Origin: Nitrospira bacterium HGW-Nitrospira-1
GTDB lineage: Bacteria; Nitrospirota; Thermodesulfovibrionia; Thermodesulfovibrionales; UBA6898
Assembly (NCBI GenBank): GCA_002839535.1
Contig: PGYF01000001.1
Coordinates: 2,352-48,395, forward strand
Direction of reading: 5' to 3'
DNA length: 46,044 nt
Part shown: positions 1-46,044 of the stretch, piece after piece
Layout of the letters: each line of letters opens with the position of its first letter
Position numbering within the stretch: the first letter of the stretch is position 1
Program-made: the position numbers and the translations under genes
The notes under the pieces: model-generated
What the model was told of the DNA's origin: nothing
Database searches by the model: none
What the model saw: the letters and a program-made list of their open reading frames with translations, nothing else

Positions 1-18
1 CCAGATTTATATATTGTT

Positions 19-87
19 GTCATTGTCCGGCTTGACCGGACAATCCAGAAAAAGGAACTGGATTCCCCGATCAAGTCGTGGAATGAC
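19..87. repeat. Nested-palindrome intergenic repeat element (REP/MITE-like)
   Basis: Outer inverted repeat gtcatt (19-24) / aatgac (82-87). Perfect 9-bp stem attgtccgg (22-30) / ccggacaat (36-44). 7-bp stem aatccag (42-48) / ctggatt (58-64). A second copy with the same architecture lies at 42426-42500. Confidence 0.7.
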
Positions 88-131
88 GGAGGGGGGTCGG
101 GCAATGACAGAGGGGGTCGGGCAATGACACA
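72..131. repeat. Three tandem units of about 20 nt
   Basis: gggggtcgggcaatgaca occurs identically at 92-109 and 112-129 (period 20). A degenerate copy (caagtcgtggaatgacgga) precedes it at 72-90. Confidence 0.8.
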
Positions 132-149
132 AATCAGGAAGCAATTCAT

Positions 150-170
150 CCCTGTGCCAAGAGCACAGGG
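150..170 (+). terminator. Terminator-like hairpin (weak call)
   Basis: Perfect 8-bp stem ccctgtgc / gcacaggg with a 5-nt loop, followed by a partly T-rich tail (cgttcttgcttattc). No gene can be assigned to it within the window. Confidence 0.25.
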
Positions 171-401
171 CGTTCTTGCTTATTCATTAACCCAAAAAAT
201 GCAGTCAGCAGGGGCATGGATGGCTGAAAAGTATTTTGCAGCAACACCTTTTACATGCCGGAATACAATTTTTAACCTGCGTATAATTATTCTTTCAGCG
301 ATTGTAAATTGTATTACGGAATACTGGAAAATCCTGTTGAAATCAAAAGACTTTGAAGGCATTCGTGCCCCTGCGAATATAATTCAAATACATTTTTGGG
401 G

Positions 402-995
402 TTAAACTATTTCCTTGAGTAAATTTTTATAAATACTTTTCACCTGTTTACGGGTCTTCTGTTTAGCGCCATTATTATCAATAAGGTAGTCCGCCTTTTT
501 CTTCTTTATCCGTATCGGCAGTTGGGCCTTCAGCCGCTTCATGGCATTGCTGCGGGATACTCCATCCTTCATCAATCTCTCAATGGCCGCCTTTTGTGTG
601 GTAAAGACTGTAATAGTCCTGTCAAACCTGCCCTGGTATCCGCCCTCAAAAACAAGGGGGACTTCTACAATAACAATCCGCCTCTTCCCTTTTATTTTAT
701 GTAGAGAACTTTCTACTTTATCGAAAACCATAGGATGAAGCAATGCTTCAAGTTTATGTCTTAACCCACTGTTGTTAAATATTATTTTCGCCACCTCAAC
801 CTTGTCGAGCATGCCGTCTTCCTTTTCCACCCGGCCCCCCAGTATTTTTTTAATACTGAGAATCACTTTCTTGTCCTCAAGGAGAAGATTAATGATTTCA
901 TCACTGTCCAAAATTATGGCTCCAAGTTCCCTGAAGACCGAAAGAACAAAGCTCTTCCCCATGCCGTAATTTCCTGTCAGCCCTGCAATAACCAT
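402..995 (-). CDS. coaE: Dephospho-CoA kinase
   Basis: 197-aa ORF. N-terminal P-loop GLTGNYGMGKS and length/layout typical of CoaE. Confidence 0.9.
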   Translation of the reverse strand: MVIAGLTGNYGMGKSFVLSVFRELGAIILDSDEIINLLLEDKKVILSIKKILGGRVEKEDGMLDKVEVAKIIFNNSGLRHKLEALLHPMVFDKVESSLHKIKGKRRIVIVEVPLVFEGGYQGRFDRTITVFTTQKAAIERLMKDGVSRSNAMKRLKAQLPIRIKKKKADYLIDNNGAKQKTRKQVKSIYKNLLKEIV

Positions 996-1031
996 GTTCG
1001 TATTATATACTTTTTAAACACCTTTCTAAAA

Positions 1032-1061
1032 TTGACGCAGTCTCAAAATTCAGGTTATATT
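1032..1061 (+). promoter_or_regulatory. Sigma70-like promoter candidate for the zinc-ribbon gene
   Basis: TTGACG (1032-1037), 18-nt spacer, TATATT (1056-1061), about 30 nt upstream of the ATG at 1091. Confidence 0.35.
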
Positions 1062-1090
1062 ATAAAGTTAAGTTATTTTTGGGGAGGTCC

Positions 1091-1384
1091 ATGGAAATGC
1101 CGATATATGAGTACGTATGCAAAAAATGCAATAAGCAGCTTGAGATAATACAAAAAATTACTGCAAAGCCTTTAACGACCTGTCCTGATTGTAAAGGCCA
1201 ACTCAAAAAAATACTCTCAAACACAACCTTTATTCTGAAAGGCACAGGATGGTATGCCACTGATTATGCATCAAACAAGGGCAATACGCCAAAGGCTTCT
1301 CCGCCGGAAAAAAAGAAAGACAGTTCCGCTGCATCAACCGAAACAACAACCAAAATAAAAGAACCGGCGGTTACAGGCAGGTGA
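1091..1384 (+). CDS. FmdB-family zinc-ribbon putative regulatory protein
   Basis: MPIYEYVCKKC...CPDCKG two-CxxC zinc-ribbon signature. GGGGAGG Shine-Dalgarno at 1081-1087. The start is 1091 or 1097 rather than the TTG at 1079. Confidence 0.8.
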   Translation: MEMPIYEYVCKKCNKQLEIIQKITAKPLTTCPDCKGQLKKILSNTTFILKGTGWYATDYASNKGNTPKASPPEKKKDSSAASTETTTKIKEPAVTGR

Positions 1385-2145
1385 TAGCCCCTCATGTCCA
1401 TATCCCTTTTGATAGAATTCCGGAATATATCGATCTGATTATCGAAAACAGGCTGAATCTTGAAATATACTTCAGCTCAGCAAGCTTGGACACTGTCTCG
1501 AACAAAAGTATTTTTGCGGTCATGGAAATTCTTACTCATAACCCGTCACTTTCAATCCATGCGCCTTTTATGGATATTTCACCTGGCGCGGTGGATTCCA
1601 AAGTCCGCGAGGTTATGCTTGGAAGATTCTCTCATATCCTTGATATATCTGAAATTTTAAAGCCAAAGACAATCGTTTTTCATTCCGGCTATGACAAATG
1701 GAAATATGAGTTAAAACTCGACCTCTGGCTCGAAAAAAGTCTTATGACATGGCAGCCTCTTAACGCGAGGGCTGCAAGCCAGGGAGTAAAGATCGCTATT
1801 GAGAATATATTTGAAGAAGCGCCGATAAATTTAAAAATACTCATGGAGGAAATGAACTCGGATAATTTCGGGGTCTGCTTTGATACAGGGCATTTCAACC
1901 TTTTCTCAAAGTCGCCGCTCAAAGACTGGATAGCATCACTGAAACCTTATATCATAGAACTTCACCTTCATGACAACGACAGAACATCCGACCAGCATCT
2001 TCCCGTAGGTGACGGCACCTTTAATTTTATAAGTTTTTTTGAACTCCTCAGCAACAAAAACTGTATATACACCCTTGAAGCCCATTCACCTGAAAACGTC
2101 CTGAAAAGCATGAAAGCCTTACATGCCCTCACAGCAGCGTTTTAA
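1381..2145 (+). CDS. Sugar phosphate isomerase/epimerase (xylose isomerase-like TIM barrel) family protein
   Basis: 254-aa ORF with family-typical motifs IVFHSGY, IAIENIFE, CFDTGH and ELHLHDN. The GTG start overlaps the upstream stop (GTGA). Confidence 0.75.
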   Translation: MIAPHVHIPFDRIPEYIDLIIENRLNLEIYFSSASLDTVSNKSIFAVMEILTHNPSLSIHAPFMDISPGAVDSKVREVMLGRFSHILDISEILKPKTIVFHSGYDKWKYELKLDLWLEKSLMTWQPLNARAASQGVKIAIENIFEEAPINLKILMEEMNSDNFGVCFDTGHFNLFSKSPLKDWIASLKPYIIELHLHDNDRTSDQHLPVGDGTFNFISFFELLSNKNCIYTLEAHSPENVLKSMKALHALTAAF

Positions 2146-2164
2146 AGTGAGGAGACGATTATCA

Positions 2165-2779
2165 ATGCGATTTTTGAAAAACACGTCCCTTAAAGGATTT
2201 TTCTTTGCAGCCTTCGCCCTGCTGCTTTTCCTTGTTACTTCACCGGCCTTCGCAGGAGAACAGGAGCCTGGAATAGACAAAGCAAAGGGGCACTGGACTG
2301 TTTCAACCGGCTATGGAGTCACTCATCCGGGACTCGGCGCCACGGAAACAAAGGTAGAAACAGCGGAGCTCATATTGAGCTACGGGCACTTTTTATCTGA
2401 AGAAGTCGGTAAATCATGGTATCGCGGAAGGCATGAGATAATCATTGAACTGCCCCTGCATTATGTTGTCAGCCCTGAAACAACGCCGATGATTGGAATC
2501 ACTTTTCTTGCATCGTGGGTTTTTACCGCATCGAAAACAATGACCCCTTACATCTTTGGGGGAGGCGGGTTAGTATACACAGACCTCAACGCGCCTGAAC
2601 TCGGAAGAAAGCTCAACGGCACCCATCAGGTCGGAACAGGGTTCCATTATTTTTTCAGGAAGAATACCAGTCTGGATTTCAGCTACCGGTTTCATCATAT
2701 CTCTAACGCCGGAACCGCAACGCCCAACGGACCTCTGAATTCGAGCAGGATACTTTTCGGCGTCTCTTTCTTCCGCTGA
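2165..2779 (+). CDS. PagL-like lipid A deacylase / acyloxyacyl hydrolase (outer-membrane beta-barrel)
   Basis: Signal peptide MRFLKNTSLKGFFFAAFALLLFLVTSPAFA. C-terminal HHISNAG (the H-x-S-N-G/A catalytic motif of the PagL family) and a terminal aromatic residue pattern. The ATG at 2165 is preferred over the ORF-track start at 2123. Confidence 0.7.
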   Translation: MRFLKNTSLKGFFFAAFALLLFLVTSPAFAGEQEPGIDKAKGHWTVSTGYGVTHPGLGATETKVETAELILSYGHFLSEEVGKSWYRGRHEIIIELPLHYVVSPETTPMIGITFLASWVFTASKTMTPYIFGGGGLVYTDLNAPELGRKLNGTHQVGTGFHYFFRKNTSLDFSYRFHHISNAGTATPNGPLNSSRILFGVSFFR

Positions 2780-2813
2780 CCCCAGGGGAAGATGTGTTCC
2801 ATCCTCTGCTGTT

Positions 2814-4226
2814 TCAGTCGAACTGTTTTCTGATATTCAGAAACGTGGGAAGATTTTTTATGATCCTGAATGTGCTGTCGGGACACTTGAACATAAGGGG
2901 GCCGAATTTCCTGATCCAGTTCTTTCCTGTGTAGAAACGCTTTATAGACTGATTGTAGAGCCTCTCCATCTTCTCTTTCGATTCCATGCCCTTGGGAACA
3001 AAGACAAAATTCAGGCAGTTCATTAATTCCCAGTTCTCCTCGAACGTCCCCTCTTCATGGATCGTCTGATAGGCCGGGGACCCGGGAAAGGGCGTAAACT
3101 TGGTCATGTTCATATCGTCAAGTCCGAGTTCCTCGATAAAATCAGCAGTCCTTTGTATCGTCTGCTCGGTCTCGCCGGGAAGCCCCATCATAAAGAGACC
3201 CTTGGCCCTCATGTTGTTTTTCTGTATCCGCCTGACCGTGTCCCTTATCTGATGCAGGGTCACCTTTGCCTTATGCCTGTCAAGCAGTTCCTGGTCTCCG
3301 GATTCCATACCTATGCTCACCATCCAGCCACCCGAGGCCTTGAGAGTTTGCAGGAGCTCGTCATCCGCATGCCCTACCCTTACCGCGCAATTAAAGGTCA
3401 TATGCAAAGGCTTTTTCCTGAGCAGCCCGCAGAACTCCTCCACCCTTTTTCTGTTAAAGGTGAAGAGATCGTCATAGAAAAAAATATGCCTTATCTTGAA
3501 GTCCTTCCTGAGAAGACGCATCTGCTCATAGAGATATTCGGCTGAATTATACCTGAAGCTCCTCCGAAAAACAGACCGGTCGCAATAGGAACACTGGTAG
3601 GGACAGCCCCTGCTGGAGATAATCGTAGCGCTGGGGGACCTGGGATAATTAAAAAGCGGGGGCTCAAAGTATTTCGGAAACCCTTCAAGCTTTTGGTATG
3701 CTGGAAACGGGAGATCATCGAGTTCGCAAAGCTCAGTCCGGAATCCGCCTGAACAGATATTGTCACCATCACGGGAGATCACCCCCTGGATTGTGCGGGG
3801 ATCTTTCCCTCCTGCCAGGTCAGTCATGGCCATTTCACCTTCACCTGTCACGAGAAAATCAATGAGCGGAAAACTTTCCAGTATCTTCTCCCGTAACGCA
3901 GAAACATGGACCCCGCCGAACACAATCTTCACCTCAGGCATGACCTTCCTGATCTCTGTCACCTTGCGGTAGGCGTCCATGAAACCCGAAGTTGTCGCGG
4001 TAAAACCGATCATGTCAGGTTTCAGGGAACTGACCCTGTTCATAAGCTCTGCTGTCCCTCTCTGCCCAGCACGGCAGTTATGAATATCTACGTCAAAACC
4101 GTTCTTTATAAGATATGATGCCAGAAAAAGTATTCCCATCGGGGCCAACCGCACGGCCCTTTCCGTATCGTCCCTGAGCCCTTCTATCCAGTTTGAGCCA
4201 AAGGGATTAATGAGGAGTATTTTCAC
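2814..4226 (-). CDS. B12-binding (class B) radical SAM protein
   Basis: 470 aa. N-terminal Rossmann-like B12-binding region (MKILLINP...GILFLASYL...FGGVH), then SSRGCPYQCSYC (CX3CX2C). Confidence 0.85.
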   Translation of the reverse strand: MKILLINPFGSNWIEGLRDDTERAVRLAPMGILFLASYLIKNGFDVDIHNCRAGQRGTAELMNRVSSLKPDMIGFTATTSGFMDAYRKVTEIRKVMPEVKIVFGGVHVSALREKILESFPLIDFLVTGEGEMAMTDLAGGKDPRTIQGVISRDGDNICSGGFRTELCELDDLPFPAYQKLEGFPKYFEPPLFNYPRSPSATIISSRGCPYQCSYCDRSVFRRSFRYNSAEYLYEQMRLLRKDFKIRHIFFYDDLFTFNRKRVEEFCGLLRKKPLHMTFNCAVRVGHADDELLQTLKASGGWMVSIGMESGDQELLDRHKAKVTLHQIRDTVRRIQKNNMRAKGLFMMGLPGETEQTIQRTADFIEELGLDDMNMTKFTPFPGSPAYQTIHEEGTFEENWELMNCLNFVFVPKGMESKEKMERLYNQSIKRFYTGKNWIRKFGPLMFKCPDSTFRIIKNLPTFLNIRKQFD

Positions 4227-5652
4227 GCCTTACCTTTCCGCTTGCTGTTTTTGGCAATGCATCCACGACCTGAAAATCCTTGGGCACTTTATATTGAGAC
4301 ATCCTCTGATAGCAGAACCTTCGTAAATCACCCAAGTCCAGTTCCCGTGACGGGCTGTTTCTCAAGACAAGCATAGCCGCGGGCAGCTGCCCGTACTGCG
4401 GGTGGGATACGCCGTAAACCATCGACTCTTTCACGAGGGGATATTCGTTCAGCACAGCTTCCACTTCAAAAGGGAAAACCTTCATCCCCACAAAATTGAT
4501 GACATCCTTCTCCCTTCCGACAATAGTCAGATGACCATCATTTTCGAGCCTGCCGAGGTCACCAGTCCTGAACCAGCCGTCCTTCAGCACGCTCTCCTGA
4601 CCCTGCCATGGTGAAAAGTAGGCGTCAAACATGCCCTTCCCCCTGATATAAATCTCCCCGACGCCGTCAGTGTCTTTTGCTGCTATTTCGACCTCATAGT
4701 CCGGAAGGGGCCTGCCAACGCCCTCCCTGCTTTCCCCTCCGGACAACAGATTAATGAACGGCAACCCCACCTCGATAATACCGTAGGCCTCGGCCGGTTC
4801 AAATCCGAACTTCGCGGAAAACTCCTCTGCGATGGCACGGGGAAGCTTCATGGCGGTTGAAATCGCCAGACGTATATTACTGAGAGACCAGGGAGAAAGA
4901 AGGTCTGAACGGACCATTACGTTACAGTGAAAAGGTGAGGCATAAATAAACGTACCTTTATGACGCGTAATCCCCTCTATAAGAGATTCCGGAAAATTAT
5001 GACTGCAAAGTACGATGGTTGCCGCGCGGCGCAGAAAAAGGAGTATGGTCACCACGAAATGGAAACTCATCGAGAGCACCCACAGTACTGTATCTTCCGA
5101 AGTGATCTTCAGGCCTTTGTCTGCCGCGTCCGTCCTTTCAATGATGGCCTCGTGGGACATGACCACCCCCTTGCTTGCGCCGGTAGTGCCGGAGCTGAAA
5201 CGGATGAATGCAGGATTGATCCTGTAATATTCAGCATAGGGCAATGCAGGGACGTTTCTTTTAAGTATCCGCAATTCCTTTTTAAGCAAACCCTCTGATG
5301 GGAGAATTTCGGAGCCTTCTTCCTGATATGTCCCTTTTTCAAATATCAGGTAATCAAGAGATATCCTTTCTATAATTTCTTTTATCTCCTTATCAGCCTG
5401 TTCAGGAGAGACAGGAACGATCACCGCCGAAAGGGACAAGACCGCAAGATTTGTCGTAATGTAGTCAATGGAGTCGCCGCACAAAAGACCCACCCTGTGA
5501 AACCGGCCCACGCCTTTTGCCCTGAGAGAAGACGCAGTCATATCAGCAAAGGAGAGGAGCCTCCCATAGGAAAGCATTGCATCGCCTTCGATGACCGCTG
5601 TTTTCCCGGTAAAGTCCCGTGTCTCTTTTCTGATCGTATCGAATATGTTCAT
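4207..5652 (-). CDS. AMP-dependent synthetase/ligase (acyl- or aryl-adenylating enzyme, ApeH-like position)
   Basis: 481 aa. Motifs FSSGTTGASKGV, GWFRTGDLG and a C-terminal SGKV lysine motif of the ANL superfamily. Confidence 0.85.
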   Translation of the reverse strand: MNIFDTIRKETRDFTGKTAVIEGDAMLSYGRLLSFADMTASSLRAKGVGRFHRVGLLCGDSIDYITTNLAVLSLSAVIVPVSPEQADKEIKEIIERISLDYLIFEKGTYQEEGSEILPSEGLLKKELRILKRNVPALPYAEYYRINPAFIRFSSGTTGASKGVVMSHEAIIERTDAADKGLKITSEDTVLWVLSMSFHFVVTILLFLRRAATIVLCSHNFPESLIEGITRHKGTFIYASPFHCNVMVRSDLLSPWSLSNIRLAISTAMKLPRAIAEEFSAKFGFEPAEAYGIIEVGLPFINLLSGGESREGVGRPLPDYEVEIAAKDTDGVGEIYIRGKGMFDAYFSPWQGQESVLKDGWFRTGDLGRLENDGHLTIVGREKDVINFVGMKVFPFEVEAVLNEYPLVKESMVYGVSHPQYGQLPAAMLVLRNSPSRELDLGDLRRFCYQRMSQYKVPKDFQVVDALPKTASGKVRRENTPH

Positions 5653-5694
5653 ATCACCTTCTTACCGGTTCATGGGTAGTAAGGCCTCCTGTAT

Positions 5695-6906
5695 TTATAT
5701 TTCCTTATGCGATGAAAGGTAAGCTCCATATTTGATCTTGCGGGCTGCTGCCCTTCCTGCCTGCTCTCCCAGGGAGATGCATGTGCCCATCACCCTTGTA
5801 GAGCCGAGCGCCTCGTGAGAAACCGATATACAGCGACCGGCGCATAATAAGTTGTCAAAGCCGTTCACCTTCAAACAGCCGAAAGGTATCTCATAATAAT
5901 CACCCTTTTTCACATACCGGTAAATCGTCCCTTTGTTCCTGTCCCATAGCTCTATGGGCCATGAACTTCTGACAATGCCGTCCGGAAATTTCTTTGCGCT
6001 CAGGACATCTTCTTCCGTAAGCATGTACTCACCCCTGATCCTCCTGCCCTCCCTTTCCAGAACACCTTTGGAAGTTTCCGCGATGCAGGAGTCCCTGAAT
6101 GCATCGAGCCTGTCTGACAAATACTTGTAGGCTGACAGCGCATCCGTTATCGCCCCTTGTCTGCTTTCGATATCGTTCGAAACAGACACACTAACTTTCA
6201 GGTATCCCTCGTCCGGACTGTCACCGGGGACCAGGACTGAAAATCTGAGTTCAGGAGGCAGAATCCTGTTTTTCACAGCCTCGGCCAGGCACCACGGGAC
6301 TTTCAGCCGCAGGCTTTCATCATAATCTTTCAGCCCCCTTATATGCATCACATACGCGGCAAGCTGGAGTTTTTCCTGCGGAGCTGCCTCAAAGTCGGCC
6401 CCTGCCATCGCTGAAACCGCTCCGCTGCCTGAGCAGTCTATCACCATGCCGGGTACTATTTCATAGTCGGCGCCTGCACATGCCACCATTACCCCGTCTA
6501 TTTTTTCTCCACTCTTGCTGACCGATACCACCGTTGTATCCGGACAAACCTCGATATTTGATTCTGCCCGGCAGAAGGAATCAAAAACAGTTCTGAGGTC
6601 TTCCCTGGAATAAGGCAGGACATAGACCCGCCCCATTTTCTGCACTGTCTTATCAGGAGATAATGCATTCAGTAAGGCGACAACCTCCCGGGATAGTCCC
6701 TTGTTGAGAGTTTCTTCGGGCATACTGTCACTATTGAGGTAAAGGCCGCAGATATGCCTGAGCAATCCGGAATAGCCGATACCACCCAGAAAACCTTCTT
6801 TCTCGACAAGACACGTACGCGCTCCCTGCCGCGCAGCTGCCACAGCTGCCGCCACACCGGAAACACCACCGCCTGCAATCAGCACATCGGTCCGAATACT
6901 TTTCAC
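5695..6906 (-). CDS. FAD-dependent oxidoreductase
   Basis: 403 aa. N-terminal dinucleotide fold DVLIAGGGVSGVAAAVAAARQGARTCLVEKEGFLGG. Confidence 0.75.
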   Translation of the reverse strand: MKSIRTDVLIAGGGVSGVAAAVAAARQGARTCLVEKEGFLGGIGYSGLLRHICGLYLNSDSMPEETLNKGLSREVVALLNALSPDKTVQKMGRVYVLPYSREDLRTVFDSFCRAESNIEVCPDTTVVSVSKSGEKIDGVMVACAGADYEIVPGMVIDCSGSGAVSAMAGADFEAAPQEKLQLAAYVMHIRGLKDYDESLRLKVPWCLAEAVKNRILPPELRFSVLVPGDSPDEGYLKVSVSVSNDIESRQGAITDALSAYKYLSDRLDAFRDSCIAETSKGVLEREGRRIRGEYMLTEEDVLSAKKFPDGIVRSSWPIELWDRNKGTIYRYVKKGDYYEIPFGCLKVNGFDNLLCAGRCISVSHEALGSTRVMGTCISLGEQAGRAAARKIKYGAYLSSHKEI

Positions 6907-7091
6907 ACGGAAACCTCCAGTTTCTCCTTTACGCCTTTTGTCAGCATCAGGACTTCCTCATCAGACAACAGTCCGTCGAGATAAGAGATAACAAAATTCA
7001 GCCGTCCGTCAAAAGAATTGAAAAAAACCCCCAGTCCGGGCGGGACCGGGACCCGTGGGGTATGAAAAAGATTTTTTATTTCCGACCCCAT
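6903..7091 (-). CDS. C-terminal fragment of condensation-like acyltransferase (frame-shifted relative to 7076-8185)
   Basis: The 62-aa ORF overlaps the end of the upstream ORF by 16 nt in another frame. GLGVFFNSFDGRLNFVISYLDG resembles the last strands of condensation/WS-DGAT folds. Confidence 0.5.
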   Translation of the reverse strand: MGSEIKNLFHTPRVPVPPGLGVFFNSFDGRLNFVISYLDGLLSDEEVLMLTKGVKEKLEVSV

Positions 7092-8185
7092 GCAACCTTT
7101 CCACCCATTGGCAGGCGAAAAACTTTTTCCAAAAAAGAAAGCGGGGCGATACGCAGCAGTGCGCTCGCAGCGGAAAGGTCTTTCGGCATCCCGGCTTTTA
7201 CCTGCTCATACATCTGGCCCTTCACTGTCTTCATAATCTTCTTCAGGTCGGCAGTCTCCTCTGCCGGGACCTTGAAAAACAGGTAGGAAACGTGGTTCAG
7301 AAATAATTCCTGTGTTATGTCCTCGCTTGTTCTCGAATCAATGGTGACAGGGACCACATAATTATTCGTCTCTATCCCCTTTTCTTTAAAAAGCTGATGG
7401 ACCGCCTGTATGACAACAGAGAGCAGATAGGGCATCTCCATCAAATACCCGGCCTGGCTATACGCGGCCTCGAAAATTCTGGTCGTCTCTTCTTCGTCAA
7501 AAGAAATAAGGCGGAATTTAAAGCCCCTGTCCTTTTCCTGCGGAAGAGGCAGGATTTCAAAGGCTGGTTTTGAAAGGGCGATCATCTTACGGTTAACATT
7601 CCTGCCTGAATAAAATTTCTGCATCCAGTCTGAAAGGTCCGCAGGGGCGGTCAGTTGCAGCCCCTGCAAAATGGCCGCAAGGTCTGCTCCCGAAGAATAT
7701 TGCAGAAACAGCTCGAGAAAGTTTTCAGCCCCACGCGCATCGAACAGGCGATGGTCAAAGGTCATCGCAAAGATACTGTCCTTTTTTCCCCTCTGCATAA
7801 GATGGAACGCAAGATGTTCATTGTCCGGGAAAGGGCTGTTCACGGCCTTTTCAAGTAATAGCAGGGCCTCCTCCAGTGACGGATTTTCTTCTGTTTCATG
7901 GACACTGAGCTTGAAGTCAACGGTCGCCTTTTCAGGTAATCGCCAGTAGGGGGTGAGATTGAAGTCCCGGCACACATTACCCTGAAGCATCGGAAACTCT
8001 TTCAGAAAATCTCCCAGCCGCTGCCTGAGGGGACCTTCGTCAAGCTGCGCATCCATCACAAGAACGATCTGAGACATATTTCCCGCGCAGGTCATGGATT
8101 TCATCGTATGGTCAAGCGTATTGATTACCCAGTCCGTGCCGGACAGATACAATTTGTTTTTGGACGAAGGGATAACAAAGCCCAT
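7076..8185 (-). CDS. Condensation-domain-like (HxxxD) acyltransferase, N-terminal ~85 percent
   Basis: 369 aa with FDHRLFDARG (HxxxD catalytic motif). The size and motif position fit the condensation / PapA5 / WS-DGAT superfamily. It terminates prematurely next to a GGGG run. Confidence 0.6.
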   Translation of the reverse strand: MGFVIPSSKNKLYLSGTDWVINTLDHTMKSMTCAGNMSQIVLVMDAQLDEGPLRQRLGDFLKEFPMLQGNVCRDFNLTPYWRLPEKATVDFKLSVHETEENPSLEEALLLLEKAVNSPFPDNEHLAFHLMQRGKKDSIFAMTFDHRLFDARGAENFLELFLQYSSGADLAAILQGLQLTAPADLSDWMQKFYSGRNVNRKMIALSKPAFEILPLPQEKDRGFKFRLISFDEEETTRIFEAAYSQAGYLMEMPYLLSVVIQAVHQLFKEKGIETNNYVVPVTIDSRTSEDITQELFLNHVSYLFFKVPAEETADLKKIMKTVKGQMYEQVKAGMPKDLSAASALLRIAPLSFLEKVFRLPMGGKVAWGRK

Positions 8186-8187
8186 AA

Positions 8188-8430
8188 TTAGAGCTTTGAG
8201 GTGATAAAGGCCGCCAGAGAATTCAGTGTCTCAAAATCCTTTTTGGTCAAATCAGTTTCGACCATATTGAGATTAAAGGTCTTTTCAATAAATACAAGCA
8301 TCTCGACAAAACCAAGCGAATCGAGTCCCAATTCTTTAAAGGGCATATCAACATCCACTGAATATCTGTCAATAGAGAGTATCTCAGAGACGCCGTCTAT
8401 CAATTTTTCCTCTACTTCCTTTTTTGTCAT
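8188..8430 (-). CDS. Acyl carrier protein (ACP-1)
   Basis: 80 aa, with the LGLDSLGFVEML phosphopantetheine attachment motif (DSL). Confidence 0.85.
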   Translation of the reverse strand: MTKKEVEEKLIDGVSEILSIDRYSVDVDMPFKELGLDSLGFVEMLVFIEKTFNLNMVETDLTKKDFETLNSLAAFITSKL

Positions 8431-8447
8431 TTCCGTCTCAGGTGATA

Positions 8448-9518
8448 TTATAACCGGCTTTTTCTTAAGCAGATAACCGCGCTTTCAGCCGAACAATTAT
8501 ATCCAATAGAACGTATTAAATCAATTCCGGCAGGTCTGCTCACATCGACCAGATTGACGTTGTGCGGGTTCTCAAGTATTGGACCGGCATATTGCATCTG
8601 TTTTTTTATCATCAGGGCTCCTGCCGCGCAATTAAAGGCACTGCCGGTCATGAGGCTTCCAAATAAAGGCGAATAAGCGGCAACAGGGACTGTTGGGGAA
8701 AGCGCTTTAAGATATGCGGTCCCGTCAATGGTACCATCGGAATCAATAAGGTCAATGTCTGACGCTTCATTAGGCCCAAGTCCTTCGTTAAAAGCAATAT
8801 CGTCTATTCTGCAATAGGCCTTTTCCGGCGACTTCCAGGAGACGACAAAGAAGACACTTCCCTCCCCAGGGACCGGAGGTGATGTTGGGGAGAAATGAAA
8901 AGGCCTCACCTTGCCGTCTGTTGCTGTGCCCAGTTTTCCGTCAAAGATATATCTCATGACCTCCCCGCACTCGTCCGCCACACCCACAAGTACAGAGTCA
9001 CAGCGGCCATCAAGGAGCCACACCTGCGCAAGCTGAAGGGCGCTTTGGAAAGGGAAAGAGAACCGCGTAACTGTCAGGGCCGGGCCGGTTATATCCAGTG
9101 CAGAAGTAATATAGGAGACAGCCGCGTTATGCACAGAATTCGAAAATATTGTGGGAGATACCTGGGCTTCACCGTAATCAATAATATTATCAAGAAAATC
9201 GAATGTGGTCTGATGCGCGCCGAAGGCAGTAGATAAAATTATACCGGTCCTGTTTTTGTTAATATCAACTCCGCTATCCTTGATTGCATCAGATGCTGCC
9301 AGGACAGCCATTTTGCTCAGCTTGTCGGCCCTGCGCATTTTTTTCAGCAGGACCTTGTCTGCTATGTCCCCATTGTTCACTGCATAGACAGGCAATCTCT
9401 TTTGTATGCGGGGAATATCATATTCCACCGGCTGCTGCCAACCCTGCTTCAGCGCATCTTCATAACGCCCGATACCTCTGCCGCCGCTGAATATTATCCC
9501 TATGCCGAGCAGATTCAT
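8448..9518 (-). CDS. Chain-length-factor-like ketosynthase homologue (no active-site Cys)
   Basis: 356-aa thiolase-fold-like ORF directly downstream of a KS. STAFGAHQTT sits where a KS has xACSS, so the catalytic Cys is absent. Confidence 0.7.
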   Translation of the reverse strand: MNLLGIGIIFSGGRGIGRYEDALKQGWQQPVEYDIPRIQKRLPVYAVNNGDIADKVLLKKMRRADKLSKMAVLAASDAIKDSGVDINKNRTGIILSTAFGAHQTTFDFLDNIIDYGEAQVSPTIFSNSVHNAAVSYITSALDITGPALTVTRFSFPFQSALQLAQVWLLDGRCDSVLVGVADECGEVMRYIFDGKLGTATDGKVRPFHFSPTSPPVPGEGSVFFVVSWKSPEKAYCRIDDIAFNEGLGPNEASDIDLIDSDGTIDGTAYLKALSPTVPVAAYSPLFGSLMTGSAFNCAAGALMIKKQMQYAGPILENPHNVNLVDVSRPAGIDLIRSIGYNCSAESAVICLRKSRL

Positions 9519-9521
9519 TTT

Positions 9522-10691
9522 CTACCCTCTCCCCAATAAAAGCGCTGCGTTGTTGCCGCCAAAGGCAAGGGATGTTGATACCGCATATCTGCCTTTGATT
9601 CTGGTTTCTTCCTTTACCGGCGTAATGGGGATATCATCATCCTTATTCCTGAACCCTGGGCTGGAAGGTATCCATCCCTCGCTCAGGCCGGCTGCTGTAA
9701 AGGCGGCCTCAAGCCCACCTGCAGCGCCAAGGGTATGCCCTGTAAACCCCTTTGTCGATAACACCTTAAGGTCAGGCCCGAACATTCTTCCCAGCACCTT
9801 GCCCTCAACCAGATCATTATCTGTTGTCCCTGTTCCATGGGCGTTGACAAAACATATTTCACCCGGCCCTATACCTGCCTCTGCTAGGGCTTTATTTATA
9901 GAGGCCTCCAGCCCTGCGCCGTCAGGTCTGGGCGCTGTGAGGTGATAGGCATCAGCTGATGCGCCATAGCCCAAAATACAGAGATCTGAAGACTTGCCCC
10001 TCAGCTTGGCGGAAGCCTCTGTCTCAAGTATCAGGATGCCAGCGCCCTCGCCCAGATTCAGTCCCCTGCGGTCCCGGTCAAAAGGTGAACACAGGGACTG
10101 ATTGACTATACCGAGGGAGCTGAAACCGCAAAGGGGAATGAGGCTCAATTCATCAGCGCCTCCTGCAACCGCAATATCGCAAAGCCCTGTTTTCAGCCAC
10201 GAAAAAGCCATGCCGATCGCATCAGTCCCTGAGGAGCAGGCGTTCACTACAGTCAGGGCAGGGCCTCTGGCGCTGATCTTACGGGCGATGAATTCCGCAA
10301 TGTTCCCCTTGATATATCTGTCCACAACTTCCATGGGGGCGTTGCCGCTTTGCCTGTAGGAGCGGTAAAACTCCAGGTCATTTAGCTGGCTTGCCACTGT
10401 CGTGCCAATGCTTACGCCGACGCGCAGCCCGGTGAGATCGCCAAGCGAGGTGCTGTCCATGGCCTCGTCAAGCGCGCAGAGCGCAAGGCTGAGAGTCCTG
10501 CTTTTCTCCACTATAAAACCGGCGGGTATCTGCCTGACCTCAAAAACCGGACATTCCAAAGAGGTAGTGAAAAGCGAGACAGGCCCAGCGTTTCTATCTA
10601 CTCTTTTGAATGAATCAAGCGTCACGGAAAGACCCCTGCCGGCAGCAGATATCACGCCAAGTCCGGTAATCAGAACCTCAGAATTTTTCAT
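9522..10691 (-). CDS. Beta-ketoacyl-ACP synthase (KS, FabF/FabB-like)
   Basis: 389 aa. The Cys-His-His triad motifs VVNACSSGTDAIG, NAHGTGT and GHTLGAAG are present. Confidence 0.9.
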   Translation of the reverse strand: MKNSEVLITGLGVISAAGRGLSVTLDSFKRVDRNAGPVSLFTTSLECPVFEVRQIPAGFIVEKSRTLSLALCALDEAMDSTSLGDLTGLRVGVSIGTTVASQLNDLEFYRSYRQSGNAPMEVVDRYIKGNIAEFIARKISARGPALTVVNACSSGTDAIGMAFSWLKTGLCDIAVAGGADELSLIPLCGFSSLGIVNQSLCSPFDRDRRGLNLGEGAGILILETEASAKLRGKSSDLCILGYGASADAYHLTAPRPDGAGLEASINKALAEAGIGPGEICFVNAHGTGTTDNDLVEGKVLGRMFGPDLKVLSTKGFTGHTLGAAGGLEAAFTAAGLSEGWIPSSPGFRNKDDDIPITPVKEETRIKGRYAVSTSLAFGGNNAALLLGRG

Positions 10692-10703
10692 ATCAGTTTC
10701 GCC

Positions 10704-11633
10704 TCACTCCTCACTCCTCACTTTATATATATCCAGCCCCTTATCAAGCGTTACAATCCTCATACCAGGATGTCTGGAACGCGCATATTCTATAAGTTCT
10801 GTAAGGGCCTCTTTTTCATTATATAGTATTTCCTCAAGATGACAGGTTGCCTTGCCCGATTGTCCGGTAATTGTATCGCCGGCATGTGGGGGCGCTGACA
10901 AAGGCACGAAATAAAACCAGTCAAAGAGTTTCTTGGTGTATCTTCCCCTTGCGCCGGATGGGCTGAAAAGAAGCGTTTCTCCCTGCTGAAAGACGCCGTC
11001 CCTTTGAGACACTTTTACTTTCACAGCGATATTATGCAGGTAAAGGATCAGCCATTTTCTTTCTGCGCCCGCCCTATCGATAAGCGCCTTCATCTTATCC
11101 ACATTATGGCTGAACGAGTATGATTTCAGTTCGTATCTCTCCGGAACAGCCGGGGTCAGCATGCTTCGGCCTCCCCTTCCGGACCGGTAGTATCTGCCCG
11201 CCAGTCCTCTGACAATGGCGTTGTTTTTATTATACGGGTAGACCAGATTATTTACCCTGAGCCCCCAGCCTTCGAGCGCCGCCTTTGACACAGATAATTC
11301 AGATTCAATCTGATCAGCATTCAAACTATTCAGGTCAGGATGCGACACAGTATGGCTCATTATCTCAAAGCCGTCACGCTGAAGCTCCAGTAGCTGTGAG
11401 ACAGTCAGATAATTTTTTGTATTTATCCAGTCAGTCACAACAGCGAAGCTTGCCGCCACCCCCTGTTTTTTAAACACCTCTCTCGCGACAAGATAGTCCG
11501 TATCGTTTCCATCGTCAAAGACAAAGCTGAGGAGGGGCGCTGGTCCGCTGTCCATGGAAGGACCCTTTCTGACACTGCCGCTGCATGACGATATCAGCAA
11601 AACAGCTATAACAAAGGTTATAAATTTCTTCAT
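10704..11633 (-). CDS. Polysaccharide deacetylase (NodB/CE4) family lipoprotein
   Basis: Lipobox LLISSC at the N-terminus. NodB motifs FVFDDGNDTDY and MSHTVSHP. Confidence 0.8.
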   Translation of the reverse strand: MKKFITFVIAVLLISSCSGSVRKGPSMDSGPAPLLSFVFDDGNDTDYLVAREVFKKQGVAASFAVVTDWINTKNYLTVSQLLELQRDGFEIMSHTVSHPDLNSLNADQIESELSVSKAALEGWGLRVNNLVYPYNKNNAIVRGLAGRYYRSGRGGRSMLTPAVPERYELKSYSFSHNVDKMKALIDRAGAERKWLILYLHNIAVKVKVSQRDGVFQQGETLLFSPSGARGRYTKKLFDWFYFVPLSAPPHAGDTITGQSGKATCHLEEILYNEKEALTELIEYARSRHPGMRIVTLDKGLDIYKVRSEE

Positions 11634-11683
11634 TTTATAATTACTACAACCTGCGGTCTCTGTCGCAGGGGTTCTTTACTAAG

Positions 11684-13054
11684 TCAACATAGCCTTGAAG
11701 ATGTCCCCCCTTCTGAATGAGGAGTTCTTGCCAGGGATTTTGATTCCTCTTTTAATACTGCATCAATAATATAATCACAAACATCCTCAACAAAATAAGC
11801 GCCATATTTCGTCAAGTTTATGGCCCCGCCTTCCTGCTGAAGGCACCCGTAACCGCTGAGCCTTGAAAACAGCGAGGAAAAAACCTCAAGGGGGTCCGCA
11901 GTAAATCTGCTCTGAAACTGCTTTATATCGAGGCCTCTTTTCACTTGGATATTCAGCAGAAGCGACCGGTACATTTGCTCTTTGGGGGTAAGAGAAATAT
12001 ATCTGCCAACAGGCAGCCCCCCTTTTCTGATAATATTTGAATACACAGAAAGCTCTTCATGCTTGTCAAAGCAAATCGTCCTGGTATATGATCGCGCCCT
12101 TGAACCAAATGCTATGATAGGCATTTCCTTTAACCAATAATATCTGTATCCCCACTGCGTATCATCAGTGAATCGTCCATTTTGCTCATATCCATTTGCG
12201 CTCATCCATTCCTGTGTTATACACACCATTTGAAAAAGCGTGTCATTGTCAACAACAAGACCTGGATTGTCCTTATACAGCTTGACAACAAGAGGGTTTA
12301 CTATTTCATGCCTGATATATTCAACTGAATCCGGACGTATCCCTCCCAATATCTCAAGATCTTTTTTTACACCTTCGATAGTCTGACCGGGAAGTCCTGT
12401 CATCATATCAATGTTTATCGACATACCAGTATCCTTAACATCGTTGACAATTCTTGCAATCTGGCCCTCGGTATTTTTCCTGTTACACAGTAGAAGCACT
12501 TTTTGGTCAAAGGTCTGACAACCGAGGCTTAATCTGTTTATGCCGATATCACCTAATTCCCTTATTCTTTGTTTGTCAGACAAAGTAGATGGATGCGCTT
12601 CAGAAGTAACACTACAGTTTTCAGATAAATCAATACATGATGAGATTTTATCCAATATAAGTTTTATGTCGTTGTTGGAGAAGGACGTAGGAGTTCCGCC
12701 GCCAAGATATATGCATTTTGCCTTCCTGCCTTTGAAAACTCCGCGAACTGTTAAAAGTTCAATCTCCTTCAGCAGATTACTTAAATAGTCCTTTTGAGCT
12801 TCCTTATCTGCCTTATGAGGGAAAGAATTACAAAATAAACATTCGGAAAAACAGAAAGGGAGGTGAACATACAACAATATTTCATCTTCTTCGCTCAAAC
12901 TCTCTTTTACTTTTTCAAGAAAGCTGTCTACCTGTGATGGTGCAAGCATTTTAAACCTGTGAGGAATAAACAGGTCCGGCTGGCTCTTTGTGTAATCCGC
13001 AGAACCATAGAAGAGTTCATTTCTTATGACGTTTAGTATTTCATTTTCTTCCAT
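11684..13054 (-). CDS. HemN-like (class C type) radical SAM protein
   Basis: 456 aa. LYVHLPFCFSECLFC (CX3CX2C in the HemN context) and IYLGGGTPT motifs. Confidence 0.8.
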   Translation of the reverse strand: MEENEILNVIRNELFYGSADYTKSQPDLFIPHRFKMLAPSQVDSFLEKVKESLSEEDEILLYVHLPFCFSECLFCNSFPHKADKEAQKDYLSNLLKEIELLTVRGVFKGRKAKCIYLGGGTPTSFSNNDIKLILDKISSCIDLSENCSVTSEAHPSTLSDKQRIRELGDIGINRLSLGCQTFDQKVLLLCNRKNTEGQIARIVNDVKDTGMSINIDMMTGLPGQTIEGVKKDLEILGGIRPDSVEYIRHEIVNPLVVKLYKDNPGLVVDNDTLFQMVCITQEWMSANGYEQNGRFTDDTQWGYRYYWLKEMPIIAFGSRARSYTRTICFDKHEELSVYSNIIRKGGLPVGRYISLTPKEQMYRSLLLNIQVKRGLDIKQFQSRFTADPLEVFSSLFSRLSGYGCLQQEGGAINLTKYGAYFVEDVCDYIIDAVLKEESKSLARTPHSEGGTSSRLC

Positions 13055-13066
13055 ACGGTGGGTGTT

Positions 13067-13360
13067 TTAAATCCGGCCTTTCATATTCTCATAGACATGG
13101 TTTGCGAGCGTATCTATGGAATAAAAAATCTCTTTTCCTTTGTTCATGTCCTTTACTTCGATGCCGAAGTTGCGCTGCAAAAGCACGACTATTTCTACGG
13201 CATCAAGAGAATCGAGGCCAAGACCTTCACCGAATAAAATTTCATCGTCTTTGATGTCTTCAGGATTAATATCTTCGAGTGACAGGTCCCTTACAAGCAT
13301 CTCCTTTAAATCCTTCCTCAAGCGTGCCAATTCTTCCTCTTTGGTTTTTTCCATCATCAC
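13067..13360 (-). CDS. Acyl carrier protein (ACP-2)
   Basis: 97 aa, LGLDSLDAVEIVV motif. Confidence 0.85.
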   Translation of the reverse strand: MMMEKTKEEELARLRKDLKEMLVRDLSLEDINPEDIKDDEILFGEGLGLDSLDAVEIVVLLQRNFGIEVKDMNKGKEIFYSIDTLANHVYENMKGRI

Positions 13361-13388
13361 ACCCCTTGCATTTGATATTTCGATTTAA

Positions 13389-14153
13389 CTAACTCTTCCC
13401 TTCCCACAGATCTCCAAATACAAACCACTGAAACGGATACCGGGCAGCATAGGCAACTACCGGACACTTTGCAGCTGCCGCAATACTGAAGGCCCCGTAG
13501 GGAAGGCCCACCTTGTCACCCATTAAAACTGCATCCATAAAATTCCGGCCATAGCTGCGGTCTCCCATAATGGAGACGATGCAACCCTGGTCTATAGCGT
13601 TCATAATTTCAACAGCGCCTCCAAGGAAACCATCAGAAGAAATAATCCTGATCTTTCCCTTTTCACTATCGATATTGAGGGTCTCCTTCACTGCGGCGTT
13701 ATCTTCTGGCCGCATCACCAGATAAACCGTTCTATCTAATTTTTCAAGCGCTGTCATGGCCATCTGCCAGTTGCCGACATGAGCGGTCAGCAGTATAATA
13801 CCCTTCCGGCTCCCGCTCAAAAGCGCATTAAGTTTATCATATCCGTAAAGTTCGATGTCAAAGCCGCCCAAGCCTGAAATAAGATAGTAACGGTCTATAA
13901 GATTTTTCCCCTGATTAATAAATATCCGGTAGACCCCTGCGAGCCTGCGGATTGCATTGTATCTCCTGAAGCGCCTTTTGATATAGGCCATACTGGAGGC
14001 CACAGCAAGCCGGTCGAAGATCAGGTAATAGAGCCCGACAAAATACAACAGACCATATGCGCCGGAAAGTCCGAAGGTTTTGAGGCTGACTTTAAAGATT
14101 GCCATCCCCAGTCTGTTCCCCCTCTTTTTTATTTTCTCTTCTTTACTCCTCAT
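13389..14153 (-). CDS. LpxL/HtrB-like lysophospholipid / lipid A acyltransferase (ApeD-like)
   Basis: N-terminal TM segment, then LLTAHVGNWQMA (the H-x-GNW-E/Q motif of the lauroyl acyltransferase family). The start is uncertain (ATG 14153 or 14105). Confidence 0.7.
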   Translation of the reverse strand: MRSKEEKIKKRGNRLGMAIFKVSLKTFGLSGAYGLLYFVGLYYLIFDRLAVASSMAYIKRRFRRYNAIRRLAGVYRIFINQGKNLIDRYYLISGLGGFDIELYGYDKLNALLSGSRKGIILLTAHVGNWQMAMTALEKLDRTVYLVMRPEDNAAVKETLNIDSEKGKIRIISSDGFLGGAVEIMNAIDQGCIVSIMGDRSYGRNFMDAVLMGDKVGLPYGAFSIAAAAKCPVVAYAARYPFQWFVFGDLWEGKS

Positions 14154-14170
14154 TCCTCACTCATTACGCA

Positions 14171-15418
14171 TCACGCATTACGCTTTACTGCCGTTGATTT
14201 CCGAAAGACAGAGGCGATAAGATATACAGCTCCACCCACCAAAACAGAGGCTATCGGCGCCACGATCAGGGAGCCCAGAAACCATTCTAAAAGACGGTCG
14301 GAGAACTGTCTGAAGACCGTGGCAAAAGAAATATCTGAGAGCCAATGCCCCCAGCGCAGGAAATAACCGACCTCAATACAGAGGGCAGGGACAAAGGGAG
14401 GCATACAGATATGCTGAGCATTGACCGCGACAACTTTATTCAGCCGCAAACGATTAGACACATACAGGATCACAAGCGTATGGGCAAAAAGCAGAGGCAG
14501 CGCCCCCAAAAAAACCCCCCCGGCAGCGGCAGAGGCGAGTCCACCCGGAGTGACGTTTTCCTTTAATAACATTTTGATGAACTTCCCTGGGTGGCGCAGC
14601 AGGGTCAGTTTATTGTCTTTCCTGACAGAGACAAGCCTTTTGTGGGGGAAAGGCAGGAGCCGTCTTCCCACAAGCATGGCATGTGTATGCGATAAACGCA
14701 GATTATCCAGAAAAGGTCTGAAACTCGACACCCTTTTCTGAGGCGCGGGATAGTAAACACTGATCAGCACTGTTCGCAGGGCAAGACCTGCCCAGGCTGC
14801 CCTGGCCAGCGCCTCTGCCTCAAAATCATAATGCGCGCCCCTGAACTTCATCTGGTTGAGATATTGAAGCGGATAGGCCCGGAACCCGCTCTGACAATCA
14901 TCGACATACATGCCGGTCTCGACCCGGAGCCAGAAATTTGCAAACCGTCTGCCGAACCGGCTTTTTCCAGGCACATTGTCAGTATCAAAATTTCTGCTGC
15001 CAATAATGATGGCAGGGTCTTTGTCAATAAGCAGTGGAAGAAAATTTTTGATGTCCTCAGGCTTGTGCTGCCCGTCACCGTCTATGGTTATCATCCACGT
15101 CCCGCCCCTGGACGTTATATATTCAGCAGCAGTCAGTATCGCGCGTCCCTTTCCCAGGTTCTTATCGTGCCTCAATACAACGACCTTTGCATCAGACAGG
15201 AGCGCCCGGAGGTCAGCATCCGTGCTGCCGTCGTCGACAACCACAACATTCCTCAGGACAGAACAACAGCCTGCAACAACGTCTTTCACAGTGGCCCTGT
15301 TGTTATAGACAGGAACAACGCACCAGATACAGTCTGTTTGGTTATTGCCTTGCAACACGCCGCTCCCTTTTTTTTGCCTTTGCGCCCGGTATAAGCATGT
15401 CCCACAGTGTGCCTGCAT
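14171..15418 (-). CDS. Family 2 glycosyltransferase with C-terminal membrane domain (ApeJ-like)
   Basis: VVPVYNN...VVVDDGSTDA and ITIDGDGQH (DxD) motifs, with hydrophobic C-terminal segments. The true start may be GTG 15358 or TTG 15355, which would reduce the 77-nt overlap with the upstream gene. Confidence 0.8.
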   Translation of the reverse strand: MQAHCGTCLYRAQRQKKGSGVLQGNNQTDCIWCVVPVYNNRATVKDVVAGCCSVLRNVVVVDDGSTDADLRALLSDAKVVVLRHDKNLGKGRAILTAAEYITSRGGTWMITIDGDGQHKPEDIKNFLPLLIDKDPAIIIGSRNFDTDNVPGKSRFGRRFANFWLRVETGMYVDDCQSGFRAYPLQYLNQMKFRGAHYDFEAEALARAAWAGLALRTVLISVYYPAPQKRVSSFRPFLDNLRLSHTHAMLVGRRLLPFPHKRLVSVRKDNKLTLLRHPGKFIKMLLKENVTPGGLASAAAGGVFLGALPLLFAHTLVILYVSNRLRLNKVVAVNAQHICMPPFVPALCIEVGYFLRWGHWLSDISFATVFRQFSDRLLEWFLGSLIVAPIASVLVGGAVYLIASVFRKSTAVKRNA

Positions 15419-16715
15419 AGCCCAGCTTATGGAGCATACGGAGGCTGTTGTCCACCTTGTCCGGAGGGAATATACAGTGCCTGCTATTAGAAAAGGCCTT
15501 GGTCAGGGTCTCTTCGAGCCATTTTCTTTCGACCATCGGCGACAGATAGTAAACCGGCTGCAGCATTCCGTTTTCCGGAGAGAGGACTTTCTCTTTCAGC
15601 GCAATGCGCGCGAGGGTGGTATTGGGAAGGATCCTGATGCCCATAAATATAAAAGAGACACATTTCTTGAGTGCCTTAATATTCTCTATGCCTTCAAGTA
15701 CCGTCTCCTGCGTCTCTCCGGGACCTCCGAACATAAAATAATGTGAGGTCGCAATACCGAAGCTGCTGAAGATGTCGTTACACTCAATCACATTTTTAAA
15801 TGAAAATCTCTTGCCCAGCCCTCTCAGTGTAATGTCACAGGCAGCATCGGAACCTATCTCTACGGCAATGAGGCCGGTCGCTTTCATCAGCCCGACGATT
15901 TCATCATTCAGCCCCTCGGGCTTGAAAAAACCTGTCCACGGGATATTGATGTTTCGCCTCCTCATCTCTTCGAGCACCTCCAGATACGCCCCTTCAGCAT
16001 CGTTGAACACGGAATCAATAAAGAAAATATATTTGGCCTTATATTGGTCGCGCAGGAGTTCAATATCATTGACAACGGCACGGACATCCCTGGTGCGGAT
16101 ACTGGAGCCTTCCAACACAGGGTAGGAACAGTAGACGCATTTTTGCGTGCACCCGCGTTTTGTCTGGATCGAGGCAATATTGCCGCTGTGAAGATAATAC
16201 TCCATCAACTTTTCGTCATATCTGGCAGAGACGATCTCAGTCCCCGAAAGCCCGATCTCAGGCCCAATCAGCCTTTCTTCCGGATAGATTCCCCTGGCGG
16301 CATTCTCCGCAAACCTGACCATCAGCATTTCCCCTTCTCCGACAACGCCGTAGTCAGCGCCGGTCTCAAGCAGAATCAAATCAGGGATGAGCGAAAAGCC
16401 CGCGCCCCCGAGTATGACCTTCGCCTCAGAGACCTCTTTGGCCCTTATCACAATGTCCTTGACGATTCCTATGTAATATTGCTCATTCATGAGATTGACG
16501 TTATCGATATTCCGGACTGAAATGCCGATCAATTGCGGGCCGAAACTCTCAATCTCCTGTGCAAGCGCCTCAAGGGAACTGTTCTGCTCAAGGAAATCAA
16601 ACTGCCGGACCTCATGCCCTGCCCCGGCCAGCGCAGAGGCTATCATGCTGACGCCGAGGGGGTAAACCGGATAGGGGGAAACAGTCACATTTGAGGATAT
16701 CAGGAGTATCTTCAT
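15342..16715 (-). CDS. B12-binding (class B) radical SAM protein
   Basis: 457 aa. N-terminal MKILLISSN...PLGVSMIASAL...LGGAGFS B12-binding-like region, then QTKRGCTQKCVYC. Confidence 0.85.
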   Translation of the reverse strand: MKILLISSNVTVSPYPVYPLGVSMIASALAGAGHEVRQFDFLEQNSSLEALAQEIESFGPQLIGISVRNIDNVNLMNEQYYIGIVKDIVIRAKEVSEAKVILGGAGFSLIPDLILLETGADYGVVGEGEMLMVRFAENAARGIYPEERLIGPEIGLSGTEIVSARYDEKLMEYYLHSGNIASIQTKRGCTQKCVYCSYPVLEGSSIRTRDVRAVVNDIELLRDQYKAKYIFFIDSVFNDAEGAYLEVLEEMRRRNINIPWTGFFKPEGLNDEIVGLMKATGLIAVEIGSDAACDITLRGLGKRFSFKNVIECNDIFSSFGIATSHYFMFGGPGETQETVLEGIENIKALKKCVSFIFMGIRILPNTTLARIALKEKVLSPENGMLQPVYYLSPMVERKWLEETLTKAFSNSRHCIFPPDKVDNSLRMLHKLGYAGTLWDMLIPGAKAKKRERRVARQ

Positions 16716-17983
16716 CTTGTCTGCTCCTTTTTTTTGTCTCCCTTCCAGCTTCTGCCTGCAAGCCGCTGCCGATGATATGTGCCGCTCTCCTTTTCCTTTT
16801 CAAGTACCTTCATGAAGAGCTGGGCCATCTTTATTTCCTGGCTGCAACTGCCGTAAAAAGTGTCCCATGCGTAATAATACATCTCCTGTAATTTTTCAGC
16901 GCTCATCAGCGCGGGCTGAAAGACCACATCGCCGCCGGTATACCTGCGCCAGTCATTATGGAGGATTCTGCCTGCCGCTTCCAGGTCGGCCCTAATGGGA
17001 GTGTGGGGAAATGGGGTCAGTATGGTAAACTCGGCAAGGTCAAGGTTGATTTCAAGGAGAAAATCCACAAGCCGTTTTATATAATCTTCGTCGTGGTCAT
17101 CCATGCCAAGAATAATCGTACCTTCGACGCCTATGCCGCGCTCCTGCAACCGCTTCACCCGTCTTCTTATGTGGTCGGAGGTGTCGAAGATCGCCTGGTA
17201 CACATACCAGCAACCTGCCTCTGCCGCCAGGTCCAGGATCTCGTCATCATCCTTGATAGGATGAGAGATCCACTTTTTCTTAAGAGGTATAAGGGCGCGG
17301 AACAAGGTTTTTTCCCACTCGTCATTCTGGGCCATTGAATTGTCCACAAAGAAAAGACGGTTATTGTCAATACCCTGAAGCTCACTGACGACCGACTCTA
17401 TCTCTCTTGGTCTGAACTGCCGTCCACCCAAAAAAGGCGTACAGCACGGGAAACAATTGAACCTGCACCCCCTGGAGGCATGAATCAGGTCAACCATCTG
17501 CACCCCCCGATAGTTATAAAGATCACGCTTCAGGATGCTCCTTCGGGCAGGCCCTATCAGACGAGTATCTGGGAAATCCAACAGGTAGTTGTAGACCTTC
17601 CTGAGTTTATTGTTCCGCACATCCTCTATCACAGCACCGAACCTGCCCTCTGCTTCACCCAGAAACACGGAATCCGCATGCTCAAGCGTCTCCTCAGAAT
17701 GTAGCATCGTGCCTATTCCCCCAAAGATTACCGGCACACCCAAGCCCCTGTATATATCTGCGATCTCCCAGCCCCTCGGTATCTGGCAGGTGAGCATGGC
17801 TGATATGGCTACCAGGTCAACCTTTTCATCAAAATTCAGCTCCTCCACATTCTCGTCGCAGAAAGAAAGCTCTACGTCTTCCGGCACAGCTGCCGCAAAA
17901 CAGACCGGCCCGTGGGGTGGGAGATGGAACTCTGTCTGTCTGCTTAATTTCGGCCATTTGGGGTAAATAAGTTTAATTTTCAC
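16712..17983 (-). CDS. B12-binding (class B) radical SAM protein
   Basis: 423 aa. N-terminal Rossmann-like region (VDLVAISAM...PVIFGGIG), then HASRGCRFNCFPC (CX3CX2C). Confidence 0.8.
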   Translation of the reverse strand: MKIKLIYPKWPKLSRQTEFHLPPHGPVCFAAAVPEDVELSFCDENVEELNFDEKVDLVAISAMLTCQIPRGWEIADIYRGLGVPVIFGGIGTMLHSEETLEHADSVFLGEAEGRFGAVIEDVRNNKLRKVYNYLLDFPDTRLIGPARRSILKRDLYNYRGVQMVDLIHASRGCRFNCFPCCTPFLGGRQFRPREIESVVSELQGIDNNRLFFVDNSMAQNDEWEKTLFRALIPLKKKWISHPIKDDDEILDLAAEAGCWYVYQAIFDTSDHIRRRVKRLQERGIGVEGTIILGMDDHDEDYIKRLVDFLLEINLDLAEFTILTPFPHTPIRADLEAAGRILHNDWRRYTGGDVVFQPALMSAEKLQEMYYYAWDTFYGSCSQEIKMAQLFMKVLEKEKESGTYHRQRLAGRSWKGDKKKEQTR

Positions 17984-18657
17984 TTTGGATGTTTCCCTTT
18001 CTTTATCAATAAAAATTCTTCTGCCATTTCACGCAGGCTGCCCCCTTTTTCGATTACAGGCAGGGCTTCCGAAACATCGCACAACACCTGCTGCCCCAGC
18101 GCCGGTTCCTTCACTAAAACAATATATGCAGCCTGATCCTCCGTGTTCATCCCGGCCAGTACAGCCTGGGTCTCGCCAAGCATCAGCATTTCAGAGGCGG
18201 CCCTTACGACCGGCAGCAAAGAGGTCTGACCTGAACTCATATAAAATACAGGTCCCTGCAGGCCAAAATGTATCGCGGCCTCGCCAAGCGGGCTTGACGG
18301 AAGGGTATAAAGAAAAAGATTGCCCCGCGACAATTTCCTTCCGCTGTCTATATAGTCACGAAAATAATCAATGTCCGCCTGAAGAGAACCGTCTGCGTTC
18401 GTGCCGATAAGACCCATGTCTTTTTTCCGGTTGCTGTCATAAGCCTCTCCCGCGTCCTTCAGTGCAAGGGCAACAGCGTAACAGACAAGTTTTGAGACCT
18501 CATCAAGCCGTCCGAAATTCTTAAAGGTATAGGAAAATATATCCGTTCGTGAGAGCCCGTCAAAGGAGGTGAAATCCTTATAGCTGACAGGCATATTCTG
18601 CCTGACGCATATATATTCCTCTTTATTTATCCATCCCATGCCTCTAATAGCAATCAT
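17980..18657 (-). CDS. Short KS-N-terminal-like protein (ApeC-type chain length factor)
   Basis: 225 aa, 4-nt overlap with the preceding KS. The thiolase N-terminal-like sequence has no catalytic Cys motif, and the size and position match the ApeC partner of ApeO. Confidence 0.65.
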   Translation of the reverse strand: MIAIRGMGWINKEEYICVRQNMPVSYKDFTSFDGLSRTDIFSYTFKNFGRLDEVSKLVCYAVALALKDAGEAYDSNRKKDMGLIGTNADGSLQADIDYFRDYIDSGRKLSRGNLFLYTLPSSPLGEAAIHFGLQGPVFYMSSGQTSLLPVVRAASEMLMLGETQAVLAGMNTEDQAAYIVLVKEPALGQQVLCDVSEALPVIEKGGSLREMAEEFLLIKKGKHPK

Positions 18658-19772
18658 GCCAGCGCAAGGGCGGAATTGATGCCGCCAAAACCCGCATTAG
18701 TCATCAGCGCCACGGAATTTTTTTGGATGAGACGATACTCAGTAGACACCCATCCTTCTGCCTCAGTATCCGCTTCTTTAAGATTCACAGTTGGAGGAAT
18801 CTTCCCCTCTCTGAGTACCTTTAGCGCGATTATCATCTCGACAAGCCCTGCAGCTCCCATAGTGTGACCTATGCCGCCTTTTATGGAATAGACAGGTATT
18901 TTTTTATCTTTGAATACAGAGTTAAACGCCCTCATTTCCATGGCGTCATTATAGACCGTACCTGTTCCATGGGCCGAAATAAAGCCGACCTCGCTCTCGC
19001 TTGCCCGCGCTGAGGACAATGCCTTTCCTATGGCCATAATCAGCCCTTCACTCTGGCGGGAAGGTCCGGTCATGTGATTGGCGTCATCGCTCAACCCCCA
19101 GCCAAGGACTTCACCGAGGGGCTCCCGCTTCTCTTTCCCTGCCCTCTGTTCACTCATTAGTAACACAAATGCTGCCGCCTCTCCGAGACTCAAGCCGCTT
19201 CTGTTTTTGTCAAAAGGCATGGCAGAAATCTTTTCAAGCGCCATAAGAGAAGAAAATCCTGAATAGACAAACTCCGTCACGCTGTCACAGGCCACGACCA
19301 AAACGCAGTCGCTTCGGCCGCTCCGTATCATCGCAGCAGCCCTCGCTATGCCGACTGCGGATGAGGAGCAGGCGGCCGAGATAAGGGTCCCTTTGGTATT
19401 GACTCCTGCAAGCAGAGCGACCTTTTCAAGAAAGGCTGCCTGGCTGTTTTCGAACATGTGCTTCTGCCCCTGGAGTATCTTCTTCTCAAGAAGGTCTATC
19501 TCCCCTTTTGTCGTGGCGACTATAAGGTCGGCATCAGCAGGTATGGGTGCGGATTTTCCAAATAATGCAGTCAGCATCTGCATGACCAACGAATCTTTTT
19601 GATGATATTTCAGACCCTCTATTGTCGCCGCGTAATTGGACTGAAAGGCGCTCGTGTCAAATCTGTTCAGCTTCGAAATGGCAGTCTGACCGGCAAAGAG
19701 ATTGTCCCGGCAGGCATCAGTGCCCAGTCCGTAGGGCGTAAGCATTTCAGAGGAGACCGCCACGACTCTCAT
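18654..19772 (-). CDS. Beta-ketoacyl-ACP synthase (KS, ApeO-like)
   Basis: Motifs ISAACSSSAVG, SAHGTGT and GHTMGAAG. The start at ATG 19772 forms an ATGA overlap with the thioesterase stop and is preferred over the ORF-track start at 19814. Confidence 0.9.
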   Translation of the reverse strand: MRVVAVSSEMLTPYGLGTDACRDNLFAGQTAISKLNRFDTSAFQSNYAATIEGLKYHQKDSLVMQMLTALFGKSAPIPADADLIVATTKGEIDLLEKKILQGQKHMFENSQAAFLEKVALLAGVNTKGTLISAACSSSAVGIARAAAMIRSGRSDCVLVVACDSVTEFVYSGFSSLMALEKISAMPFDKNRSGLSLGEAAAFVLLMSEQRAGKEKREPLGEVLGWGLSDDANHMTGPSRQSEGLIMAIGKALSSARASESEVGFISAHGTGTVYNDAMEMRAFNSVFKDKKIPVYSIKGGIGHTMGAAGLVEMIIALKVLREGKIPPTVNLKEADTEAEGWVSTEYRLIQKNSVALMTNAGFGGINSALALA

Positions 19773-20254
19773 GCCCTGGGATGAAATTCGCCTGTCTTCC
19801 ATCGTTGCCGGCACCTCTCCAGTAATGCGGGAGAGACTATGCAGACCTCGCCGCTTTCTGCTTCAGTCAATAATTGGACGGTATATCCTGTTGCAGCAAG
19901 CGAACCGTCCTGTTTGTAAAGGCCGAACTCAGTATTGAGGCGGGCGCCCTCATGCCAGATCAGGGAGGCCCTGCTTCTAAACTCCTCGGCAAGACGGAGG
20001 GACTGGTAGTAGTCCACATGAAATTCAACAATCGGCGCCCGCAGGCCTGCCTCATGAAAGTCCTTGTATGAAAGTCCGCATATCCTGCCCAACTCCTCGG
20101 CAGCCTCCTCGAAGTACAGGGAATACCTTCCATGCCAGACAATACCCATGGCGTCAATCTCACTGAAATGCACCCGCCTCCAGACCTCTGCAACAACAGG
20201 CGCAGGCAGATCTTCGCCTCTTTCAAAATAGGTCTTTCTTTTCCTGTTTCTCAT
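19769..20254 (-). CDS. 4HBT/YbgC-type acyl-CoA/ACP thioesterase (ApeK-like)
   Basis: 161 aa. VHFSEIDAMGIVWHGRYSLYFEEA is typical of the hot-dog 4HBT family. Confidence 0.8.
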   Translation of the reverse strand: MRNRKRKTYFERGEDLPAPVVAEVWRRVHFSEIDAMGIVWHGRYSLYFEEAAEELGRICGLSYKDFHEAGLRAPIVEFHVDYYQSLRLAEEFRSRASLIWHEGARLNTEFGLYKQDGSLAATGYTVQLLTEAESGEVCIVSPALLERCRQRWKTGEFHPRA

Positions 20255-20631
20255 ATTTTCTTTTCCTGTATCAGCCCGCGTAATTTCAATTCCGCAACCG
20301 CCTGTCCAGCCCTACTGACAGAGGCCTTCACGACAAATGCTTCAGGTCTGTCATCTGCCCCAGAGCAGACGCAGAGGATTTCTTCAGACGGTAAAACCGG
20401 CGAAAAAAACTTCGCTGATATAATCTCTTTCAGCAAAAAGGCCTTGCCTGCTTTTTCGTACATTGAGACAACGCACTGTATCTGACACACGCCAGGCAGT
20501 ATCTTTTCAGATGGGAAATGTCCCTGAAAGCCGACAAACTCCTCAGGAAAGGTGAAGCACGCCTTCAATACACCAGCTGCCGAGGACTCCAAAGCCGTCA
20601 TATATTTCTCAACTTCTTTTTTGATGCTCAA
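20251..20631 (-). CDS. Hot-dog 3-hydroxyacyl-ACP dehydratase (ApeI/FabZ-like)
   Basis: 126 aa, with the FQGHFPSEKILPGV FabA/FabZ-type motif. Confidence 0.7.
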   Translation of the reverse strand: MSIKKEVEKYMTALESSAAGVLKACFTFPEEFVGFQGHFPSEKILPGVCQIQCVVSMYEKAGKAFLLKEIISAKFFSPVLPSEEILCVCSGADDRPEAFVVKASVSRAGQAVAELKLRGLIQEKKI

Positions 20632-21293
20632 TCCGAGACTTCCTTTAATCTTATGATCAATCTGTAGCCATACAGGTAATTCTTCAAAATCGTACCTCCG
20701 GGATATATTTTTCCGTCCCTGTTAAGATATTCGTAAAAAGAAACGCGCCACACAGGGCCTCCCTTCTCATAATATGTTTTTTCAGTCAGGTATTGGTCCG
20801 GTCCAGAAAAAACATATTCCGCAATGCCTTCCCCCTCCTGCTGCCTGAATATTACAGAGAATTTCTTCCTGTTGATTTCAGCCTCTTTGGAGGGGACCAG
20901 ATCAAAATAGACCCGTTTGATGTCTTCTCCTGCCATCTTTCCAAAATTGCCCTTTGCAGTAAATTCCGGCAGGGCAAAGAGGGTATTTATGCTGTCCTTA
21001 TCAATGGACAACTCGAAAAGTTTCACTCCCATCTGGTTTATAGATACAAGGTTGCAGGTCCTCTCAGCAGTATCAACATCAACAAAGCCTATGCCGGAAA
21101 AGGTCTTCCAATTATACTCAAAGACAAGGGTGTTCAGCAATAGGAAGCGCTCCGGAATACTCGCTTGAAACCGCTCCCTTACCATAGAGGGATCGACTGA
21201 GGAATAAGACTCATCAAGCGACTTCTTAAAAGGAATGCCCTCGCAGCCGATCATGAGGGCCAGCAGGCACAGAACGACTGCCGGCCGCTTCAT
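20628..21293 (-). CDS. Lipoprotein of unknown function (position of the DUF3261-type APE-cluster lipoprotein)
   Basis: Lipobox LALMIGC. About 220 aa, located between the MMPL exporter and the dehydratase as in APE clusters. The family assignment is by context only. Confidence 0.55.
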   Translation of the reverse strand: MKRPAVVLCLLALMIGCEGIPFKKSLDESYSSVDPSMVRERFQASIPERFLLLNTLVFEYNWKTFSGIGFVDVDTAERTCNLVSINQMGVKLFELSIDKDSINTLFALPEFTAKGNFGKMAGEDIKRVYFDLVPSKEAEINRKKFSVIFRQQEGEGIAEYVFSGPDQYLTEKTYYEKGGPVWRVSFYEYLNRDGKIYPGGTILKNYLYGYRLIIRLKEVSD

Positions 21294-23677
21294 GCGTCGC
21301 CTCCCTGTCGTTTCCGTGTTGAGAGCATACTACAAAACGAAGGCACCACAAACATGGCGGAAAGGTATCCCGAAGACATGCATATCACCATTGCCAGACC
21401 CGTAGAAAAAAAGGCCGGATGTTTGGCAAAAAGCAGTGCCCCTGCGCCAATAATATTGGTGGCGGCAGATAAAGACACGACAAACGCGGTCCCCATAGTC
21501 AGATTATTCCGGTAATCATATGTCCTGCCTATACCGTAGTCCACAATAACGCCGCTGGTAATGATCGCAGCCACGATGTTCACCACATTGAGAGGAAAGC
21601 CGAAGAACGACATAAGTCCGGCGAGCCATACCATTCCCGTTAAAACAGGTATAAGGGCTATGACGGTTTCTTTGATATTTCTGAAAAATATGTAAGTCAG
21701 AACAATATTAAATAAGATCGCAAGAGGGACAAGAAACTTCGCCTCCCTGGAGGTGAAACTGGATATGGATTCGGACAGGGCACGGCCTGAGACAACAAAT
21801 GTTCCTGGATGGACTCTGCTCAAGTCCGACATGGTTTTTACAAACTCTTTTTCATCAGGGAAAAAGGACAGTATCCTGCAGCCCTCCGGCCTTTGCTGCA
21901 CAAACCGCTCTTTTACATTCGCCATGAACTCGTTATCAGCGCTGCTAAAGTCAGCGACTTTAAATAAGTTGTCAAAAAATGGGGAAAAGGCATCTTTGGA
22001 AAAGTCATGCTTCGGCGATTCACTTTTAATAAGACCTCTAAGCCTCGCCTCCCTTCCCTGTCTCCAGAAGTTGTTCCAGTTGTCGACATTCTTTCTCCTT
22101 GTTTCCTCAGAAGACCAGAACATAGACAGGCTCAAAAAACGGTCTGTAGCAGCAACTTCTGCGACCCTTTGAAATATGGCGTCATTAGTCTTCATCGCCT
22201 CCTCAAAGGTCTTGCCCGTGACCACGAAAATCGCCTGGCCGGTATTTCCTCCCCAGACCGCATGAAAGTTTTTTTCTGCATTTACTACTTCAGGTCCGCT
22301 GCCATCGAGTTGTTTAATGTCGCTTTCAATCCTGACATTGAAAGACAGAACTATCGCAGCTAAGGTCAGGACAGCCCAGAGCCCGATACTTAAATTTCTG
22401 AGCCACGGGTTTCTTTCAAACCTGTCAACTATCCCCTGCGGTTTGATCTCGGGATATTTCTTCCATTGCAGGGTTTGGGGCAGAATAAAGAGCGCAAAAA
22501 AGAGAGAGATTACAATACACAGTATCGAAAAAAGGGCCAGTTGGTGGTATCCATGGATTTTGGAGAAGTAAAGCACATAAAATCCGAACACCGAAGTTAT
22601 CGCGTCAACGCACAAAAGCTTCGCAAGTTTCAGTGTCCGGGATGGGTCAACGCCTTTTCTGGATGAAACATATACCATGAGGCCGTAATCAACAGATATG
22701 CCTGCAATCGCAGTTCCGAACCCGATAACCAGATAGGAGAGCTTCCCGGCAAAAAACCAGGAAATATTGATAGCCAGAATGACCGCAAGAAGCGGAATAA
22801 TATATACAAAGACAACTCTCATGTCCCTGAATACAGCAAAAAAAAGCAGCAGAAAAACAATTGAAACCATGATCGAAAGCAGTCTGATATCACGCTTGAT
22901 CACGGTTTCGTTGCTGACAGTATGCCTGTGCCCGCTTACAACATCGGCAGAGACATAGCCAGGCAAACTCCCGAGCTTTTCGTAAAGCGCAGTCAAAAGC
23001 CTTTTGGAGTTTGGAGCGTCCGTCATCTTCACAGGCGTTTGAATTATCATCATGGCATGGCGGCCGTCGCTGCTGATAAAATGACCGTCCTCGACAGCAA
23101 CATCATATCCCATTGAAGCCGGAAGGGCCTTTAACTTATCCATAAGAAGGAAGTTTATGCCGAGAGGGTCTGCCCGAAACATCGGAGTCATAAAAACACT
23201 CTCAGGTTTCAAAGACTGTATATATATCCTCTTTAATTTTTCGGAAACTGAGGCAGTGTTTATCCGGAGGTCAATAGCGGTCAGGTCTTTTTCAGTAAGT
23301 ATCTGCGGGGCATAATTCAAAAAAAAACCGTCCATCACATTCGCAACCGAAAAACCGGTTGTCACCTTGCCAAATAATGGAGGAGAGAGGGAGGCAGCCA
23401 GCTGGTCGACTGCGTTAAACAGGTCCTTCTTGCCTGCTTCCTCGGATGTGAGTGAAAGAGAGACAACGATCTTGTCGGAGAGATTCGAGTCCCGCAGAAA
23501 ACTCATGCTGCGGTCAATGTCCCTGTCAGGGGGGAGCATCATATCAACATTACCGTCATACTGTACAAATAAAAGCCCGGCGACTGCTGCCAGTGTCAAA
23601 AATATTACGCCCACAAGCACAAACTTCCTGTTGCCCTTCATAAAACCGGAAAGCAGGTCAAAGTACCTGTCAAACAC
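21290..23677 (-). CDS. MMPL/RND-superfamily lipid exporter (ApeM-like)
   Basis: 795 aa. Two blocks of about 5-6 hydrophobic helices, each preceded by a large soluble loop, which is typical MMPL topology. Confidence 0.8.
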   Translation of the reverse strand: MFDRYFDLLSGFMKGNRKFVLVGVIFLTLAAVAGLLFVQYDGNVDMMLPPDRDIDRSMSFLRDSNLSDKIVVSLSLTSEEAGKKDLFNAVDQLAASLSPPLFGKVTTGFSVANVMDGFFLNYAPQILTEKDLTAIDLRINTASVSEKLKRIYIQSLKPESVFMTPMFRADPLGINFLLMDKLKALPASMGYDVAVEDGHFISSDGRHAMMIIQTPVKMTDAPNSKRLLTALYEKLGSLPGYVSADVVSGHRHTVSNETVIKRDIRLLSIMVSIVFLLLFFAVFRDMRVVFVYIIPLLAVILAINISWFFAGKLSYLVIGFGTAIAGISVDYGLMVYVSSRKGVDPSRTLKLAKLLCVDAITSVFGFYVLYFSKIHGYHQLALFSILCIVISLFFALFILPQTLQWKKYPEIKPQGIVDRFERNPWLRNLSIGLWAVLTLAAIVLSFNVRIESDIKQLDGSGPEVVNAEKNFHAVWGGNTGQAIFVVTGKTFEEAMKTNDAIFQRVAEVAATDRFLSLSMFWSSEETRRKNVDNWNNFWRQGREARLRGLIKSESPKHDFSKDAFSPFFDNLFKVADFSSADNEFMANVKERFVQQRPEGCRILSFFPDEKEFVKTMSDLSRVHPGTFVVSGRALSESISSFTSREAKFLVPLAILFNIVLTYIFFRNIKETVIALIPVLTGMVWLAGLMSFFGFPLNVVNIVAAIITSGVIVDYGIGRTYDYRNNLTMGTAFVVSLSAATNIIGAGALLFAKHPAFFSTGLAMVICMSSGYLSAMFVVPSFCSMLSTRKRQGGDA

Positions 23678-24383
23678 GCCTTACCTCAAAAAAGCTGTTT
23701 TCAACAGGCGCGTCCAGCAGGGTATTGGAAAAGTCCAGCGTGGTCGTATCGCCGCTCATCTCATGAATTTTTATCTTCTTCAGATATTTTTCATCATCCC
23801 TGAATGTTATCGTGATGCTCCTGATCATCTTCCGCGCAATGTTCTTCTCATTCGGAACAAACTCAATAATCAGGGGATGCTGCTGCAACACGCTGACAGT
23901 GTTGTCGGCCATAAGAGCGCCGTATTCCCCTGAAAACCATACAGACAACTGATTGACGACATTCTTGAATATCGGATTTTTTGAAAGAGAGAGCTCCTGT
24001 ACCTGATTGGTATCTTCGTCCCACTGCCGGATCGCCTTATCAGTGATGACCACTGAATATTTAACCGGCTTGTCTACATGCCAGGCCAGCCTGTTGGGCT
24101 TTTGCATATAGATACGGCCCCGGAGCACGATCTTTTTCTTGAACATCGCCAGGTCTTTCTCCTGGACAAAGTCCGTCTTCAGGCTCTTGAAGCCGGAAAC
24201 CTTTTCCCCTATTGTGCGAAGCAGTTCCTGTATTTCAACTTCTTTGGCAGATAGCCCATTCTTTCCATCCGGGCCGCCCTTTGTCTCGCCGCCGGCCCGG
24301 GGGGCGATGACCGCTGGAGAAAACAGGGAAAGCACAATCAAAAGTACGATAGTTTTTTTCATTTCCATTTTATTTTTCACCAT
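23670..24383 (-). CDS. LolA-like lipoprotein-carrier-fold periplasmic protein (ApeL-like)
   Basis: Signal peptide (MKKTIVLLIVLSLFSPAVIA) and a F-x-Q-E-K motif region typical of LolA-like proteins. The likely start is ATG 24362-24368 rather than 24383. Confidence 0.65.
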   Translation of the reverse strand: MVKNKMEMKKTIVLLIVLSLFSPAVIAPRAGGETKGGPDGKNGLSAKEVEIQELLRTIGEKVSGFKSLKTDFVQEKDLAMFKKKIVLRGRIYMQKPNRLAWHVDKPVKYSVVITDKAIRQWDEDTNQVQELSLSKNPIFKNVVNQLSVWFSGEYGALMADNTVSVLQQHPLIIEFVPNEKNIARKMIRSITITFRDDEKYLKKIKIHEMSGDTTTLDFSNTLLDAPVENSFFEVRRV

Positions 24384-25842
24384 GCCAGACCTTTATTTCA
24401 CCTGTGGCTATCATGTCCTTTCCCTTGAAAATCTCCCCCTTGATTACACCGAATTCCCCATATTTTGCGACTTTATAGGTATAAACACTCAGCGTATCGC
24501 CAACTCCAGCGCTCCCCATAATCTCCAGATTCTTTACGCCCAGAAGAAAACCCTTTGAGCCGTTTTTACCGTTCCCTAAATTCTTGAACCCATTATGTGC
24601 TGCAATCGCCTGTGAAATAAGTTCCGGATAATAGGCCTCCTCAAGCCTGCCTTCCTCAGAGACAAATATCGTGTCTTTTGCTATAACAACTTCTGCTGTG
24701 GATTCCCTTTCCCCCACCCTGAGCAGTTTATTGACTATACGCATGGGAGGTTTATGAGGCACTAATTGGGAGGCGTCAATCGGCAGCCTGAAAATATCGT
24801 CCTGTTTGTCCTGATTCCTCCAGCACAGGGGATCAGAAGCCAGATAGTCTCCGGTCAACTGGAAGGCCGCCCCACGGCAGCCGTAACACCTGTCCAGACT
24901 GGAACATTCGCTGCAGGGCCCCTTGATAGTCTGTTTATAGTTCTTCAGGTCCTGGATTACCTCGCTGTCCAGAAGAATGTCCGCCAGTTTCCTTTGCCTG
25001 ATGTTCCCGACAGGTATGGTAACCCCCACGCAGGGCTGGACATCACCGTATGCATTGATTGCGCAGGAGAATTGGTGCCGCAGGCATTCACCGCCAACTA
25101 AAGGCGGCTGCGGTTCCCAGTGACGTCCGTATTTCAGCCTGTCTATCTCAGCTATCCTGCGGAAAAATGCATGGACACGCTCTGTATCAACATACAGCAG
25201 GTCATTTTTTTTGGCATTGCCCTGCGGCGTGATCATTTCAAAATAAGGGGTGACGCCCTGGTCCTTCAGCCACTCCCACATCCGTTCGAGTTCATCGATG
25301 TTCTGGTTGCAGATAATAGTGCTGATACCAAGGGGCGCCTCAGAGGGATAGCCAGCAGCCTTCAGATTACAGAAGGCCTCATGTATCTGGAAATAGGCGC
25401 CTTTTTTCCCTGAGAGCATGTCCTGCATATTCTCATCAAAGGTGTTCATTTTCAGCACCACCGCAACCCCGTGGCCGCGCAATATCCGCGCAGTTCCTGC
25501 GTCAATGCCTGTTCCGTTGGTGAAGAGTTCTATATGCAGGCCCTCTGCTTTTATGAATGCAAGCATCTCAAGGATATGAGGGTATATCATCGGTTCTCCG
25601 CCCAATATTATGATCTTTCTCGCCCCCAGGTCCTTAGCCTGCAGTATCACATCCCTGATTTCATCTGCTGTCATCTCACCCTCGTAATTAAGATCGTCTT
25701 TTGCGTAGCAGTAGATGCAGTTAAAATTACACCGGCGCGAAAATTCAACCTCCACTGAAAGCAGCCTGCCGCTGCCTGCCGCCTCGGCGATATCCTCCGG
25801 TGAAAATTCAGCGCCGTACATGCGACTTCTACAACTCTCCAT
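24370..25842 (-). CDS. Radical SAM / SPASM-domain protein fused to a C-terminal hot-dog (ApeP/FabA-like dehydratase) domain
   Basis: CNFNCIYC (CX3CX2C) and GGEPMIYP. Seven-Cys SPASM pattern (C-X12-G-X4-C, then CSECSSLDRCYGC, then DPLC). The C-terminal ~135 aa start VPHKPPMRIVNKLL and have a hot-dog-like pattern (nt ~24373-24789). Confidence 0.85.
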   Translation of the reverse strand: MESCRSRMYGAEFSPEDIAEAAGSGRLLSVEVEFSRRCNFNCIYCYAKDDLNYEGEMTADEIRDVILQAKDLGARKIIILGGEPMIYPHILEMLAFIKAEGLHIELFTNGTGIDAGTARILRGHGVAVVLKMNTFDENMQDMLSGKKGAYFQIHEAFCNLKAAGYPSEAPLGISTIICNQNIDELERMWEWLKDQGVTPYFEMITPQGNAKKNDLLYVDTERVHAFFRRIAEIDRLKYGRHWEPQPPLVGGECLRHQFSCAINAYGDVQPCVGVTIPVGNIRQRKLADILLDSEVIQDLKNYKQTIKGPCSECSSLDRCYGCRGAAFQLTGDYLASDPLCWRNQDKQDDIFRLPIDASQLVPHKPPMRIVNKLLRVGERESTAEVVIAKDTIFVSEEGRLEEAYYPELISQAIAAHNGFKNLGNGKNGSKGFLLGVKNLEIMGSAGVGDTLSVYTYKVAKYGEFGVIKGEIFKGKDMIATGEIKVWHGEK

Positions 25843-27139
25843 TTTTCTCTCTCCTGTCTATTAATCTGACTAATTTCCGCGAATTCCCCGAATACACCTG
25901 TGCCCTCACCTGCTCCTCGCTTGCGATGACCACCTCAGGACAGACCCGCAAACGGGCCTGGAGTTCAGTTGCGATACTCTCTGCTGAACAGGCGCTGTTA
26001 CCGACCGATACACATATCCTTATCTGATCGGAAAGATCGTAATCACTGGACAGCGTGATGTAATATTCACTGATGCCGGGGATCTCAGCCAGCACAGAGT
26101 AAATGGCCTGCGGATAGAGGGTTGTGCCCCGGTATTTGATCATCTGTTTTTTTCTTCCGATAATAGGCCCAAGCCGGGGAGAAAAACGGCCGCAGCTGCA
26201 AGGCTCATCAATAAGGAAACTCACATCGCCGGTCTTGAACCTCAGCAGAGGCATGCCCTCTATGGAGAGCGGCGTCACCACAACCTCTCCTGTTTTTCCG
26301 CAGGGCAGGACCTTGCCCATATCATCAACGATCTCAACGACAGCAAGGTCAGGATGGAGATGCCCACCGGCCTGCATTTCACATTCACAAAAAGACGTGA
26401 TGGTTTCGGAAGAGGCATAGGTCGAGAAAACCTTAGCTCCCCATATGTCCTCGAGGTGCGCGCCCATTTTCAGAAGAGACATATCTTTGTCCCTTATTGG
26501 TTCGCCGATACAAATCAATTTCGATACGCCGATTCCCCGTGGCTCAATACCTTTTGAAACAAGATACTGCCCGAGTTTAAGTAAAAAAGAAGGGACCCCG
26601 ACGATGACAGTGGGGTTGACCCTCAGCATGGTCTCAAGATGGCTCGCAACACTGTTGAGGCCGTTTCTCACAGCAGCCGCGCCCAGGTTTCTCGTCCCCA
26701 GAAAATAGGCCAGGCCGGCGATAAAACACCGGTCGAGGGTGCAGGTAAGAAGTGCTATATCCTCTGCCGAAATACCGCAGCCCGCCAGAGAGATTTCCTC
26801 ATTGTAGGCGAGTCTTTTGAGGTCGTTTTCCGTATACATAATCCTGGTAGGTGCGCCGGTAGTCCCGGAGGAAAAAACAATATCAACTATTTTCGAAAAA
26901 GGGACTGCAAGAAAATCATCGCAACATTTTTCAAAGTGCGCTTTTTCGGTAAACGGCAGTTCGTACAGGTGGTCAAGCCCGGTATTATCTATGTCAATGC
27001 CGCTCAGCGTCCTTCTGTAATATGGGGAATTACTGACGAGGCAGCGCAGATGGTCACTAAAAAGTTTTTCCTGGGCGTCCTTGATCTCCTCCGTGCCTGA
27101 AAATTCCAGCCCCCTGTATAAAGGAGAGAATTTCTTCAT
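25829..27139 (-). CDS. Phenylacetate-CoA ligase (PaaK)/F390-synthetase-like adenylate-forming enzyme
   Basis: 436 aa. The FSSGTTGAPTRIMYTENDL motif and overall PaaK-like length. Confidence 0.8.
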   Translation of the reverse strand: MKKFSPLYRGLEFSGTEEIKDAQEKLFSDHLRCLVSNSPYYRRTLSGIDIDNTGLDHLYELPFTEKAHFEKCCDDFLAVPFSKIVDIVFSSGTTGAPTRIMYTENDLKRLAYNEEISLAGCGISAEDIALLTCTLDRCFIAGLAYFLGTRNLGAAAVRNGLNSVASHLETMLRVNPTVIVGVPSFLLKLGQYLVSKGIEPRGIGVSKLICIGEPIRDKDMSLLKMGAHLEDIWGAKVFSTYASSETITSFCECEMQAGGHLHPDLAVVEIVDDMGKVLPCGKTGEVVVTPLSIEGMPLLRFKTGDVSFLIDEPCSCGRFSPRLGPIIGRKKQMIKYRGTTLYPQAIYSVLAEIPGISEYYITLSSDYDLSDQIRICVSVGNSACSAESIATELQARLRVCPEVVIASEEQVRAQVYSGNSRKLVRLIDRREKNGEL

Positions 27140-27885
27140 GCCCTGTTCTCCATCAAAGACAACTCGCTTTCTATTATTGACCTCACCCTGTTCTTAAGCG
27201 CAAACACACTGAAATGCCTGTATTCTTCCCAGCGTATCGCAGGCAACCTGCGCACCCTGATTGTGCCTGACCGCAAAAGAAAAGACCCCTTCGGCGGAAT
27301 ATTCTCATTTCCCACAATGCAAATAGGCGCTATGGGCGCCTTTGATCCGAGGGCCAGACGGAAGGCGGCGCCGTGAAATGGGCCCATCTCCCTGCTTCCC
27401 GAACGTGTCCCCTCAGGGAAAAAAATTATCGAAACGCCCTCGGCAAGCAGGGACTCGGCCCTCTCATTAAAAAGTTCAGGCGTCATCTTTTTGATGTTCA
27501 GGTATCCCGCCATCTTCGCAAAACGGCCGATGACCGGAATATAAAAAGGCCAGGTATTGACCACCTGAACCGCCTCATGGGGAAGCACGCACATAAGAAA
27601 GGCATCGGAGGCAGCCCTGTGATTAGAGACAAAGATACAGCCCCCGTCAGCGCCTCCACCGGAACAATCCTCGTAGCGGAGTCTGATAAATGGAAAAGGA
27701 ACAGAGGTCATAACCCTGCCGTACCAGCTGATGCAACGCCGGAACCTCTTCATGACACGGCGGTTTTGCAGGAAGAGGGACAAAAAAACTACATAGAGAA
27801 AAAGCAAAGGGATAACGATCGCAGAAGATATGAGAAATAACACATAGAAATACGCGTTCATTATGATGAGCTTCATCCGACCCAT
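27136..27885 (-). CDS. 1-acyl-sn-glycerol-3-phosphate (PlsC-type) acyltransferase
   Basis: N-terminal TM helix, NHRAASD (HX4D) and FPEGTRS motifs. Confidence 0.8.
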   Translation of the reverse strand: MGRMKLIIMNAYFYVLFLISSAIVIPLLFLYVVFLSLFLQNRRVMKRFRRCISWYGRVMTSVPFPFIRLRYEDCSGGGADGGCIFVSNHRAASDAFLMCVLPHEAVQVVNTWPFYIPVIGRFAKMAGYLNIKKMTPELFNERAESLLAEGVSIIFFPEGTRSGSREMGPFHGAAFRLALGSKAPIAPICIVGNENIPPKGSFLLRSGTIRVRRLPAIRWEEYRHFSVFALKNRVRSIIESELSLMENRA

Positions 27886-27888
27886 CCG

Positions 27889-28155
27889 TCAGGAAGCCTT
27901 CCCGCCACCGGCATTTTTTATCGTGGAAATAAACTGATACACGTCCTGCAGTGTGCGTATGTCCCGGATTTTCTCCTCGTTCCTGATATTCACTCCAAAG
28001 CTCTTCTGGAGCGCAACGACCAGATCCACTATATCAAGGCTGTCCAGTCCCAGGTCGTTAAAGATATGCGCGCCCGGCTGCAATCTTTCCTTTTCTATCT
28101 CAAAGGACTCCTCAAACACCTTATTGGTCTTCTCTATAATCTCCTCTTCAGTCAT
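27889..28155 (-). CDS. Acyl carrier protein (ACP-3)
   Basis: 88 aa, LGLDSLDIVDLVV motif. Confidence 0.85.
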   Translation of the reverse strand: MTEEEIIEKTNKVFEESFEIEKERLQPGAHIFNDLGLDSLDIVDLVVALQKSFGVNIRNEEKIRDIRTLQDVYQFISTIKNAGGGKAS

Positions 28156-28177
28156 TCTTTCACCTCATTGATTAATT

Positions 28178-29404
28178 TCATACCTTCCTGCAGACCAGCG
28201 CCGCATTTATGCCGCCGAAGGCAAAACAGTTTTTCAATATCACCTCTATGTTTTTTGTGACCAAAGCAGTGACATGATTTATTCCAGCGCAGTCAGGGCT
28301 TATGTTTTCAAGATTCAGCGTCGGATAAATAACGCCTCTTTGCATCATGCGCAACGAGGCGATAAGCTCTATCGCGCCCGAGGCCCCAAGTGTATGACCG
28401 ATATAGCCCTTGAGACTGCTGACAGGGACAGAAGCGCCGAAGACCTCTTTGATGGCCTCAGCCTCCTCCTTGTCTCCCTGCAGGGTCGCTGTTGCGTGCG
28501 CATTTATGTAGTCGATCTCTCCGGGGACAATGCCGGCGTCGCGCAACGCCTGTTTCATGCATCGTACCATAGACTCCCTGTTGGATTGACTGACGTGCGA
28601 ACCGTTTCCATTGGTATTATAACCCGTAATCTCCGCGTAAATCCTGGCATTCCTTTTGATCGCCCGTTCGTATTTTTCTAAAACAACAACGCCGCTCCCC
28701 TCACCGCAGACAAGACCGTCCCGGTCCCGGTCAAAAGGCCTCGGCGTCTTTGAGGGGGCATGATTAAAGCCTGCTGAAGTGGCCATAAGCACATCGAAAG
28801 ACCCTGTGACAGTCGGATGCACCTCTTCAGAGCCTCCGCAGAGCATGACGTCCTGTCTCCCTAACCTCACAAGGTCATATCCTGCGCCGATCGCCTGAAG
28901 AGACGAAGCGCAGGCAGCAGAGGTGGCCATGATATATCCTGTCAGTTCAAGGTACTGTGCAACATTCGCTGCCGCAGTGTGGGACATGCACTGAAAAAAC
29001 ATCGAGGAATTGAGTTGGCTGATGTCCTTATGAGGCAGCATGATTTCAAAGGCGTCGTTGATACTCTTTGCGCTGCCCATGGTAGAGCCGATTGCACACC
29101 CCATTTTCATCTGTGGGACCATAGCAGGGTCTATGCCCGCATCAACGAGCGCCTGCTCGGCGGCCTGGGCTGAAAAAATGCTCATACGCCCCATGAAACG
29201 CCTTTTCTGGCGGGGAATTGCCCGTTCGTCTTTTATCTCTGCAGTTGCTGCGACATGGCTCCTGAGACCGATATATTGGTCCCAGCCTTCCATGAAGCGC
29301 ACCGCGCTCCTCCCCTGCTCAATCCCTGCCATGAGAGCTTCCACATCACAGCCGAAAGGGGAGACCGCGCCTGCTCCTGTAATGACAACCCTGTTTGATT
29401 TCAT
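28178..29404 (-). CDS. Beta-ketoacyl-ACP synthase (KS, ApeR/FabB-F-like)
   Basis: 408 aa. Motifs TSAACASSLQAIG, NAHATAT and GHTLGASG. Confidence 0.9.
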   Translation of the reverse strand: MKSNRVVITGAGAVSPFGCDVEALMAGIEQGRSAVRFMEGWDQYIGLRSHVAATAEIKDERAIPRQKRRFMGRMSIFSAQAAEQALVDAGIDPAMVPQMKMGCAIGSTMGSAKSINDAFEIMLPHKDISQLNSSMFFQCMSHTAAANVAQYLELTGYIMATSAACASSLQAIGAGYDLVRLGRQDVMLCGGSEEVHPTVTGSFDVLMATSAGFNHAPSKTPRPFDRDRDGLVCGEGSGVVVLEKYERAIKRNARIYAEITGYNTNGNGSHVSQSNRESMVRCMKQALRDAGIVPGEIDYINAHATATLQGDKEEAEAIKEVFGASVPVSSLKGYIGHTLGASGAIELIASLRMMQRGVIYPTLNLENISPDCAGINHVTALVTKNIEVILKNCFAFGGINAALVCRKV

Positions 29405-30897
29405 AGATGACGGCCCACAAAGCCTGCGTATTTTTCTTCTTTAATAATAGACCTGCCCACAAAAAAGGACGACATCATCGCGCCTATTATTCCCGGCAGG
29501 AGAGAACTTTGGCCGGCCGCAAATACGTTTCGCAGGGGAAGTTTCCCAAACAGATTATACTGCCCGACCTTCTGTTTTATGCCGTATGCAGACCCGTCGG
29601 GACTGTGCAGATAATCCCTGAAGGTAAGTACTGAGGCCGCATCAACAACCCTGAGACAGTCTCTGTATTTTGGCAGGACACTGAATATACGTTCCCTGAT
29701 GCTCTCAATCCTCTGAAGTTTATAATCCAGATAGGCCTGCGGTCTCAGACCTCTCCTGGTGTCTTTCCATACTTCAACGTGTTCAAAAAAAGAGGTTTCG
29801 AGGATATTGATAATGTGTTTCCTCGTCCCGTTTACTTCCTCTACAGACCTGAGAAGCACCAAGGCGCCCAGCCCCTCGTATCCGGGATCAAGGATCTGGT
29901 TTATGTCAGTGTGCGGGAAAATAGAGACAATCGAATTATCTATTCCCTCATCGCCGCAGCCGGGATCCAGGGTTGCGAACAAGGCAAAAAATCCGGTAGA
30001 AGCCTCGAAAGAAGAGACACGGCTGATAAAGGCCTTGCTCAATACCCCCTCAGGGATGAGTTTCAAAATCTCTTTTGGGTGGATCGTAAAGACGCAATTT
30101 TCGCACTCAATCTCTTCCCCTGTGTTCAGTATGAACCTGCCCACGCGGTTGTCCCTGATATCAGCCATTTCCGCAATAGTGGTCCCGCAGGAGACCTCTA
30201 TGTCAAAGTCCTGAAACCGTTTTTGAAACGCCTCTATAAGCGCATTGCCGCCGCCATGAATGCGCGCAACAGACTCATAAAGACCGAGGCAGATCCTGCT
30301 GTGATTGGCGAAGGTGATCTCCTGTGGTTTGACTCCGTAGCACATGGCAAAGCCGGACAGCAGGGCCTTCAAAACTTTATTGCCTGTCAGACCATTTAAC
30401 ACTTCATCCAGGGTCATAAAATCTTCATCTATGTGGCCCTGATTCATTGCCGGATTGCGAAGGTTCATCGAAGGAGTTTGCGCACACACCTGAATTACTT
30501 TGTCGAAATATTTGTCTATAGCAGCCGCCTCGGACGGGAAATAACCCTTTAACCTTTCCCGCAACCCTGGAAAGCCGTAGGGAATTTTATACAGCCTGTT
30601 TTCGGATTCCAGAAAAAAAGAGTTGGCGTTGTCCTCAGGAAGAAAAACCGGCTCAATGGAATCATAGATCCCCAGCGCGGACAGCATCTCATAAAGCAAC
30701 CCGCCCTTTTGCAGCCCGCCGGTAAAGTGAAAACCAGTATCAAAGGGAACGCCGTCTCTCGTAAAAACTGAAAGAGACCCTCCGATGCGGTGGTTTTTTT
30801 CGAGCAATAAAACTCTGCGGCCGTTCATCGCAAGGAAAAGGGTCATGGCAAGTCCGCTTACGCCGCTTCCGACAACTACATCGTCATATTTCTTCAT
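29401..30897 (-). CDS. Phytoene desaturase (CrtI)-like NAD(P)/FAD-dependent oxidoreductase
   Basis: 498 aa. YDDVVVGSGVSGLAMTLFLAMNGRRVLLLEKNHRIGG dinucleotide fold, and a length typical of the amine-oxidase/CrtI family. Confidence 0.75.
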   Translation of the reverse strand: MKKYDDVVVGSGVSGLAMTLFLAMNGRRVLLLEKNHRIGGSLSVFTRDGVPFDTGFHFTGGLQKGGLLYEMLSALGIYDSIEPVFLPEDNANSFFLESENRLYKIPYGFPGLRERLKGYFPSEAAAIDKYFDKVIQVCAQTPSMNLRNPAMNQGHIDEDFMTLDEVLNGLTGNKVLKALLSGFAMCYGVKPQEITFANHSRICLGLYESVARIHGGGNALIEAFQKRFQDFDIEVSCGTTIAEMADIRDNRVGRFILNTGEEIECENCVFTIHPKEILKLIPEGVLSKAFISRVSSFEASTGFFALFATLDPGCGDEGIDNSIVSIFPHTDINQILDPGYEGLGALVLLRSVEEVNGTRKHIINILETSFFEHVEVWKDTRRGLRPQAYLDYKLQRIESIRERIFSVLPKYRDCLRVVDAASVLTFRDYLHSPDGSAYGIKQKVGQYNLFGKLPLRNVFAAGQSSLLPGIIGAMMSSFFVGRSIIKEEKYAGFVGRHL

Positions 30898-30953
30898 TCC
30901 ACTTAATAACCGGAAGGGGCCGCAGACAATGGACCGGAAAGGTCCAAAACAAC

Positions 30954-31688
30954 CTACATTGACAGGCCTCCGTTGACAGCTATAACCTCCCCGTGAATAT
31001 ACATATTTTTTTCAGCACACAAAAAATTGACCACAGCTGCAACATCTTCCGTATTGCCCAGCCTGCCAAGGGGAATGAGGGGTAGTACCCGTTCCCCTGG
31101 AATGCCTTCCGTCATTTCAGTCTCGATAAACCCCGGGGCAACAACGTTTACCGCAATGTTCCTTTTACCCACCTCGCGCGCCAAGGCCTTGGCCGCCCCT
31201 ATCAAACCCGCCTTTGAAGCGGAATAATTGACCTGGCCCGCCTGTCCGATCTGTCCCGAGGTCGAAGATACAACAACAATACGCCCCTCTTTGGCCCTTA
31301 ACATCGAAAACAGGACCGTACGGGTTACATTAAAAAAACCGTCCAGATTAGTGGAAAGGACGGAATCCCATTCCTCTTTTGTCATCCACATCAAAAGATT
31401 ATCTTTTCTGATTCCGGCGTTATAAACAAGTGCGTAAGGCGCCGATTCTTCGGTCAGTTTTCCCAGCGCCGCTACGGTTTCCTCATAATTTGAGATATCG
31501 AAACAGAGCAGTTTGCACATCATCCCCTTTTTTTCTATATCAGCCTTTACGGACTCAGCGGCAGGGTGATTGCTCTTGTAAGTCAGCCATATATCAAAGC
31601 CGGAATCAGCCAGCCGTAAAGCAACTGCACGCCCGATACCACGACTTCCCCCGATTATCAATGCGATTTTTTTTGTCTGATTTTCCAT
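30954..31688 (-). CDS. fabG: 3-oxoacyl-ACP reductase (SDR, ApeQ/FabG-like); first gene of the operon
   Basis: 244 aa. GGSRGIGRAVA cofactor motif, YSASKAG catalytic motif and the SDR length. Confidence 0.9.
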   Translation of the reverse strand: MENQTKKIALIIGGSRGIGRAVALRLADSGFDIWLTYKSNHPAAESVKADIEKKGMMCKLLCFDISNYEETVAALGKLTEESAPYALVYNAGIRKDNLLMWMTKEEWDSVLSTNLDGFFNVTRTVLFSMLRAKEGRIVVVSSTSGQIGQAGQVNYSASKAGLIGAAKALAREVGKRNIAVNVVAPGFIETEMTEGIPGERVLPLIPLGRLGNTEDVAAVVNFLCAEKNMYIHGEVIAVNGGLSM

Positions 31689-31711
31689 AGAATACCCCGT
31701 AATGGTTGAAT

Positions 31712-31741
31712 ATTATAGAAACCCCCCTCTACATTTATCAA
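31712..31741 (-). promoter_or_regulatory. Sigma70-like promoter candidate for the 29-kb lipid operon
   Basis: The minus strand reads TTGATA (31741-31736), 18-nt spacer, TATAAT (31717-31712), about 24 nt upstream of the fabG-like ATG (31688). Confidence 0.4.
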
Positions 31742-31819
31742 GCTTTAAACATAATTGGGTCTATATTAGGCAGGCTCTGTCATGTTCTTCGTGTCTGTTA
31801 GAATACATCCTGAAATTGG

Positions 31820-31861
31820 AAATAAACCTCCCCGTTATCTCTGTGGCAAGGAGGTTTATTT
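31820..31861 (-). terminator. Hairpin at the nadA stop (possible intrinsic terminator)
   Basis: 12-bp stem aaataaacctcc (31820-31831) / ggaggtttattt (31850-31861) with an 18-nt loop. On the minus strand the 3' arm ends in UUUAUUU followed by CCAAUUU. The loop is large, so this is a moderate call only. Confidence 0.35.
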
Positions 31862-32842
31862 TATCTCGAGCATTCTATCCAATGCCCTTTTTGCCGGCGC
31901 TCCGATCTCTTCAGGGACTTTGACAATATAGGTATTTTCCTGAAATGCCCTGAGTATGCTCTTCAGCGTTGTCTTCTTCATATTCGGACAGATCATATCT
32001 TTTCTGAGCGGGTAGAAAACTTTTCCGGGATTCTCCTGGCGAAGCCTGTGCATAAGTCCGATCTCGGTGCCGACAATAAACTCTGTTGCATCAGATGCAT
32101 GCGCATATCGGAGCATGCCGGAGGTGCTCGTTACATGATCAGCCATTTCAAGCGCTTCAAGCCTGCATTCCGGGTGCGCCAGAACAAGCGCGCGGGGATG
32201 CTCTGCCCTCGCCTTTTTAACATCTTCCGTCGTTACCCTCTCATGAACATGACAGAAACCGTCCCATGCAATTACCTTTTTTTTTGTATTCTTTGCCGCC
32301 CACAAAGAGAGATTTTTATCGGGTATGCAGATTACTTCATCACCAGGGAGAGATTCTATGACCTTTACAACATTGGCGGATGTGCAGCAGATATCGCTTT
32401 CAGCCTTCACCTCTGCTGTTGTGTTGACATATGCCACAACAGGCGCTCCCGGATACTGCTTTTTAATATCTCTCAAGGTAAATTCGGGCGGGAACACATA
32501 TGCAGGCGGATTATCAAACCCCGGCCGGCTCTTTATAGCCGGTCTCGGGGAATCAACATGTATCATGTCGGCCATTGGGCATAAAGCGTCCGCTTCAGGC
32601 AACAGGACTATTTTATCAGGGGAAAGGATCGAAGCGCTCTCGGCCATAAAATGCACGCCGCAGAAGATGATCATTTCACATTCTTTGGCGGCAGCTATCC
32701 TCGAAAGCTCCAGGGAATCACCGACAAAGTCGGCAATATCCTGCACTTCATCCCTTTGATAATTATGGGAAAGGATAATCGCGTGTTTCTGTTCCTTGAA
32801 CTCCAGAATCTGTTTCCGAAGAGAGGCTGTATCAGAAGACAT
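31856..32842 (-). CDS. nadA: Quinolinate synthase
   Basis: 328 aa. ILSHNYQ...VQDIADFVGDSLELS and CGVHFMAES motifs typical of NadA. Confidence 0.9.
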   Translation of the reverse strand: MSSDTASLRKQILEFKEQKHAIILSHNYQRDEVQDIADFVGDSLELSRIAAAKECEMIIFCGVHFMAESASILSPDKIVLLPEADALCPMADMIHVDSPRPAIKSRPGFDNPPAYVFPPEFTLRDIKKQYPGAPVVAYVNTTAEVKAESDICCTSANVVKVIESLPGDEVICIPDKNLSLWAAKNTKKKVIAWDGFCHVHERVTTEDVKKARAEHPRALVLAHPECRLEALEMADHVTSTSGMLRYAHASDATEFIVGTEIGLMHRLRQENPGKVFYPLRKDMICPNMKKTTLKSILRAFQENTYIVKVPEEIGAPAKRALDRMLEIK

Positions 32843-33535
32843 CTATAATCTTATCTTGCCTTTTCTTTCAAGCGTTGAATTCGTAAAAAGGATTGTGCCG
32901 TCTTCCAAAACAACCTTATAGATTGCTGCGGGCCTGCCCTGAGAATTTGCCGAGGGACCGGAAACAGGGTAACTCCTTTTGCCGTTATATAAAGAGAACA
33001 CCTTGTTGACATACTGTCTTGTCTCTGTAATAGGGGGAACGTTTCCATATCTTTCAACGGTCTTTGGCCCTGAATTATAAGCTGCAATCGCAAGGGTCAG
33101 ATTCCCGTTAAACTTCTCGATAAGATACCTCAGATATCTTGTTCCGCCTTCTATGTTCTCCTCAGGATTAAAGGGATTTCCGACATTCATATCATTCGCA
33201 GTTGAAGGCATAAGCTGCATGAGTCCCATAGCGCCTTTTTTTGATATCGCCCTGTGGTTGCCGTCTGATTCAGTCCTGATAACGGCATGTATCAGTTCCG
33301 GCTCGATCTCATATTTTTGTGCGGCCTTCTGAATGTAATAACTATAGTCAGTCTGAAAAACCAGGGGGTCTTTTTCGATTTTAGTTTTTTGCGCCAGGAC
33401 TTTTTGTGTCTTTTTTCCGAAAGGCGCATCCGTGTAGCAGACAACACCGTTTTCATCTACATATTTATAAATATCCGCGGAAACAGCCTCAGCAATAAAA
33501 AGCAACAAAAATAGAACTACCGACTTTCTCAGCAT
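32843..33535 (-). CDS. Lytic transglycosylase (SLT domain) with N-terminal DUF4124-like segment
   Basis: Signal peptide, DIYKYVDENGVVCYTD, then TESDGNHRAISKKGAMGLMQLMPSTA (SLT catalytic Glu motif). Confidence 0.85.
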   Translation of the reverse strand: MLRKSVVLFLLLFIAEAVSADIYKYVDENGVVCYTDAPFGKKTQKVLAQKTKIEKDPLVFQTDYSYYIQKAAQKYEIEPELIHAVIRTESDGNHRAISKKGAMGLMQLMPSTANDMNVGNPFNPEENIEGGTRYLRYLIEKFNGNLTLAIAAYNSGPKTVERYGNVPPITETRQYVNKVFSLYNGKRSYPVSGPSANSQGRPAAIYKVVLEDGTILFTNSTLERKGKIRL

Positions 33536-33628
33536 ATGAAAATCTTAACATTAAACCTGTTGAGTGTCAATATTGGGCTGGTTGAAAAAGCTGAGAATTT
33601 TCCTCATCCACACATAAAGGGGAGGAAA

Positions 33629-34267
33629 TCAAACCCTTCTCTCATTAGGGTCAAAGATGTATTTATGGATCTGTATATTCAGCCTGACACGCAGCCTGTC
33701 TTCAATAATCCACGCAGCAAGGTCTCTGGGGCGCAGCATTCCGAAAGCCGGAGAAAACAATACCTTACACCTTTCTTCAAGCCCATATCGCGAGACGATC
33801 TCTTTTGACCATTCATAGTCATCCCTGCTGCATATCACAAATTTCACTTCATCAGTATTTTTTATCATCTCCAGGTTTGTGAGATCCATTTTATCGCTCA
33901 TGCCGCTGCCTGGAGTCTTCATGTCAAGGATAATTGTCGCACGTTTATCGAGTTCTCCTATATTCATTGATCCGTTCGTTTCAACCAGCGCCTCATAGCC
34001 TCTGTCCAACAATTCTCTCATCAGGGAAATAGTTTCCTGTCCCTGGAGCAAGGGTTCGCCGCCGGTAATTTCCACCAGCCGCACTCCTGCTGAGGAAACC
34101 TGGGCCGCAATATCTCCAACCTCCATCTCAACGCCCTCGTCATAAGAGTATTTTGTGTCGCAGTATACACACCTGAGGTTGCACCCGCTGAGTCTTATAA
34201 AGGTGCAGGGCAGACCTGCAAAGGTAGACTCTCCCTGAATACCGGTAAATATTTCACAGACTTTCAT
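33629..34267 (-). CDS. queE: 7-carboxy-7-deazaguanine synthase
   Basis: 212 aa. EIFTGIQGESTFAGLPCTFIRLSGCNLRCVYCDT is the QueE N-terminal signature. Confidence 0.9.
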   Translation of the reverse strand: MKVCEIFTGIQGESTFAGLPCTFIRLSGCNLRCVYCDTKYSYDEGVEMEVGDIAAQVSSAGVRLVEITGGEPLLQGQETISLMRELLDRGYEALVETNGSMNIGELDKRATIILDMKTPGSGMSDKMDLTNLEMIKNTDEVKFVICSRDDYEWSKEIVSRYGLEERCKVLFSPAFGMLRPRDLAAWIIEDRLRVRLNIQIHKYIFDPNERRV

Positions 34268-34347
34268 TTAACGATTCTCTTCCACAGAAAGACAGCAGCA
34301 AGTCTTTCTGAAACGCTGAATTGCCGGCGCTAATGTTTGTCTTCACG

Positions 34348-35202
34348 TCAGTCTTCACCCTTCATTGTTAAATAGCCGGAAAAAAGTATCAGAACACCTC
34401 CGAAAGCAGAGTATATCCCTGGTTTTTCATTTAACAATAGCATACTTAAAAGTATTGCGCTCACAGGCTCGATATACCCAAGCACCGCAGCCCTGTTTGC
34501 CGTTACTGTCTGGAGACCTTTAAAATAGAGGATTGGCGCAATAGTGGAATGCACGATTCCCATGACCAGAAAACTCCTCCAGGCATGCAAGGGAACTGCT
34601 CGTATAAAAGGCAAAAGCATGACCACGATAAAAGTATTAGCCCAAAAAGACAGGACTACAGGGGAAAAATGTCTGGAATAGCTTCTGGAGAGGATGATGA
34701 TAATCGCATAAAAAAGGCCCGAGGCAAGTCCGGCAGCCAGACCATATCCATGCGCCTCGCCTACAGAGAAACCGTTCAGAAGAATCCATAGTCCTGCTGA
34801 AGCAATAACCATGGCTGTTATCAACCTCAGCGTCGCCTTTTCCCCTAAAAATGCTGACGCAAGAAACGCAACAATGATAGGAGCGGTATAATGAGTGAGT
34901 ACTGCATTTGCGATCGTGGTATTCTGGAAGGCATAAAAGAACGTGAAATTATTCAGCATTGAAACAATTCCCAGGATAAAAGGATAGGAAAGTTTTTTCA
35001 GTCCTGTAATTTCCCCCCGGTATTTTTTTTGCGAGACAACAACTCCCTGTATCATTATGGACACAAGCAGAGAATAAAAAATGAGGACATGAATTTCAAC
35101 TTCTGATAATCTTACGAGAATGCCGATTGAACTCCAGAGAAGTATGGCGAAAAGGATAAAAAAATAGCCTGTTCTACGAGACTCCGTTGTAAGATTATTC
35201 AT
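34348..35202 (-). CDS. EamA/DMT-family transporter
   Basis: 284 aa, about 10 hydrophobic helices arranged as two EamA-like halves. Confidence 0.8.
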   Translation of the reverse strand: MNNLTTESRRTGYFFILFAILLWSSIGILVRLSEVEIHVLIFYSLLVSIMIQGVVVSQKKYRGEITGLKKLSYPFILGIVSMLNNFTFFYAFQNTTIANAVLTHYTAPIIVAFLASAFLGEKATLRLITAMVIASAGLWILLNGFSVGEAHGYGLAAGLASGLFYAIIIILSRSYSRHFSPVVLSFWANTFIVVMLLPFIRAVPLHAWRSFLVMGIVHSTIAPILYFKGLQTVTANRAAVLGYIEPVSAILLSMLLLNEKPGIYSAFGGVLILFSGYLTMKGED

Positions 35203-35291
35203 TCTTTATATCCTGTATAATTATAAAATTGTGAGTTGTTCATTTTACCATAAGGCTGGACAGCCAAGGCAAAAAAGGGTTACATTTCAAC

Positions 35292-36524
35292 ATGGAACTT
35301 TTTAATGACAAAACTGTAAAAGAACCCCTTGCCTTTCGCATGAGTCCCCGGAACACCGATGAATACGTTGGGCAGGAGCATATTTTAGGCAAAGGCAAGC
35401 TCTTAAGGAGGGCAATCGAAGCTGACAGGATAACCTCCCTGATCCTCTACGGTCCGCCAGGCACAGGCAAGACAGCGCTGGCAAAGGTAATAGCCGAAAA
35501 GACCAGGGCGCATTTTGAATGGCTGAACGCGGCCACTGCCGGGTTGGATGAGTTGAGAAAGATCATTCAGGCAGCCCGGGCACGCAAGTCAGGGGGTATG
35601 CGCACGATTCTATTCCTCGATGAAATTCACCGGTTCAATAAACTCCAACAGGACGCCCTGCTGCCGGACGTCGAGGAAGGGAATATCACATTGATAGCCG
35701 CTACAGTGGAGAACCCTTTCTTCTATGTGAACTCCGCGCTGCTTTCCCGGAGTCAGGTATTCGAATTAAAACCTCTTTCAGAAGAAGACATACTAAAGAT
35801 ACTCCGCAACAGCCTCGCTGATAAAGAACGCGGATTGGGCAATCTCAGGATATCTGTCCCGGAAGACGCCTTGCGGCATATAGCAGGGATGTCGGATGGA
35901 GACGGCCGAAAGGCATTGTCAGCCCTTGAAATAGCAGCGCTCACAACCGTGCCTGACAAAGATGAATGCATCCATATAACACTCCCCATTGCAGAGGAAT
36001 CCATCCAGAAAAAGGTGGTGTTCTATGACAAAAAAGGAGACCAGCATTACGATACAATATCCGCCTTCATAAAGAGTATGCGCGGTTCTGACCCTGATGC
36101 TGCGGTATATTACCTCGCAAAGATGATATACGCCGGAGAAGACCCCAGGTTTATTGCCAGAAGGATTGTTATCTGCGCCTCCGAAGACGTCGGAAACGCA
36201 GACCCTATGGCCTTAGTCGTCGCTATATCCGCCTTAAAATCAGTTGAGTTCATCGGCATGCCGGAGGCAAGAATACCCCTGGCGCAGGCAGCTATCTATA
36301 TCGCCAATGCCCCGAAAAGCAACGCCTGTTACAAGGCCATCGAGGCTGCCCTTGAAGATATCAAAAATGAACAGACCCTGGAGACGCCGAATCACCTGAA
36401 GGACAGCCATTATCCAGGAGCCGGGAAGTTAGGCCATGGGAAAGACTACAAATATCCGCATGACTTTGGTGGATATGTAGAACAGGAATACTTAAAGAAA
36501 AAGAAAAAATATTATACTCCCTGA
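35292..36524 (+). CDS. rarA: Replication-associated recombination protein A (MgsA/RarA AAA+ ATPase)
   Basis: 410 aa. GPPGTGKTALAK Walker A, LFLDEIHRFNK, and a C-terminal MgsA domain (YDTISAFIKSMRGSDPDAAVYYLA). Confidence 0.9.
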   Translation: MELFNDKTVKEPLAFRMSPRNTDEYVGQEHILGKGKLLRRAIEADRITSLILYGPPGTGKTALAKVIAEKTRAHFEWLNAATAGLDELRKIIQAARARKSGGMRTILFLDEIHRFNKLQQDALLPDVEEGNITLIAATVENPFFYVNSALLSRSQVFELKPLSEEDILKILRNSLADKERGLGNLRISVPEDALRHIAGMSDGDGRKALSALEIAALTTVPDKDECIHITLPIAEESIQKKVVFYDKKGDQHYDTISAFIKSMRGSDPDAAVYYLAKMIYAGEDPRFIARRIVICASEDVGNADPMALVVAISALKSVEFIGMPEARIPLAQAAIYIANAPKSNACYKAIEAALEDIKNEQTLETPNHLKDSHYPGAGKLGHGKDYKYPHDFGGYVEQEYLKKKKKYYTP

Positions 36525-36557
36525 ATTATCGACAGTCTCAAAATAATAACAACTCTC

Positions 36558-37061
36558 TCAGCAGTTCTTGCCTTTCATGCGTTTGAATTTCTCTTTCAGG
36601 GCCTTTTCTACAGTCAAAGGCACAAGCCCTTTTACACAACCGCCCAACAAGGCGATTTCCTTGACAATCGTTGCAGTCAGGTAAGAGTATTCTTCACTGG
36701 GCATCATGAAAACCGTTTCAATCTCTGAACGCAGACGCCTGTTCATGAGCGCCATCTGAAGTTCATATTCAAAATCCGAAACAGCCCTTAAACCGCGGAT
36801 AATAGCGACGCCTTTTTTCTCTTTTACATAATCAACAAGAAGCCCGTCAAAGACTTCGCATCTGACTCTGTCATATTTTTTTAATGTCTTTTCTATCAGA
36901 GAAAGCCGCTCTTCAATAGTAAAAAGAGGGATTTTTTTCAGGCTGGGGGCAAGGGCCACGATCACCTCGTCAAAAATCCCAAGACTTCGTATGACAAGGT
37001 CAAGATGTCCGTTTGTAAAAGGGTCGAATGTTCCCGGATAAATCGCGATTTTTTTCTTCAT
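36558..37061 (-). CDS. coaD: Phosphopantetheine adenylyltransferase
   Basis: 167 aa. IAIYPGTFDPFTNGHLD signature. Confidence 0.9.
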   Translation of the reverse strand: MKKKIAIYPGTFDPFTNGHLDLVIRSLGIFDEVIVALAPSLKKIPLFTIEERLSLIEKTLKKYDRVRCEVFDGLLVDYVKEKKGVAIIRGLRAVSDFEYELQMALMNRRLRSEIETVFMMPSEEYSYLTATIVKEIALLGGCVKGLVPLTVEKALKEKFKRMKGKNC

Positions 37062-37636
37062 TGTTCTTTCCTGTATAATGTTATTATTGTGCCGCCGTAC
37101 TTATAATCTTTTGTCTTTTTGATATTCTGCATATGAGCAGGAAGCGCTGTTTTGGAGAAATGCTCAACCAGGATGCATCCATGGTCTTTCAGCATGCTGT
37201 ATTTCGCAATACAGGGGAGCGCCCTCTCAATTTCATCAGACTGATATGGGGGATCAGCAAATATAATATCAAATTTCAGCCCTGTTCTCATAGCCCTCTG
37301 CAAAAAAGTTTCAGCTTTTTCCCGATACACAGCGGCCCTGTCATCCAGTCCTGTCTTGCGGATATAATCCGTAATCGCCTTTGCCCGCACAAGGCTGCTT
37401 TCAACAAAATAAACCTTTTCAGCGCCCCTTGATAATGCCTCTAACCCCACAGCGCCTGTCCCGGCATAAAGGTCCAGAAACAATGCGTGATCTATCTCAG
37501 CCCGCACTATGTCAAATATGGCTTCCCTGACCTTTGAAGATGTTGGTCTGAGTTCGTCGCCGTCAGATGAGGTGAAGATTTTTTTTGAGGCAGCAACCTT
37601 TCGCCCCTTGAGTCTTCCACTGGAAATCCGGACCAT
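37058..37636 (-). CDS. rsmD: 16S rRNA (guanine966-N2)-methyltransferase
   Basis: 192 aa. LDLYAGTGAVGLEALSRGA and FADPPY motifs. The 4-nt overlap with coaD matches the conserved rsmD-coaD pairing. Confidence 0.85.
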   Translation of the reverse strand: MVRISSGRLKGRKVAASKKIFTSSDGDELRPTSSKVREAIFDIVRAEIDHALFLDLYAGTGAVGLEALSRGAEKVYFVESSLVRAKAITDYIRKTGLDDRAAVYREKAETFLQRAMRTGLKFDIIFADPPYQSDEIERALPCIAKYSMLKDHGCILVEHFSKTALPAHMQNIKKTKDYKYGGTIITLYRKEQ

Positions 37637-37647
37637 GTTCTCTCTTT

Positions 37648-38310
37648 TTATTTCCCCGGCAGCGGGTTAATAAAAGGCCTGTCATCAAAAGCCGCGCCTT
37701 TGATCCTGACCTTGCGGCCGTGTATCTCAAGCCTGCCCTCAGAAAACATTTTAATGGCCTCTGGAAATATCTTATGTTCGAGTCTGAGAATCCTTTCAGA
37801 CAGCGTTTCCTCTGTGTCATCGTCATTTACCGGAACCGCCGCCTGAATGATGACAGGTCCGGTATCCATCCCTTCATCCACAAAATGCACTGTACACCCG
37901 GATATCTTTACTCCATAATCGTTGGCCTGTTTTTGTCCATGCAGTCCTGGAAATGAAGGCAAAAGGGCCGGATGTATATTCATAACGCTGTCAGGGTAAG
38001 CAGCCAGCAAAGGCTTTCCGATTACTCTCATAAAACCGGCCAGGATAACCAGTTCAACCCCCCTTTTCTTCAGTTCGGATGCAATGTCCCTGAAGTATTC
38101 ATCCCGTGAGCTGTAGTCCTTTGGACGCATGACAAGATACTCTATCCCATGTTTTTTGGCCCTCTCAATCGAGAAGGCCTTTGGGTTATCTGTTATAAGC
38201 ACAAGTATCTGGGCGTGGATGCAGCCGGTTTCAATTGAATCAATAATAGCCTGGAAATTAGACCCCCGGCCAGAGGCAAGCGCTCCTATTTTCAGAGTTT
38301 TCATAAACAT
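37648..38310 (-). CDS. purN: Phosphoribosylglycinamide formyltransferase
   Basis: LKIGALASGRGSNFQAI, NIHPALLPSF and a GCTVHFV..G.D.GP motif. The start is moved to ATG 38310, 5 nt after the upstream stop, instead of 38364. Confidence 0.9.
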   Translation of the reverse strand: MFMKTLKIGALASGRGSNFQAIIDSIETGCIHAQILVLITDNPKAFSIERAKKHGIEYLVMRPKDYSSRDEYFRDIASELKKRGVELVILAGFMRVIGKPLLAAYPDSVMNIHPALLPSFPGLHGQKQANDYGVKISGCTVHFVDEGMDTGPVIIQAAVPVNDDDTEETLSERILRLEHKIFPEAIKMFSEGRLEIHGRKVRIKGAAFDDRPFINPLPGK

Positions 38311-38315
38311 ACGCC

Positions 38316-39275
38316 TTAAGGCTTTACCTCGATAAATGCCTTCTCCCTGAGCGATTTTATCCATGCATTATATTTTTCAGTAAAAATCTTATTATCAAGC
38401 ATCCTCTTTGCTTCTTCCATCATCTCATCCTTATTTTTGGCCTCCACCCTGGATTCAAGTTTAATGATATGAAGACCACTCTCAGTCCAGAACGGTTTGC
38501 TGACGTCGCCAGGCTTCATCCCGGATATAACGTCTATGAAATTCCTGTTCAGATGGCTTTTTTTCAATACACCCAAATCACCGCCGGCGCTTGCAGATGG
38601 GTCCTCGGAATACTGTTTTGCAAGGTCGTTGAAATTCCCGCCCTGCTCTATTTTTTTGAGCACTTCTCCGGCTCTATCTTCAAGCCTGCCTTGGTCGGCG
38701 TCTTTTTGTTTCTTGAATAATATCTGGCTTATTCTATAGCTCTCCGTATCTTCCAATGCCTCTTTATTTTCAGCGACGAATTTTTTGAGATCTTCATCGG
38801 TTATGACAATCTTGTTTCTTATCTGCATATTGACAAGCTTGCTGACAATTATCTGCTCACTGAGCCTTTTCCTGTATTCTTCATAGGTGAAACCCTCGCC
38901 CTTCAGAGATTCGCTGAAGGCAGCCTCTGACATTGCATATTTCTTTTTTATGCTGTTGATAGTCTCCTGAAGTTCTTCATCAGAGGCCCTTATTCCAATA
39001 TTTTTTGCCTCTTGCATCTGTAATCTTGCGTTAATAAGTGTTTCGAGAAACAATGCCTCATTTTCCCTGAATACCCTTCTCTTTTCATCGCCTTGAAGCC
39101 CTTTTACAGTTGGCGAAGCATCTGCCTCCATAGTTTTATACAACTCGCTCCAGGTTATTACATCCTGGTTTACAATAGCAACAATTCTGTCCAGAAGCTC
39201 CGCAGCATGACTGAGACTGGAAAACAGGAAGATGCAAACAATTATCATCATTCCAATACGATTCGCTTTAAACAT
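38316..39275 (-). CDS. SurA-like periplasmic chaperone / parvulin-type peptidyl-prolyl isomerase
   Basis: Signal peptide MFKANRIGMMIIVCIFLFSSLSHA, a SurA-N-like region and a PpiC rotamase region (GGDLGVLKK...ESGLHIIKLESR). ATG 39275 has a GGGAGG Shine-Dalgarno and is preferred over 39299. Confidence 0.8.
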   Translation of the reverse strand: MFKANRIGMMIIVCIFLFSSLSHAAELLDRIVAIVNQDVITWSELYKTMEADASPTVKGLQGDEKRRVFRENEALFLETLINARLQMQEAKNIGIRASDEELQETINSIKKKYAMSEAAFSESLKGEGFTYEEYRKRLSEQIIVSKLVNMQIRNKIVITDEDLKKFVAENKEALEDTESYRISQILFKKQKDADQGRLEDRAGEVLKKIEQGGNFNDLAKQYSEDPSASAGGDLGVLKKSHLNRNFIDVISGMKPGDVSKPFWTESGLHIIKLESRVEAKNKDEMMEEAKRMLDNKIFTEKYNAWIKSLREKAFIEVKP

Positions 39276-39300
39276 TCTGTCCCTCCCGATTCTTACCATA

Positions 39301-39340
39301 ATTATACAGGTTAGCCCTTAATTATATAGGTTAGCCCTTA
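39301..39340. repeat. 20-nt tandem duplication spanning the fabD stop codon
   Basis: attatacaggttagccctta (39301-39320) and attatataggttagccctta (39321-39340) differ at one position. On the minus strand each unit contains TAAGGGCTAA and TATAAT. Confidence 0.85.
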
Positions 39341-40260
39341 AGCTCTCCGAGTGTTCTGTTCAGGCTTGCGGAGTCTTCAACATTATAAAGTTTTACAGAA
39401 GGCTCTATCCGCCTGATAAGTCCTGTAAGCGTCTTGCCGGGGCCAACCTCAATAAAGGCGTCTATGCCGGTCTCGACCATATTTTTTACCGAGTCTTCCC
39501 ATAATAAGGGGCTGTTTAACTGTCTAATGAGAGACGCCTTAATCCTTTCCGCAGTTGTTAAAAATACTGCGTCTGCGTTGTTCATAATAGGGACTTCAGG
39601 GTCCTTTATTTCGATGGTATTGAGGAGTTCAGCCAGCCTGTTCGACGCCTTTGCCATTAAAGCACAATGTGACGGCACACTGACCGCCAGGGCAAGCGCC
39701 CTTTTTGCGCCGGCATTCTTTGCCAGCTTCATCGCATCTTCAACAGCCTGTTTCTCTCCCGCGATAACGATCTGTCCGGGGGAATTATAATTTGCAGGAG
39801 AAACGTATCCTGTTTCAACAGAGCGGCATATGTCATCCACCTTCTGCCGGTCGAGTCCGATAATTGCCGCCATCAGCCCCTGTCCTTCGGGCACAGCCTC
39901 CTGCATAAACATCCCCCTTTTTTCAGTAAGCAGCGCTGCCTCTTTAAAGGAGATGACGCCTGCAGCAACAATTGCTGAATATTCACCGAGGCTGTGTCCT
40001 GCCATAACATGGGCTGTAATTCCATGGGAAGACAGCGCCTTGTAAGCTGCAATACCGGCGGTCAGGATACAGGGCTGCGTACGGAAAGTCTTATTTAACT
40101 CTTCCTGGGGGCCGTTAAAACTCAGTTCTTTGACATCATAGCCGAGCGTTTCAGAGGCCTCCTCATACAGCCTATGAACCTCATCAAAATTTTCACAGAG
40201 GTCTTTTCCCATCCCAACATACTGCGACCCCTGTCCCGGAAATACAAAGGCTATTTTCAT
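39331..40260 (-). CDS. fabD: Malonyl-CoA:ACP transacylase
   Basis: 309 aa. FVFPGQGSQYVGMG and GHSLGEYSA active-site motifs. Confidence 0.9.
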   Translation of the reverse strand: MKIAFVFPGQGSQYVGMGKDLCENFDEVHRLYEEASETLGYDVKELSFNGPQEELNKTFRTQPCILTAGIAAYKALSSHGITAHVMAGHSLGEYSAIVAAGVISFKEAALLTEKRGMFMQEAVPEGQGLMAAIIGLDRQKVDDICRSVETGYVSPANYNSPGQIVIAGEKQAVEDAMKLAKNAGAKRALALAVSVPSHCALMAKASNRLAELLNTIEIKDPEVPIMNNADAVFLTTAERIKASLIRQLNSPLLWEDSVKNMVETGIDAFIEVGPGKTLTGLIRRIEPSVKLYNVEDSASLNRTLGELKG

Positions 40261-41444
40261 ATTCCCTTTGCCTCTTTTATCTTTCTTGTCAGCATCGGGA
40301 CAATTTCAAATAAATCTCCCACAATGCCGTAAGTGGCGATATTAAAAATCGGGGCCTCGGGGTTTTTATTGATCGCAATGATAATATCCGACGACTGCAT
40401 TCCGACTATATGCTGCACAGCGCCCGAGATCCCGCAGGCAATATATATCTTTGGCCCTACGGTCTTTCCCGTCTGTCCCACCTGGTGACTGTAGGGGATC
40501 CATCCCTCATCAACAGCAGCCCTTGACGCGCCAAGAGATGCTCCCAGCGCCCCGGCGAGTTCGTGGAGCAATTTGAAGCCCTTTTCGCCGCCTGTTCCTC
40601 TTCCTCCGGCAACGATAATATTGGCTTCCTGCAGATTTACGGAAATATCAGAGACCTCTTTGACGATCTCCAACACCTTTGTGCGCGACCTTACCTTATC
40701 AGCCTTTACCGCAATGATCTCTCCCAGTCCGGATTCATCATATACGCCCCTCTTCATCACCCTGGGCCTGACAGTTGCCATCTGCGGCCGTGTATGAGGG
40801 CAGAGTATGGCAGCCATGATATTCCCTCCGAAGGCAGGACGTATCTGGATAAGATTTTTTGCAGCTTCATCTATTTCAAGAGATGTACAGTCAGCGGTCA
40901 ATCCTGTCTTAAGCCTTGCTGCAACCCTCGGAATAAAAGACCTGCCTATAGGCGTTGCTCCGGCAAGGACTATCTCAGGTTTATATCGCTCAATAAGATC
41001 CGAAAGCAGGCCTGCATAGGGTTCATCATTGAAGGCGCTGACTAATGCGTCGGCGCAGTGATAGACCCTGTCGGCGCCCCACTTTATCAGCTCCTGCGCC
41101 TCCTCCTCTGTTGCGCCAAAGAGTACGGCGGAAACTTCTGTCCCAAGTTTATCAGCAAGTTTTTTACCTATCCCGAGCAACTCAAAGGATACGCCTGCAA
41201 TAACGCCTTCCCGTTGTTCAGCGTAAATCCAGACGCCACTGCCCTGTCCCTTTTCTTTTTTATCGGACGCCTCCTCGATCTCATATATCGCGCCCTCAGG
41301 GCAAACACTAAGGCAGGCGCGGCATAACTGGCAGTTCTCAGTAATCTCCGCCTTATCGTCTTGCATAACAATAGCGTCAAAAGGACATGACTGGATACAG
41401 GACTCACAACCGCTGCATTTATCTCTATTGACCTTTATAAACAT
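40257..41444 (-). CDS. etfA: Electron transfer flavoprotein alpha subunit with N-terminal 2x[4Fe-4S] ferredoxin domain
   Basis: CSGCESCIQSCP and CQLCRACLSVCP cluster motifs in the first ~60 aa, followed by a full EtfA (…GISGAVQHIVGM…). Confidence 0.85.
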   Translation of the reverse strand: MFIKVNRDKCSGCESCIQSCPFDAIVMQDDKAEITENCQLCRACLSVCPEGAIYEIEEASDKKEKGQGSGVWIYAEQREGVIAGVSFELLGIGKKLADKLGTEVSAVLFGATEEEAQELIKWGADRVYHCADALVSAFNDEPYAGLLSDLIERYKPEIVLAGATPIGRSFIPRVAARLKTGLTADCTSLEIDEAAKNLIQIRPAFGGNIMAAILCPHTRPQMATVRPRVMKRGVYDESGLGEIIAVKADKVRSRTKVLEIVKEVSDISVNLQEANIIVAGGRGTGGEKGFKLLHELAGALGASLGASRAAVDEGWIPYSHQVGQTGKTVGPKIYIACGISGAVQHIVGMQSSDIIIAINKNPEAPIFNIATYGIVGDLFEIVPMLTRKIKEAKGI

Positions 41445-42217
41445 TTCAGACCCGCCAGTTCCCTGATTAATGATTCAACCTGTTCTTCTGCGGTCCCCTC
41501 AAGCATCTTCCGGTCTTTCTTCACTTTGGGGGCAAAGATATTCCTTACCTGGGTAGGAGAACCATTGAGACCAAGGCTTTCTTCTTCTGCCTTGATATCT
41601 GCTGCGCCGAGCCTTCTGATCACCGCTTTTTTGGCAGCCATTTTGCCTTTCAGGGAGGGTAGCCTTGGAACATTCAATTCCCTGACCACTGTAAGCAGCA
41701 CAGGCAGGGACGACTCAACAACATCATATCCGTCGTCCATCAATCTCTGCACAACAATTGTGCTGTCAGTTATATCGTCAATTTTCCGTACATAGGCAAC
41801 GTGAGGGATATCGAGAAACTCCGCGATCTCAGGCCCTACCTGGGCTGTATCGCCGTCTATTGCCTGTTTGCCGCAAAGTATAATATCCGCGCCGATATGT
41901 TCTATGGCCTTTGCAAGGGTATATGCCGTGGCCCATGTATCAGATCCGGCAAATGCCCTGTCGGTAAGAAGCGCCGCCCCATCAGCGCCCATTGATATGG
42001 CCTCTCTCAACGCATTTTCAGCCTGCGGCGGCCCCATGGTAACTACTGTCACAGTCCCGCCTGTCTTTTCCCTGATCTGAAGACCTGCCTCTATCGCATG
42101 TGTATCATACGGATTTATGATTGACGGGACGCCGTCTCTTATCAGGGTGTTTGTCTCAGGGTTTATCCTGACTTCAGCAGTGTCCGGCACCTGTTTAATG
42201 CAGACAATTATCCTCAT
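41435..42217 (-). CDS. etfB: Electron transfer flavoprotein beta subunit
   Basis: 260 aa. MRIIVCIKQVPD...INPYD signature. Confidence 0.9.
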   Translation of the reverse strand: MRIIVCIKQVPDTAEVRINPETNTLIRDGVPSIINPYDTHAIEAGLQIREKTGGTVTVVTMGPPQAENALREAISMGADGAALLTDRAFAGSDTWATAYTLAKAIEHIGADIILCGKQAIDGDTAQVGPEIAEFLDIPHVAYVRKIDDITDSTIVVQRLMDDGYDVVESSLPVLLTVVRELNVPRLPSLKGKMAAKKAVIRRLGAADIKAEEESLGLNGSPTQVRNIFAPKVKKDRKMLEGTAEEQVESLIRELAGLKCL

Positions 42218-42425
42218 TTGTTTCTGACCTCACTATTAAGAAAAGAATTTTAAAATAAAAACAAATATCCCAAGGCAAGCTTATTTTTACATAAAATCTT
42301 ATCACAACGCTGTAGCTCAGCGTCAATTTTAGTCCTATTTCCCAAATTTTATTATACAGGAAGGGGTTGCAAATTAATAATAATGGGTTTCAAGGATATG
42401 ATCACGGCAAAGTCGGTCGCAATTT

Positions 42426-42500
42426 GTCATTCCCGCAAGCTAAGCGAGTCGGGAATCCTTCCGAAAACAGCGGGAAAGATTCCGGACAAGACATAATGAC
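42426..42500. repeat. Second copy of the nested-palindrome repeat element
   Basis: Outer gtcatt (42426-42431) / aatgac (42495-42500). Inner 7-bp stem attcccg (42429-42435) / cgggaat (42450-42456). Imperfect stem ggaatcctt / aaagattcc. Same layout as 19-87. The upstream flank agtcggtcgcaat resembles the 20-nt tandem units at 72-131. Confidence 0.65.
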
Positions 42501-42624
42501 AGAGAAAAAAACAAGTTCAGGGAGAATTTTCTTTGATGGCAAGTTGTTTCCCCTTTTGTCTTTTTGTGGCTTCTATTTTATCATACCTCTACAGTCTTGG
42601 GGTTTGTGCAACAGGCTCTACATA

Positions 42625-43074
42625 TCATCGTTTATTATCTACGTTTTTATCTAAAATGACATCTATCATTGTCTTTCGCTGCTGATTGAACAATTTTTTT
42701 ACTTTCTCCCTATACTCTTCAGGCGTTATATGTTCCTGATGTGTACCTATTACCACTTTAACATTGGGAAATTCCTTTTCCACCTCAGTTTTATATTTTT
42801 CTTTAAACGGGCATAGTGCTTTCATACAATAGGTAAAGTGTATGGCATCTGTCCTGAATTCAGTAAGAGCCCTGATCCGCTGCAATAATTTATCAGTACC
42901 CGTAAGCGTAGGACATCCCGGGCAATTAATTATTCCGATCAAATCCAGAGGTTGATCCTGCGGATAATCCGCAAATGCTCCTTTCCTTTTACGCAGGGCA
43001 GCTAAACAGCCTGCAGATGAGCATCCTAAATCCTGTGTTGCATTAGAACAGGTAAGTATCCCAATCCGTGCCAT
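42625..43074 (-). CDS. CGGC-domain protein
   Basis: 149 aa. MARIGILTCSN...INCPGCP...CPF cysteine pattern typical of the CGGC family. Function unknown. Confidence 0.7.
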   Translation of the reverse strand: MARIGILTCSNATQDLGCSSAGCLAALRKRKGAFADYPQDQPLDLIGIINCPGCPTLTGTDKLLQRIRALTEFRTDAIHFTYCMKALCPFKEKYKTEVEKEFPNVKVVIGTHQEHITPEEYREKVKKLFNQQRKTMIDVILDKNVDNKR

Positions 43075-43218
43075 TGATTACCTCCTTAGTCCTCCAATCT
43101 ACAATCCGTATAAAATTTTATCAACTTTTATCAAAAATATCCTGATTTTTTTATTTGTTAAGTAAAGTTTTTAAGCCGAGAAATCTACGCCATGCAAATC
43201 CAACAACATAACTATATA

Positions 43219-43542
43219 TTACAATCCTTGCGCCAAGATAGACGAAGGCAGGGGAGTTATTGACTTGCCGTTGCCTGAGAGCCCGTCAAAGGCTTCACGG
43301 AAGCCGATTCCTTCTGTTTTGGTAACGAAGCCGATCACGTCGCCGCCGGCGTTACAGCCGAAGCAGTGATAGAGGTTGGTTTTGGGGTTGACGGTAAAGG
43401 ATGGGGTCTTCTCATTATGGAAGGGACAGAGGCCGACGTAGTTGGCGCCTTTCTTTTGGAGCTTTACGCCGTAAGATGAAACAACAGTCCTAAGGTCATG
43501 GGACTGTTTGACTGTATCGATCTCTTTCTTGGATATTTGCAT
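43219..43542 (-). CDS. Stand-alone DnaG-type CHC2 zinc-finger protein (primase N-terminal domain only)
   Basis: 107 aa. GLCPFHNEKTPSFTVNPKTNLYHCFGCNAGGDVIGF is the CHC2 primase zinc finger. No TOPRIM or helicase part follows. Confidence 0.8.
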   Translation of the reverse strand: MQISKKEIDTVKQSHDLRTVVSSYGVKLQKKGANYVGLCPFHNEKTPSFTVNPKTNLYHCFGCNAGGDVIGFVTKTEGIGFREAFDGLSGNGKSITPLPSSILAQGL

Positions 43543-43813
43543 GTGTTCTCCTCTCTTTATTTCTCTCGTTCTCTCTTAGTGTTCTAAACAGCACGTCCCG
43601 GAGATGATTAAGGCTTTCCCTGAGCTGCAGGGGATCAACCATTGCCTTGCCTGCTCTGTAGGCTTCATCAAGGCCCGGAAGGTCTTCTCCGATTATCCTG
43701 AATGAGACGATCTGCCTGTTGTCCTCTGACAAATGGACTTCCGACAGCTTCCCGCCTTTCGATAAGAAGAACGCTCCCCGGAAGATGTCTGTTGTCTCAA
43801 GTATGCTCTGCAC
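43496..43813 (-). CDS. Small DUF5659-like phage/mobile-element protein
   Basis: 105 aa. TTDIFRGAFFLSKGGKLSEV...VSFRI... resembles the small DUF5659 family as recalled from memory. Its tail overlaps the zinc-finger gene by 47 nt. Confidence 0.45.
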   Translation of the reverse strand: MQSILETTDIFRGAFFLSKGGKLSEVHLSEDNRQIVSFRIIGEDLPGLDEAYRAGKAMVDPLQLRESLNHLRDVLFRTLRENERNKERRTHANIQERDRYSQTVP

Positions 43814-43877
43814 CCTAAATCACCTCCTTTGTAAAAATCGTGTCAAGGGGAATTTTAAAAAACTTACCAACCTTTTG

Positions 43878-43912
43878 ACTTGTTACTATCGTACAAGTAA
43901 ACTTGTTATAAT
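43878..43912 (+). promoter_or_regulatory. Operator-like palindromes plus a -10 box upstream of the XRE gene
   Basis: ACTTGT (43878-43883), N9, ACAAGT (43893-43898), AA, ACTTGT (43901-43906), immediately followed by TATAAT (43907-43912). No good -35 element at standard spacing. Confidence 0.35.
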
Positions 43913-43943
43913 GCACGTAGAAAATCATCAAGAGGCAAGGGAC

Positions 43944-44351
43944 ATGGAAAACGCAGGTTATAATCTACTCATGGCAAGGAAACTGTCAAAGCCAAGGCCA
44001 AAGGTCGGAGCGCATCTTGCAGCGCTTAGGATTAATGCAGGATTAAGTCAGGTGGACCTGGCTGAAAGGATCGGTGTGCTTCAGCAGACAATTGCTTTTT
44101 GGGAGCAGACCGCTAAGCCGCCACGGTCTGAGATTTTGCTTAAGCTCGCCGAGGCCCTTGACGTGAGTATACAGACATTGCTTACTGAAAACGGCGTTGT
44201 TGCGGTTAAGAAGAAAGGCGGGCCGAACGGAAAGCTCAGGAAGATTTTCGAGGATGCCTCACGTCTGCCCAGGCGTCAGCAGGAGAAGATAGCGGAGTTC
44301 GTTTCGGCGTTTGTTAATCAGTATAAGCAAAACGGGGCACAATCACGATAG
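43944..44351 (+). CDS. XRE-family helix-turn-helix transcriptional regulator
   Basis: LRINAGLSQVDLAERIGVLQQTIAFWEQ HTH_3-type motif. ATG 43944 is preceded by AAGAGGCAAGGGA. Alternative starts are 43911 and 43971. The ORF-track start at 43719 overlaps the divergent gene. Confidence 0.75.
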   Translation: MENAGYNLLMARKLSKPRPKVGAHLAALRINAGLSQVDLAERIGVLQQTIAFWEQTAKPPRSEILLKLAEALDVSIQTLLTENGVVAVKKKGGPNGKLRKIFEDASRLPRRQQEKIAEFVSAFVNQYKQNGAQSR

Positions 44352-44377
44352 GTTGAAGTAAGAGGAGGTAATAAACT

Positions 44378-44608
44378 ATGGAAACATCTGTAGCCACAAC
44401 GATGATTAAGATGCTTGAATCAGTGCCGGATTCACTTCAGGAAGTCGTTGTCGAACATATGCGCGACTATATTGAGGATGTCCGGGATGAGGCTAAATGG
44501 AAGGAGTTGTTTTCCAGACCCCAGGACAAGCTTGTAGCAGCCGCACGTCAGGCCCGCCAGGAAATCTCACAGGGGAAGGGAAGTCCTTTGGATATCGAAG
44601 GATTATGA
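44378..44608 (+). CDS. Putative type II antitoxin
   Basis: 76-aa acidic protein whose stop overlaps the toxin ATG (ATGA at 44605-44608). GAGGAGG Shine-Dalgarno upstream. Confidence 0.55.
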   Translation: METSVATTMIKMLESVPDSLQEVVVEHMRDYIEDVRDEAKWKELFSRPQDKLVAAARQARQEISQGKGSPLDIEGL

Positions 44609-44868
44609 AGTCAGCAACCCTGCCGTCTTTCTGGGAGCATTACGAAAAACTTGCACCGGAGATCAGAACAAAAGCAAAGAAGGCCTACTGTCTTTGGTCT
44701 CAAGACTCTTTCCATCCTTCGTTGCGCTTCAAGTGCATCAACAAGCCGGAGAATATCTGGTCGGTCAGGGTGACGCTTGGATACCGGGCCGTAGGCATTT
44801 TAGACGATGATACTGTGACGTGGTTCTGGATCGGCAACCATGACGATTATGAACGGTTCTTTGGTTGA
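44605..44868 (+). CDS. ParE-like (RelE/ParE superfamily) toxin
   Basis: 87 aa. FWEHYEKL...HPSLRFKCI...IWSVRVTLGYRAVGILDDDTVTWFWIGNHDDYERF matches the ParE-like toxin family pattern as recalled. The ORF-track start at 44497 is inside the antitoxin gene. Confidence 0.6.
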   Translation: MKSATLPSFWEHYEKLAPEIRTKAKKAYCLWSQDSFHPSLRFKCINKPENIWSVRVTLGYRAVGILDDDTVTWFWIGNHDDYERFFG

Positions 44869-44919
44869 ATTCGTAAAAGCACTGCTGCTCGAATAACGGA
44901 TTTACCTACTTGCCTTTTT

Positions 44920-45438
44920 CTATCTTTTCAAGAAATAGATATCAGATATTTTTCTGTATTTTTTATTTGTTTTCGCATCGAGAAAAACCCGATCTATCTT
45001 GGAATTGTCCACAAATAGCGGAGTTCTCAGCATGTCTATGAGTAAGACTCTTGTAGATTTATCAAGCATAAGTAGTCCGTCCAAAAAACACTTTGATTTT
45101 TGTATGCATAACTGCTCGACCGTCTGACTAAAATATTCCTCAAACTCAGCACTGCCAGTTGCTTGTGATCCTCTTATAAGTTTAACCAATCTCAAAAAGG
45201 TGGCAGTATCTTCCACAGAATCGCACTTCTGCGCCTTAGTCGCAGCATTGTGCAATATTTTCCAAAAGAGCGGGTAGTTTTCCCGGTATAGCTTATCGAA
45301 ATTGTCTTGAAGGCACACAAGGTTAGCTTCTCCAAGACATGGATTCTTAGAATAAGTTTCAGCAGCATTACCAAATGAATATGTGAGACATACCATCACA
45401 AAACTCAAAAACAGCAGAATGAGCCGAAAAGCCATCAT
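44920..45438 (-). CDS. Candidate immunity protein for the RHS toxin (secreted/periplasmic)
   Basis: 172 aa. ATGA start/stop overlap with the toxin gene. Signal peptide MMAFRLILLFLSFVMVCLTYSFGNA. AT-rich relative to its surroundings. No recognisable family. Confidence 0.5.
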   Translation of the reverse strand: MMAFRLILLFLSFVMVCLTYSFGNAAETYSKNPCLGEANLVCLQDNFDKLYRENYPLFWKILHNAATKAQKCDSVEDTATFLRLVKLIRGSQATGSAEFEEYFSQTVEQLCIQKSKCFLDGLLMLDKSTRVLLIDMLRTPLFVDNSKIDRVFLDAKTNKKYRKISDIYFLKR

Positions 45439-46044
45439 CGCGTGATCCTTACTGTACCAGTTTCATTAGGCTGCAGGACACTCCAAACATCCTGACATTG
45501 GCTCGGCTCAATGGTGACACAACCAGCTGAACCGCGATTTGTTTGACTATAACCACAGTGGATATTAATCCCGTTGGCAGTGCTTTGGCCTCCTTGTGCA
45601 GGATTAGGACCATTAGTTGGAACGTTGCCGCCGTTATTAACCCTGACTCCTGGCTGAGTCCCTTTGTGACCAGTCGGGCTATACGTCCCAGGATATATCC
45701 CCGGTGCAACGCCTGGACTTGGATTTGTTGGATTAGGCCAGCTACTGCCCGGAACCGTAATCGTTTGTCCATTATTTCCAGTTACGGTAATAGTACCGCC
45801 ATAAGTAGATCCGTTTCGCCCTCCAGTATCATTAACGGTAATTTCAAATAATCCCCAAGGATCAACGAAATTAACCGGATTATTTCCCACATACGCAAAT
45901 TGGTTAATCCCCCCAGCCAGCCCAATTGGATCTTCGCTTATAAATCTCTGAAGCTCAGGGCTGTAATACCTCGCCCTGTAATAATACAGCCCCGTGCCGT
46001 CGTTCTCACGACCTGTATACTGGAAGGGATTGTCAGACGCTTCG
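45435..46044 (-). CDS. RHS-repeat toxin, 3' end (core terminus plus C-terminal toxin domain); the 5' part lies beyond the window
   Basis: The frame is open to the window edge. My translation of 45891-46043 gives EASDNPFQYTGRENDGTGLYYYRARYYSPELQRFISEDPIGLAGGINQFAYV, continuing GNNPVNFVDPWGL (DPWGL at 45849-45863). This is the canonical RHS core end, followed by a 137-aa variable domain. Confidence 0.85.
   Translation of the reverse strand, partial: EASDNPFQYTGRENDGTGLYYYRARYYSPELQRFISEDPIGLAGGINQFAYVGNNPVNFVDPWGLFEITVNDTGGRNGSTYGGTITVTGNNGQTITVPGSSWPNPTNPSPGVAPGIYPGTYSPTGHKGTQPGVRVNNGGNVPTNGPNPAQGGQSTANGINIHCGYSQTNRGSAGCVTIEPSQCQDVWSVLQPNETGTVRITR

Follow-up and report, generated by a model that had tools for sequence, protein, structure and literature searches.

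A Nitrospirota gene cluster combining aryl-polyene-like lipid machinery with five radical SAM enzymes, and a candidate radical-tailored envelope lipid

The 29-kb gene array described here is probably, to judge from its gene content, the Nitrospirota version of a widespread family of anaerobe-associated lipid clusters, with machinery resembling that of aryl-polyene (APE) or highly reducing type II PKS systems. It lies in a stretch of 46,044 nucleotides from the uncultured Nitrospira bacterium HGW-Nitrospira-1, here called the window, and comprises 28 co-directional open reading frames (g01–g28), all on the minus strand, from position 31688 to 2814. Sequence and comparison establish which genes are present, their homologies, the co-conservation of the radical SAM (rSAM) genes and the fusion of one of them to a dehydratase. 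The chemistry of the rSAM enzymes and the structure of the product are not derivable from sequence; a radical-tailored envelope lipid is a candidate for what the cluster may make.

The original prediction took the array for a single operon, and the layout supports this, with its 28 co-directional genes, ten 4-nt start/stop overlaps and a strong promoter-like site. All ten junctions listed as ATGA-type do overlap in this way, but only seven are ATGA, the others being GTGA (two) and TTGA (one). The element TTGATA-N18-TATAAT (31712–31741, minus strand) precedes the first gene, leaving 23 nt to the g01 ATG, and with 11 of 12 positions matching it ranks first among the sites of its region; its role as a promoter is plausible but unproven, since the total of promoter-like sites in the region (14) equals that expected from shuffles (14.6). 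The nadA gene upstream has a hairpin after its stop codon. For all gaps to stay within 56 nt, as had been claimed, g25 must be read across a frameshift, because in the window as it stands g25 stops at 7076 and g26 starts 169 nt further on. Three public contigs, otherwise 100% identical, differ from the window by two deletions in the window copy. They carry 52 extra bases at 7094/7095, giving an intact 444-aa g25 that overlaps g26, and 138 extra bases at 13454/13455, inside g18. The 52-nt deletion frameshifts the window copy of g25, and the 138-nt deletion removes 46 codons of g18 in frame; these lesions may reflect either a defective copy or an assembly error.

Gene families were assigned by Pfam, NCBIfam and PDB searches, which agree with every family that had been named from the sequence. 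Module 1 (g01–g19) begins with a FabG/ApeQ-like ketoreductase of the SDR type (g01, 30954–31688; Pfam adh_short 2e-49; NCBIfam FabG, and FlxB at 296 bits against a cutoff of 340) and an amine-oxidase or CrtI/CrtD-like flavoprotein (g02, 29401–30897; Pfam NAD_binding_8 and Amino_oxidase; weak CrtD/CrtI matches; 24% identity to kuste3336 and kuste3607). These are followed by a ketosynthase (KS) of the PRK09116 type with an intact Cys-His-His triad (g03, 28178–29404), an ACP (g04, 27889–28155) and a PlsC-type acyltransferase (g05, 27136–27885), all recognised by profile, and by a PaaK/ApeH/FlxY-like adenylating enzyme for starter loading (g06, 25829–27139; Pfam AMP-binding and AMP-binding_C_2; FlxY 448 bits, cutoff 520). 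In g07 (24370–25842) an rSAM/SPASM domain is fused to an ApeP/FabZ-like hot-dog dehydratase, with invariant PH..P and E..Q motifs and a C-terminus that matches 6qsr_B. A LolA-like carrier (g08, 23670–24383; Pfam; LolA2_flexi 113 bits, cutoff 125), an RND/MMPL-type, HpnN/HAE3-like exporter (g09, 21290–23677; NCBIfam HpnN 2e-23 and HAE3 1e-17, both below cutoff; Pfam MMPL faint) and a DUF3261-like small lipoprotein (g10, 20628–21293; Pfam 22.3 bits, at cutoff) come next. They precede an ApeI/FabZ-like hot-dog dehydratase subunit (g11, 20251–20631; weak matches to 6qsr_A and FabZ), a 4HBT thioesterase (g12, 19769–20254) and a second Cys-His-His KS (g13, 18654–19772), the latter two by profile match, and a short chain-length-factor (CLF)-like protein of 225 aa in which Gln replaces the active-site Cys (g14, 17980–18657). 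The remainder of the module consists of an atypical B12-binding rSAM (g15, 16712–17983), a B12-binding rSAM (g16, 15342–16715; TsrM 5e-31), a GT2 + DUF2062 glycosyltransferase like polyprenyl-phosphate-sugar synthases (g17, 14171–15358; profile match), the shortened LpxL-like acyltransferase (g18, 13389–14153; profile match) and a PRK09184-type ACP (g19, 13067–13360; 74.5 bits, cutoff 70).

The full gene set of the proposed APE-like core is present. APE-type Pfam matches cover the ApeI-like, ApeP-like, DUF3261, LolA, 4HBT, PlsC, LpxL and GT2+DUF2062 families, near-threshold NCBIfam matches are to FlxB, FlxY, LolA2_flexi, PRK09116, PRK09184 and PRK09185, and the APE structures matched in the PDB are 6qsp and 6qsr (chains A and B); most APE-family scores fall just under the curated cutoffs. 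Among the KS proteins, g03, g13 and g22 have complete triads. With the APE and flexirubin clusters of Proteobacteria and Bacteroidetes (ApeA-S; X. doucetiae 6qsp, 6qsr) the window shares a KS/CLF heterodimer with short CLF, an extra KS, two ACPs, a ketoreductase, an ApeI:ApeP-type dehydratase pair, an ApeH-type ligase, a 4HBT thioesterase, PlsC/LpxL-type acyltransferases, GT2-DUF2062, LolA, an MMPL/RND protein and DUF3261, and the envelope-export logic proposed for the cluster is supported. It differs in adding five rSAM proteins, two flavoproteins, a second KS/CLF/ACP module, a condensation-fold transferase and a NodB deacetylase, in having no SAM methyltransferase, and in that its carriers are anaerobes. 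"Aryl" is unproven because no chorismate lyase, ammonia lyase or other gene to supply an aryl starter is encoded in the window, and "polyene" because g26 could act as a reductase. No obvious enoyl-reductase homologue is present, as predicted, but this does not settle the matter, since g26, a FAD_oxidored protein weakly matched to geranylgeranyl reductase, might serve to reduce double bonds.

All five predicted rSAM genes carry CxxxCxxC, namely the three B12-binding proteins g15, g16 and g28, the HemN-like g20 and the SPASM protein g07. A g07 relative is encoded in 551 species genomes, and the fusion to a dehydratase is present in all of the best 80 g07 homologues. The array is far above chance by comparison of gene order, since g01–g17 keep their order in dozens of genomes belonging to several phyla; this collinearity spans Nitrospirota, Geobacterales and Omnitrophota, and the rSAM genes are therefore part of the core. 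The segment g01–g06 is found in 46 of 51 loci, collinear in every case. Co-conservation of the rSAM genes with the KS and ACP genes in related genomes was borne out in the loci with enough sequence, where g15 is present in 45 of 48 and g15 together with g16 in 43 of 48. A canonical aryl-polyene pigment cluster, with the rSAM genes as unrelated neighbours or dispensable extras, would fit the complete APE-type gene set but is very unlikely: the rSAM genes hold intra-operon positions across several phyla, one is covalently joined to an ApeP-type dehydratase, and few proteins of the cluster are as well conserved as g15 (median identity 76% across phyla), only the small ACP g04 being slightly higher (77%). 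Furthermore, minimal versions in Desulfobulbaceae and Kuenenia retain rSAM genes without much of the APE export set.

Module 2 (g20–g28) starts with a HemN-like rSAM of the class C type that has a HemN_C domain (g20, 11684–13054; NocN 5e-26, HemN 7e-23) and a NodB-family deacetylase (g21, 10704–11633; profile match). The predicted second KS/CLF pair with its own ACP was found by profile search, as a Cys-His-His KS (g22, 9522–10691), a full-length CLF-like partner without catalytic Cys and His (g23, 8448–9518) and an ACP (g24, 8188–8430). There follow the frameshifted condensation-fold acyltransferase with its xHxxxDxxG motif (g25, 6903–8185; NRPS condensation domains E 1e-19; H..D..G invariant), the FAD_oxidored (PF12831) flavoprotein (g26, 5695–6906; 8e-78), a second adenylating enzyme of the acyl-CoA/ACP ligase type (g27, 4207–5652; profile match) and a B12-binding rSAM that is HpnJ/BchE/AprD4-like (g28, 2814–4226). 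The g20 protein shares its HemN-like core and HemN_C domain with class C enzymes (NosN/NocN, ChuW, Jaw5); among solved structures it is closest to NocN and among NCBIfam families to ChuW/HutW (182 bits), all scores being below family cutoffs. It adjoins an ACP in a system expected to yield enoyl- or polyenoyl-ACP, the sp2 type of substrate that class C rSAM enzymes attack.

Judged by gene order, module 2 is a recurring movable sub-operon of HemN-like rSAM, KS/CLF, ACP, condensation-fold transferase, flavoprotein and B12-rSAM. It is collinear with the window in loci L087 and L090, divergent in L091 and rearranged in L018, L040, L043, L057, L060 and L064. The NodB deacetylase g21 that lies between its genes varies in presence among loci, g20 is absent from its place in L090, and a g20 homologue stands isolated in L085 with no cluster of this type nearby. 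Modules 1 and 2 could be adjacent, independent pathways with separate products, as the varying position and orientation of module 2 relative to module 1, its being mostly missing from reduced clusters, and the lower GC3 of g19, g20 and g24 than of their neighbours would suggest. We consider this rather unlikely, as none of the arrangements seen across phyla separates the two modules, and module 2 lacks a ketoreductase, dehydratase and exporter of its own and includes a condensation-fold transferase that implies joining to another moiety.

The pathway had been called undescribed, with its resemblance to anammox genes treated as an analogy. The first description fails because the likeness to the anammox genes is direct homology, and the cluster type has been on record since 2009, when it was reported in Kuenenia, Desulfotalea, Geobacter and Pelobacter as "ladderane-like" (Rattray et al. 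2009, PMC2649909). BLASTP against the Kuenenia proteins of PMC4790861 (Table S6) matches g07 with kuste3343 (44% over 331 aa, E 1e-107), g16 with kuste3342 (34%, E 1e-86) and g15 with kuste3608 (30%, E 7e-48), g15 being the nearest window relative of the latter and of kuste2803 (26%). In addition, g16 is a full-length member of NCBIfam TIGR04072 ("lipid biosynthesis B12-binding/radical SAM protein"), well above threshold (623.6 bits, cutoff 360). The gene list of kuste3335-3352 fits the window in its GT, phytoene-desaturase-like protein, FabZ, ACPs, FabG, two rSAM proteins, phenylacetyl-CoA ligase, FabFs, non-canonical FabF and deacetylase. Common to the Kuenenia stuttgartiensis, Desulfotalea psychrophila (DP1853-1861), Geobacter and Pelobacter clusters and the window are a TIGR04072 B12-rSAM, a SPASM rSAM, a PaaK-type ligase, an amine-oxidase flavoprotein, KS and non-canonical KS, ACPs, FabG, FabZ-like proteins, a GT and a deacetylase. 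Four Desulfobulbaceae loci (L084, L086, L088, L089) have a reduced order, the same as that of the Desulfotalea DP genes, adjoining a g20 homologue. The window version is larger than these clusters. Its rSAM and dehydratase form a single protein, a fusion that is missing from kuste3343 (349 aa) and from the Desulfobulbaceae proteins (about 350 aa), and the window cluster also has the full LolA/RND/DUF3261/thioesterase export set, a third B12-rSAM, a HemN-like rSAM within the operon and the condensation-fold transferase. Conventional SAM methyltransferases, present in Kuenenia (kuste3338, kuste3347), are absent from the window. No characterised equivalent was found, and no member of the cluster family has a reported product.

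Ladderane (cyclobutane) lipid synthesis, as in anammox bacteria, is suggested by these homologies, kuste3608 being anammox-specific, and by antiSMASH-based genome-mining surveys that list ladderane-type and arylpolyene-ladderane regions in non-anammox bacteria. It is nevertheless extremely improbable here. The cluster is carried by Nitrospirota, Geobacterales, Omnitrophota and comparable groups, none of them anammox, and ladderanes are known from anammox bacteria only; lipid extracts of D. psychrophila, which has a related cluster, contained polyunsaturated hydrocarbons and no ladderanes, with nothing detected being tied experimentally to the cluster (PMC2649909). The favoured ladderane candidate is now the anammox-restricted Cluster I, kuste3603-3608 (amxACP, amxFabZ, amxFabF2/amxFabFmut, a PDH-like protein and a B12-rSAM). 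It shares with the window a KS/CLF-type heterodimer, a dedicated ACP, a CrtI-like flavoprotein and a B12-rSAM, but it differs in gene set and order, has its own ACP and FabZ, and has one distant relative in the window, the likeness amounting to distant rSAM and flavoprotein similarity.

The polyunsaturated hydrocarbons of D. psychrophila, the amine-oxidase/CrtI-like g02 and g26 and the want of an obvious enoyl reductase would also fit an anaerobic PUFA or hydrocarbon route with flavoprotein and rSAM as desaturases. We regard this as unlikely, since the PaaK-type ligase, GT2, LolA, RND exporter and lipid-A-type acyltransferases suggest an anchored, exported lipid and not bulk fatty acid. The polyolefins of such bacteria are credited to Pfa/Ole pathways. 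The route is the hypothesis of Rattray 2009; no CrtI activity was seen for kuste3336 or kuste3607, and E. coli expressing the Kuenenia homologues produced no additional fatty acids, polyunsaturated ones included, with kuste3342 and kuste3343 undetected (PMC4790861).

In the favoured reading of an anaerobe-associated, APE-like lipid cluster, the ligase g06 would put a carboxylic-acid starter, possibly aromatic, on ACP, and the chain would be extended by g03 and the g13/g14 pair. The ketoreductase g01 and the ApeI:ApeP-like dehydratases (g11 and the C-terminal domain of g07) would act in each round, with no enoyl reduction, to leave an unsaturated chain on ACP. The rSAM/SPASM domain of g07 and the B12-rSAMs g15 and g16 may work on this ACP-bound intermediate. 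Module 2 (g20, g22–g28), with its own ligase, KS/CLF, ACP, flavoprotein, B12-rSAM and HemN-like class-C-type rSAM, would make or tailor a second acyl unit; the chemistry of the g20 family is methylation or cyclopropanation of sp2 carbons. The transferase g25 would join this unit to an acceptor, and the GT2, NodB deacetylase and LpxL- and PlsC-type acyltransferases would link the product to a glyco/lipid anchor, for carriage to the outer membrane by the LolA, RND/MMPL and DUF3261 proteins.

Twenty-eight consecutive open reading frames, here called g01 to g28 in order of transcription, occupy the minus strand from 31688 down to 2814, as the original prediction described, and its annotation of them is borne out by Pfam, NCBIfam and PDB searches. 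Module 1 (g01-g19) encodes a FabG/FlxB-like KR (g01), an amine-oxidase/CrtI-like flavoprotein with Pfam Amino_oxidase and NAD_binding_8 matches (g02), a KS (g03), an ACP (g04), a PlsC-type acyltransferase (g05), a PaaK/FlxY-like ligase (g06), a radical SAM (rSAM)-SPASM protein fused to a FabZ/ApeP-like hot-dog domain (g07), a LolA-like protein (g08), weakly matched RND (HpnN/HAE3-like) exporter and DUF3261-like proteins (g09, g10), an ApeI/FabZ-like protein (g11), a 4HBT thioesterase (g12), a second KS (g13) with a 225-residue CLF-like protein (g14), two B12-rSAM proteins (g15, g16), a GT2-DUF2062 protein (g17), an LpxL-like acyltransferase (g18) and a further ACP (g19). Module 2 comprises a HemN-like rSAM protein (g20), a KS, CLF and ACP (g22, g23, g24), a protein of no Pfam family (g25), a FAD_oxidored flavoprotein (g26), an acyl-CoA-ligase-type adenylating enzyme (g27) and a third B12-rSAM protein (g28); a NodB deacetylase gene, g21, lies between g20 and g22.

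The Cys-His-His triad is kept in g03, g13 and g22. In g14 Gln replaces the Cys, the arrangement seen in chain-length factors of type II PKSs, and in g23 the Cys and His residues are lost. The two KS/CLF pairs both look like those of highly reducing type II PKS and aryl polyene (APE) systems. Among their matches are 6qsp and the ishigamide KS 6kxd in the PDB and, in NCBIfam, PRK09116, PRK09185 and, at scores below cutoff, cispentacin AmcF/G/B. For both g13 and g22 the best solved match is chain B of PDB 9s5h/9s5i, to chain C of which g14 is weakly matched; this entry, a KS heterodimer of two different 3-oxoacyl-ACP-synthase chains, may be the anammox amxFabF2/amxFabFmut pair.

By homology, the APE core can be assigned throughout module 1. 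The pair g13/g14 would correspond to KS:CLF (ApeO:ApeC), g03 to the extra KS (ApeR), g01 to the KR (ApeQ), g11 and the C-terminal domain of g07 to the dehydratase pair (ApeI:ApeP), and g04 and g19 to two APE-type ACPs, several of the core family scores lying just under curated cutoffs. An accessory set (ApeH-type ligase g06, thioesterase g12, acyltransferases g05 and g18, glycosyltransferase g17) and an export set (LolA-like g08, MMPL g09 and DUF3261 g10, the last two weak) are likewise present. APE products are polyene carboxylic acids with an aryl head, derived from an aromatic starter; no aryl-starter supply gene is found within the window, flanks included. This likeness would suit a canonical APE pathway with irrelevant rSAM neighbours, but that reading is contradicted by the fusion of an rSAM enzyme to a dehydratase and by the co-conservation of the rSAM genes.

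All five operon rSAM proteins carry the CxxxCxxC motif, and g07 has eight more Cys residues, as expected of a SPASM domain. The C-terminus of g07 matches chain B of PDB 6qsr, and g11 weakly matches chain A. Since we take 6qsr to be the ApeI:ApeP dehydratase complex, these matches would mean that g07 joins an rSAM enzyme to one of the two subunits of an ApeI:ApeP-type pair. Homologues of g07 retain the hot-dog motifs PH..PPM and E..Q without variation. The family has more than 2000 hits, the best 120 of which are all at least 60% identical and have the rSAM-SPASM-ApeP architecture. Each of the 80 top-scoring genomes, from Nitrospirota, Geobacterales, Omnitrophota and other groups, likewise has the fusion. 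The SPASM-rSAM protein is unfused, at ∼350 residues, in four Desulfobulbaceae-type loci (L084, L086, L088 and L089), and also in kuste3343 of Kuenenia stuttgartiensis.

The three B12-rSAM proteins have, by their domain matches, the class B architecture, with an N-terminal B12-binding domain and an rSAM core containing CxxxCxxC; in g15 the B12-domain score only just exceeds its cutoff (34 bits against 32.1), and the PDB matches of g15 are marginal. The nearest characterised relatives are TsrM/BzaD for g16 and HpnJ/BchE/AprD4/TokK for g28, and the nearest identifiable relatives of g15 are the uncharacterised kuste3608 and kuste2803. The characterised relatives span different reaction classes, leaving methylation, cyclisation and rearrangement all possible. 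The remaining enzyme, g20, has a HemN-like rSAM core with CxxxCxxC and a HemN_C domain. It scores below the NCBIfam cutoffs for ChuW/HutW (182 bits; cutoff 400), HemN (151; 325) and HemW (145; 205), matches NocN in the PDB at 5e-26, and fits no named equivalog. Characterised non-HemN members of the HemN-like group (NocN/NosN, ChuW, Jaw5) direct a SAM-derived methylene radical to sp2 carbons (PMC13459092).

The pathway had been predicted to be undescribed, and this does not stand. The g16 protein is a full-length member of NCBIfam TIGR04072, the 'lipid biosynthesis B12-binding/radical SAM protein' family with the model name rSAM_ladder_B12 (623.6 bits; cutoff 360). BLASTP comparison with the Kuenenia sequences in Table S6 of Javidpour et al. 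2016 (PMC4790861) matches the rSAM-SPASM part of g07 with kuste3343 (44% over 331 aa, E 1e-107), g16 with kuste3342 (34% over 399 aa, E 1e-86), g15 with kuste3608 (30%, E 7e-48) and kuste2803 (26%, E 8e-33), and g02 with kuste3336 and kuste3607 (24%, E 5e-15 and 8e-18). With an identity of only 24%, g02 is best placed in the same family as the last two rather than as a demonstrated orthologue. The kuste3335-3352 cluster holds a glycosyltransferase, a phytoene-desaturase-like protein, a membrane protein, FabZ, ACP, FabG, two rSAM proteins, a phenylacetyl-CoA ligase, FabFs, a non-canonical FabF, ACP, a deacetylase-like protein and more (PMC4790861). Compared by these published descriptions, its gene list matches that of the window, both having FabF paralogues, one of them without catalytic residues, extra ACPs, FabG, a FabZ-like protein, a glycosyltransferase and a deacetylase. 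The homologue of kuste3343 and Desulfotalea psychrophila DP1855, g07, adjoins the PaaK-type ligase gene g06, an adjacency repeated within the L084-L089 set of loci.

That D. psychrophila, Geobacter and Pelobacter also have this unusual gene combination was pointed out in 2009 (Rattray et al., PMC2649909). In non-anammox phyla, antiSMASH 'ladderane' regions and 'arylpolyene-ladderane' hybrids of unknown function have been described in genome-mining papers, and a 2026 review of lipid-modifying rSAM enzymes still counts the ladderane rSAM enzymes among the unknowns. No characterised equivalent of the cluster was found in literature searches on aryl polyenes, ladderanes and TIGR04072; a sequence-cluster look-up gave no source-given names for g16 or nadA and a generic JGI label for g15 relatives. 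From the TIGR04072 membership, the Kuenenia homologies and these reports, we conclude that the cluster family is already described and its product is not, and that the window carries an enlarged form of the Nitrospirota/Geobacter type, in which an rSAM enzyme is fused to a dehydratase and a second module is present.

The same kinship raises the question of whether the cluster makes ladderanes, which is unlikely. Its carriers are not anammox bacteria, Rattray et al. 2009 (PMC2649909) found no ladderanes in D. psychrophila, and the cluster now regarded as the candidate for ladderane synthesis is kuste3603-3608, which is confined to anammox bacteria. The window cluster does not correspond to this anammox Cluster I (amxACP/amxFabZ/amxFabF2-amxFabFmut/PDH/B12-rSAM): its host is a member of the Nitrospirota, its gene set and order differ, and the links are solely those of g15 to kuste3608 (30%) and g02 to kuste3607 (24%).

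When each species was represented by a single genome, relatives of g07 were found in 551 genomes. Nitrospirota/Thermodesulfovibrionia predominate among the best 80, which also include Geobacterales, Pelobacter, Desulfuromonadales, Omnitrophota, 'Deltaproteobacteria', one Verrucomicrobiota and one Deferribacteres. In tblastn searches with all window proteins, the order g01-g17 is kept in nearly all sufficiently long loci; g15 is present in 45 of the 48 loci with room for it, g15 and g16 together in 43 of 48, and g01-g06 in 46 of 51. On these counts the rSAM genes are co-conserved with the KS and ACP genes, and the lack of co-conservation that would have spoken against the original prediction is not seen. 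The median identity of g15 across loci (76%) is second only to that of the small ACP g04 (77%); at 50% clustering its orthologues collapse to about two full-length representatives, followed by a drop to ∼40% identity in paralogues.

Homologues of g20 are at least 63% identical among the best 120. In the Desulfobulbaceae-type loci L084, L086, L088 and L089 the g20 homologue (65–69% identical) is divergently oriented from a reduced cluster of KS, amine oxidase, KS, ACP, PlsC, PaaK ligase, unfused SPASM-rSAM and B12-rSAM genes, with a FabH-like gene also in L084 and L088; this gene order is that implied for DP1853-1861. Between Nitrospirota and Desulfobulbaceae the neighbours of g20 are only 26–49% identical. 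GC3 is low in g20 (0.39), g19 (0.48) and g24 (0.44) (11684-13360 and 8188-8430), against 0.49–0.62 elsewhere in the cluster. Downstream of the g20 homologue, L084, L086 and L089 (∼11.4–13.1 kb) carry efp and an EpmA-like tRNA-synt_2 gene in the same orientation, where L088 has sugar-modification genes. A partnership of g20 with efp/epmA was rejected, since the downstream genes vary among these four loci and the lipid cluster adjoins the g20 homologue in every one.

Module 2 is found in several arrangements. In the Nitrospirota locus L087, g09-g26 are collinear with the window, and module 2 contains an extra GT1 gene; a 604-residue alpha/beta-hydrolase-rSAM-SPASM fusion is also added at L087 positions 16018-17832. 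In L090, g20 is missing in place and a fourth B12-rSAM gene, of 479 codons, lies at 12750-14189, so that the rSAM complement of the cluster family is five to six or more. In L091, g20-g22-g23-g24-g25-g26-B12-rSAM form a separate operon divergent from g01-g06; in L018, L040, L043, L057, L060 and L064 module 2 genes lie upstream of g01 in either orientation. From these arrangements, module 2 is a conserved, movable sub-operon that stays beside module 1. One g20 homologue, that of L085, is solitary. The two modules might be two unrelated pathways that happen to be adjacent, as their separability would allow, but this is weakened by the finding that module 2 adjoins module 1 in every arrangement.

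The g25 protein of module 2 has no match in the PDB by sequence, and its fold was therefore taken from an AlphaFold (AF2) model of a full-length, 82%-identical homologue (pLDDT 82, pTM 0.87). The model matches NRPS condensation and epimerisation domains with E ∼1e-19, and an xHxxxDxxG motif (H146, D150, G153), in which the first His of HHxxxDG is replaced by Asp, is invariant among the homologues. The model thus places g25 in the NRPS-type condensation (C) domain superfamily, with a two-lobed CAT-like fold and an HHxxxDG-type motif, and the earlier label of condensation-like acyltransferase was right.

The window copy of g25 is frameshifted. Three independent public contigs (NCBI MAG GCA_017973855.1, JGI 3300029891 and ENA ERZ27239245) match the window at 100% over 21 kb apart from two stretches that it lacks: 52 bases at 7094/7095, inside g25, and, in frame, 138 bases at 13454/13455, inside g18. 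With the extra bases g25 is an intact 444-residue protein whose gene overlaps g26, and g18 has 300 residues. In the window, g25 ends at 7076, 169 nt short of g26, with its last 65 codons running on in a different frame, so that the predicted absence of any gap above 56 nt fails here. Only 2–3 nt of microhomology flank the deletion junctions. A truncated 369-residue g25 product is on record from a 48.4-kb contig (P0244), and the two deletions are either a real variant or an assembly error.

Ten junctions predicted to be of ATGA type are indeed all 4-nt start/stop overlaps, although only seven are ATGA, two being GTGA and one TTGA. The predicted TTGATA-N18-TATAAT element lies at 31741..31712 (-), 23 nt before the first ATG, and is the best sigma-70-like site of its region (11/12 positions); the total of such sites around g01 is not above shuffled expectation for the same region, so the single strong site is suggestive only. 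Together with a hairpin after the stop codon of the same-strand upstream nadA, it makes a single transcription unit starting at g01 plausible. Over 2000-21999, on both strands, 41 sigma-70-like sites are found against 21.0 in shuffles (sd 5.4), about twofold; internal promoters, such as one ahead of g19/g20, could account for this excess, as could the AT-richer 11–14 kb segment alone. Scanning the window for Rfam families and tRNAs gave no hits, so no riboswitch was found.

Housekeeping genes make up the flanks: nadA, an SLT transglycosylase, a small rSAM gene, EamA, RarA, coaD, rsmD, purN, surA, fabD, ETF, coaE and a PagL-like outer-membrane protein. The PagL-like gene (lipid A 3-O-deacylase/outer-membrane beta-barrel; 2123-2779, +) converges on the operon 3' end, 34 nt from the g28 stop, and may represent another envelope-lipid function. 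The small rSAM gene, the sixth of the window (33629-34267, -; 212 aa, Radical_SAM and Fer4_12), lies outside the operon and is probably QueE-like by size and domains. At 39331-42217 (-), near the lipid locus, fabD is followed by ETF alpha and beta genes, the alpha subunit having an N-terminal 2x[4Fe-4S] ferredoxin domain (FixAB-like).

Read from the gene content, homologies, fusion and co-conservation seen in these sequences, the cluster would probably make an unsaturated ACP-bound chain that is tailored by radical chemistry, the product being anchored and exported to the outer membrane. The PaaK/FlxY-like ligase would prime the chain, and the presence of one KR and an ApeI:ApeP-like dehydratase pair, with no clear enoyl reductase, leads us to expect an unsaturated acyl-ACP intermediate. 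Covalent fusion to a dehydratase suggests that the rSAM domain of g07 acts on or beside ACP-bound 3-hydroxyacyl or enoyl intermediates, and, by analogy, a polyenoyl-ACP would suit HemN-like sp2-carbon chemistry in g20. Any specific rSAM reaction is much less certain than this general scheme. Anchoring could involve the polyprenyl-phosphate-sugar-synthase-like GT2, the NodB deacetylase, the LpxL- and PlsC-type acyltransferases and the condensation-fold transferase, and export the LolA, RND and DUF3261 proteins, as is assumed for APE lipids. These anchoring and export genes sit badly with a PUFA/polyolefin route, a possible but unlikely idea from 2009 that also agrees poorly with negative expression results (PMC4790861).

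Beyond the outer-membrane lipid scheme, a more speculative proposal, which we think doubtful though possible, is that the conserved core is an oxygen-independent line in which radical chemistry on the growing chain yields a new lipid class. The core would consist of the PaaK-type ligase, KS, ACP, PlsC, the amine-oxidase flavoprotein, the SPASM-rSAM (here fused to a dehydratase), the TIGR04072 and kuste3608-like B12-rSAMs and the HemN-like rSAM, and its radical chemistry might methylate, cyclopropanate or close rings on the ACP-bound unsaturated chain. The pathway would then be a sister or ancestor of the ladderane pathway.

Clusters of this kind, with the g07 fusion protein or a relative in 551 species genomes, are present in hundreds of anaerobic species from several phyla. 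They wire up to five or six rSAM enzymes into a polyketide/fatty-acid-like machine whose product is a question of about twenty years' standing, and, outside anammox bacteria, they are the closest kin of the genes that have long been under suspicion in ladderane formation. Because the question is already recognised and the cluster type is known from the cultivable genera Geobacter, Pelobacter and Desulfotalea (Rattray et al. 2009, PMC2649909), related MAGs of which groups carry the collinear form, the window contributes detail rather than a new discovery or lead, namely that an rSAM enzyme is fused to a dehydratase, that g15 is tightly conserved and that the second module is separable. Solving the product would reveal new radical SAM lipid chemistry and settle what 'ladderane' genome-mining calls mean outside anammox bacteria. 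If the radical-chemistry reading is true, anaerobes would possess a structurally new class of outer-membrane lipid and, as the pathway would be a sister or ancestor of the ladderane pathway, working it out in a cultivable Geobacter or Desulfotalea would show what chemistry is performed by the homologues in anammox bacteria, which have no genetic system.

Follow-up and report, generated by a model that had tools for sequence, protein, structure and literature searches.

What does a HemN-like radical SAM enzyme do in the middle of a bacterial lipid operon? This question is raised by a window of 46,044 nucleotides from Nitrospira bacterium HGW-Nitrospira-1, which is the whole stretch of DNA that we analyzed. 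The initial annotation had described a 456-aa HemN-family radical SAM ORF that lies 12 nt downstream of an ACP gene in a KS/CLF operon, and the ORFs and Pfam matches agree with this description. The relevant features are these:

About 2814..31688, minus strand: lipid operon of 28 genes, with FabG at one end and the terminal B12 radical SAM gene at the other; its gene-for-gene synteny extends across Nitrospirota
10704..11633, minus strand: gene for a NodB-type polysaccharide deacetylase, found directly 3' of ACP2 where the HemN-like gene is absent
11634..11683, minus strand: 50-nt spacer 3' of the HemN-like gene, with an 8-bp hairpin at 11650-11669; 3' edge of an indel
11684..13054, minus strand: HemN-like (class-C-type) radical SAM gene, 456 aa, ATG start, assigned from the ORF and family matches
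13055..13066, minus strand: 12-nt spacer from the ACP2 stop (TAA) to the HemN-like ATG, letters AACACCCACCGT
13067..13360, minus strand: ACP2, 97 aa, DSL serine S51, PP-binding match with E = 7e-9
13389..14153, minus strand: LpxL-like acyltransferase, upstream of ACP2
15342..16715, minus strand: B12-binding radical SAM gene, TIGR04072 (rSAM_ladder_B12), 623.6 bits against a cut-off of 360
27136..30897, minus strand: desaturase-KS_c-ACP1-PlsC module, the gene set that most widely adjoins the HemN-like family in other phyla
27136-27885, minus strand: PlsC-like acyltransferase of this module
27889-28155, minus strand: ACP1 of this module
28178-29404, minus strand: KS_c of this module
29401-30897, minus strand: phytoene-desaturase-like flavoenzyme of this module

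The operon carries two KS/CLF pairs plus a third KS, and also three ACPs, FabG and a thioesterase. It further has LolA/MMPL genes for export and, besides the HemN-like gene, three radical SAM genes of the B12 type and one of the SPASM type. The TIGR04072 gene is a marker of the "ladderane-like" cluster type, and by its gene content the operon is assigned to the catalogued "ladderane-like"/aryl-polyene-like type. The HemN-like and ACP2 genes are co-directional with the operon, and their position inside a KS/CLF lipid operon is far beyond chance. ACP2 scores 74.5 bits against NF006617 (cut-off 70). No clear Shine-Dalgarno sequence is found in the 12-nt spacer between the two genes. Among sequencing runs, the HemN-like sequence occurs in DNA metagenome runs only.

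The ORF at 11684-13054 is predicted, from its motifs and a structural model, to encode an intact HemN-fold radical SAM enzyme of a distinct, very conserved and uncharacterised clade. The cluster motif LYVHLPFCFSECLFC contains C68, C72 and C75 in a CxxxCxxC arrangement, IYLGGGTPT is found at residues 115-123, and the Pfam domains Radical_SAM (E = 4e-19) and HemN_C (E = 3e-7) are matched. An AF2 model has a pLDDT of 89.8 and a pTM of 0.90. When it was searched with Foldseek, the top match and the sole full-length one was HemN (1OLT; TM 0.75/0.79), followed by a match with a TM of 0.37. The residues that serve the cluster and the first SAM are kept, i.e., Y62, H64, C68/C72/C75, GGGT118-121, E152, Q180, R192 and D216. 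In the alignment, three of the five second-SAM positions of HemN are kept or conservatively replaced (Y56, E145 and F310 correspond to Y62, E152 and Y303), and the other two are changed to arginines that are invariant in the clade (Q311 to R304 and I329 to R321). Because these two positions are altered, two-SAM chemistry is not assured for this protein. The clade has many invariant basic residues (R304, R319, R321, R351, R363 and R443), and four further cysteines are also invariant. In seven of seven related genomes compared, the HemN-like protein ranks first, or within the top six, of the 27-28 operon proteins in conservation, which indicates that the gene is under selection.

The name of the family suggests a role in heme metabolism. 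The protein could be the anaerobic coproporphyrinogen dehydrogenase that the organism needs for housekeeping, or else a ChuW for heme degradation, placed in the operon by coincidence. Homologues are named "oxygen-independent coproporphyrinogen III oxidase" in the source databases, and this is the only HemN-like protein of HemN length with a HemN_C domain in the genome. However, it misses every curated cut-off. The best curated family is ChuW/HutW (TIGR04107; 182.6 bits, cut-off 400, positions 19-415 of 419), followed by the STM4012 NCBIfam (154 bits, cut-off 380), HemN/CgdH (TIGR00538; 151.4 bits, cut-off 324.95, only positions 33-237 of 454) and HemW (TIGR00539; 145.3 bits, cut-off 205.4). 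The positive controls were all above cut-off: E. coli HemN with 808 bits, E. coli ChuW with 567 bits and the genome's own HemW. The latter is a separate, genuine HemW of 374 aa with 308.7 bits, and the HemN-like protein has a 60-residue N-terminal extension, unlike the short HemW architecture with its Cys motif at the extreme N-terminus. The PRYTSYPTA motif is absent, since the aligned residues read ADYTKSQPDL, and so is the fourth cysteine of HemN, C71, which aligns to S77, next to N76. Both are said to be defining HemN features, as described by Layer et al. in 2003/2005. The genome also has an AhbD-like gene, a heme b synthase candidate (443 bits); with it the siroheme route needs no HemN. 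No chu/hut heme-uptake genes are found within the window, and the family is present in just 3% of the genomes of the phylum, always together with the lipid cluster.

In a tree built without full-length Jaw5, C10P, NosN and TbtI, the protein belongs to a separate, strongly supported clade (SH-aLRT 99). This clade lies in a half of the tree that does not contain E. coli HemN, ChuW or HemW. Among the nearest outgroups of this clade, none is clearly above an NCBIfam equivalog cut-off; some are marginal for HemW, and they carry generic source names. The initial annotation had doubted a housekeeping coproporphyrinogen dehydrogenase, and the scores and the tree bear this out. It would have accepted such a role had the protein clustered with HemN or HemW in a genome lacking another copy; instead, the protein stands apart from HemN, HemW and ChuW, and a second copy, HemW, is present. 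Thus, the heme reading is hardly credible, and the protein is very probably an accessory lipid-tailoring enzyme rather than a heme enzyme. More than 100 sequence clusters carry the coproporphyrinogen oxidase label, which is almost certainly wrong.

The distribution of the family connects it to the lipid cluster. Within the phylum, the family is present in 10 of 301 genomes. An orthologue of the desaturase-like gene occurs in all 10 of these, and the family is found in none of the 270 genomes without this orthologue (Fisher p = 3e-11). Across several phyla, cluster genes lie within 10 kb of the HemN-like gene at 29 of 46 loci. Where the 10 kb around the locus showed no desaturase-like gene, 18 genomes were checked throughout, and 12 of them have an orthologue of at least 51% identity elsewhere. 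The HemN-like family is thus tied at the genome level to the "ladderane-like"/aryl-polyene-like lipid operon. Since the family is confined to cluster-bearing bacteria, it most likely decorates the lipid of the cluster. More distant members of the clade (35-44% identity) lie in unrelated contexts, including glycosyltransferases and an archaeal-looking locus, and one is a GT2-domain fusion; they did not clarify the function and were set aside as a clue to it.

The immediate neighbors of the gene vary with lineage. In Desulfobacterota it adjoins the desaturase-KS_c-ACP1 module, in Geobacterales its neighbors are PagL/PAP2 or B12 radical SAM genes and ACP2 is not close by, and in most other lineages no ACP2 orthologue adjoins it. 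These neighborhoods also bear on a role in tetrapyrrole handling, in which a HemW-like chaperone or modifier would supply or condition cobalamin for the B12 radical SAM neighbors. The nearest curated families (ChuW, HemN and HemW) all bind tetrapyrroles, the operon has its three B12 radical SAM genes, and at six loci the HemN-like gene directly adjoins a B12 radical SAM gene with 44-46% identity to that at 2814-4226. An optional helper would also fit the presence/absence pattern. However, at the Desulfobacterales loci L036-L043 the gene is next to the desaturase-KS-ACP1-PlsC module and no B12 radical SAM gene lies within 10 kb, only 9 of about 30 genomes with TIGR04072 above 600 bits have the HemN-like gene, and cobalamin-related genes show no co-variation with it. 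We therefore regard cobalamin handling as highly unlikely and favor an enzyme that acts on the lipid.

Is ACP2 the carrier for this enzyme? The initial annotation had considered the ACP to be the enzyme's own, and a dedicated pair would carry out cyclopropanation or methylation of an enoyl chain specifically on ACP2. The two genes are on the same strand and 12 nt apart, the order ACP2 then HemN-like gene recurs in several Nitrospirota genomes (L005, L006, L009, G172, G165 and G173), and Jaw5, which is proposed to act on an ACP-bound enoyl thioester, provides a precedent. Against this, nine related genomes have the same operon without the HemN-like gene. ACP2 is present in all nine of these syntenic operons, in the same place and equally conserved (72-84% identity to the ACP2 of the window), and it is followed directly by the deacetylase gene. 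This direct junction means that the HemN-like gene has been cleanly inserted or deleted. In a pair of genomes from the same genus the indel is a clean segment of ~1.6 kb with the HemN-like gene, the distance between the flanking matches being 142 bp in one and 1762 bp in the other. In the genomes G068 and G087, ACP2 is still in place although the HemN-like gene is found outside the operon, at a distance of 11-12 kb, and the neighbors in Desulfobacterota and Geobacterales likewise do not include ACP2. ACP2 is therefore a constant member of the operon and not a private carrier, and the description of it as dedicated has to be withdrawn; an enzyme committed to ACP2 is very unlikely. The HemN-like gene is an optional, strain-variable add-on to the operon, inserted here between the constant ACP2 and deacetylase genes. 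When operons with and without the gene were compared, no operon gene was found to co-vary with it, so the partner and the substrate of the enzyme are not readable from the context. The presence/absence polymorphism between otherwise identical operons is a natural experiment on the reaction.

We suggest the following role for the enzyme. Like other class C enzymes, it would bind one SAM at the [4Fe-4S] cluster and probably one more SAM, form a methylene radical from SAM and place a one-carbon unit on an sp2 carbon of a lipid intermediate. This carbon could belong to a C=C bond that is introduced by the KS/KR/DH enzymes or the phytoene-desaturase-like enzyme, or to the ring of an aryl head group. 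The exported lipid would thereby gain a C-methyl branch or a cyclopropane, a decoration that varies between strains. The precedents are HemN-like methylases and cyclopropanases, which have a common SAM-methylene radical mechanism, and Jaw5, whose proposed substrate is an ACP-bound alpha,beta-unsaturated (enoyl) thioester (PMC10114718; PMC13459092). A HemN-like C-methylase also functions in a type II PKS (PMC9714029). Taken as a whole, optional and strain-variable tailoring of the cluster's lipid by one-carbon addition to an sp2 carbon is the explanation that we favor, though by a modest degree. The one-carbon step itself, which is argued by analogy, is a tentative proposal that we place slightly short of an even call. 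If it does occur, methylation is the likelier of the two outcomes and cyclopropanation the less likely. The reaction first proposed for this locus, in which an enoyl chain is cyclopropanated or methylated, may be kept as a reasonable guess by analogy with these enzymes. The hydrocarbons of Desulfotalea were considered as a clue to the product and set aside, because they are reportedly explained by Ole/Pfa genes.

Alternatively, the enzyme could tailor the lipid with no one-carbon transfer, by hydrogen abstraction of the HemN type. Examples would be oxidative decarboxylation of a carboxylate to a vinyl group or terminal alkene, desaturation, and reactions in which the chain is cyclised or cross-linked through C-C bonds. 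The fold of HemN is complete in this protein, with its N-terminal domain as well as HemN_C, and the six invariant arginines would suit an anionic substrate such as a carboxylate, a phosphate or phosphopantetheine. The three B12 radical SAM enzymes of the cluster could supply methylations. We know of no sequence feature that separates one-carbon transfer from hydrogen abstraction. In HemN itself the SAM-methylene radical serves hydrogen abstraction only, but most characterised non-heme HemN-like enzymes of biosynthetic clusters carry out one-carbon transfer (PMC10114718). Moreover, the best NCBIfam match is the methyltransferase ChuW. We consider hydrogen abstraction an unlikely alternative and retain one-carbon addition as the working proposal.

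In a bolder version of this proposal, the clade would be an oxygen-free cyclopropanase or olefin C-methylase of independent origin that acts on unsaturated acyl or polyene chains on type II carrier proteins in Gram-negative anaerobes (Nitrospirota, Geobacterales and Desulfobacterales). We think this quite unlikely. If it were true, the outer-membrane lipids exported by strains with the gene would be cyclopropanated or methyl-branched and those of strains lacking it plain, and this would be the first HemN-like enzyme that acts on a bacterial membrane lipid. The locus would also offer a natural on/off system for the old proposal of cyclopropyl intermediates in ladderane-type chemistry (PMC10139942). 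The "ladderane-like" lipid cluster is an orphan cluster (PMC9902471). Here, a tightly conserved HemN-like clade is genetically linked to this widespread cluster of anaerobes.

Compared with known enzymes, the protein is closest in architecture to E. coli HemN/CgdH. The two share the three-part fold over 449 aligned columns, a similar length (456 vs 457 aa), CxxxCxxC, GGGTPT (G118-T123), E152, Q180, R192, D216, Y62 and H64, and both are aromatic at the F310 position. However, they are only 21% identical, PRYTSYPTA and C71 are found in HemN alone, Q311 and I329 are replaced by Arg, and the distribution of the HemN-like family tracks the lipid cluster and not heme synthesis. ChuW/HutW, a class C methyltransferase that degrades heme anaerobically, gives a full-length match and also has Tyr at the F310 position, but E. 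coli ChuW is in the other half of the tree, and the HemN-like gene has no heme-uptake context.

Jaw5 (jawsamycin), the related polycyclopropane synthases Pfl2/Log2, and C10P/YtkT are likewise HemN-like radical SAM enzymes of polyketide or fatty-acid-type clusters. Enzymes of the Jaw5 type have C-x7-C-x2-C and a GFPSPRYW motif at the N-terminus, in contrast to the CxxxCxxC of the window protein. Jaw5, Pfl2 and Log2 were compared only by their N-terminal 133 aa, as translated from the initial 400 nt of each gene, and over this region the window protein has no Jaw5-type affinity, with 26-30 bits and rank 127-142 of 153 HemN-like sequences. Thus, of the phylogeny that the initial annotation had called for, the separation from HemN, HemW and ChuW holds, while an affinity to Jaw5 is not seen in this N-terminal comparison. 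Jaw5 also works with an iterative type I PKS in Streptomyces, whereas the genes here encode discrete type II KS/CLF/ACP proteins in anaerobic Gram-negatives. The best PDB sequence match is NocN/NosN (PDB 9P2U; 94.5 bits, residues 51-233), a class C methylase of a thiopeptide pathway. This likeness is only average, with 33% identity over 188 residues in the radical SAM core alone; NocN is nearer to HemW-like representatives and works on an indolyl thioester within a RiPP pathway.

At the level of the gene cluster, the host operon shares with aryl-polyene (APE) clusters the LolA/MMPL/DUF3261 export set, a thioesterase, GT2-DUF2062 and an LpxL-like acyltransferase. With anammox Cluster I (KustE3603-3608) and the Desulfotalea psychrophila loci it shares a phytoene-desaturase-like gene, a dedicated ACP, TIGR04072 and a set of FabF-like KS genes, among them a KS/CLF-like pair. 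Unlike these shared genes, the HemN-like gene is not among the genes in published descriptions of the anammox cluster, and none of the 63 species-representative HemN-like loci is titled as an anammox genus. Compared with the anammox cluster, the HemN-like gene is an optional extra of non-anammox anaerobes.

The HemN-like gene encodes an intact radical SAM enzyme of the HemN fold that is genetically coupled to a lipid cluster, is optional in that cluster and has no dedicated ACP. It lies in a long, co-directional operon on the minus strand (~31688 down to 2814), and the ACP gene directly upstream of it is ACP2.

HemN-like gene and ACP2 in the window
11684-13054, minus strand: HemN-like radical SAM gene, a 456-aa ORF (Pfam Radical_SAM E = 4e-19, HemN_C E = 3e-7)
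13067-13360, minus strand: ACP2, 97 aa, with a PP-binding match and DSL serine S51

The protein carries the motifs LYVHLPFCFSECLFC (C68-x3-C72-x2-C75) and IYLGGGTPT, and ACP2 passes the NCBIfam NF006617 cut-off of 70 bits with a score of 74.5. The ACP2 stop codon (TAA) and the HemN-like ATG are 12 nt apart. The initial annotation had described this ORF with its motifs, the ACP, the spacing and the KS/CLF operon setting, and every detail is borne out by the ORF, Pfam and NCBIfam analysis. The operon combines an aryl-polyene-type assembly and export set with a "ladderane-like" gene set. It encodes two KS/CLF pairs and a third KS, three ACPs, FabG, a thioesterase, an ApeI-like dehydratase, a GT2-DUF2062 protein, an LpxL-like acyltransferase, a NodB-type deacetylase, two adenylating enzymes, a phytoene-desaturase-like flavoenzyme, and LolA, MMPL and DUF3261 for export. 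Further radical SAM genes are one radical SAM/SPASM and three B12-binding ones, one of which clearly belongs to TIGR04072, "rSAM_ladder_B12" (623.6 bits, cut-off 360). It is highly improbable that the HemN-like protein is a tetrapyrrole or cobalamin helper for such B12 enzymes. The TIGR04072 ORF (15342-16715) shares 77 nt (15342-15418) with the GT2-DUF2062 ORF (14171-15418), and the true GT2 start probably lies downstream of the first in-frame start codon.

The HemN-like protein belongs to none of the HemN, HemW or ChuW families. Its best NCBIfam scores stay far below the cut-offs for ChuW/HutW (183 bits, cut-off 400), STM4012 (154, 380), HemN (151, 325) and HemW (145, 205), and the HemN profile matches only the N-terminal half. 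The controls scored as expected, with 808 bits for E. coli HemN, 567 for E. coli ChuW and 309 for the 374-aa HemW of the source genome. When 1.8 billion representative proteins were scanned, the family came out as compact (776, 554, 393, 363, 349, 341, 252 and 223 bits), with generic HemN-like proteins at 180 bits or below. A maximum-likelihood tree built from 141 sequences places the family in a clade of its own (SH-aLRT 99), and the half of the tree that holds it (support 99) excludes E. coli HemN, ChuW and HemW as well as the source genome's own HemW. Ten representatives of that half, nearest outgroups included, all have generic names and none clearly meets a curated equivalog, though three reach the HemW cut-off marginally. 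One distant clade member, P0124 (752 aa, metagenome, 44% identity), has a fused C-terminal family 2 glycosyltransferase domain, and others lie among glycosyltransferase and PMT_2 genes.

The source genome (1.66 Mb, 99% complete) has only two HemN_C proteins, the HemN-like protein and a genuine HemW (G000:C156; L001 1456-2580). An AhbD-like radical SAM gene (G000:C136:4820-5842) is present as well; at 443 bits it narrowly misses the cut-off of 500. Together, the AhbD-like gene and the HemW suggest that heme is made via the siroheme route, which needs no HemN, and a heme role for the HemN-like protein is barely credible. The family is also patchy and bound to the cluster, unlike a housekeeping gene. 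Homologues at 49-93% identity occur in Nitrospirota, Geobacterales, Desulfobacterales, Desulfobulbaceae, Aminicenantes and others, all uncultured, and cluster genes lie within 10 kb of the HemN-like gene at 29 of 46 loci. Eighteen genomes in which no desaturase-like gene was seen within 10 kb of the HemN-like locus were searched genome-wide, and 12 have an orthologue (51-64% identity) elsewhere; in two of these it shares the contig with the HemN-like gene at a distance of ~37 kb. Across 301 evenly sampled genomes of the phylum to which the window belongs, the desaturase-like orthologue is found in 31 and the HemN-like family in 10, all of them among those 31, against none of the other 270 (Fisher one-sided p = 3e-11). 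Thus, the initial view that this is unlikely to be the housekeeping coproporphyrinogen dehydrogenase holds: the protein does not cluster with HemN or HemW, and a separate HemW is present.

The initial annotation had also given the enzyme its own ACP, and this does not stand. We fetched the operons of 11 cluster genomes without the HemN-like gene and seven with both, and used all 28 window proteins to map them. The gene order agrees throughout, and no other operon gene in this set co-varies with the HemN-like gene. In all nine negative genomes with contigs that cover the ACP2 region, the deacetylase gene (10704-11633 in the window) comes directly after ACP2, and ACP2 is as conserved there (72-84% identity to the window copy) as in positive genomes (72-90%). 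Two genomes of one genus, G161 without the gene and G173 with it, differ at the ACP2 junction by a ~1.6 kb indel that holds only the HemN-like gene (142 bp and 1762 bp between flanking matches). In another genus (G068, G087) the deacetylase likewise comes after ACP2, and the HemN-like gene is found outside the operon, 11-12 kb past its end. In Desulfobacterales and Desulfobulbaceae it adjoins the desaturase-KS_c-ACP1-PlsC module (27136-30897 in the window). These placements, together with ACP2 in the negative operons, mark the adjacency to ACP2 as lineage-specific. That the enzyme works specifically on a chain held by ACP2 is improbable, since ACP2 is constant in operons without it.

Several other features of these loci were observed. 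The spacer of 50 nt that separates the HemN-like gene from the deacetylase gene, stop codon to start codon, holds an 8-bp GC-rich hairpin (window 11650-11669, CCTGCGACAGAGACCGCAGG on the coding strand), which lies at the 3' edge of the indel and, having no clear T-run, is probably no terminator. The G165 operon (L112/L113) lacks the deacetylase gene, and the HemN-like gene and KS_a are ~3 kb apart there, with unrelated sequence between them. The junction at ACP2 looks like a rearrangement hot spot. The GC3 of the HemN-like gene (0.39, operon median 0.56) is the lowest in the window's operon, and it ranks lowest or second-lowest in all six genomes with the gene at the ACP2-deacetylase junction (the window, G172, G238, G165, G173, G191; loci L108-L117); foreign origin or gene-specific codon bias is possible. 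In a Desulfobacula locus (L042 12859-16128) a large KS-AT multidomain synthase (PfaA/type I PKS-like) stands on one side of the gene and a desaturase-KS-ACP1-PlsC-LolA-MMPL module on the other. Geobacterales (L028 8719-9986; L021 1956-5842) show two settings, one with flanking PagL-type lipid A 3-O-deacylase and PAP2 phosphatase genes, the other with B12 radical SAM, amine-oxidase-like and PagL genes, which hints at a pathway involving outer-membrane (lipid A-like) lipids.

Where present, the HemN-like protein is under strong constraint, because in seven of seven comparisons it is the most conserved, or among the top six, of 27-28 operon proteins (for example, 92% identity against an operon median of 75%). 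An AlphaFold2 model from a 30-sequence alignment is confident (pLDDT 89.8, pTM 0.90) with only the last 11 residues disordered, and Foldseek gives HemN (1OLT) as the sole full-length match (TM 0.75/0.79; next match 0.37). Since the cluster ligands and first-SAM residues of E. coli HemN are kept (Y62, H64, C68/C72/C75, GGGT, E152, Q180, R192, D216), the enzyme looks catalytically intact from its sequence. At the second-SAM site of HemN, which we take to be Y56, E145, F310, Q311 and I329, three of the five positions are kept or conservatively replaced (Y62, E152, Y303) and the other two are arginines invariant in the family (R304, R321). The PRYTSYPTA N-terminal motif and the fourth cysteine of E. 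coli HemN have no counterpart in the HemN-like protein. Outside CxxxCxxC, C179, C190, C404 and C426 are invariant across 30 family members and could conceivably be ligands of a second metal cluster. The strongly conserved C-terminal tail (residues 443-456, window ~11687-11728; R-x-P-H-S-E-G-G-T-S-S-R-L) is predicted to be disordered (pLDDT < 50) and might serve to dock a partner protein.

KS, KR and dehydratase functions are encoded in the cluster together with a desaturase-like flavoenzyme, and no enoyl reductase is recognisable in it, so unsaturated chains are expected. A SAM-methylene radical adds to an sp2 carbon in methylases and cyclopropanases, and in HemN it abstracts hydrogen (PMC10114718). 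We tentatively favor, at somewhat under even chances, that the HemN-like enzyme would attach a one-carbon unit to the cluster's lipid, at a C=C or aryl carbon, and so leave it with a methyl or cyclopropyl decoration that varies between strains. Some other radical reaction on this lipid is rather unlikely.

HemN-like tailoring enzymes are already known from polyketide clusters, namely Jaw5, C10P and the coelulatin methylase (PMC9714029). In their first 133 residues, Jaw5, Pfl2 and Log2 have C-x7-C-x2-C, whereas the HemN-like protein has C-x3-C-x2-C, and over these residues the window protein matches them poorly, at 26-30 bits (rank 127-142 of 153). The NocN core (PDB 9P2U) is 33% identical to the window protein, which ranks only 45th, and lies nearer to HemW-like sequences. 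Thus, judged by these alignments, the clade is not close kin of the methylases and cyclopropanases compared (Jaw5/Pfl2/Log2 N-termini, NocN core). In 2009, FabF homologues, an ACP, a phytoene-desaturase-like enzyme and B12 radical SAM enzymes were first singled out as a "ladderane-like" set (PMC2649909). It is found in Kuenenia and is syntenic in Desulfotalea and Geobacter (PMC2649909; PMC10139942; 2026 preprint), and similar clusters with unknown products are known from many non-anammox phyla (PMC9902471). A HemN-like component is absent from these published accounts (PMC2649909, PMC10139942, 2026 preprint, PMC9902471), and a full-text literature search gave no report joining HemN, aryl polyene and radical SAM. 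What makes the gene valuable above all is that it offers a natural, ready-made on/off experiment in an orphan lipid pathway. Though the host cluster type is already catalogued, the distinct, conserved HemN-like clade tied to it is new, as are its optional, indel-type distribution and the demonstration that the neighbouring ACP2 is no partner of the enzyme.

Follow-up and report, generated by a model that had tools for sequence, protein, structure and literature searches.

The 46,044-nucleotide stretch of DNA analysed here (the window), from an uncultured Nitrospirota-like bacterium, carries a 29 kb operon, similar to those for aryl polyenes (APE) and flexirubins, that includes three genes for cobalamin-binding (B12) radical SAM proteins of 423, 457 and 470 aa; synteny and co-inheritance make it probable that these genes belong to the core of a type-II PKS/FAS-like lipid operon that is widespread. 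The best explanation overall, to which we give about an even chance of being right, is that the three enzymes, members of three ancient class B subfamilies, would remodel a chain bound to acyl carrier protein (ACP), with the 457-aa enzyme acting as a C-methylase. What was observed here is the family membership of the proteins, their fold and motifs, and the synteny and co-inheritance of their genes; the substrate, the chemistry and the order of steps are what we infer.

Organization of the operon

The original prediction described three open reading frames, each joining a Rossmann-type B12-binding domain at the N-terminus to a radical SAM core with a CX3CX2C motif; all three were recovered, all on the minus strand. 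Its count of three radical SAM genes was too low, as the operon has five, a HemN-like and a SPASM-type gene having been overlooked. From the operon head to the final gene, the features are as follows.

25829..31688, minus strand: operon head, with a FabG/FlxB-like KR, a CrtI/phytoene-desaturase-like flavoprotein, a FabF-like ketosynthase (KS), an ACP, a PlsC-type acyltransferase and a FlxY/PaaK-like ligase
24370..25842, minus strand: radical SAM/SPASM protein ending in an ApeP-like hotdog region (the orthologue in the related locus L005 has PF22817)
19769..24383, minus strand: APE-type export and processing genes (LolA-like, RND/MMPL-like of HpnN type, DUF3261, ApeI-like dehydratase, 4HBT thioesterase)
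18654..19814, minus strand: KS386, an ApeO-like ketosynthase
17980..18657, minus strand: CLF225, an ApeC-like, chain-length-factor-like (CLF) KS homologue
16712..17983, minus strand: 423-aa B12 radical SAM protein of an orphan subfamily that has no curated family of its own; CRFNCFPC at residues 173-180
15342..16715, minus strand: 457-aa B12 radical SAM protein, a TIGR04072 member; CTQKCVYC at residues 189-196
14171..15358, minus strand: GT2 glycosyltransferase fused to DUF2062 (domain search)
13389..14153, minus strand: lipid-A-type acyltransferase homologue
13067..13360, minus strand: ACP of 97 aa
11684..13054, minus strand: HemN-like (class C) radical SAM protein with Pfam Radical_SAM and HemN_C domains, accessory
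10704..11633, minus strand: polysaccharide-deacetylase-family protein
8188..10691, minus strand: second KS/CLF/ACP set (KS 9522-10691, CLF 8448-9518, ACP 8188-8430)
4207..8185, minus strand: terminal module, with a 369-aa protein (7076-8185), FAD_oxidored PF12831 (5695-6906) and an acyl-CoA/AMP ligase (4207-5652)
2814..4226, minus strand: 470-aa B12 radical SAM protein of an HpnJ/BchE/P-methylase-like subfamily, the final gene; CPYQCSYC at residues 208-215

The 423- and 457-aa genes sit, as predicted, between the glycosyltransferase gene and a pair of genes that is a true KS/CLF, the Cys/His/His motifs being present in KS386 and entirely missing from CLF225. The predicted ATGA start/stop overlap between the two radical SAM genes (16712-16715) is real, and CLF225 shares 4 bases with each of its neighbours, with KS386 at 18654-18657 and with the 423-aa gene at 17980-17983. 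Start/stop overlaps tie the radical SAM genes to the KS/CLF on one side and to the glycosyltransferase on the other, for which gene calls make a start at 15358 more likely than one at 15418. The ATGA and GTGA junctions are read here as translational coupling. The 470-aa gene was correctly placed at the operon end, a position that it also occupies in the relatives L010 and L011; the gene order of the terminal module is identical in these two loci and in L005.

Much of the operon is machinery of the APE/flexirubin type, namely KS/CLF pairs, ACPs, KR, hotdog dehydratases, a FlxY-like starter ligase, thioesterase, acyltransferases, GT2-DUF2062 and LolA/RND/DUF3261 export, a kinship reflected in matches to FlxY (448 bits), FlxB (296.5 bits) and LolA2_flexi (113.4 bits) and in the presence of ApeI/ApeP-like domains. 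No enoyl reductase is encoded in the operon, and neither a cobalamin synthesis or uptake gene nor a riboswitch was found within the window, which weighs against the preferred explanation. The HemN-like gene, which has a low GC content (0.405), has ChuW/HutW as its top NCBIfam match (182.6 bits, under the cutoff).

Precedent in ladderane-type clusters

The claim that this arrangement has no counterpart in APE or flexirubin pathways stands for the described pathways, those of E. coli/Vibrio for APE and those for flexirubin, in which we know of no radical SAM step; the novelty it implied does not, given clusters described in 2009 and the family TIGR04072, the operon type being already catalogued among 'ladderane-like' lipid clusters and widespread in anaerobes. 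The comparable FAS-like clusters of Kuenenia stuttgartiensis, Desulfotalea psychrophila, Geobacter and Pelobacter (PMC2649909; gene table in PMC4790861) contain tandem SAM-radical genes, a phytoene-desaturase-like gene, KS and non-canonical KS genes and ACPs, as well as phenylacetyl-CoA-ligase-like, glycosyltransferase and polysaccharide-deacetylase-like genes. The inventory found here matches that of Kuenenia kuste3335-3352 and of Desulfotalea, with orthology drawn from the family name and published gene lists rather than from sequences (PMC2649909, PMC4790861), and the operon can be described as aryl-polyene/flexirubin machinery joined to the radical SAM and phytoene-desaturase-like genes of these 'ladderane-type' clusters. 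Reviews describe the radical SAM enzymes of ladderane clusters as uncharacterised, with methylation or cyclisation unproven for any cluster member (PMC13459092, PMC10139942).

This precedent brings in the main rival to C-methylation by the 457-aa enzyme, which is ring formation or C-C cross-linking: at least one of the three enzymes would abstract hydrogen from an ACP-bound polyene and close carbocycles with no net methyl transfer, yielding cyclobutane-, cyclopropane- or larger rings, or tail-to-tail coupling, as a counterpart, outside anammox bacteria, of the chemistry proposed for ladderanes. We judge it unlikely, at perhaps one chance in five. Ladderane candidates are the source of both the family's name and this type of cluster (PMC2649909), the combination of a phytoene-desaturase-like flavoprotein, KS/CLF and B12 radical SAM enzymes mirrors anammox Cluster I (10.64898/2026.05.19.726425), and five radical SAM genes exceed the apparent need of simple methylation. 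Desulfotalea, however, makes acyclic polyunsaturated hydrocarbons and no ladderanes with a related cluster (PMC2649909), and 'ladderane' BGC calls are common in phyla without ladderanes (PMC9902471).

Conservation and synteny across relatives

Synteny was sampled in 91 related loci, adjacency being scored on informative subsets of 68 or 67 and gene content on 31 long loci with at least 5 kb of flank on both sides. In 57 of 68 loci the gene immediately upstream of the 457-type is a 423-type, and in the other 11 no 423-type adjoins it. A 470-type gene directly downstream of the 457-type completes a tandem of three in 23 of 67; the three types also share contigs in several MAGs. Among the long loci, KS and CLF are universal (31/31 each), followed by the lipid-A-type acyltransferase (30/31), ACP (29/31), thioesterase (28/31) and LolA or RND (28/31), with the 470-type in 17/31, the deacetylase in only 6/31 and the HemN-like gene in only 5/31. 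The radical SAM genes are the best conserved of the cluster: identity to L005 is 75% for the 423-aa protein, 71% for the 457-aa protein and 75% for the HemN-like protein against 45-65% for most other genes. The 423-aa enzyme itself is the most conserved protein, the 423-type exceeding the adjoining 457-type in 57 of 57 pairs (medians 68% and 44%).

The predicted embedding of class-B-type radical SAM genes in an APE/flexirubin-like KS/CLF/ACP operon therefore extends across taxa. Because the KS/ACP neighbourhood is kept, the trio does not resemble non-lipid enzymes devoid of a KS/ACP linkage, although its nearest characterised homologues act on non-lipid substrates (tryptophan for TsrM, benzimidazole for BzaD, an aminoglycoside for AprD4). 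That the genes are mere operon passengers serving a tetrapyrrole, cofactor or peptide pathway is suggested by the generic automated name 'anaerobic magnesium-protoporphyrin IX monomethyl ester cyclase' on many 470-type homologues, but this reading is close to refuted by a BchE score of 164.3 bits against a cutoff of 481, by KS/CLF/ACP synteny that is invariant over 37-95% identity, and by the start/stop overlaps described above.

Three class B subfamilies

With a pairwise identity of only 22-26%, the 423-, 457- and 470-aa proteins represent anciently diverged class B subfamilies, so the original label of paralogues, in the sense of recent duplicates, is not borne out. Of the iterative or regio-distinct tailoring proposed for them, the regio-distinct form suits three deeply diverged subfamilies better, and the iterative form fits less. 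Pfam B12-binding (PF02310, gathering score 32.1) is matched at 66.6, 72.6 and 34.0 bits by the 457-, 470- and 423-aa proteins, the last clearing narrowly, and Radical_SAM (PF04055, gathering score 29.5) at 59.0, 89.6 and 28.3 bits, the last falling just under. To our knowledge, no TIGR04072, 423-type or 470-type member has a demonstrated reaction.

An AlphaFold (AF2) model of the 423-aa protein, of modest confidence (pLDDT 69), supports a two-domain class-B-like fold despite the sub-threshold Radical_SAM score, with Foldseek matches to AprD4, TsrM and MgmA at E-values of 2e-14 to 2e-13. Invariant across 32 homologues are A59-x-S61, G88-G89, G109-E-A-E112 and the cysteines C173/C177/C180/C181. 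Cobalamin binding by this protein is putative, based on the marginal Pfam score and these motifs; AprD4, its top structural match, is not known to use cobalamin.

The 470-aa protein has HpnJ as its top NCBIfam match (179.7 bits, nearly full length), with BchE and the P-methylases scoring almost as well and all under their cutoffs, and AprD4 as its closest solved structure (PDB, 2e-25). Its resemblance to the non-methylating HpnJ and BchE lends something to ring formation. It also raises the possibility, improbable in our view, that this enzyme and possibly others act on the sugar added by GT2 rather than on the acyl chain, in parallel with the hopanoid series of HpnI (glycosyltransferase), HpnK (deacetylase), HpnJ (B12 radical SAM ring contraction) and HpnN-like RND export. 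The operon has both GT2-DUF2062 and a polysaccharide deacetylase, HpnN is the top NCBIfam match of the RND protein, AprD4 is sugar-modifying, and the 470-type adjoins the glycosyltransferase gene in 23 of 67 loci. Against this, the HpnJ score lies far under its cutoff of 577.6 and is nearly equalled by the other families, HpnK belongs to the YdjC family, different from that of the operon's deacetylase, the deacetylase is found far less often than the 470-type in long loci, and the 470-aa gene of the window is coupled to the acyl-CoA ligase, not to the glycosyltransferase.

The 457-aa protein and its kinship with TsrM

The 457-aa protein matches TIGR04072 at equivalog level (623.6 bits, cutoff 360), a family entitled "lipid biosynthesis B12-binding/radical SAM protein", a name that goes back to the ladderane-type FAS clusters reported from Kuenenia and Desulfotalea in 2009 (PMC2649909); homologues bearing this name run to thousands. 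Among characterised NCBIfam families the 457-aa protein comes closest to BzaD, at 212 bits, and TsrM, at 125 bits, both far under cutoff; TsrM is its top PDB match (5e-31), and in Foldseek its AF2 model (pLDDT 77) aligns with TsrM at a TM-score of 0.78-0.81. BzaD methylates an aromatic sp2 carbon, as does TsrM (the latter in PMC9204698), in which Arg69 lies under the corrin and Glu273 is an iron ligand (PMC9204698). The TsrM-like G64-x-S66-x-R68 of the 457-aa protein aligns with G65-x-T67-x-R69 of TsrM, S66 and R68 being at least 90% conserved across the family; the arginine under the corrin is thus kept as Arg68, whereas Glu273 is replaced by Val236.

Because of this replacement, the unique iron would, unlike that of TsrM, be free to bind SAM, and it would equally be available for the genuine radical generation that ring formation calls for. 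Class B chemistry that involves no methyl transfer is also known, in the form of ring contraction, cyclisation and dehydration (HpnJ, BchE, OxsB; PMC9204698). Among characterised proteins, however, those closest to the 457-aa enzyme are methylases, and no cyclising member is known from the 423-, 457- or 470-type subfamilies.

A further alternative, slightly less probable than action on the sugar, is that the substrate of the enzymes is an (aromatic) carboxylic acid, free or bound to CoA, that a FlxY-like or FadD-like ligase has yet to load, and not the growing chain. The substrates methylated by TsrM and BzaD are small aromatic molecules in free form (PMC9204698), two adenylating ligases are encoded in the operon, the gene at 4207-5652 overlapping the 470-aa gene, and domain searches of the operon detected neither a chorismate lyase nor an ammonia lyase for a ready-made supply of aryl starter. 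The 423/457 pair, however, is mostly wedged between KS/CLF and the glycosyltransferase, acyltransferase and ACP genes rather than beside the ligases, and for this cluster the aryl starter is itself a hypothesis.

Proposed function

Under the preferred reading of chain remodelling, a polyenoyl chain, possibly with an aryl primer, would be assembled on ACP by the KS/CLF systems, and the radical SAM enzymes would alter its carbon skeleton before it leaves the carrier. Acylation or glycosylation would then attach the product to a lipid anchor, and export would take it to the outer membrane. The 457-aa enzyme, with Arg68 under the corrin in a TsrM-like cobalamin environment, would use methylcobalamin to C-methylate the aryl head or the polyene at an sp2 or allylic carbon; the translationally coupled 423-aa enzyme may catalyse an adjacent step on the same intermediate, and the 470-aa enzyme a third, distinct one. 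Chemistry is not transferable to the trio from characterised families, because the matches to these lie far under cutoffs. Domain searches of the operon detected no class-I SAM methyltransferase analogous to ApeB, and an extra B12 radical SAM protein present in relatives has its closest match in HpnR, the hopanoid C-3 methylase (226.6 bits).

The operon and its radical SAM genes

Pfam and NCBIfam scans resolve a single long minus-strand operon, running from about 31688 down to 2814 in the window and comprising 28 genes, which encode in order:

Genes 1-7: FabG/FlxB-like KR; CrtI/phytoene-desaturase-like flavoprotein; FabF-like KS; ACP; PlsC-type acyltransferase; FlxY/PaaK-like ligase; radical SAM/SPASM protein with an ApeP-like tail
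Genes 8-12: LolA-like protein; RND/MMPL protein (HpnN-like); DUF3261 protein; ApeI-like dehydratase; 4HBT thioesterase
Genes 13-19: KS (386 aa); CLF (225 aa); B12-binding radical SAM (B12-rSAM) protein (423 aa); B12-rSAM protein (457 aa); GT2-DUF2062; lipid-A-type acyltransferase; ACP
Genes 20-28: HemN-like radical SAM protein; polysaccharide deacetylase; KS; CLF; ACP; unknown protein (369 aa); FAD_oxidored flavoprotein; acyl-CoA ligase; B12-rSAM protein (470 aa)

Radical SAM enzymes are thus encoded by five of these genes, and not by three as in the original prediction:

24370-25842, minus strand: radical SAM/SPASM protein of 490 aa, whose C-terminal ~140 aa resemble the hotdog domain of the ApeP dehydratase
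16712-17983, minus strand: B12-rSAM protein of 423 aa
15342-16715, minus strand: B12-rSAM protein of 457 aa
11684-13054, minus strand: HemN-like radical SAM protein, best match ChuW/HutW (182.6 bits against a cutoff of 400)
2814-4226, minus strand: B12-rSAM protein of 470 aa

The three B12-rSAM ORFs lie where they had been predicted, each with its CX3CX2C motif and a B12-binding domain. Against a gathering score of 32.1 bits, the B12-binding domain (PF02310) scores 66.6 bits in the 457-aa protein, a solid 72.6 bits in the 470-aa protein and a marginal 34.0 bits in the 423-aa protein, and the radical SAM domain (PF04055, gathering score 29.5) scores 59.0 bits in the 457-aa protein, a likewise solid 89.6 bits in the 470-aa protein and a marginal 28.3 bits, just short of that score, in the 423-aa protein, with the CX3CX2C motif found in all three. 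The cobalamin-domain motifs G/A-x-S/T, GG and GExE, whose meaning is taken from PMC9204698, also occur in each. The ATGA overlap at 16712-16715, predicted to couple the 423- and 457-aa genes, is real, and 4-base overlaps also join the upstream ketosynthase KS386 to its chain-length factor CLF225, and CLF225 to the 423-aa gene. On the other side, the longest GT2-DUF2062 ORF (14171-15418, minus strand) shares 77 bases with the 457-aa gene. In gene calls made on identical contigs its start falls at the equivalent of 15358, which gives 395 aa and an overlap of 17 bases. Cys/His/His motifs are found in the ketosynthases KS386, KS389 and KS408 and in neither CLF.

The description of the three B12-type proteins as paralogues needs correction, as their pairwise identity is only 22-26%, which makes them old separate subfamilies; recent paralogues acting iteratively are ruled out by the same figure. 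Within the 46-kb window, Pfam scans that included the flanks found no genes for cobalamin synthesis or uptake, and an Rfam scan found neither a cobalamin riboswitch nor any other RNA family.

Kinship with aryl polyene, flexirubin and ladderane-type clusters

Much of the operon is held in common with the aryl polyene (APE; E. coli and Vibrio Ape) and flexirubin (Flx) clusters, namely a KS/CLF pair, ACPs, a KR, ApeI/ApeP-like dehydratases and a thioesterase, and likewise the LPLAT-type acyltransferases, GT2-DUF2062 and the LolA/MMPL/DUF3261 export genes. The best family matches of three window proteins are to FlxY (448.3 bits against 520), FlxB (296.5 against 340) and LolA2_flexi (113.4 against 125), all just below the equivalog cutoffs and hence short of Flx identity. 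The differences lie in the five radical SAM genes, the two flavoproteins and the second KS/CLF/ACP set. We know of no radical SAM enzyme in the described APE and flexirubin pathways, so the prediction that the B12-rSAM genes have no counterpart there stands as a narrow statement; these pathways use a class-I methyltransferase. Read more broadly it falls, with counterpart clusters having been published (PMC2649909, PMC4790861). A literature search for an aryl polyene with a B12 radical SAM enzyme returned only BGC surveys.

The operon possibly uses an aryl (4-hydroxyphenyl-type) starter and makes a polyene, for which the FlxY/PaaK-like ligase and the lack of any detected enoyl reductase are the only, indirect, support. 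Radical SAM tailoring could instead fall on the starter acid prior to loading, a reading that we regard as quite improbable beside the remodelling of a carrier-bound chain proposed below.

The published counterparts are the 'ladderane candidate' clusters of Kuenenia stuttgartiensis (kuste3335-3352 and kuste3603-3608) and the cluster of Desulfotalea psychrophila, whose gene inventory is, by annotation and not by sequence, essentially that of the window (PMC4790861, PMC2649909). The FAS-like Kuenenia clusters described in Rattray 2009 contain SAM-radical enzymes, phytoene-desaturase-like proteins, divergent FabF paralogues, a polysaccharide-deacetylase-like protein and a 'phenylacetyl-CoA ligase', and Desulfotalea psychrophila, Geobacter and Pelobacter have clusters that are syntenic with them (PMC2649909). 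Table 2 of Javidpour 2016 lists for kuste3335-3352 a glycosyltransferase, phytoene desaturase, FabZ, ACP, FabG, the adjacent SAM-radical genes kuste3342 and kuste3343, phenylacetyl-CoA ligase, FabF and non-canonical FabF, a further ACP entry and a deacetylase-like protein (PMC4790861). Common to the window and to the Kuenenia and Desulfotalea clusters are two adjacent SAM-radical genes, a phytoene-desaturase-like flavoprotein, FabF plus non-canonical FabF (KS/CLF), ACPs, FabG, and FabZ-like, phenylacetyl-CoA-ligase-like, glycosyltransferase and polysaccharide-deacetylase-like genes; the anammox FabF pair has recently been shown to be a KS/CLF-like heterodimer (bioRxiv 10.64898/2026.05.19.726425). 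Beyond the genes of these clusters, the window has an export set of APE type (LolA/RND/DUF3261), a thioesterase and the SPASM and HemN-like radical SAM genes. It lacks the class-I SAM methylases kuste3338 and kuste3347, and its host is Nitrospirota-like whereas Kuenenia is an anammox planctomycete. The link to the kuste radical SAM genes (kuste3342, kuste3343, kuste3608 and kuste2803) rests on a curated family name and published gene lists, not on alignment.

Ladderanes are not known outside anammox bacteria. In an alternative reading the window's enzymes would perform ring-forming or cross-linking chemistry, as proposed for ladderanes, which we consider rather unlikely; Desulfotalea, a carrier of a related cluster, has polyunsaturated hydrocarbons and no ladderanes (PMC2649909). 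Clusters called 'ladderane' by antiSMASH have been reported from many non-anammox phyla, their function being unknown (PMC9902471), and for no radical SAM enzyme of ladderane-type clusters has a reaction been demonstrated (PMC10139942, PMC13459092). Nor has TIGR04072, the family to which the 457-aa protein belongs, a demonstrated reaction.

A co-inherited set of cobalamin-domain radical SAM genes

Each of the three B12-rSAM proteins has thousands of homologues. The best 120 of each are 63-95% identical and, where named, come almost entirely from Nitrospirae, Nitrospirota or Thermodesulfovibrionia MAGs, the best match being locus L003 of an 'uncultured Nitrospirae bacterium' MAG (88-95%). Whole-operon synteny is retained in the related locus L005 at 70% identity of the 457-aa protein, and the radical SAM proteins rank highest in conservation there, with identities of 75% for the 423-aa, 71% for the 457-aa and 75% for the HemN-like protein, most of the other genes reaching 45-65%. 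Strong purifying selection acts on the radical SAM proteins.

A further 80 metagenome loci, at 37-75% identity, were retrieved with a family-wide alignment (A3), and neighbours were counted by tblastn of all window proteins against all loci. A homologue of the 423-aa protein (423-type) lies directly upstream of the 457-type gene in 57 of the 68 loci with room for it, and in every one of the 57 pairs the 423-type protein is the more conserved (median identity 67.7% against 44.2%). Directly downstream of the 457-type gene stands a GT gene, as in the window, in 35 of 67 loci, and a 470-type gene in 23 of 67, which places three B12-rSAM genes in tandem. Where the flanks reach at least 5 kb on either side (31 loci), KS and CLF genes are present in all, ACP in 29, a lipid-A-type acyltransferase in 30, a thioesterase in 28, LolA or RND in 28 and the SPASM gene in 27, whereas the HemN-like gene (5/31) and the deacetylase (6/31) are infrequent. 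From these counts the B12-rSAM trio is a co-inherited set tied to KS/CLF/ACP genes, and a KS/ACP lipid neighbourhood surrounds the 457-aa gene in the window as well. Such synteny contradicts an unrelated, non-lipid substrate, which is thereby highly improbable.

The arrangement of the set varies. A tandem triplet of 423-, 457- and 470-type genes ahead of the GT gene (L045, L048, L050, L055, L056, L060, L061, L066, L069 and others) occurs only on metagenome contigs whose 457-type protein is 37-44% identical to that of the window; in the window's lineage the third member has simply moved to the operon end, beside the acyl-CoA ligase. Loci L004, L027, L034, L035, L064, L072 and L076 have no 423-type gene directly upstream of the 457-type gene, which is preceded instead by a CLF, TE or DH gene, except in L004, a high-GC deltaproteobacterial locus in which tblastn places a solo 457-type gene opposite KS, CLF, ACP and GT genes on the other strand. 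Pairing of the 423- and 457-type genes is therefore frequent but not obligatory.

The 457-aa protein and its relation to TsrM

The 457-aa protein belongs to TIGR04072 (rSAM_ladder_B12, 'lipid biosynthesis B12-binding/radical SAM protein'), scoring 623.6 bits against a cutoff of 360 with its residues 2-442 covering profile positions 1-442 of 443, end to end; it shares the lipid-cluster context of the family, and no feature sets it apart. The 423-aa (46.7 bits) and 470-aa (113.3 bits) proteins fall below the same cutoff and so form separate subfamilies. No mention of TIGR04072 or of its product name was found in the literature searched. Named members come from Nitrospirota, Desulfobacterota, Acidobacteriota, a Planctomycetota MAG, Bacteroidota and others, PGAP naming them both in the cultured Desulfomarina profundi, Desulfovibrio inopinatus and Flammeovirga and in MAGs of Acidobacteriota/Aminicenantes, Planctomycetota, Lentisphaeria and Elusimicrobiota; no anammox genus is among 30 distant representatives looked up by name, the first ten of which carry no taxon names. 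The Flammeovirga members (P0404 and P0567) belong to a cultured aerobic marine member of the Bacteroidota, so TIGR04072 extends beyond strict anaerobes, and there may be a carrier that is easy to grow.

By sequence and predicted structure, the closest characterised relatives are BzaD and TsrM, a tryptophan 2-C-methyltransferase (PDB 6WTE). Both curated families are missed by a wide interval (BzaD, TIGR04385, 212 bits against 450; TsrM, TIGR04428, 125.1 against 500), and TsrM is the best PDB match by sequence (5e-31) and, for an AF2 model with a pLDDT of 77 and a pTM of 0.79, the best Foldseek match (TM 0.78-0.81, E 8e-26). The 457-aa protein is ~110 residues shorter than TsrM, and its context is lipid biosynthesis as opposed to thiopeptide (TsrM) or cobamide (BzaD) biosynthesis.

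Two positions were compared with TsrM, the first by HMMER alignment. Gly-x-Ser/Thr-x-Arg is common to both proteins, G64-I-S66-V-R68 of the 457-aa protein aligning with G65-V-T67-V-R69 of TsrM, in which the motif sets the non-coordinating Arg69 beneath the cobalt, an arrangement believed to promote Co(I)/methyl-Co(III) cycling (PMC9204698). All of 30 close homologues keep R68, and its conservation is at least 90% across the family-wide alignment, which spans 33-91% identity. In TsrM, Glu273 of a 'GGE' motif ligates the unique iron, leading to non-radical catalysis (PMC9204698), but in the 457-aa protein D234-S235-V236 aligns with D271-S272-E273, and V236 is invariant in the same 30 close homologues. 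With the iron-ligating Glu absent, a TsrM-like non-radical mechanism is ruled out, and the free unique-iron site suggests that, unlike TsrM, the 457-aa protein would retain 5'-deoxyadenosyl radical formation. The retained Arg and the replacement of Glu273 by Val236 together make it look like a hybrid, in which the cobalamin pocket resembles that of TsrM and the cluster is canonical and open to SAM.

The 423- and 470-aa proteins

The 423-type protein is the most constrained of the cluster and is unnamed in curated families, the best NCBIfam match of the window's copy being 53.8 bits. Its A59-x-S61, G88-G89, G109-E-A-E112 and C173/C177/C180/C181 are invariant in 32 homologues, and in a modest AF2 model (pLDDT 69) both domains find matches in AprD4, in TsrM and in MgmA, the MCR glutamine methylase.

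Nearest to the 470-aa protein are HpnJ, BchE and the P-methyltransferases, all scoring two- to three-fold under their cutoffs. HpnJ (TIGR03471, 179.7 bits against 577.6) and BchE (TIGR02026, 164.3 against 481.35) align with it over almost its full length, and AprD4 is the closest solved structure to its radical SAM domain. Pfam scans found no hopanoid, bacteriochlorophyll, phosphonate or aminoglycoside genes near it in the window. A BchE-type tetrapyrrole cyclase, the automated name carried by many 470-type homologues, is ruled out by score and gene context. The analogy with HpnI/HpnK/HpnJ and the HpnN-like pump of the operon would allow the 470-aa enzyme to tailor a sugar head group, which we hold to be improbable given that its HpnJ score is under the cutoff; we prefer a role in remodelling the carrier-bound chain.

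Accessory radical SAM genes

The HemN-like gene has a GC content of 0.405 compared with ~0.50 for the rest of the operon. It is intact in the window and in loci L005-L007, L013 and L015, missing from L001, L002, L010 and L011, and cut to codons 1-78 in L003 (13798-14031), the closest relative; where present, it is among the best-conserved genes (75-86% identity). It looks like a mobile accessory tailoring gene. By class only, it can be likened to the Jaw5/C10P-type HemN-like (class C) radical SAM cyclopropanases/methylases, the Jaw5 substrate being an alpha,beta-unsaturated carrier-bound acyl chain (PMC13459092).

For the SPASM protein, the ApeP-like Pfam match is weak in the window (E 0.0065), and the L005 orthologue (685-2172) carries a precomputed PF22817 match. 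A radical SAM-SPASM/dehydratase fusion of this kind is unusual.

Loci L010 and L011 encode a fourth B12-rSAM protein of 478 aa (7144-8580 in both), between the FAD_oxidored gene and the acyl-CoA ligase, which most resembles HpnR, a C-3 methylase of hopanoids (226.6 bits, short of the cutoff); at this position the window has only a 42-bp gap (5653-5694).

Proposed pathway and significance

Family membership, fold, motifs, gene coupling, co-inheritance with KS/CLF/ACP genes and strong purifying selection on the radical SAM proteins are shown, and the pathway that follows is inferred. A polyenoyl-ACP would be built by the KS/CLF systems, KR and dehydratases, no enoyl reductase being encoded, and the FlxY-like ligase possibly primes the chain. 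While it is on the carrier, the class-B enzymes would alter its carbon skeleton, and the acyltransferases and GT would attach the product to a lipid anchor, with export by LolA/RND/DUF3261. We judge the chances of this overall picture of carrier-bound lipid remodelling to be evenly balanced.

For the 457-aa enzyme the favoured reaction would be methylcobalamin-dependent C-methylation of an sp2 or allylic carbon, on the aryl head or the polyene, an assignment that is tentative and well short of even confidence. BzaD methylates an aromatic sp2 carbon. The same is true of TsrM (PMC9204698), and methylation is further favoured by the retained TsrM Arg, by the lack of a detectable class-I methyltransferase in the operon and by the HpnR-like character of the extra B12-rSAM protein of relatives. 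The 423-aa enzyme would probably work on that intermediate too, either at a neighbouring step or as part of a complex; its chemistry cannot be guessed from homology.

More speculatively, the operon might give Nitrospirota and other anaerobes an outer-membrane lipid of a class so far undescribed, an ACP-built polyene with a radically remodelled skeleton (poly-C-methylated, cyclopropanated or carbocyclised) that would be a chemical relative of ladderanes outside anammox bacteria, with the ultra-conserved 423-aa orphan and the TsrM-like but iron-open 457-aa protein forming a two-step or heteromeric catalyst of a chemistry unseen in class-B radical SAM enzymes. We think this unlikely.

The operon opens no new category: its kind is already curated and described in the literature, although biochemically uncharacterised, and it would be immediately familiar to a specialist in radical SAM enzymes or anammox lipids. 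The present analysis adds the quantified 423/457(/470) module, the standing of the 423-type protein as the most constrained of the cluster, the pattern of TsrM Arg without Glu, and the cultured carriers. A very widespread cluster has as its conserved catalytic core the 423/457 pair, which a 470-type gene often extends to three in tandem, and Desulfomarina profundi, Desulfovibrio inopinatus and Flammeovirga are cultured carriers in which its chemistry could be determined. Little has been explored of how radical SAM enzymes modify acyl (non-isoprenoid) lipids, the proposed cases in a review of 2026 being limited to ladderanes and the product of Jaw5 (PMC13459092). How ladderanes are made has been an unsolved problem since 2002, in part for want of genetics in anammox bacteria (PMC10139942). 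Should the product turn out to be a polyene lipid that is methylated or cyclised, it could also serve as a candidate biomarker of anaerobic Nitrospirota and Desulfobacterota.

Other genes in the window

Several genes outside the operon deserve mention:

2123-2779, plus strand: PagL-like lipid A 3-O-deacylase/outer-membrane beta-barrel gene, converging on the operon end
33629-34267, minus strand: QueE-type 7-carboxy-7-deazaguanine synthase gene (261 bits against a cutoff of 300)
39331-42217, minus strand: FabD (malonyl-CoA:ACP transacylase), immediately downstream of genes for ETF beta and for an ETF alpha fused to a ferredoxin domain
43219-44868: ORF of 107 aa corresponding to the DnaG CHC2 zinc-finger region only, followed by an HTH_3 repressor-like gene (43719-44351, plus strand) and a ParE-like toxin domain gene (44497-44868, plus strand)

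The PagL-like gene may or may not have a functional tie to the operon, and the downstream neighbours in L010 and L011 differ. The QueE-type gene is the sixth radical SAM gene of the window; it lies outside the lipid operon, with NadA and an SLT transglycosylase between, and is unrelated to it. FabD and the ETF genes are a possible source of malonyl-ACP and low-potential electrons, with housekeeping genes standing between them and the cluster. The CHC2, HTH_3 and ParE-like genes at the window edge may be a toxin-antitoxin or mobile-element remnant.

What the first reader, a model, noticed from the sequence alone, without database searches (positions are those of the whole stretch)
24370..25842. 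Radical SAM + SPASM domain covalently fused to an ApeP/FabA-like hot-dog dehydratase domain
A single 490-aa ORF carries three parts. First, CNFNCIYC (CX3CX2C) and GGEP radical SAM motifs. Second, a complete seven-Cys SPASM pattern (C-X12-G-X4-C, CSECSSLDRCYGC, DPLC). Third, a C-terminal ~135-aa region (nt ~24373-24789) that begins VPHKPPMRIVNKLL and looks like the hot-dog dehydratase partner of APE systems. In characterised APE systems the two hot-dog proteins (ApeI and ApeP) act together on ACP-bound 3-hydroxyacyl intermediates. Here the ApeI-like protein is separate (20251-20631), while the ApeP-like module is tethered to a SPASM radical enzyme. SPASM enzymes are mainly known from peptide and protein maturation. 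A fusion to a FAS/PKS dehydratase module implies radical chemistry performed directly on the hydroxyacyl- or enoyl-ACP during elongation. I do not know of a characterised example of this architecture.
Basis: partly seen in the sequence, partly recalled or inferred. Interest (0 to 1): 0.8.

Follow-up and report, generated by a model that had tools for sequence, protein, structure and literature searches.

The report
Radical SAM enzyme fused to half-dehydratase
One gene in a lipid/polyketide-like cluster of an anaerobic bacterium joins an iron-sulfur radical enzyme to one half of a fatty-acid-type dehydratase; the fusion is real, conserved in hundreds of anaerobes and uncharacterised, and it suggests radical chemistry on carrier-protein-bound lipid chains.

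Summary
ORF 24370-25842 (-) encodes 490 aa in three parts. The first is a radical SAM core (CX3CX2C, GGEP). The second is a SPASM domain with eight invariant Cys. The third is a C-terminal hot-dog domain whose best solved relative is ApeP of the ApeI:P dehydratase (PDB 6QSR chain B).

The fusion is not a frameshift. More than 120 full-length homologues were listed, and at least 412 species genomes across about eight anaerobic phyla encode a relative. The best 80 are all full length and sit in the same conserved cluster.

The hot-dog domain keeps the FabZ-type Glu (E407xxxQ) but lacks the catalytic His. The separate ApeI-like protein (20251-20631) keeps the His (GHFP) but lacks the Glu. The fusion is therefore probably the Glu-donating half of a heterodimeric dehydratase with one composite active site. 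That would hold the radical module next to ACP-bound intermediates.

The cluster is the "ladderane-type" lipid cluster of Rattray 2009; its B12-radical-SAM marker TIGR04072 scores above cutoff. Kuste3343 of Kuenenia is a homologue of the radical part and probably of the whole protein. I found no paper that describes the fusion or its chemistry. The radical reaction itself remains unknown.

The parts
24370..25842 (-). Whole fusion gene, 490 aa (radical SAM + SPASM + ApeP-like hot-dog). Its start overlaps the stop of the upstream AMP-ligase gene by 14 nt. Its stop overlaps the LolA-like gene start by 14 nt.
   Evidence: Start M1 is supported because the N-terminal MxxC..YGAEFS is conserved in homologues (C4 in at least 90%). 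The public gene call (P0001) starts at M8.
25270..25749 (-). Radical SAM core, residues 32-191. It includes CX3CX2C (C38, C42, C45; nt 25708-25731) and GGEP 81-84.
   Evidence: Pfam PF04055 E 3e-25. The motifs are invariant in 38 homologues. PDB relatives are SkfB, PqqE, MoaA, viperin and anSME.
24823..25086 (-). SPASM auxiliary-cluster domain, residues 253-340, with eight invariant Cys (253, 260, 271, 310, 313, 319, 322, 340).
   Evidence: Pfam PF13186 34.5 bits, above the 21.5 cutoff. Invariant columns.
24373..24786 (-). ApeP-type hot-dog domain, residues 353-490. It begins only 13 residues after the last SPASM Cys. P362, H363, P366, M367, E407 and Q411 are invariant. There is no His at the FabZ GHFP position.
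   Evidence: Profile hit to 6qsr_B E 6.7e-13. Foldseek 6qsr_B and FabZ matches. Alignments. It is the only ApeP-like domain in the window.
20251..20631 (-). ApeI-like hot-dog protein, 126 aa, the predicted partner. The GHFP His38 is invariant in 50 sequences (window plus 49 orthologues). Gln sits at the FabZ Glu position.
   Evidence: Pfam ApeI-like and FabA weak hits. PDB 6qsr_A and FabZ alignments. Conservation. Alignment.
27889..28155 (-). Acyl carrier protein with a DSL motif, two genes upstream of the fusion. Two further ACPs lie at about 13070-13354 and about 8191-8430.
   Evidence: Pfam PP-binding. Motif scan.
25829..27139 (-). FlxY/PaaK-like AMP ligase (ApeH-like starter activation), immediately upstream.
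   Evidence: Pfam. NCBIfam FlxY 448 bits, below the 520 cutoff.
17980..19814 (-). KS (18654-19814) and CLF-like (17980-18657) pair, comparable to ApeO/ApeC.
   Evidence: Pfam. Synteny.
15342..17983 (-). Two B12-binding radical SAM genes. The one at 15342-16715 is the TIGR04072 'rSAM_ladder_B12' equivalog and the Kuste3342 homologue.
   Evidence: NCBIfam 623.6 bits, above the 360 cutoff. Kuste3342 N-terminus 43% identical. Both CX3CX2C motifs are intact.
20628..24383 (-). Export module: LolA-like (23670-24383), MMPL/RND-like (21290-23677) and DUF3261 (20628-21293), comparable to ApeL/M/N.
   Evidence: Pfam. NCBIfam HpnN-like weak hit.
28178..31688 (-). KS (28178-29404), phytoene-desaturase-like FAD oxidase (29401-30897) and KR/FabG (30954-31688). 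This is the upstream end of the conserved cluster.
   Evidence: Pfam. Synteny in 80 loci.
2814..15418 (-). Further cluster genes. GT2+DUF2062, LpxL-like acyltransferase, an ACP and a HemN/ChuW-like radical SAM. Polysaccharide deacetylase, a second KS/CLF pair, another ACP and an unknown 369-aa protein. FAD oxidoreductase, a second AMP ligase and a third B12 radical SAM.
   Evidence: Pfam. NCBIfam.

Best explanation
The protein is a bifunctional component of an anaerobe-specific, APE-like type II FAS/PKS lipid pathway.

(1) Dehydratase half. The C-terminal domain is the cluster's only ApeP-type subunit. It supplies the active-site Glu (E407) and pairs with the separately encoded ApeI-like protein, which supplies the His (H38 of GHFP). 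Together they form a heterodimeric 3-hydroxyacyl-ACP dehydratase with a single composite active site. This enzyme serves the KS/CLF-KR-DH elongation cycle.

(2) Radical module. The N-terminal radical SAM/SPASM module is thereby held on that dehydratase. [quoted passage not shown] Like other SPASM enzymes, it probably passes the second electron out through its two auxiliary clusters. The net result would be an oxygen-independent two-electron oxidation, such as desaturation or ring/C-C bond closure.

Shown here: the domain identities, the complementary catalytic residues, the conservation and the synteny. Inferred: heterodimer formation, the ACP-bound substrate and the type of radical reaction.
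For: The radical module looks competent. CX3CX2C, GGEP and eight SPASM Cys are invariant in 38 homologues of 60-88% identity.

The two hot-dog proteins carry complementary half-sites:
- The fusion's hot-dog domain aligns E407xxxQ411 with the FabZ/ApeP ExxxQ motif. It has a deletion where FabZ carries GHFP.
- The ApeI-like protein has GHFP with an invariant His in 50 sequences (window plus 49 orthologues), and Gln at the Glu position in 78%.
- The His/Glu interface active site of FabZ is established knowledge (described in PMC10139942).

Independent evidence for ApeP:ApeI pairing:
- Natural ApeP-ApeI didomain proteins exist. One example is P0184, whose halves match the fusion's hot-dog domain (32%, E 7e-30) and the window ApeI-like protein (39%, E 5e-11).
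- Standalone ApeP genes lie next to ApeI genes in L083 and L084.
- ApeI:P is a solved heterocomplex (6QSR).

The hot-dog domain fills the ApeP role in this cluster:
- No other ApeP-like domain is present in the window.
- In a related cluster without radical SAM genes, a standalone ApeP occupies exactly the same slot between the PlsC-type acyltransferase and LolA (L081).

The fusion is conserved:
- At least 412 species genomes encode a relative, and the best 80 loci are all full length with the same gene order.
- Apparent 'split' copies are broken assemblies.

Variants P0135 and P0180 have lost the CX3CX2C motif but keep the hot-dog domain with its Glu. The hot-dog function therefore does not depend on the radical chemistry.

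Only 13 residues separate the last auxiliary-cluster Cys from the ApeP N-terminal LP..LPH strand, and this segment is conserved (I350, L353, P354).
Against: - No biochemical data exist for any member of the family.
- The Pfam ApeP-like score of the single sequence is below the curated cutoff (16.5 against 27 bits).
- The AlphaFold2 model is only moderately confident (pLDDT 64, pTM 0.56). It gives no reliable information on how the two halves pack.
- Heterodimer formation with the ApeI-like protein was not modelled.
- Nothing identifies the atom attacked by the radical. The nearest curated radical SAM families (AhbD, NirJ, PqqE) score far below their cutoffs and act on tetrapyrroles or peptides.
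- The fusion could simply secure stoichiometry or co-localisation while the radical domain works on a released lipid or on the starter acid.
- An invariant extra Cys (C178) could mean redox-neutral chemistry, such as isomerisation with hydrogen return, rather than oxidation.
Confidence: 0.55

Rival explanations
1. Co-localisation only. The hot-dog domain is the working ApeP half of the dehydratase. The radical SAM/SPASM domain acts on something other than the ACP-bound elongation intermediate. Candidates are the starter acid activated by the adjacent FlxY-like ligase, the finished lipid after transfer by the PlsC/LpxL-type acyltransferases, or a head group. Under this reading the fusion only ensures 1:1 expression.
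For: The gene sits between the starter ligase and the export genes. The cluster carries four other radical SAM genes and two FAD oxidoreductases that could carry out chain chemistry. P0135 fuses a PlsC acyltransferase to the same protein, which points to the late, lipid-transfer end of the pathway.
Against: The junction is very short and conserved: 13 residues between the last SPASM Cys and the hot-dog start. No split forms were found among the 80 loci or among the representatives examined. This argues for functional coupling that is tighter than co-expression.
Confidence: 0.2
2. Substrate-recognition domain. The hot-dog domain is catalytically dead and works like the RRE domain of peptide-modifying SPASM enzymes. 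It would bind the acyl chain or ACP and hand it to the radical domain. Dehydration would be done by other enzymes.
For: The domain lacks the FabZ catalytic His. The protein has no RRE/PqqD-like domain and only about 30 residues before the radical SAM core, so some other recognition element is needed.
Against: Lack of His is normal for the ApeP clade, including standalone ApeP and the N-halves of ApeP-ApeI fusions. The Glu (E407) and Q411 are invariant. The ApeI-like protein lacks the Glu and so cannot form a complete site as a homodimer. No other dehydratase is encoded in the cluster. Variants that have lost the radical SAM Cys motif still keep the hot-dog domain.
Confidence: 0.15
3. Artefact. 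Two adjacent genes (a radical SAM/SPASM gene and apeP) were merged by a sequencing error or a missed stop near nt 24790.
For: None beyond the general possibility. Reads could not be inspected.
Against: The same uninterrupted architecture appears in more than 120 listed proteins from independent assemblies and in 80 of 80 best genome loci from about eight phyla. The junction residues are conserved. The only 'split' copies examined were caused by scaffold gaps.
Confidence: 0.01

Closest known systems
ApeP of the ApeI:ApeP dehydratase heterocomplex, aryl polyene pathway of Xenorhabdus doucetiae (PDB 6QSR chain B)
   Same: It is the best solved relative of residues 353-490 (E 6.7e-13 by profile, 2.2e-6 by single sequence; Foldseek TM 0.76). 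It shares the LPHxxPM N-terminal motif and the ExxxQ central-helix motif. A separate ApeI-like partner is encoded nearby, and the cluster setting is the same: KS/CLF, KR, thioesterase, LolA/MMPL/DUF3261.
   Different: ApeP is a free-standing protein of about 150-180 aa. Here it is the C-terminal domain of a radical SAM/SPASM enzyme. Sequence identity is low (about 21% in the Foldseek alignment). The Pfam ApeP-like model scores below its cutoff. The host cluster carries radical SAM and FAD enzymes, which are absent from the E. coli APE gene table in PMC8253772.
SPASM-domain radical SAM enzymes (SkfB 6EFN, PqqE 6C8V, SuiB 5V1Q, anSME 4K36; AhbD/NirJ by NCBIfam)
   Same: CX3CX2C core plus a C-terminal Cys-rich domain for two auxiliary [4Fe-4S] clusters. 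These are the best sequence and fold matches for residues 1-345.
   Different: All curated family scores are far below cutoff (for example AhbD 141 against 500 bits). There is no RRE domain, no precursor peptide gene and no tetrapyrrole context. A hot-dog domain is attached instead.
Kuste3343 ('SAM radical enzyme') of the Kuenenia stuttgartiensis kuste3335-3352 cluster and the syntenic Desulfotalea/Geobacter clusters (Rattray 2009, PMC2649909; Javidpour 2016, PMC4790861)
   Same: The first 128 aa of Kuste3343 are 40.5% identical to residues 13-127 of the window protein (E 5e-30). Its C-terminus, read from the cloning primer, is (W)HCEKNPK*, which resembles VWHGEK* here. Kuste3342 matches the neighbouring B12 radical SAM at 43%. 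The TIGR04072 'rSAM_ladder_B12' marker is met in the window.
   Different: Only the ends of Kuste3343 could be read, so its hot-dog domain is inferred rather than seen. Gene order in Kuenenia differs. The window organism is a Nitrospirota-like bacterium (best locus 89% identical), and non-anammox bacteria are not known to make ladderanes (PMC9902471).
Jaw5/C10P-type radical SAM enzymes that act iteratively with a polyketide synthase (reviewed in PMC13459092)
   Same: They offer a functional analogy: a radical SAM enzyme modifies a growing, carrier-bound enoyl chain between elongation rounds.
   Different: Jaw5 is a HemN-like class C enzyme, is free-standing and installs cyclopropanes using a second SAM. 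The protein here is a SPASM enzyme covalently joined to a dehydratase subunit. A separate HemN/ChuW-like gene does exist in this cluster (11684-13054).

Membership tests
Radical SAM superfamily (PF04055) | CX3CX2C motif for the SAM-binding [4Fe-4S] cluster, and a Pfam score above the gathering cutoff | tested here: met
   C38, C42 and C45 are invariant. Score 89.7 bits against 29.5.
Radical SAM superfamily (PF04055) | GGE-type SAM-binding motif | tested here: met
   G81-G82-E83-P84 are invariant in 38 homologues.
SPASM subfamily (PF13186) | C-terminal CX9-15GX4C ... CX2CX5CX2-3C ... C pattern, and a Pfam score above cutoff | tested here: met
   C253-X12-G266-X4-C271; C310, C313, C319, C322; C340; plus C260. 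All are invariant. Score 34.5 bits against 21.5.
SPASM subfamily (PF13186) | Binds two auxiliary [4Fe-4S] clusters | not testable with these tools
   This needs reconstitution with EPR, Mössbauer or crystallography.
ApeP-like dehydratase subunit (PF22817) | Pfam model score above the gathering cutoff | tested here: not met
   16.5 bits against 27 for this sequence. The precomputed Pfam list includes PF22817 for the listed homologues.
ApeP-like dehydratase subunit (PF22817) | Homology to the solved ApeP and a hot-dog fold | tested here: met
   The family profile hits 6qsr_B at E 6.7e-13. The single sequence hits at 2.2e-6. Foldseek gives E 9e-10, TM 0.76. The model has the central helix and the strands that wrap it.
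ApeP-like dehydratase subunit (PF22817) | Central-helix acidic residue (ExxxQ) and absence of the GHFP His, complemented by an ApeI-type partner that carries the His | tested here: met
   E407 and Q411 are invariant. Alignment with ApeP, FabZ, standalone ApeP and ApeP-ApeI fusions. ApeI-like H38 is invariant and Gln sits at the Glu position.
ApeP-like dehydratase subunit (PF22817) | Forms a heterodimer with ApeI and dehydrates 3-hydroxyacyl-ACP | not testable with these tools
   Supported only indirectly, by natural ApeP-ApeI fusions and gene adjacency.
Aryl polyene (APE) type gene cluster | KS/CLF pair, KR, ApeI and ApeP dehydratases, thioesterase, ACPs, starter AMP ligase, LolA/MMPL/DUF3261 export set, acyl- and glycosyltransferases | tested here: met
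   All were found by Pfam or NCBIfam in the window. They were compared with the E. coli APE gene table in PMC8253772.
Aryl polyene (APE) type gene cluster | The product is an aryl polyene | not testable with these tools
   No product is known. The additional FAD desaturase-like and radical SAM genes suggest a different or further modified product.
'Ladderane-type' lipid cluster (Rattray 2009; NCBIfam TIGR04072 marker) | B12-binding radical SAM equivalog TIGR04072 above cutoff | tested here: met
   The product of 15342-16715 scores 623.6 bits against 360.
'Ladderane-type' lipid cluster (Rattray 2009; NCBIfam TIGR04072 marker) | Homology of the fusion to Kuste3343 over its full length | tested here: inconclusive
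   Only the first 128 aa (40.5% identity, E 5e-30) and the last 7-8 residues were available.
AhbD / NirJ / PqqE equivalogs (NCBIfam) | Score above the curated equivalog cutoff | tested here: not met
   AhbD 141 against 500; NirJ2 125 against 500; PqqE 101 against 381.
RiPP-maturing SPASM enzymes | RRE/PqqD-like recognition domain or an adjacent precursor peptide gene | tested here: not met
   No such Pfam hit was found, and only about 30 residues precede the core. The neighbouring genes overlap the ORF and encode a ligase and LolA.

The most novel reading that the evidence does not exclude
The fusion is the long-sought enzyme that performs oxygen-independent radical chemistry on the growing ACP-bound chain once per elongation round. 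This corresponds to the 'type c' scheme of Speth and Dietl, in which a radical SAM enzyme attacks the 2-enoyl-ACP just made by a dehydratase. In the many non-anammox anaerobes that carry it, the cluster would then make an unknown class of cyclised or otherwise cross-linked polyunsaturated envelope lipids. Its Kuenenia orthologue Kuste3343 would take part in ladderane ring formation.
Probability: 0.1. Interest if true: 0.9.

Novelty: new variant of a known kind. Interest (0 to 1): 0.62.

Why it matters
[quoted passage not shown] A SPASM enzyme welded to a subunit of a type II FAS/PKS dehydratase, and conserved across about eight anaerobic phyla, is strong genomic evidence that such chemistry exists and is widespread.

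- **An experimental route.** The half-dehydratase reading gives a concrete plan. The protein should be co-expressed with its ApeI-like partner and the cluster ACPs. This may also explain why Kuste3343, expressed with Kuste3342 only, was never detected in E. coli (PMC4790861).

- **An unexplained class of gene clusters.** Genome-mining surveys report 'ladderane' clusters in non-anammox bacteria with no known product (PMC9902471). This protein is a handle on that class.

Tried and rejected
- **Frameshift or missed stop.** Rejected because of cross-genome conservation. Apparently standalone hot-dog proteins at 52% identity (P0123, P0125) turned out to be fused genes broken by a scaffold gap or a contig end.

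- **A second ApeP or another dehydratase in the window.** An hmmsearch with the family's hot-dog profile against all six-frame ORFs found only the fusion itself.

- **Natural split forms (radical SAM/SPASM next to a separate ApeP).** None was found in the 80 loci or the contexts inspected. Related clusters carry either a standalone ApeP with no SPASM gene (L081) or an ApeP-ApeI fusion with B12 radical SAM genes but no SPASM gene (L085). This search was not exhaustive.

- **Confirming canonical anammox orthologues by name.** A homologue search seeded with a Brocadiaceae-MAG copy returned no protein named Kuenenia, Brocadia or Scalindua among the best 120. The link to Kuste3343 instead came from the truncated gene sequence and the primer in a paper supplement.

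- **Assigning the radical domain to a curated family.** All NCBIfam equivalogs are far below cutoff.

- **Literature.** Searches for radical SAM + SPASM/hot-dog + aryl polyene/ACP/Geobacter found nothing relevant.

- **The C31:8/C31:9 hydrocarbons of Desulfotalea (PMC2649909).** Considered as the cluster's product but not adopted. The link was already judged weak by that paper's reviewers. From my own recollection, these hydrocarbons are now attributed to PUFA synthase plus OleABCD.

- **Co-folding with the ApeI-like protein.** Not attempted.
Full report
**What is there.**
- The minus-strand ORF 24370-25842 encodes 490 aa.
- Pfam finds Radical_SAM at residues 32-191 (E 3e-25) and SPASM at 253-313 (34.5 bits against a 21.5 cutoff). 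It also gives a sub-threshold ApeP-like hit at 357-440 (16.5 bits against 27).
- No curated NCBIfam family claims the protein. The best matches are AhbD, NirJ and PqqE, all far below their cutoffs.
- I aligned 38 full-length homologues of 60-88% identity. The invariant features are:
  - the CX3CX2C motif (C38, C42, C45);
  - GGEP at 81-84;
  - eight SPASM cysteines (253, 260, 271, 310, 313, 319, 322, 340);
  - in the C-terminal part, P362, H363, P366, M367, E407 and Q411.
- Two further cysteines are conserved: C4 in at least 90% of sequences, and C178 in all.

**The C-terminal domain is an ApeP-type hot-dog domain.**
- A profile of the 38 sequences hits PDB 6qsr_B over positions 354-491 with E 6.7e-13. 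Foldseek titles this entry the ApeI:P heterocomplex of Xenorhabdus doucetiae.
- The isolated domain hits the same chain at E 2.2e-6, against 0.18 for the best FabZ.
- The AlphaFold2 model has moderate overall confidence (pLDDT 64). Confidence is low around the Fe-S loops and mostly higher (block means about 70-90) across the hot-dog core. It shows a long helix at 402-420 wrapped by four long strands.
- Foldseek returns 6qsr_B (E 9e-10, TM 0.76) and many FabZ structures (TM about 0.8). It also returns SkfB, SuiB, anSME and PqqE for the N-terminal part.

**The fusion is real and widespread.**
- The homologue search listed more than 120 proteins of 483-506 aa. All carry the three Pfam domains. 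Most are from Nitrospirota MAGs and are named only 'radical SAM protein'.
- A scan of one genome per species found at least 412 genomes that encode a relative.
- The best 80 all cover residues about 1-490. They come from Nitrospirota/Thermodesulfovibrionia, Geobacterales, Desulfobacteraceae, Omnitrophota, Verrucomicrobiota/Kiritimatiellia, Lentisphaerae and Planctomycetota, including Brocadiaceae MAGs.
- Hot-dog proteins that looked standalone at 52% identity were fused genes broken by a scaffold gap or a contig end.
- The best locus (L001, an uncultured Nitrospirae MAG) is 89% identical, which suggests the window's origin.

**Genomic setting.**
- All genes from about 2814 to 31688 lie on the minus strand and form an APE-like type II FAS/PKS cluster.
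- Read in the direction of transcription, the core is:
  - KR, a phytoene-desaturase-like FAD oxidase, KS and an ACP;
  - a PlsC-type acyltransferase, a FlxY/PaaK-like AMP ligase, then the fusion;
  - LolA-like, MMPL-like and DUF3261 proteins;
  - an ApeI-like protein, a 4HBT thioesterase, KS and a CLF-like protein;
  - two B12 radical SAM genes, GT2+DUF2062 and an LpxL-like acyltransferase.
- Beyond these lie an ACP, a HemN/ChuW-like radical SAM, a polysaccharide deacetylase, a second KS/CLF pair, another ACP and an unknown protein. An FAD oxidoreductase, a second AMP ligase and a third B12 radical SAM follow.
- tblastn of the window proteins against the 80 loci shows the same order from KR to GT2 in every phylum, wherever the contig is long enough.

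**The hot-dog domain is half a dehydratase.**
- In FabZ the active site lies at the dimer interface. It uses a conserved His and a conserved Glu or Asp (PMC10139942).
- I aligned the fusion domain with standalone ApeP proteins, ApeP-ApeI fusions, Xenorhabdus ApeP, FabZ sequences and the window ApeI-like protein.
- ApeP-type sequences, including the fusion, have a deletion where FabZ carries GHFP. They keep the ExxxQ Glu, which is E407 here.
- ApeI-type sequences keep the GHFP His but lack the Glu. In the window protein that position is Gln.
- Across 50 ApeI-like sequences (window plus 49 orthologues), the His is invariant and the Glu position is Gln in 78%.
- The two proteins are therefore complementary, which predicts one composite active site per heterodimer. 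This is an inference from alignment, not a demonstration.

**Independent support for the pairing and for the domain's role.**
- The scan of 1.84 billion cluster representatives with the domain gave 1043 hits at E up to 0.001. They include fused proteins, true standalone ApeP-like proteins (at most 46% identity) and didomain proteins of about 300 aa.
- One didomain protein, P0184, is ApeP-like followed by ApeI-like. Its halves match the fusion's domain (32%, E 7e-30) and the window ApeI-like protein (39%, E 5e-11).
- Standalone ApeP genes sit directly upstream of ApeI genes in L083 and L084.
- In L081, a related cluster without radical SAM genes, a standalone ApeP occupies exactly the slot of the fusion, between the PlsC-type acyltransferase and LolA.
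- The window has no other ApeP-like domain.
- Two rare variants have lost the CX3CX2C motif but keep the hot-dog domain and its Glu (P0135, which also has a PlsC domain fused at its N-terminus, and P0180). The hot-dog function therefore does not depend on radical chemistry. This argues against a pure substrate-delivery role.

**What the radical module may do.**
- All cofactor motifs are invariant, so the domain is probably active.
- It has no RRE domain and no precursor peptide gene nearby.
- From my own knowledge, SPASM enzymes with fully ligated auxiliary clusters (anSME, AhbD, the peptide cross-linkers) typically combine hydrogen abstraction with a one-electron oxidation through the auxiliary clusters.
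- The last auxiliary-cluster Cys (C340) is only 13 residues from the first hot-dog strand, and the junction is conserved.
- My best reading is hydrogen abstraction from the ACP-tethered chain at or near the dehydratase. The net result would be an oxygen-independent oxidation (desaturation or ring/C-C closure) in organisms that are strict anaerobes.
- The invariant C178 leaves room for redox-neutral isomerisation instead.
- This step is inference only.

**Relation to what is known.**
- The cluster is the one Rattray et al. (PMC2649909) described in Kuenenia stuttgartiensis (kuste3335-3352), Desulfotalea psychrophila, Geobacter and Pelobacter. Genome-mining surveys report clusters annotated as 'ladderane' in many non-anammox phyla, with no known product (PMC9902471).
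- The window's B12 radical SAM at 15342-16715 meets the NCBIfam equivalog TIGR04072 'rSAM_ladder_B12' (623.6 bits against 360).
- The supplement of Javidpour et al. (PMC4790861) holds the first about 386 nt of each synthetic gene.
  - The Kuste3343 fragment is 40.5% identical to residues 13-127 of the fusion (E 5e-30).
  - Kuste3342 matches the TIGR04072 gene at 43%.
  - The reverse cloning primer gives the Kuste3343 C-terminus as (W)HCEKNPK*, which resembles VWHGEK* here.
- Kuste3343 is therefore probably a full-length orthologue. The middle of the protein could not be read.
- That study expressed Kuste3342 and Kuste3343 together and detected neither protein.
- None of the papers I searched or read mentions a hot-dog domain on this enzyme.

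**Verdict.**
- The fusion is a conserved, uncharacterised enzyme family. It is present in databases under generic names and belongs to a cluster type that has been an open problem since 2009.
- The new points here are:
  - the half-site complementarity with the ApeI-like protein;
  - the slot equivalence with standalone ApeP;
  - the link to Kuste3343.
- The chemistry of the radical domain remains unknown.

Noticed in passing
window 11684-13054 (-): A HemN/ChuW-like class C radical SAM gene lies inside the same cluster (best NCBIfam match ChuW/HutW, 183 bits, below cutoff). Enzymes of this class include the Jaw5-type cyclopropanases that act on polyketide chains. It could modify the chain by methylation or cyclopropanation.
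   Followed up: partly
window 2814-4226, 15342-16715, 16712-17983 (-): The cluster holds three B12-binding radical SAM genes, which makes five radical SAM genes in one lipid cluster. The gene at 15342-16715 is a TIGR04072 equivalog. The two adjacent genes at 15342-17983 have intact CX3CX2C motifs, conserved in 41 orthologues for the one at 16712-17983. The gene at 2814-4226 is HpnJ/BchE-like, below cutoff.
   Followed up: partly
window 24370-25842 (-), residues C4 and C178: Two conserved cysteines lie outside the cluster-binding motifs: C4 in at least 90% of homologues and C178 in all, at the end of a core beta strand. C178 could be a hydrogen-atom donor, as in radical SAM epimerases. Its position relative to the active site was not checked.
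   Followed up: no
proteins P0135, P0180, P0164 (relatives): Variant architectures exist. P0135 is a PlsC acyltransferase, a degenerate radical SAM (no CX3CX2C), SPASM and a hot-dog domain (717 aa). P0180 has a degenerate radical SAM plus a hot-dog domain (526 aa). P0164 is the fusion read through into LolA (720 aa), which may be an assembly or annotation artefact.
   Followed up: partly
locus L085 (metagenome contig, 1-20942): A related cluster has an ApeP-ApeI didomain dehydratase, an aromatic ammonia-lyase (probable aryl starter supply), KS/CLF and three B12-domain genes, but no SPASM enzyme. The B12 radical SAM genes and the SPASM fusion are therefore not strictly linked.
   Followed up: partly
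window 7076-8185 (-): A 369-aa protein inside the cluster has no Pfam or NCBIfam match at all.
   Followed up: no
window 8448-10691 (-) and 10704-11633 (-): A second KS/CLF-like pair and a polysaccharide deacetylase-like gene. The latter recalls Kuste3351, which is described as similar to a polysaccharide deacetylase in PMC2649909.
   Followed up: no
window 25829-25842 and 24370-24383: The fusion gene overlaps the upstream ligase gene and the downstream LolA-like gene by 14 nt each. Many other cluster genes overlap by 4 nt. This suggests translational coupling along one long operon.
   Followed up: no
window 31856-36524: Outside the cluster lie housekeeping-type genes: NadA, an SLT transglycosylase, a small radical SAM gene at 33629-34267, an EamA transporter and MgsA on the plus strand. 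This places the upstream cluster boundary near 31700.
   Followed up: partly
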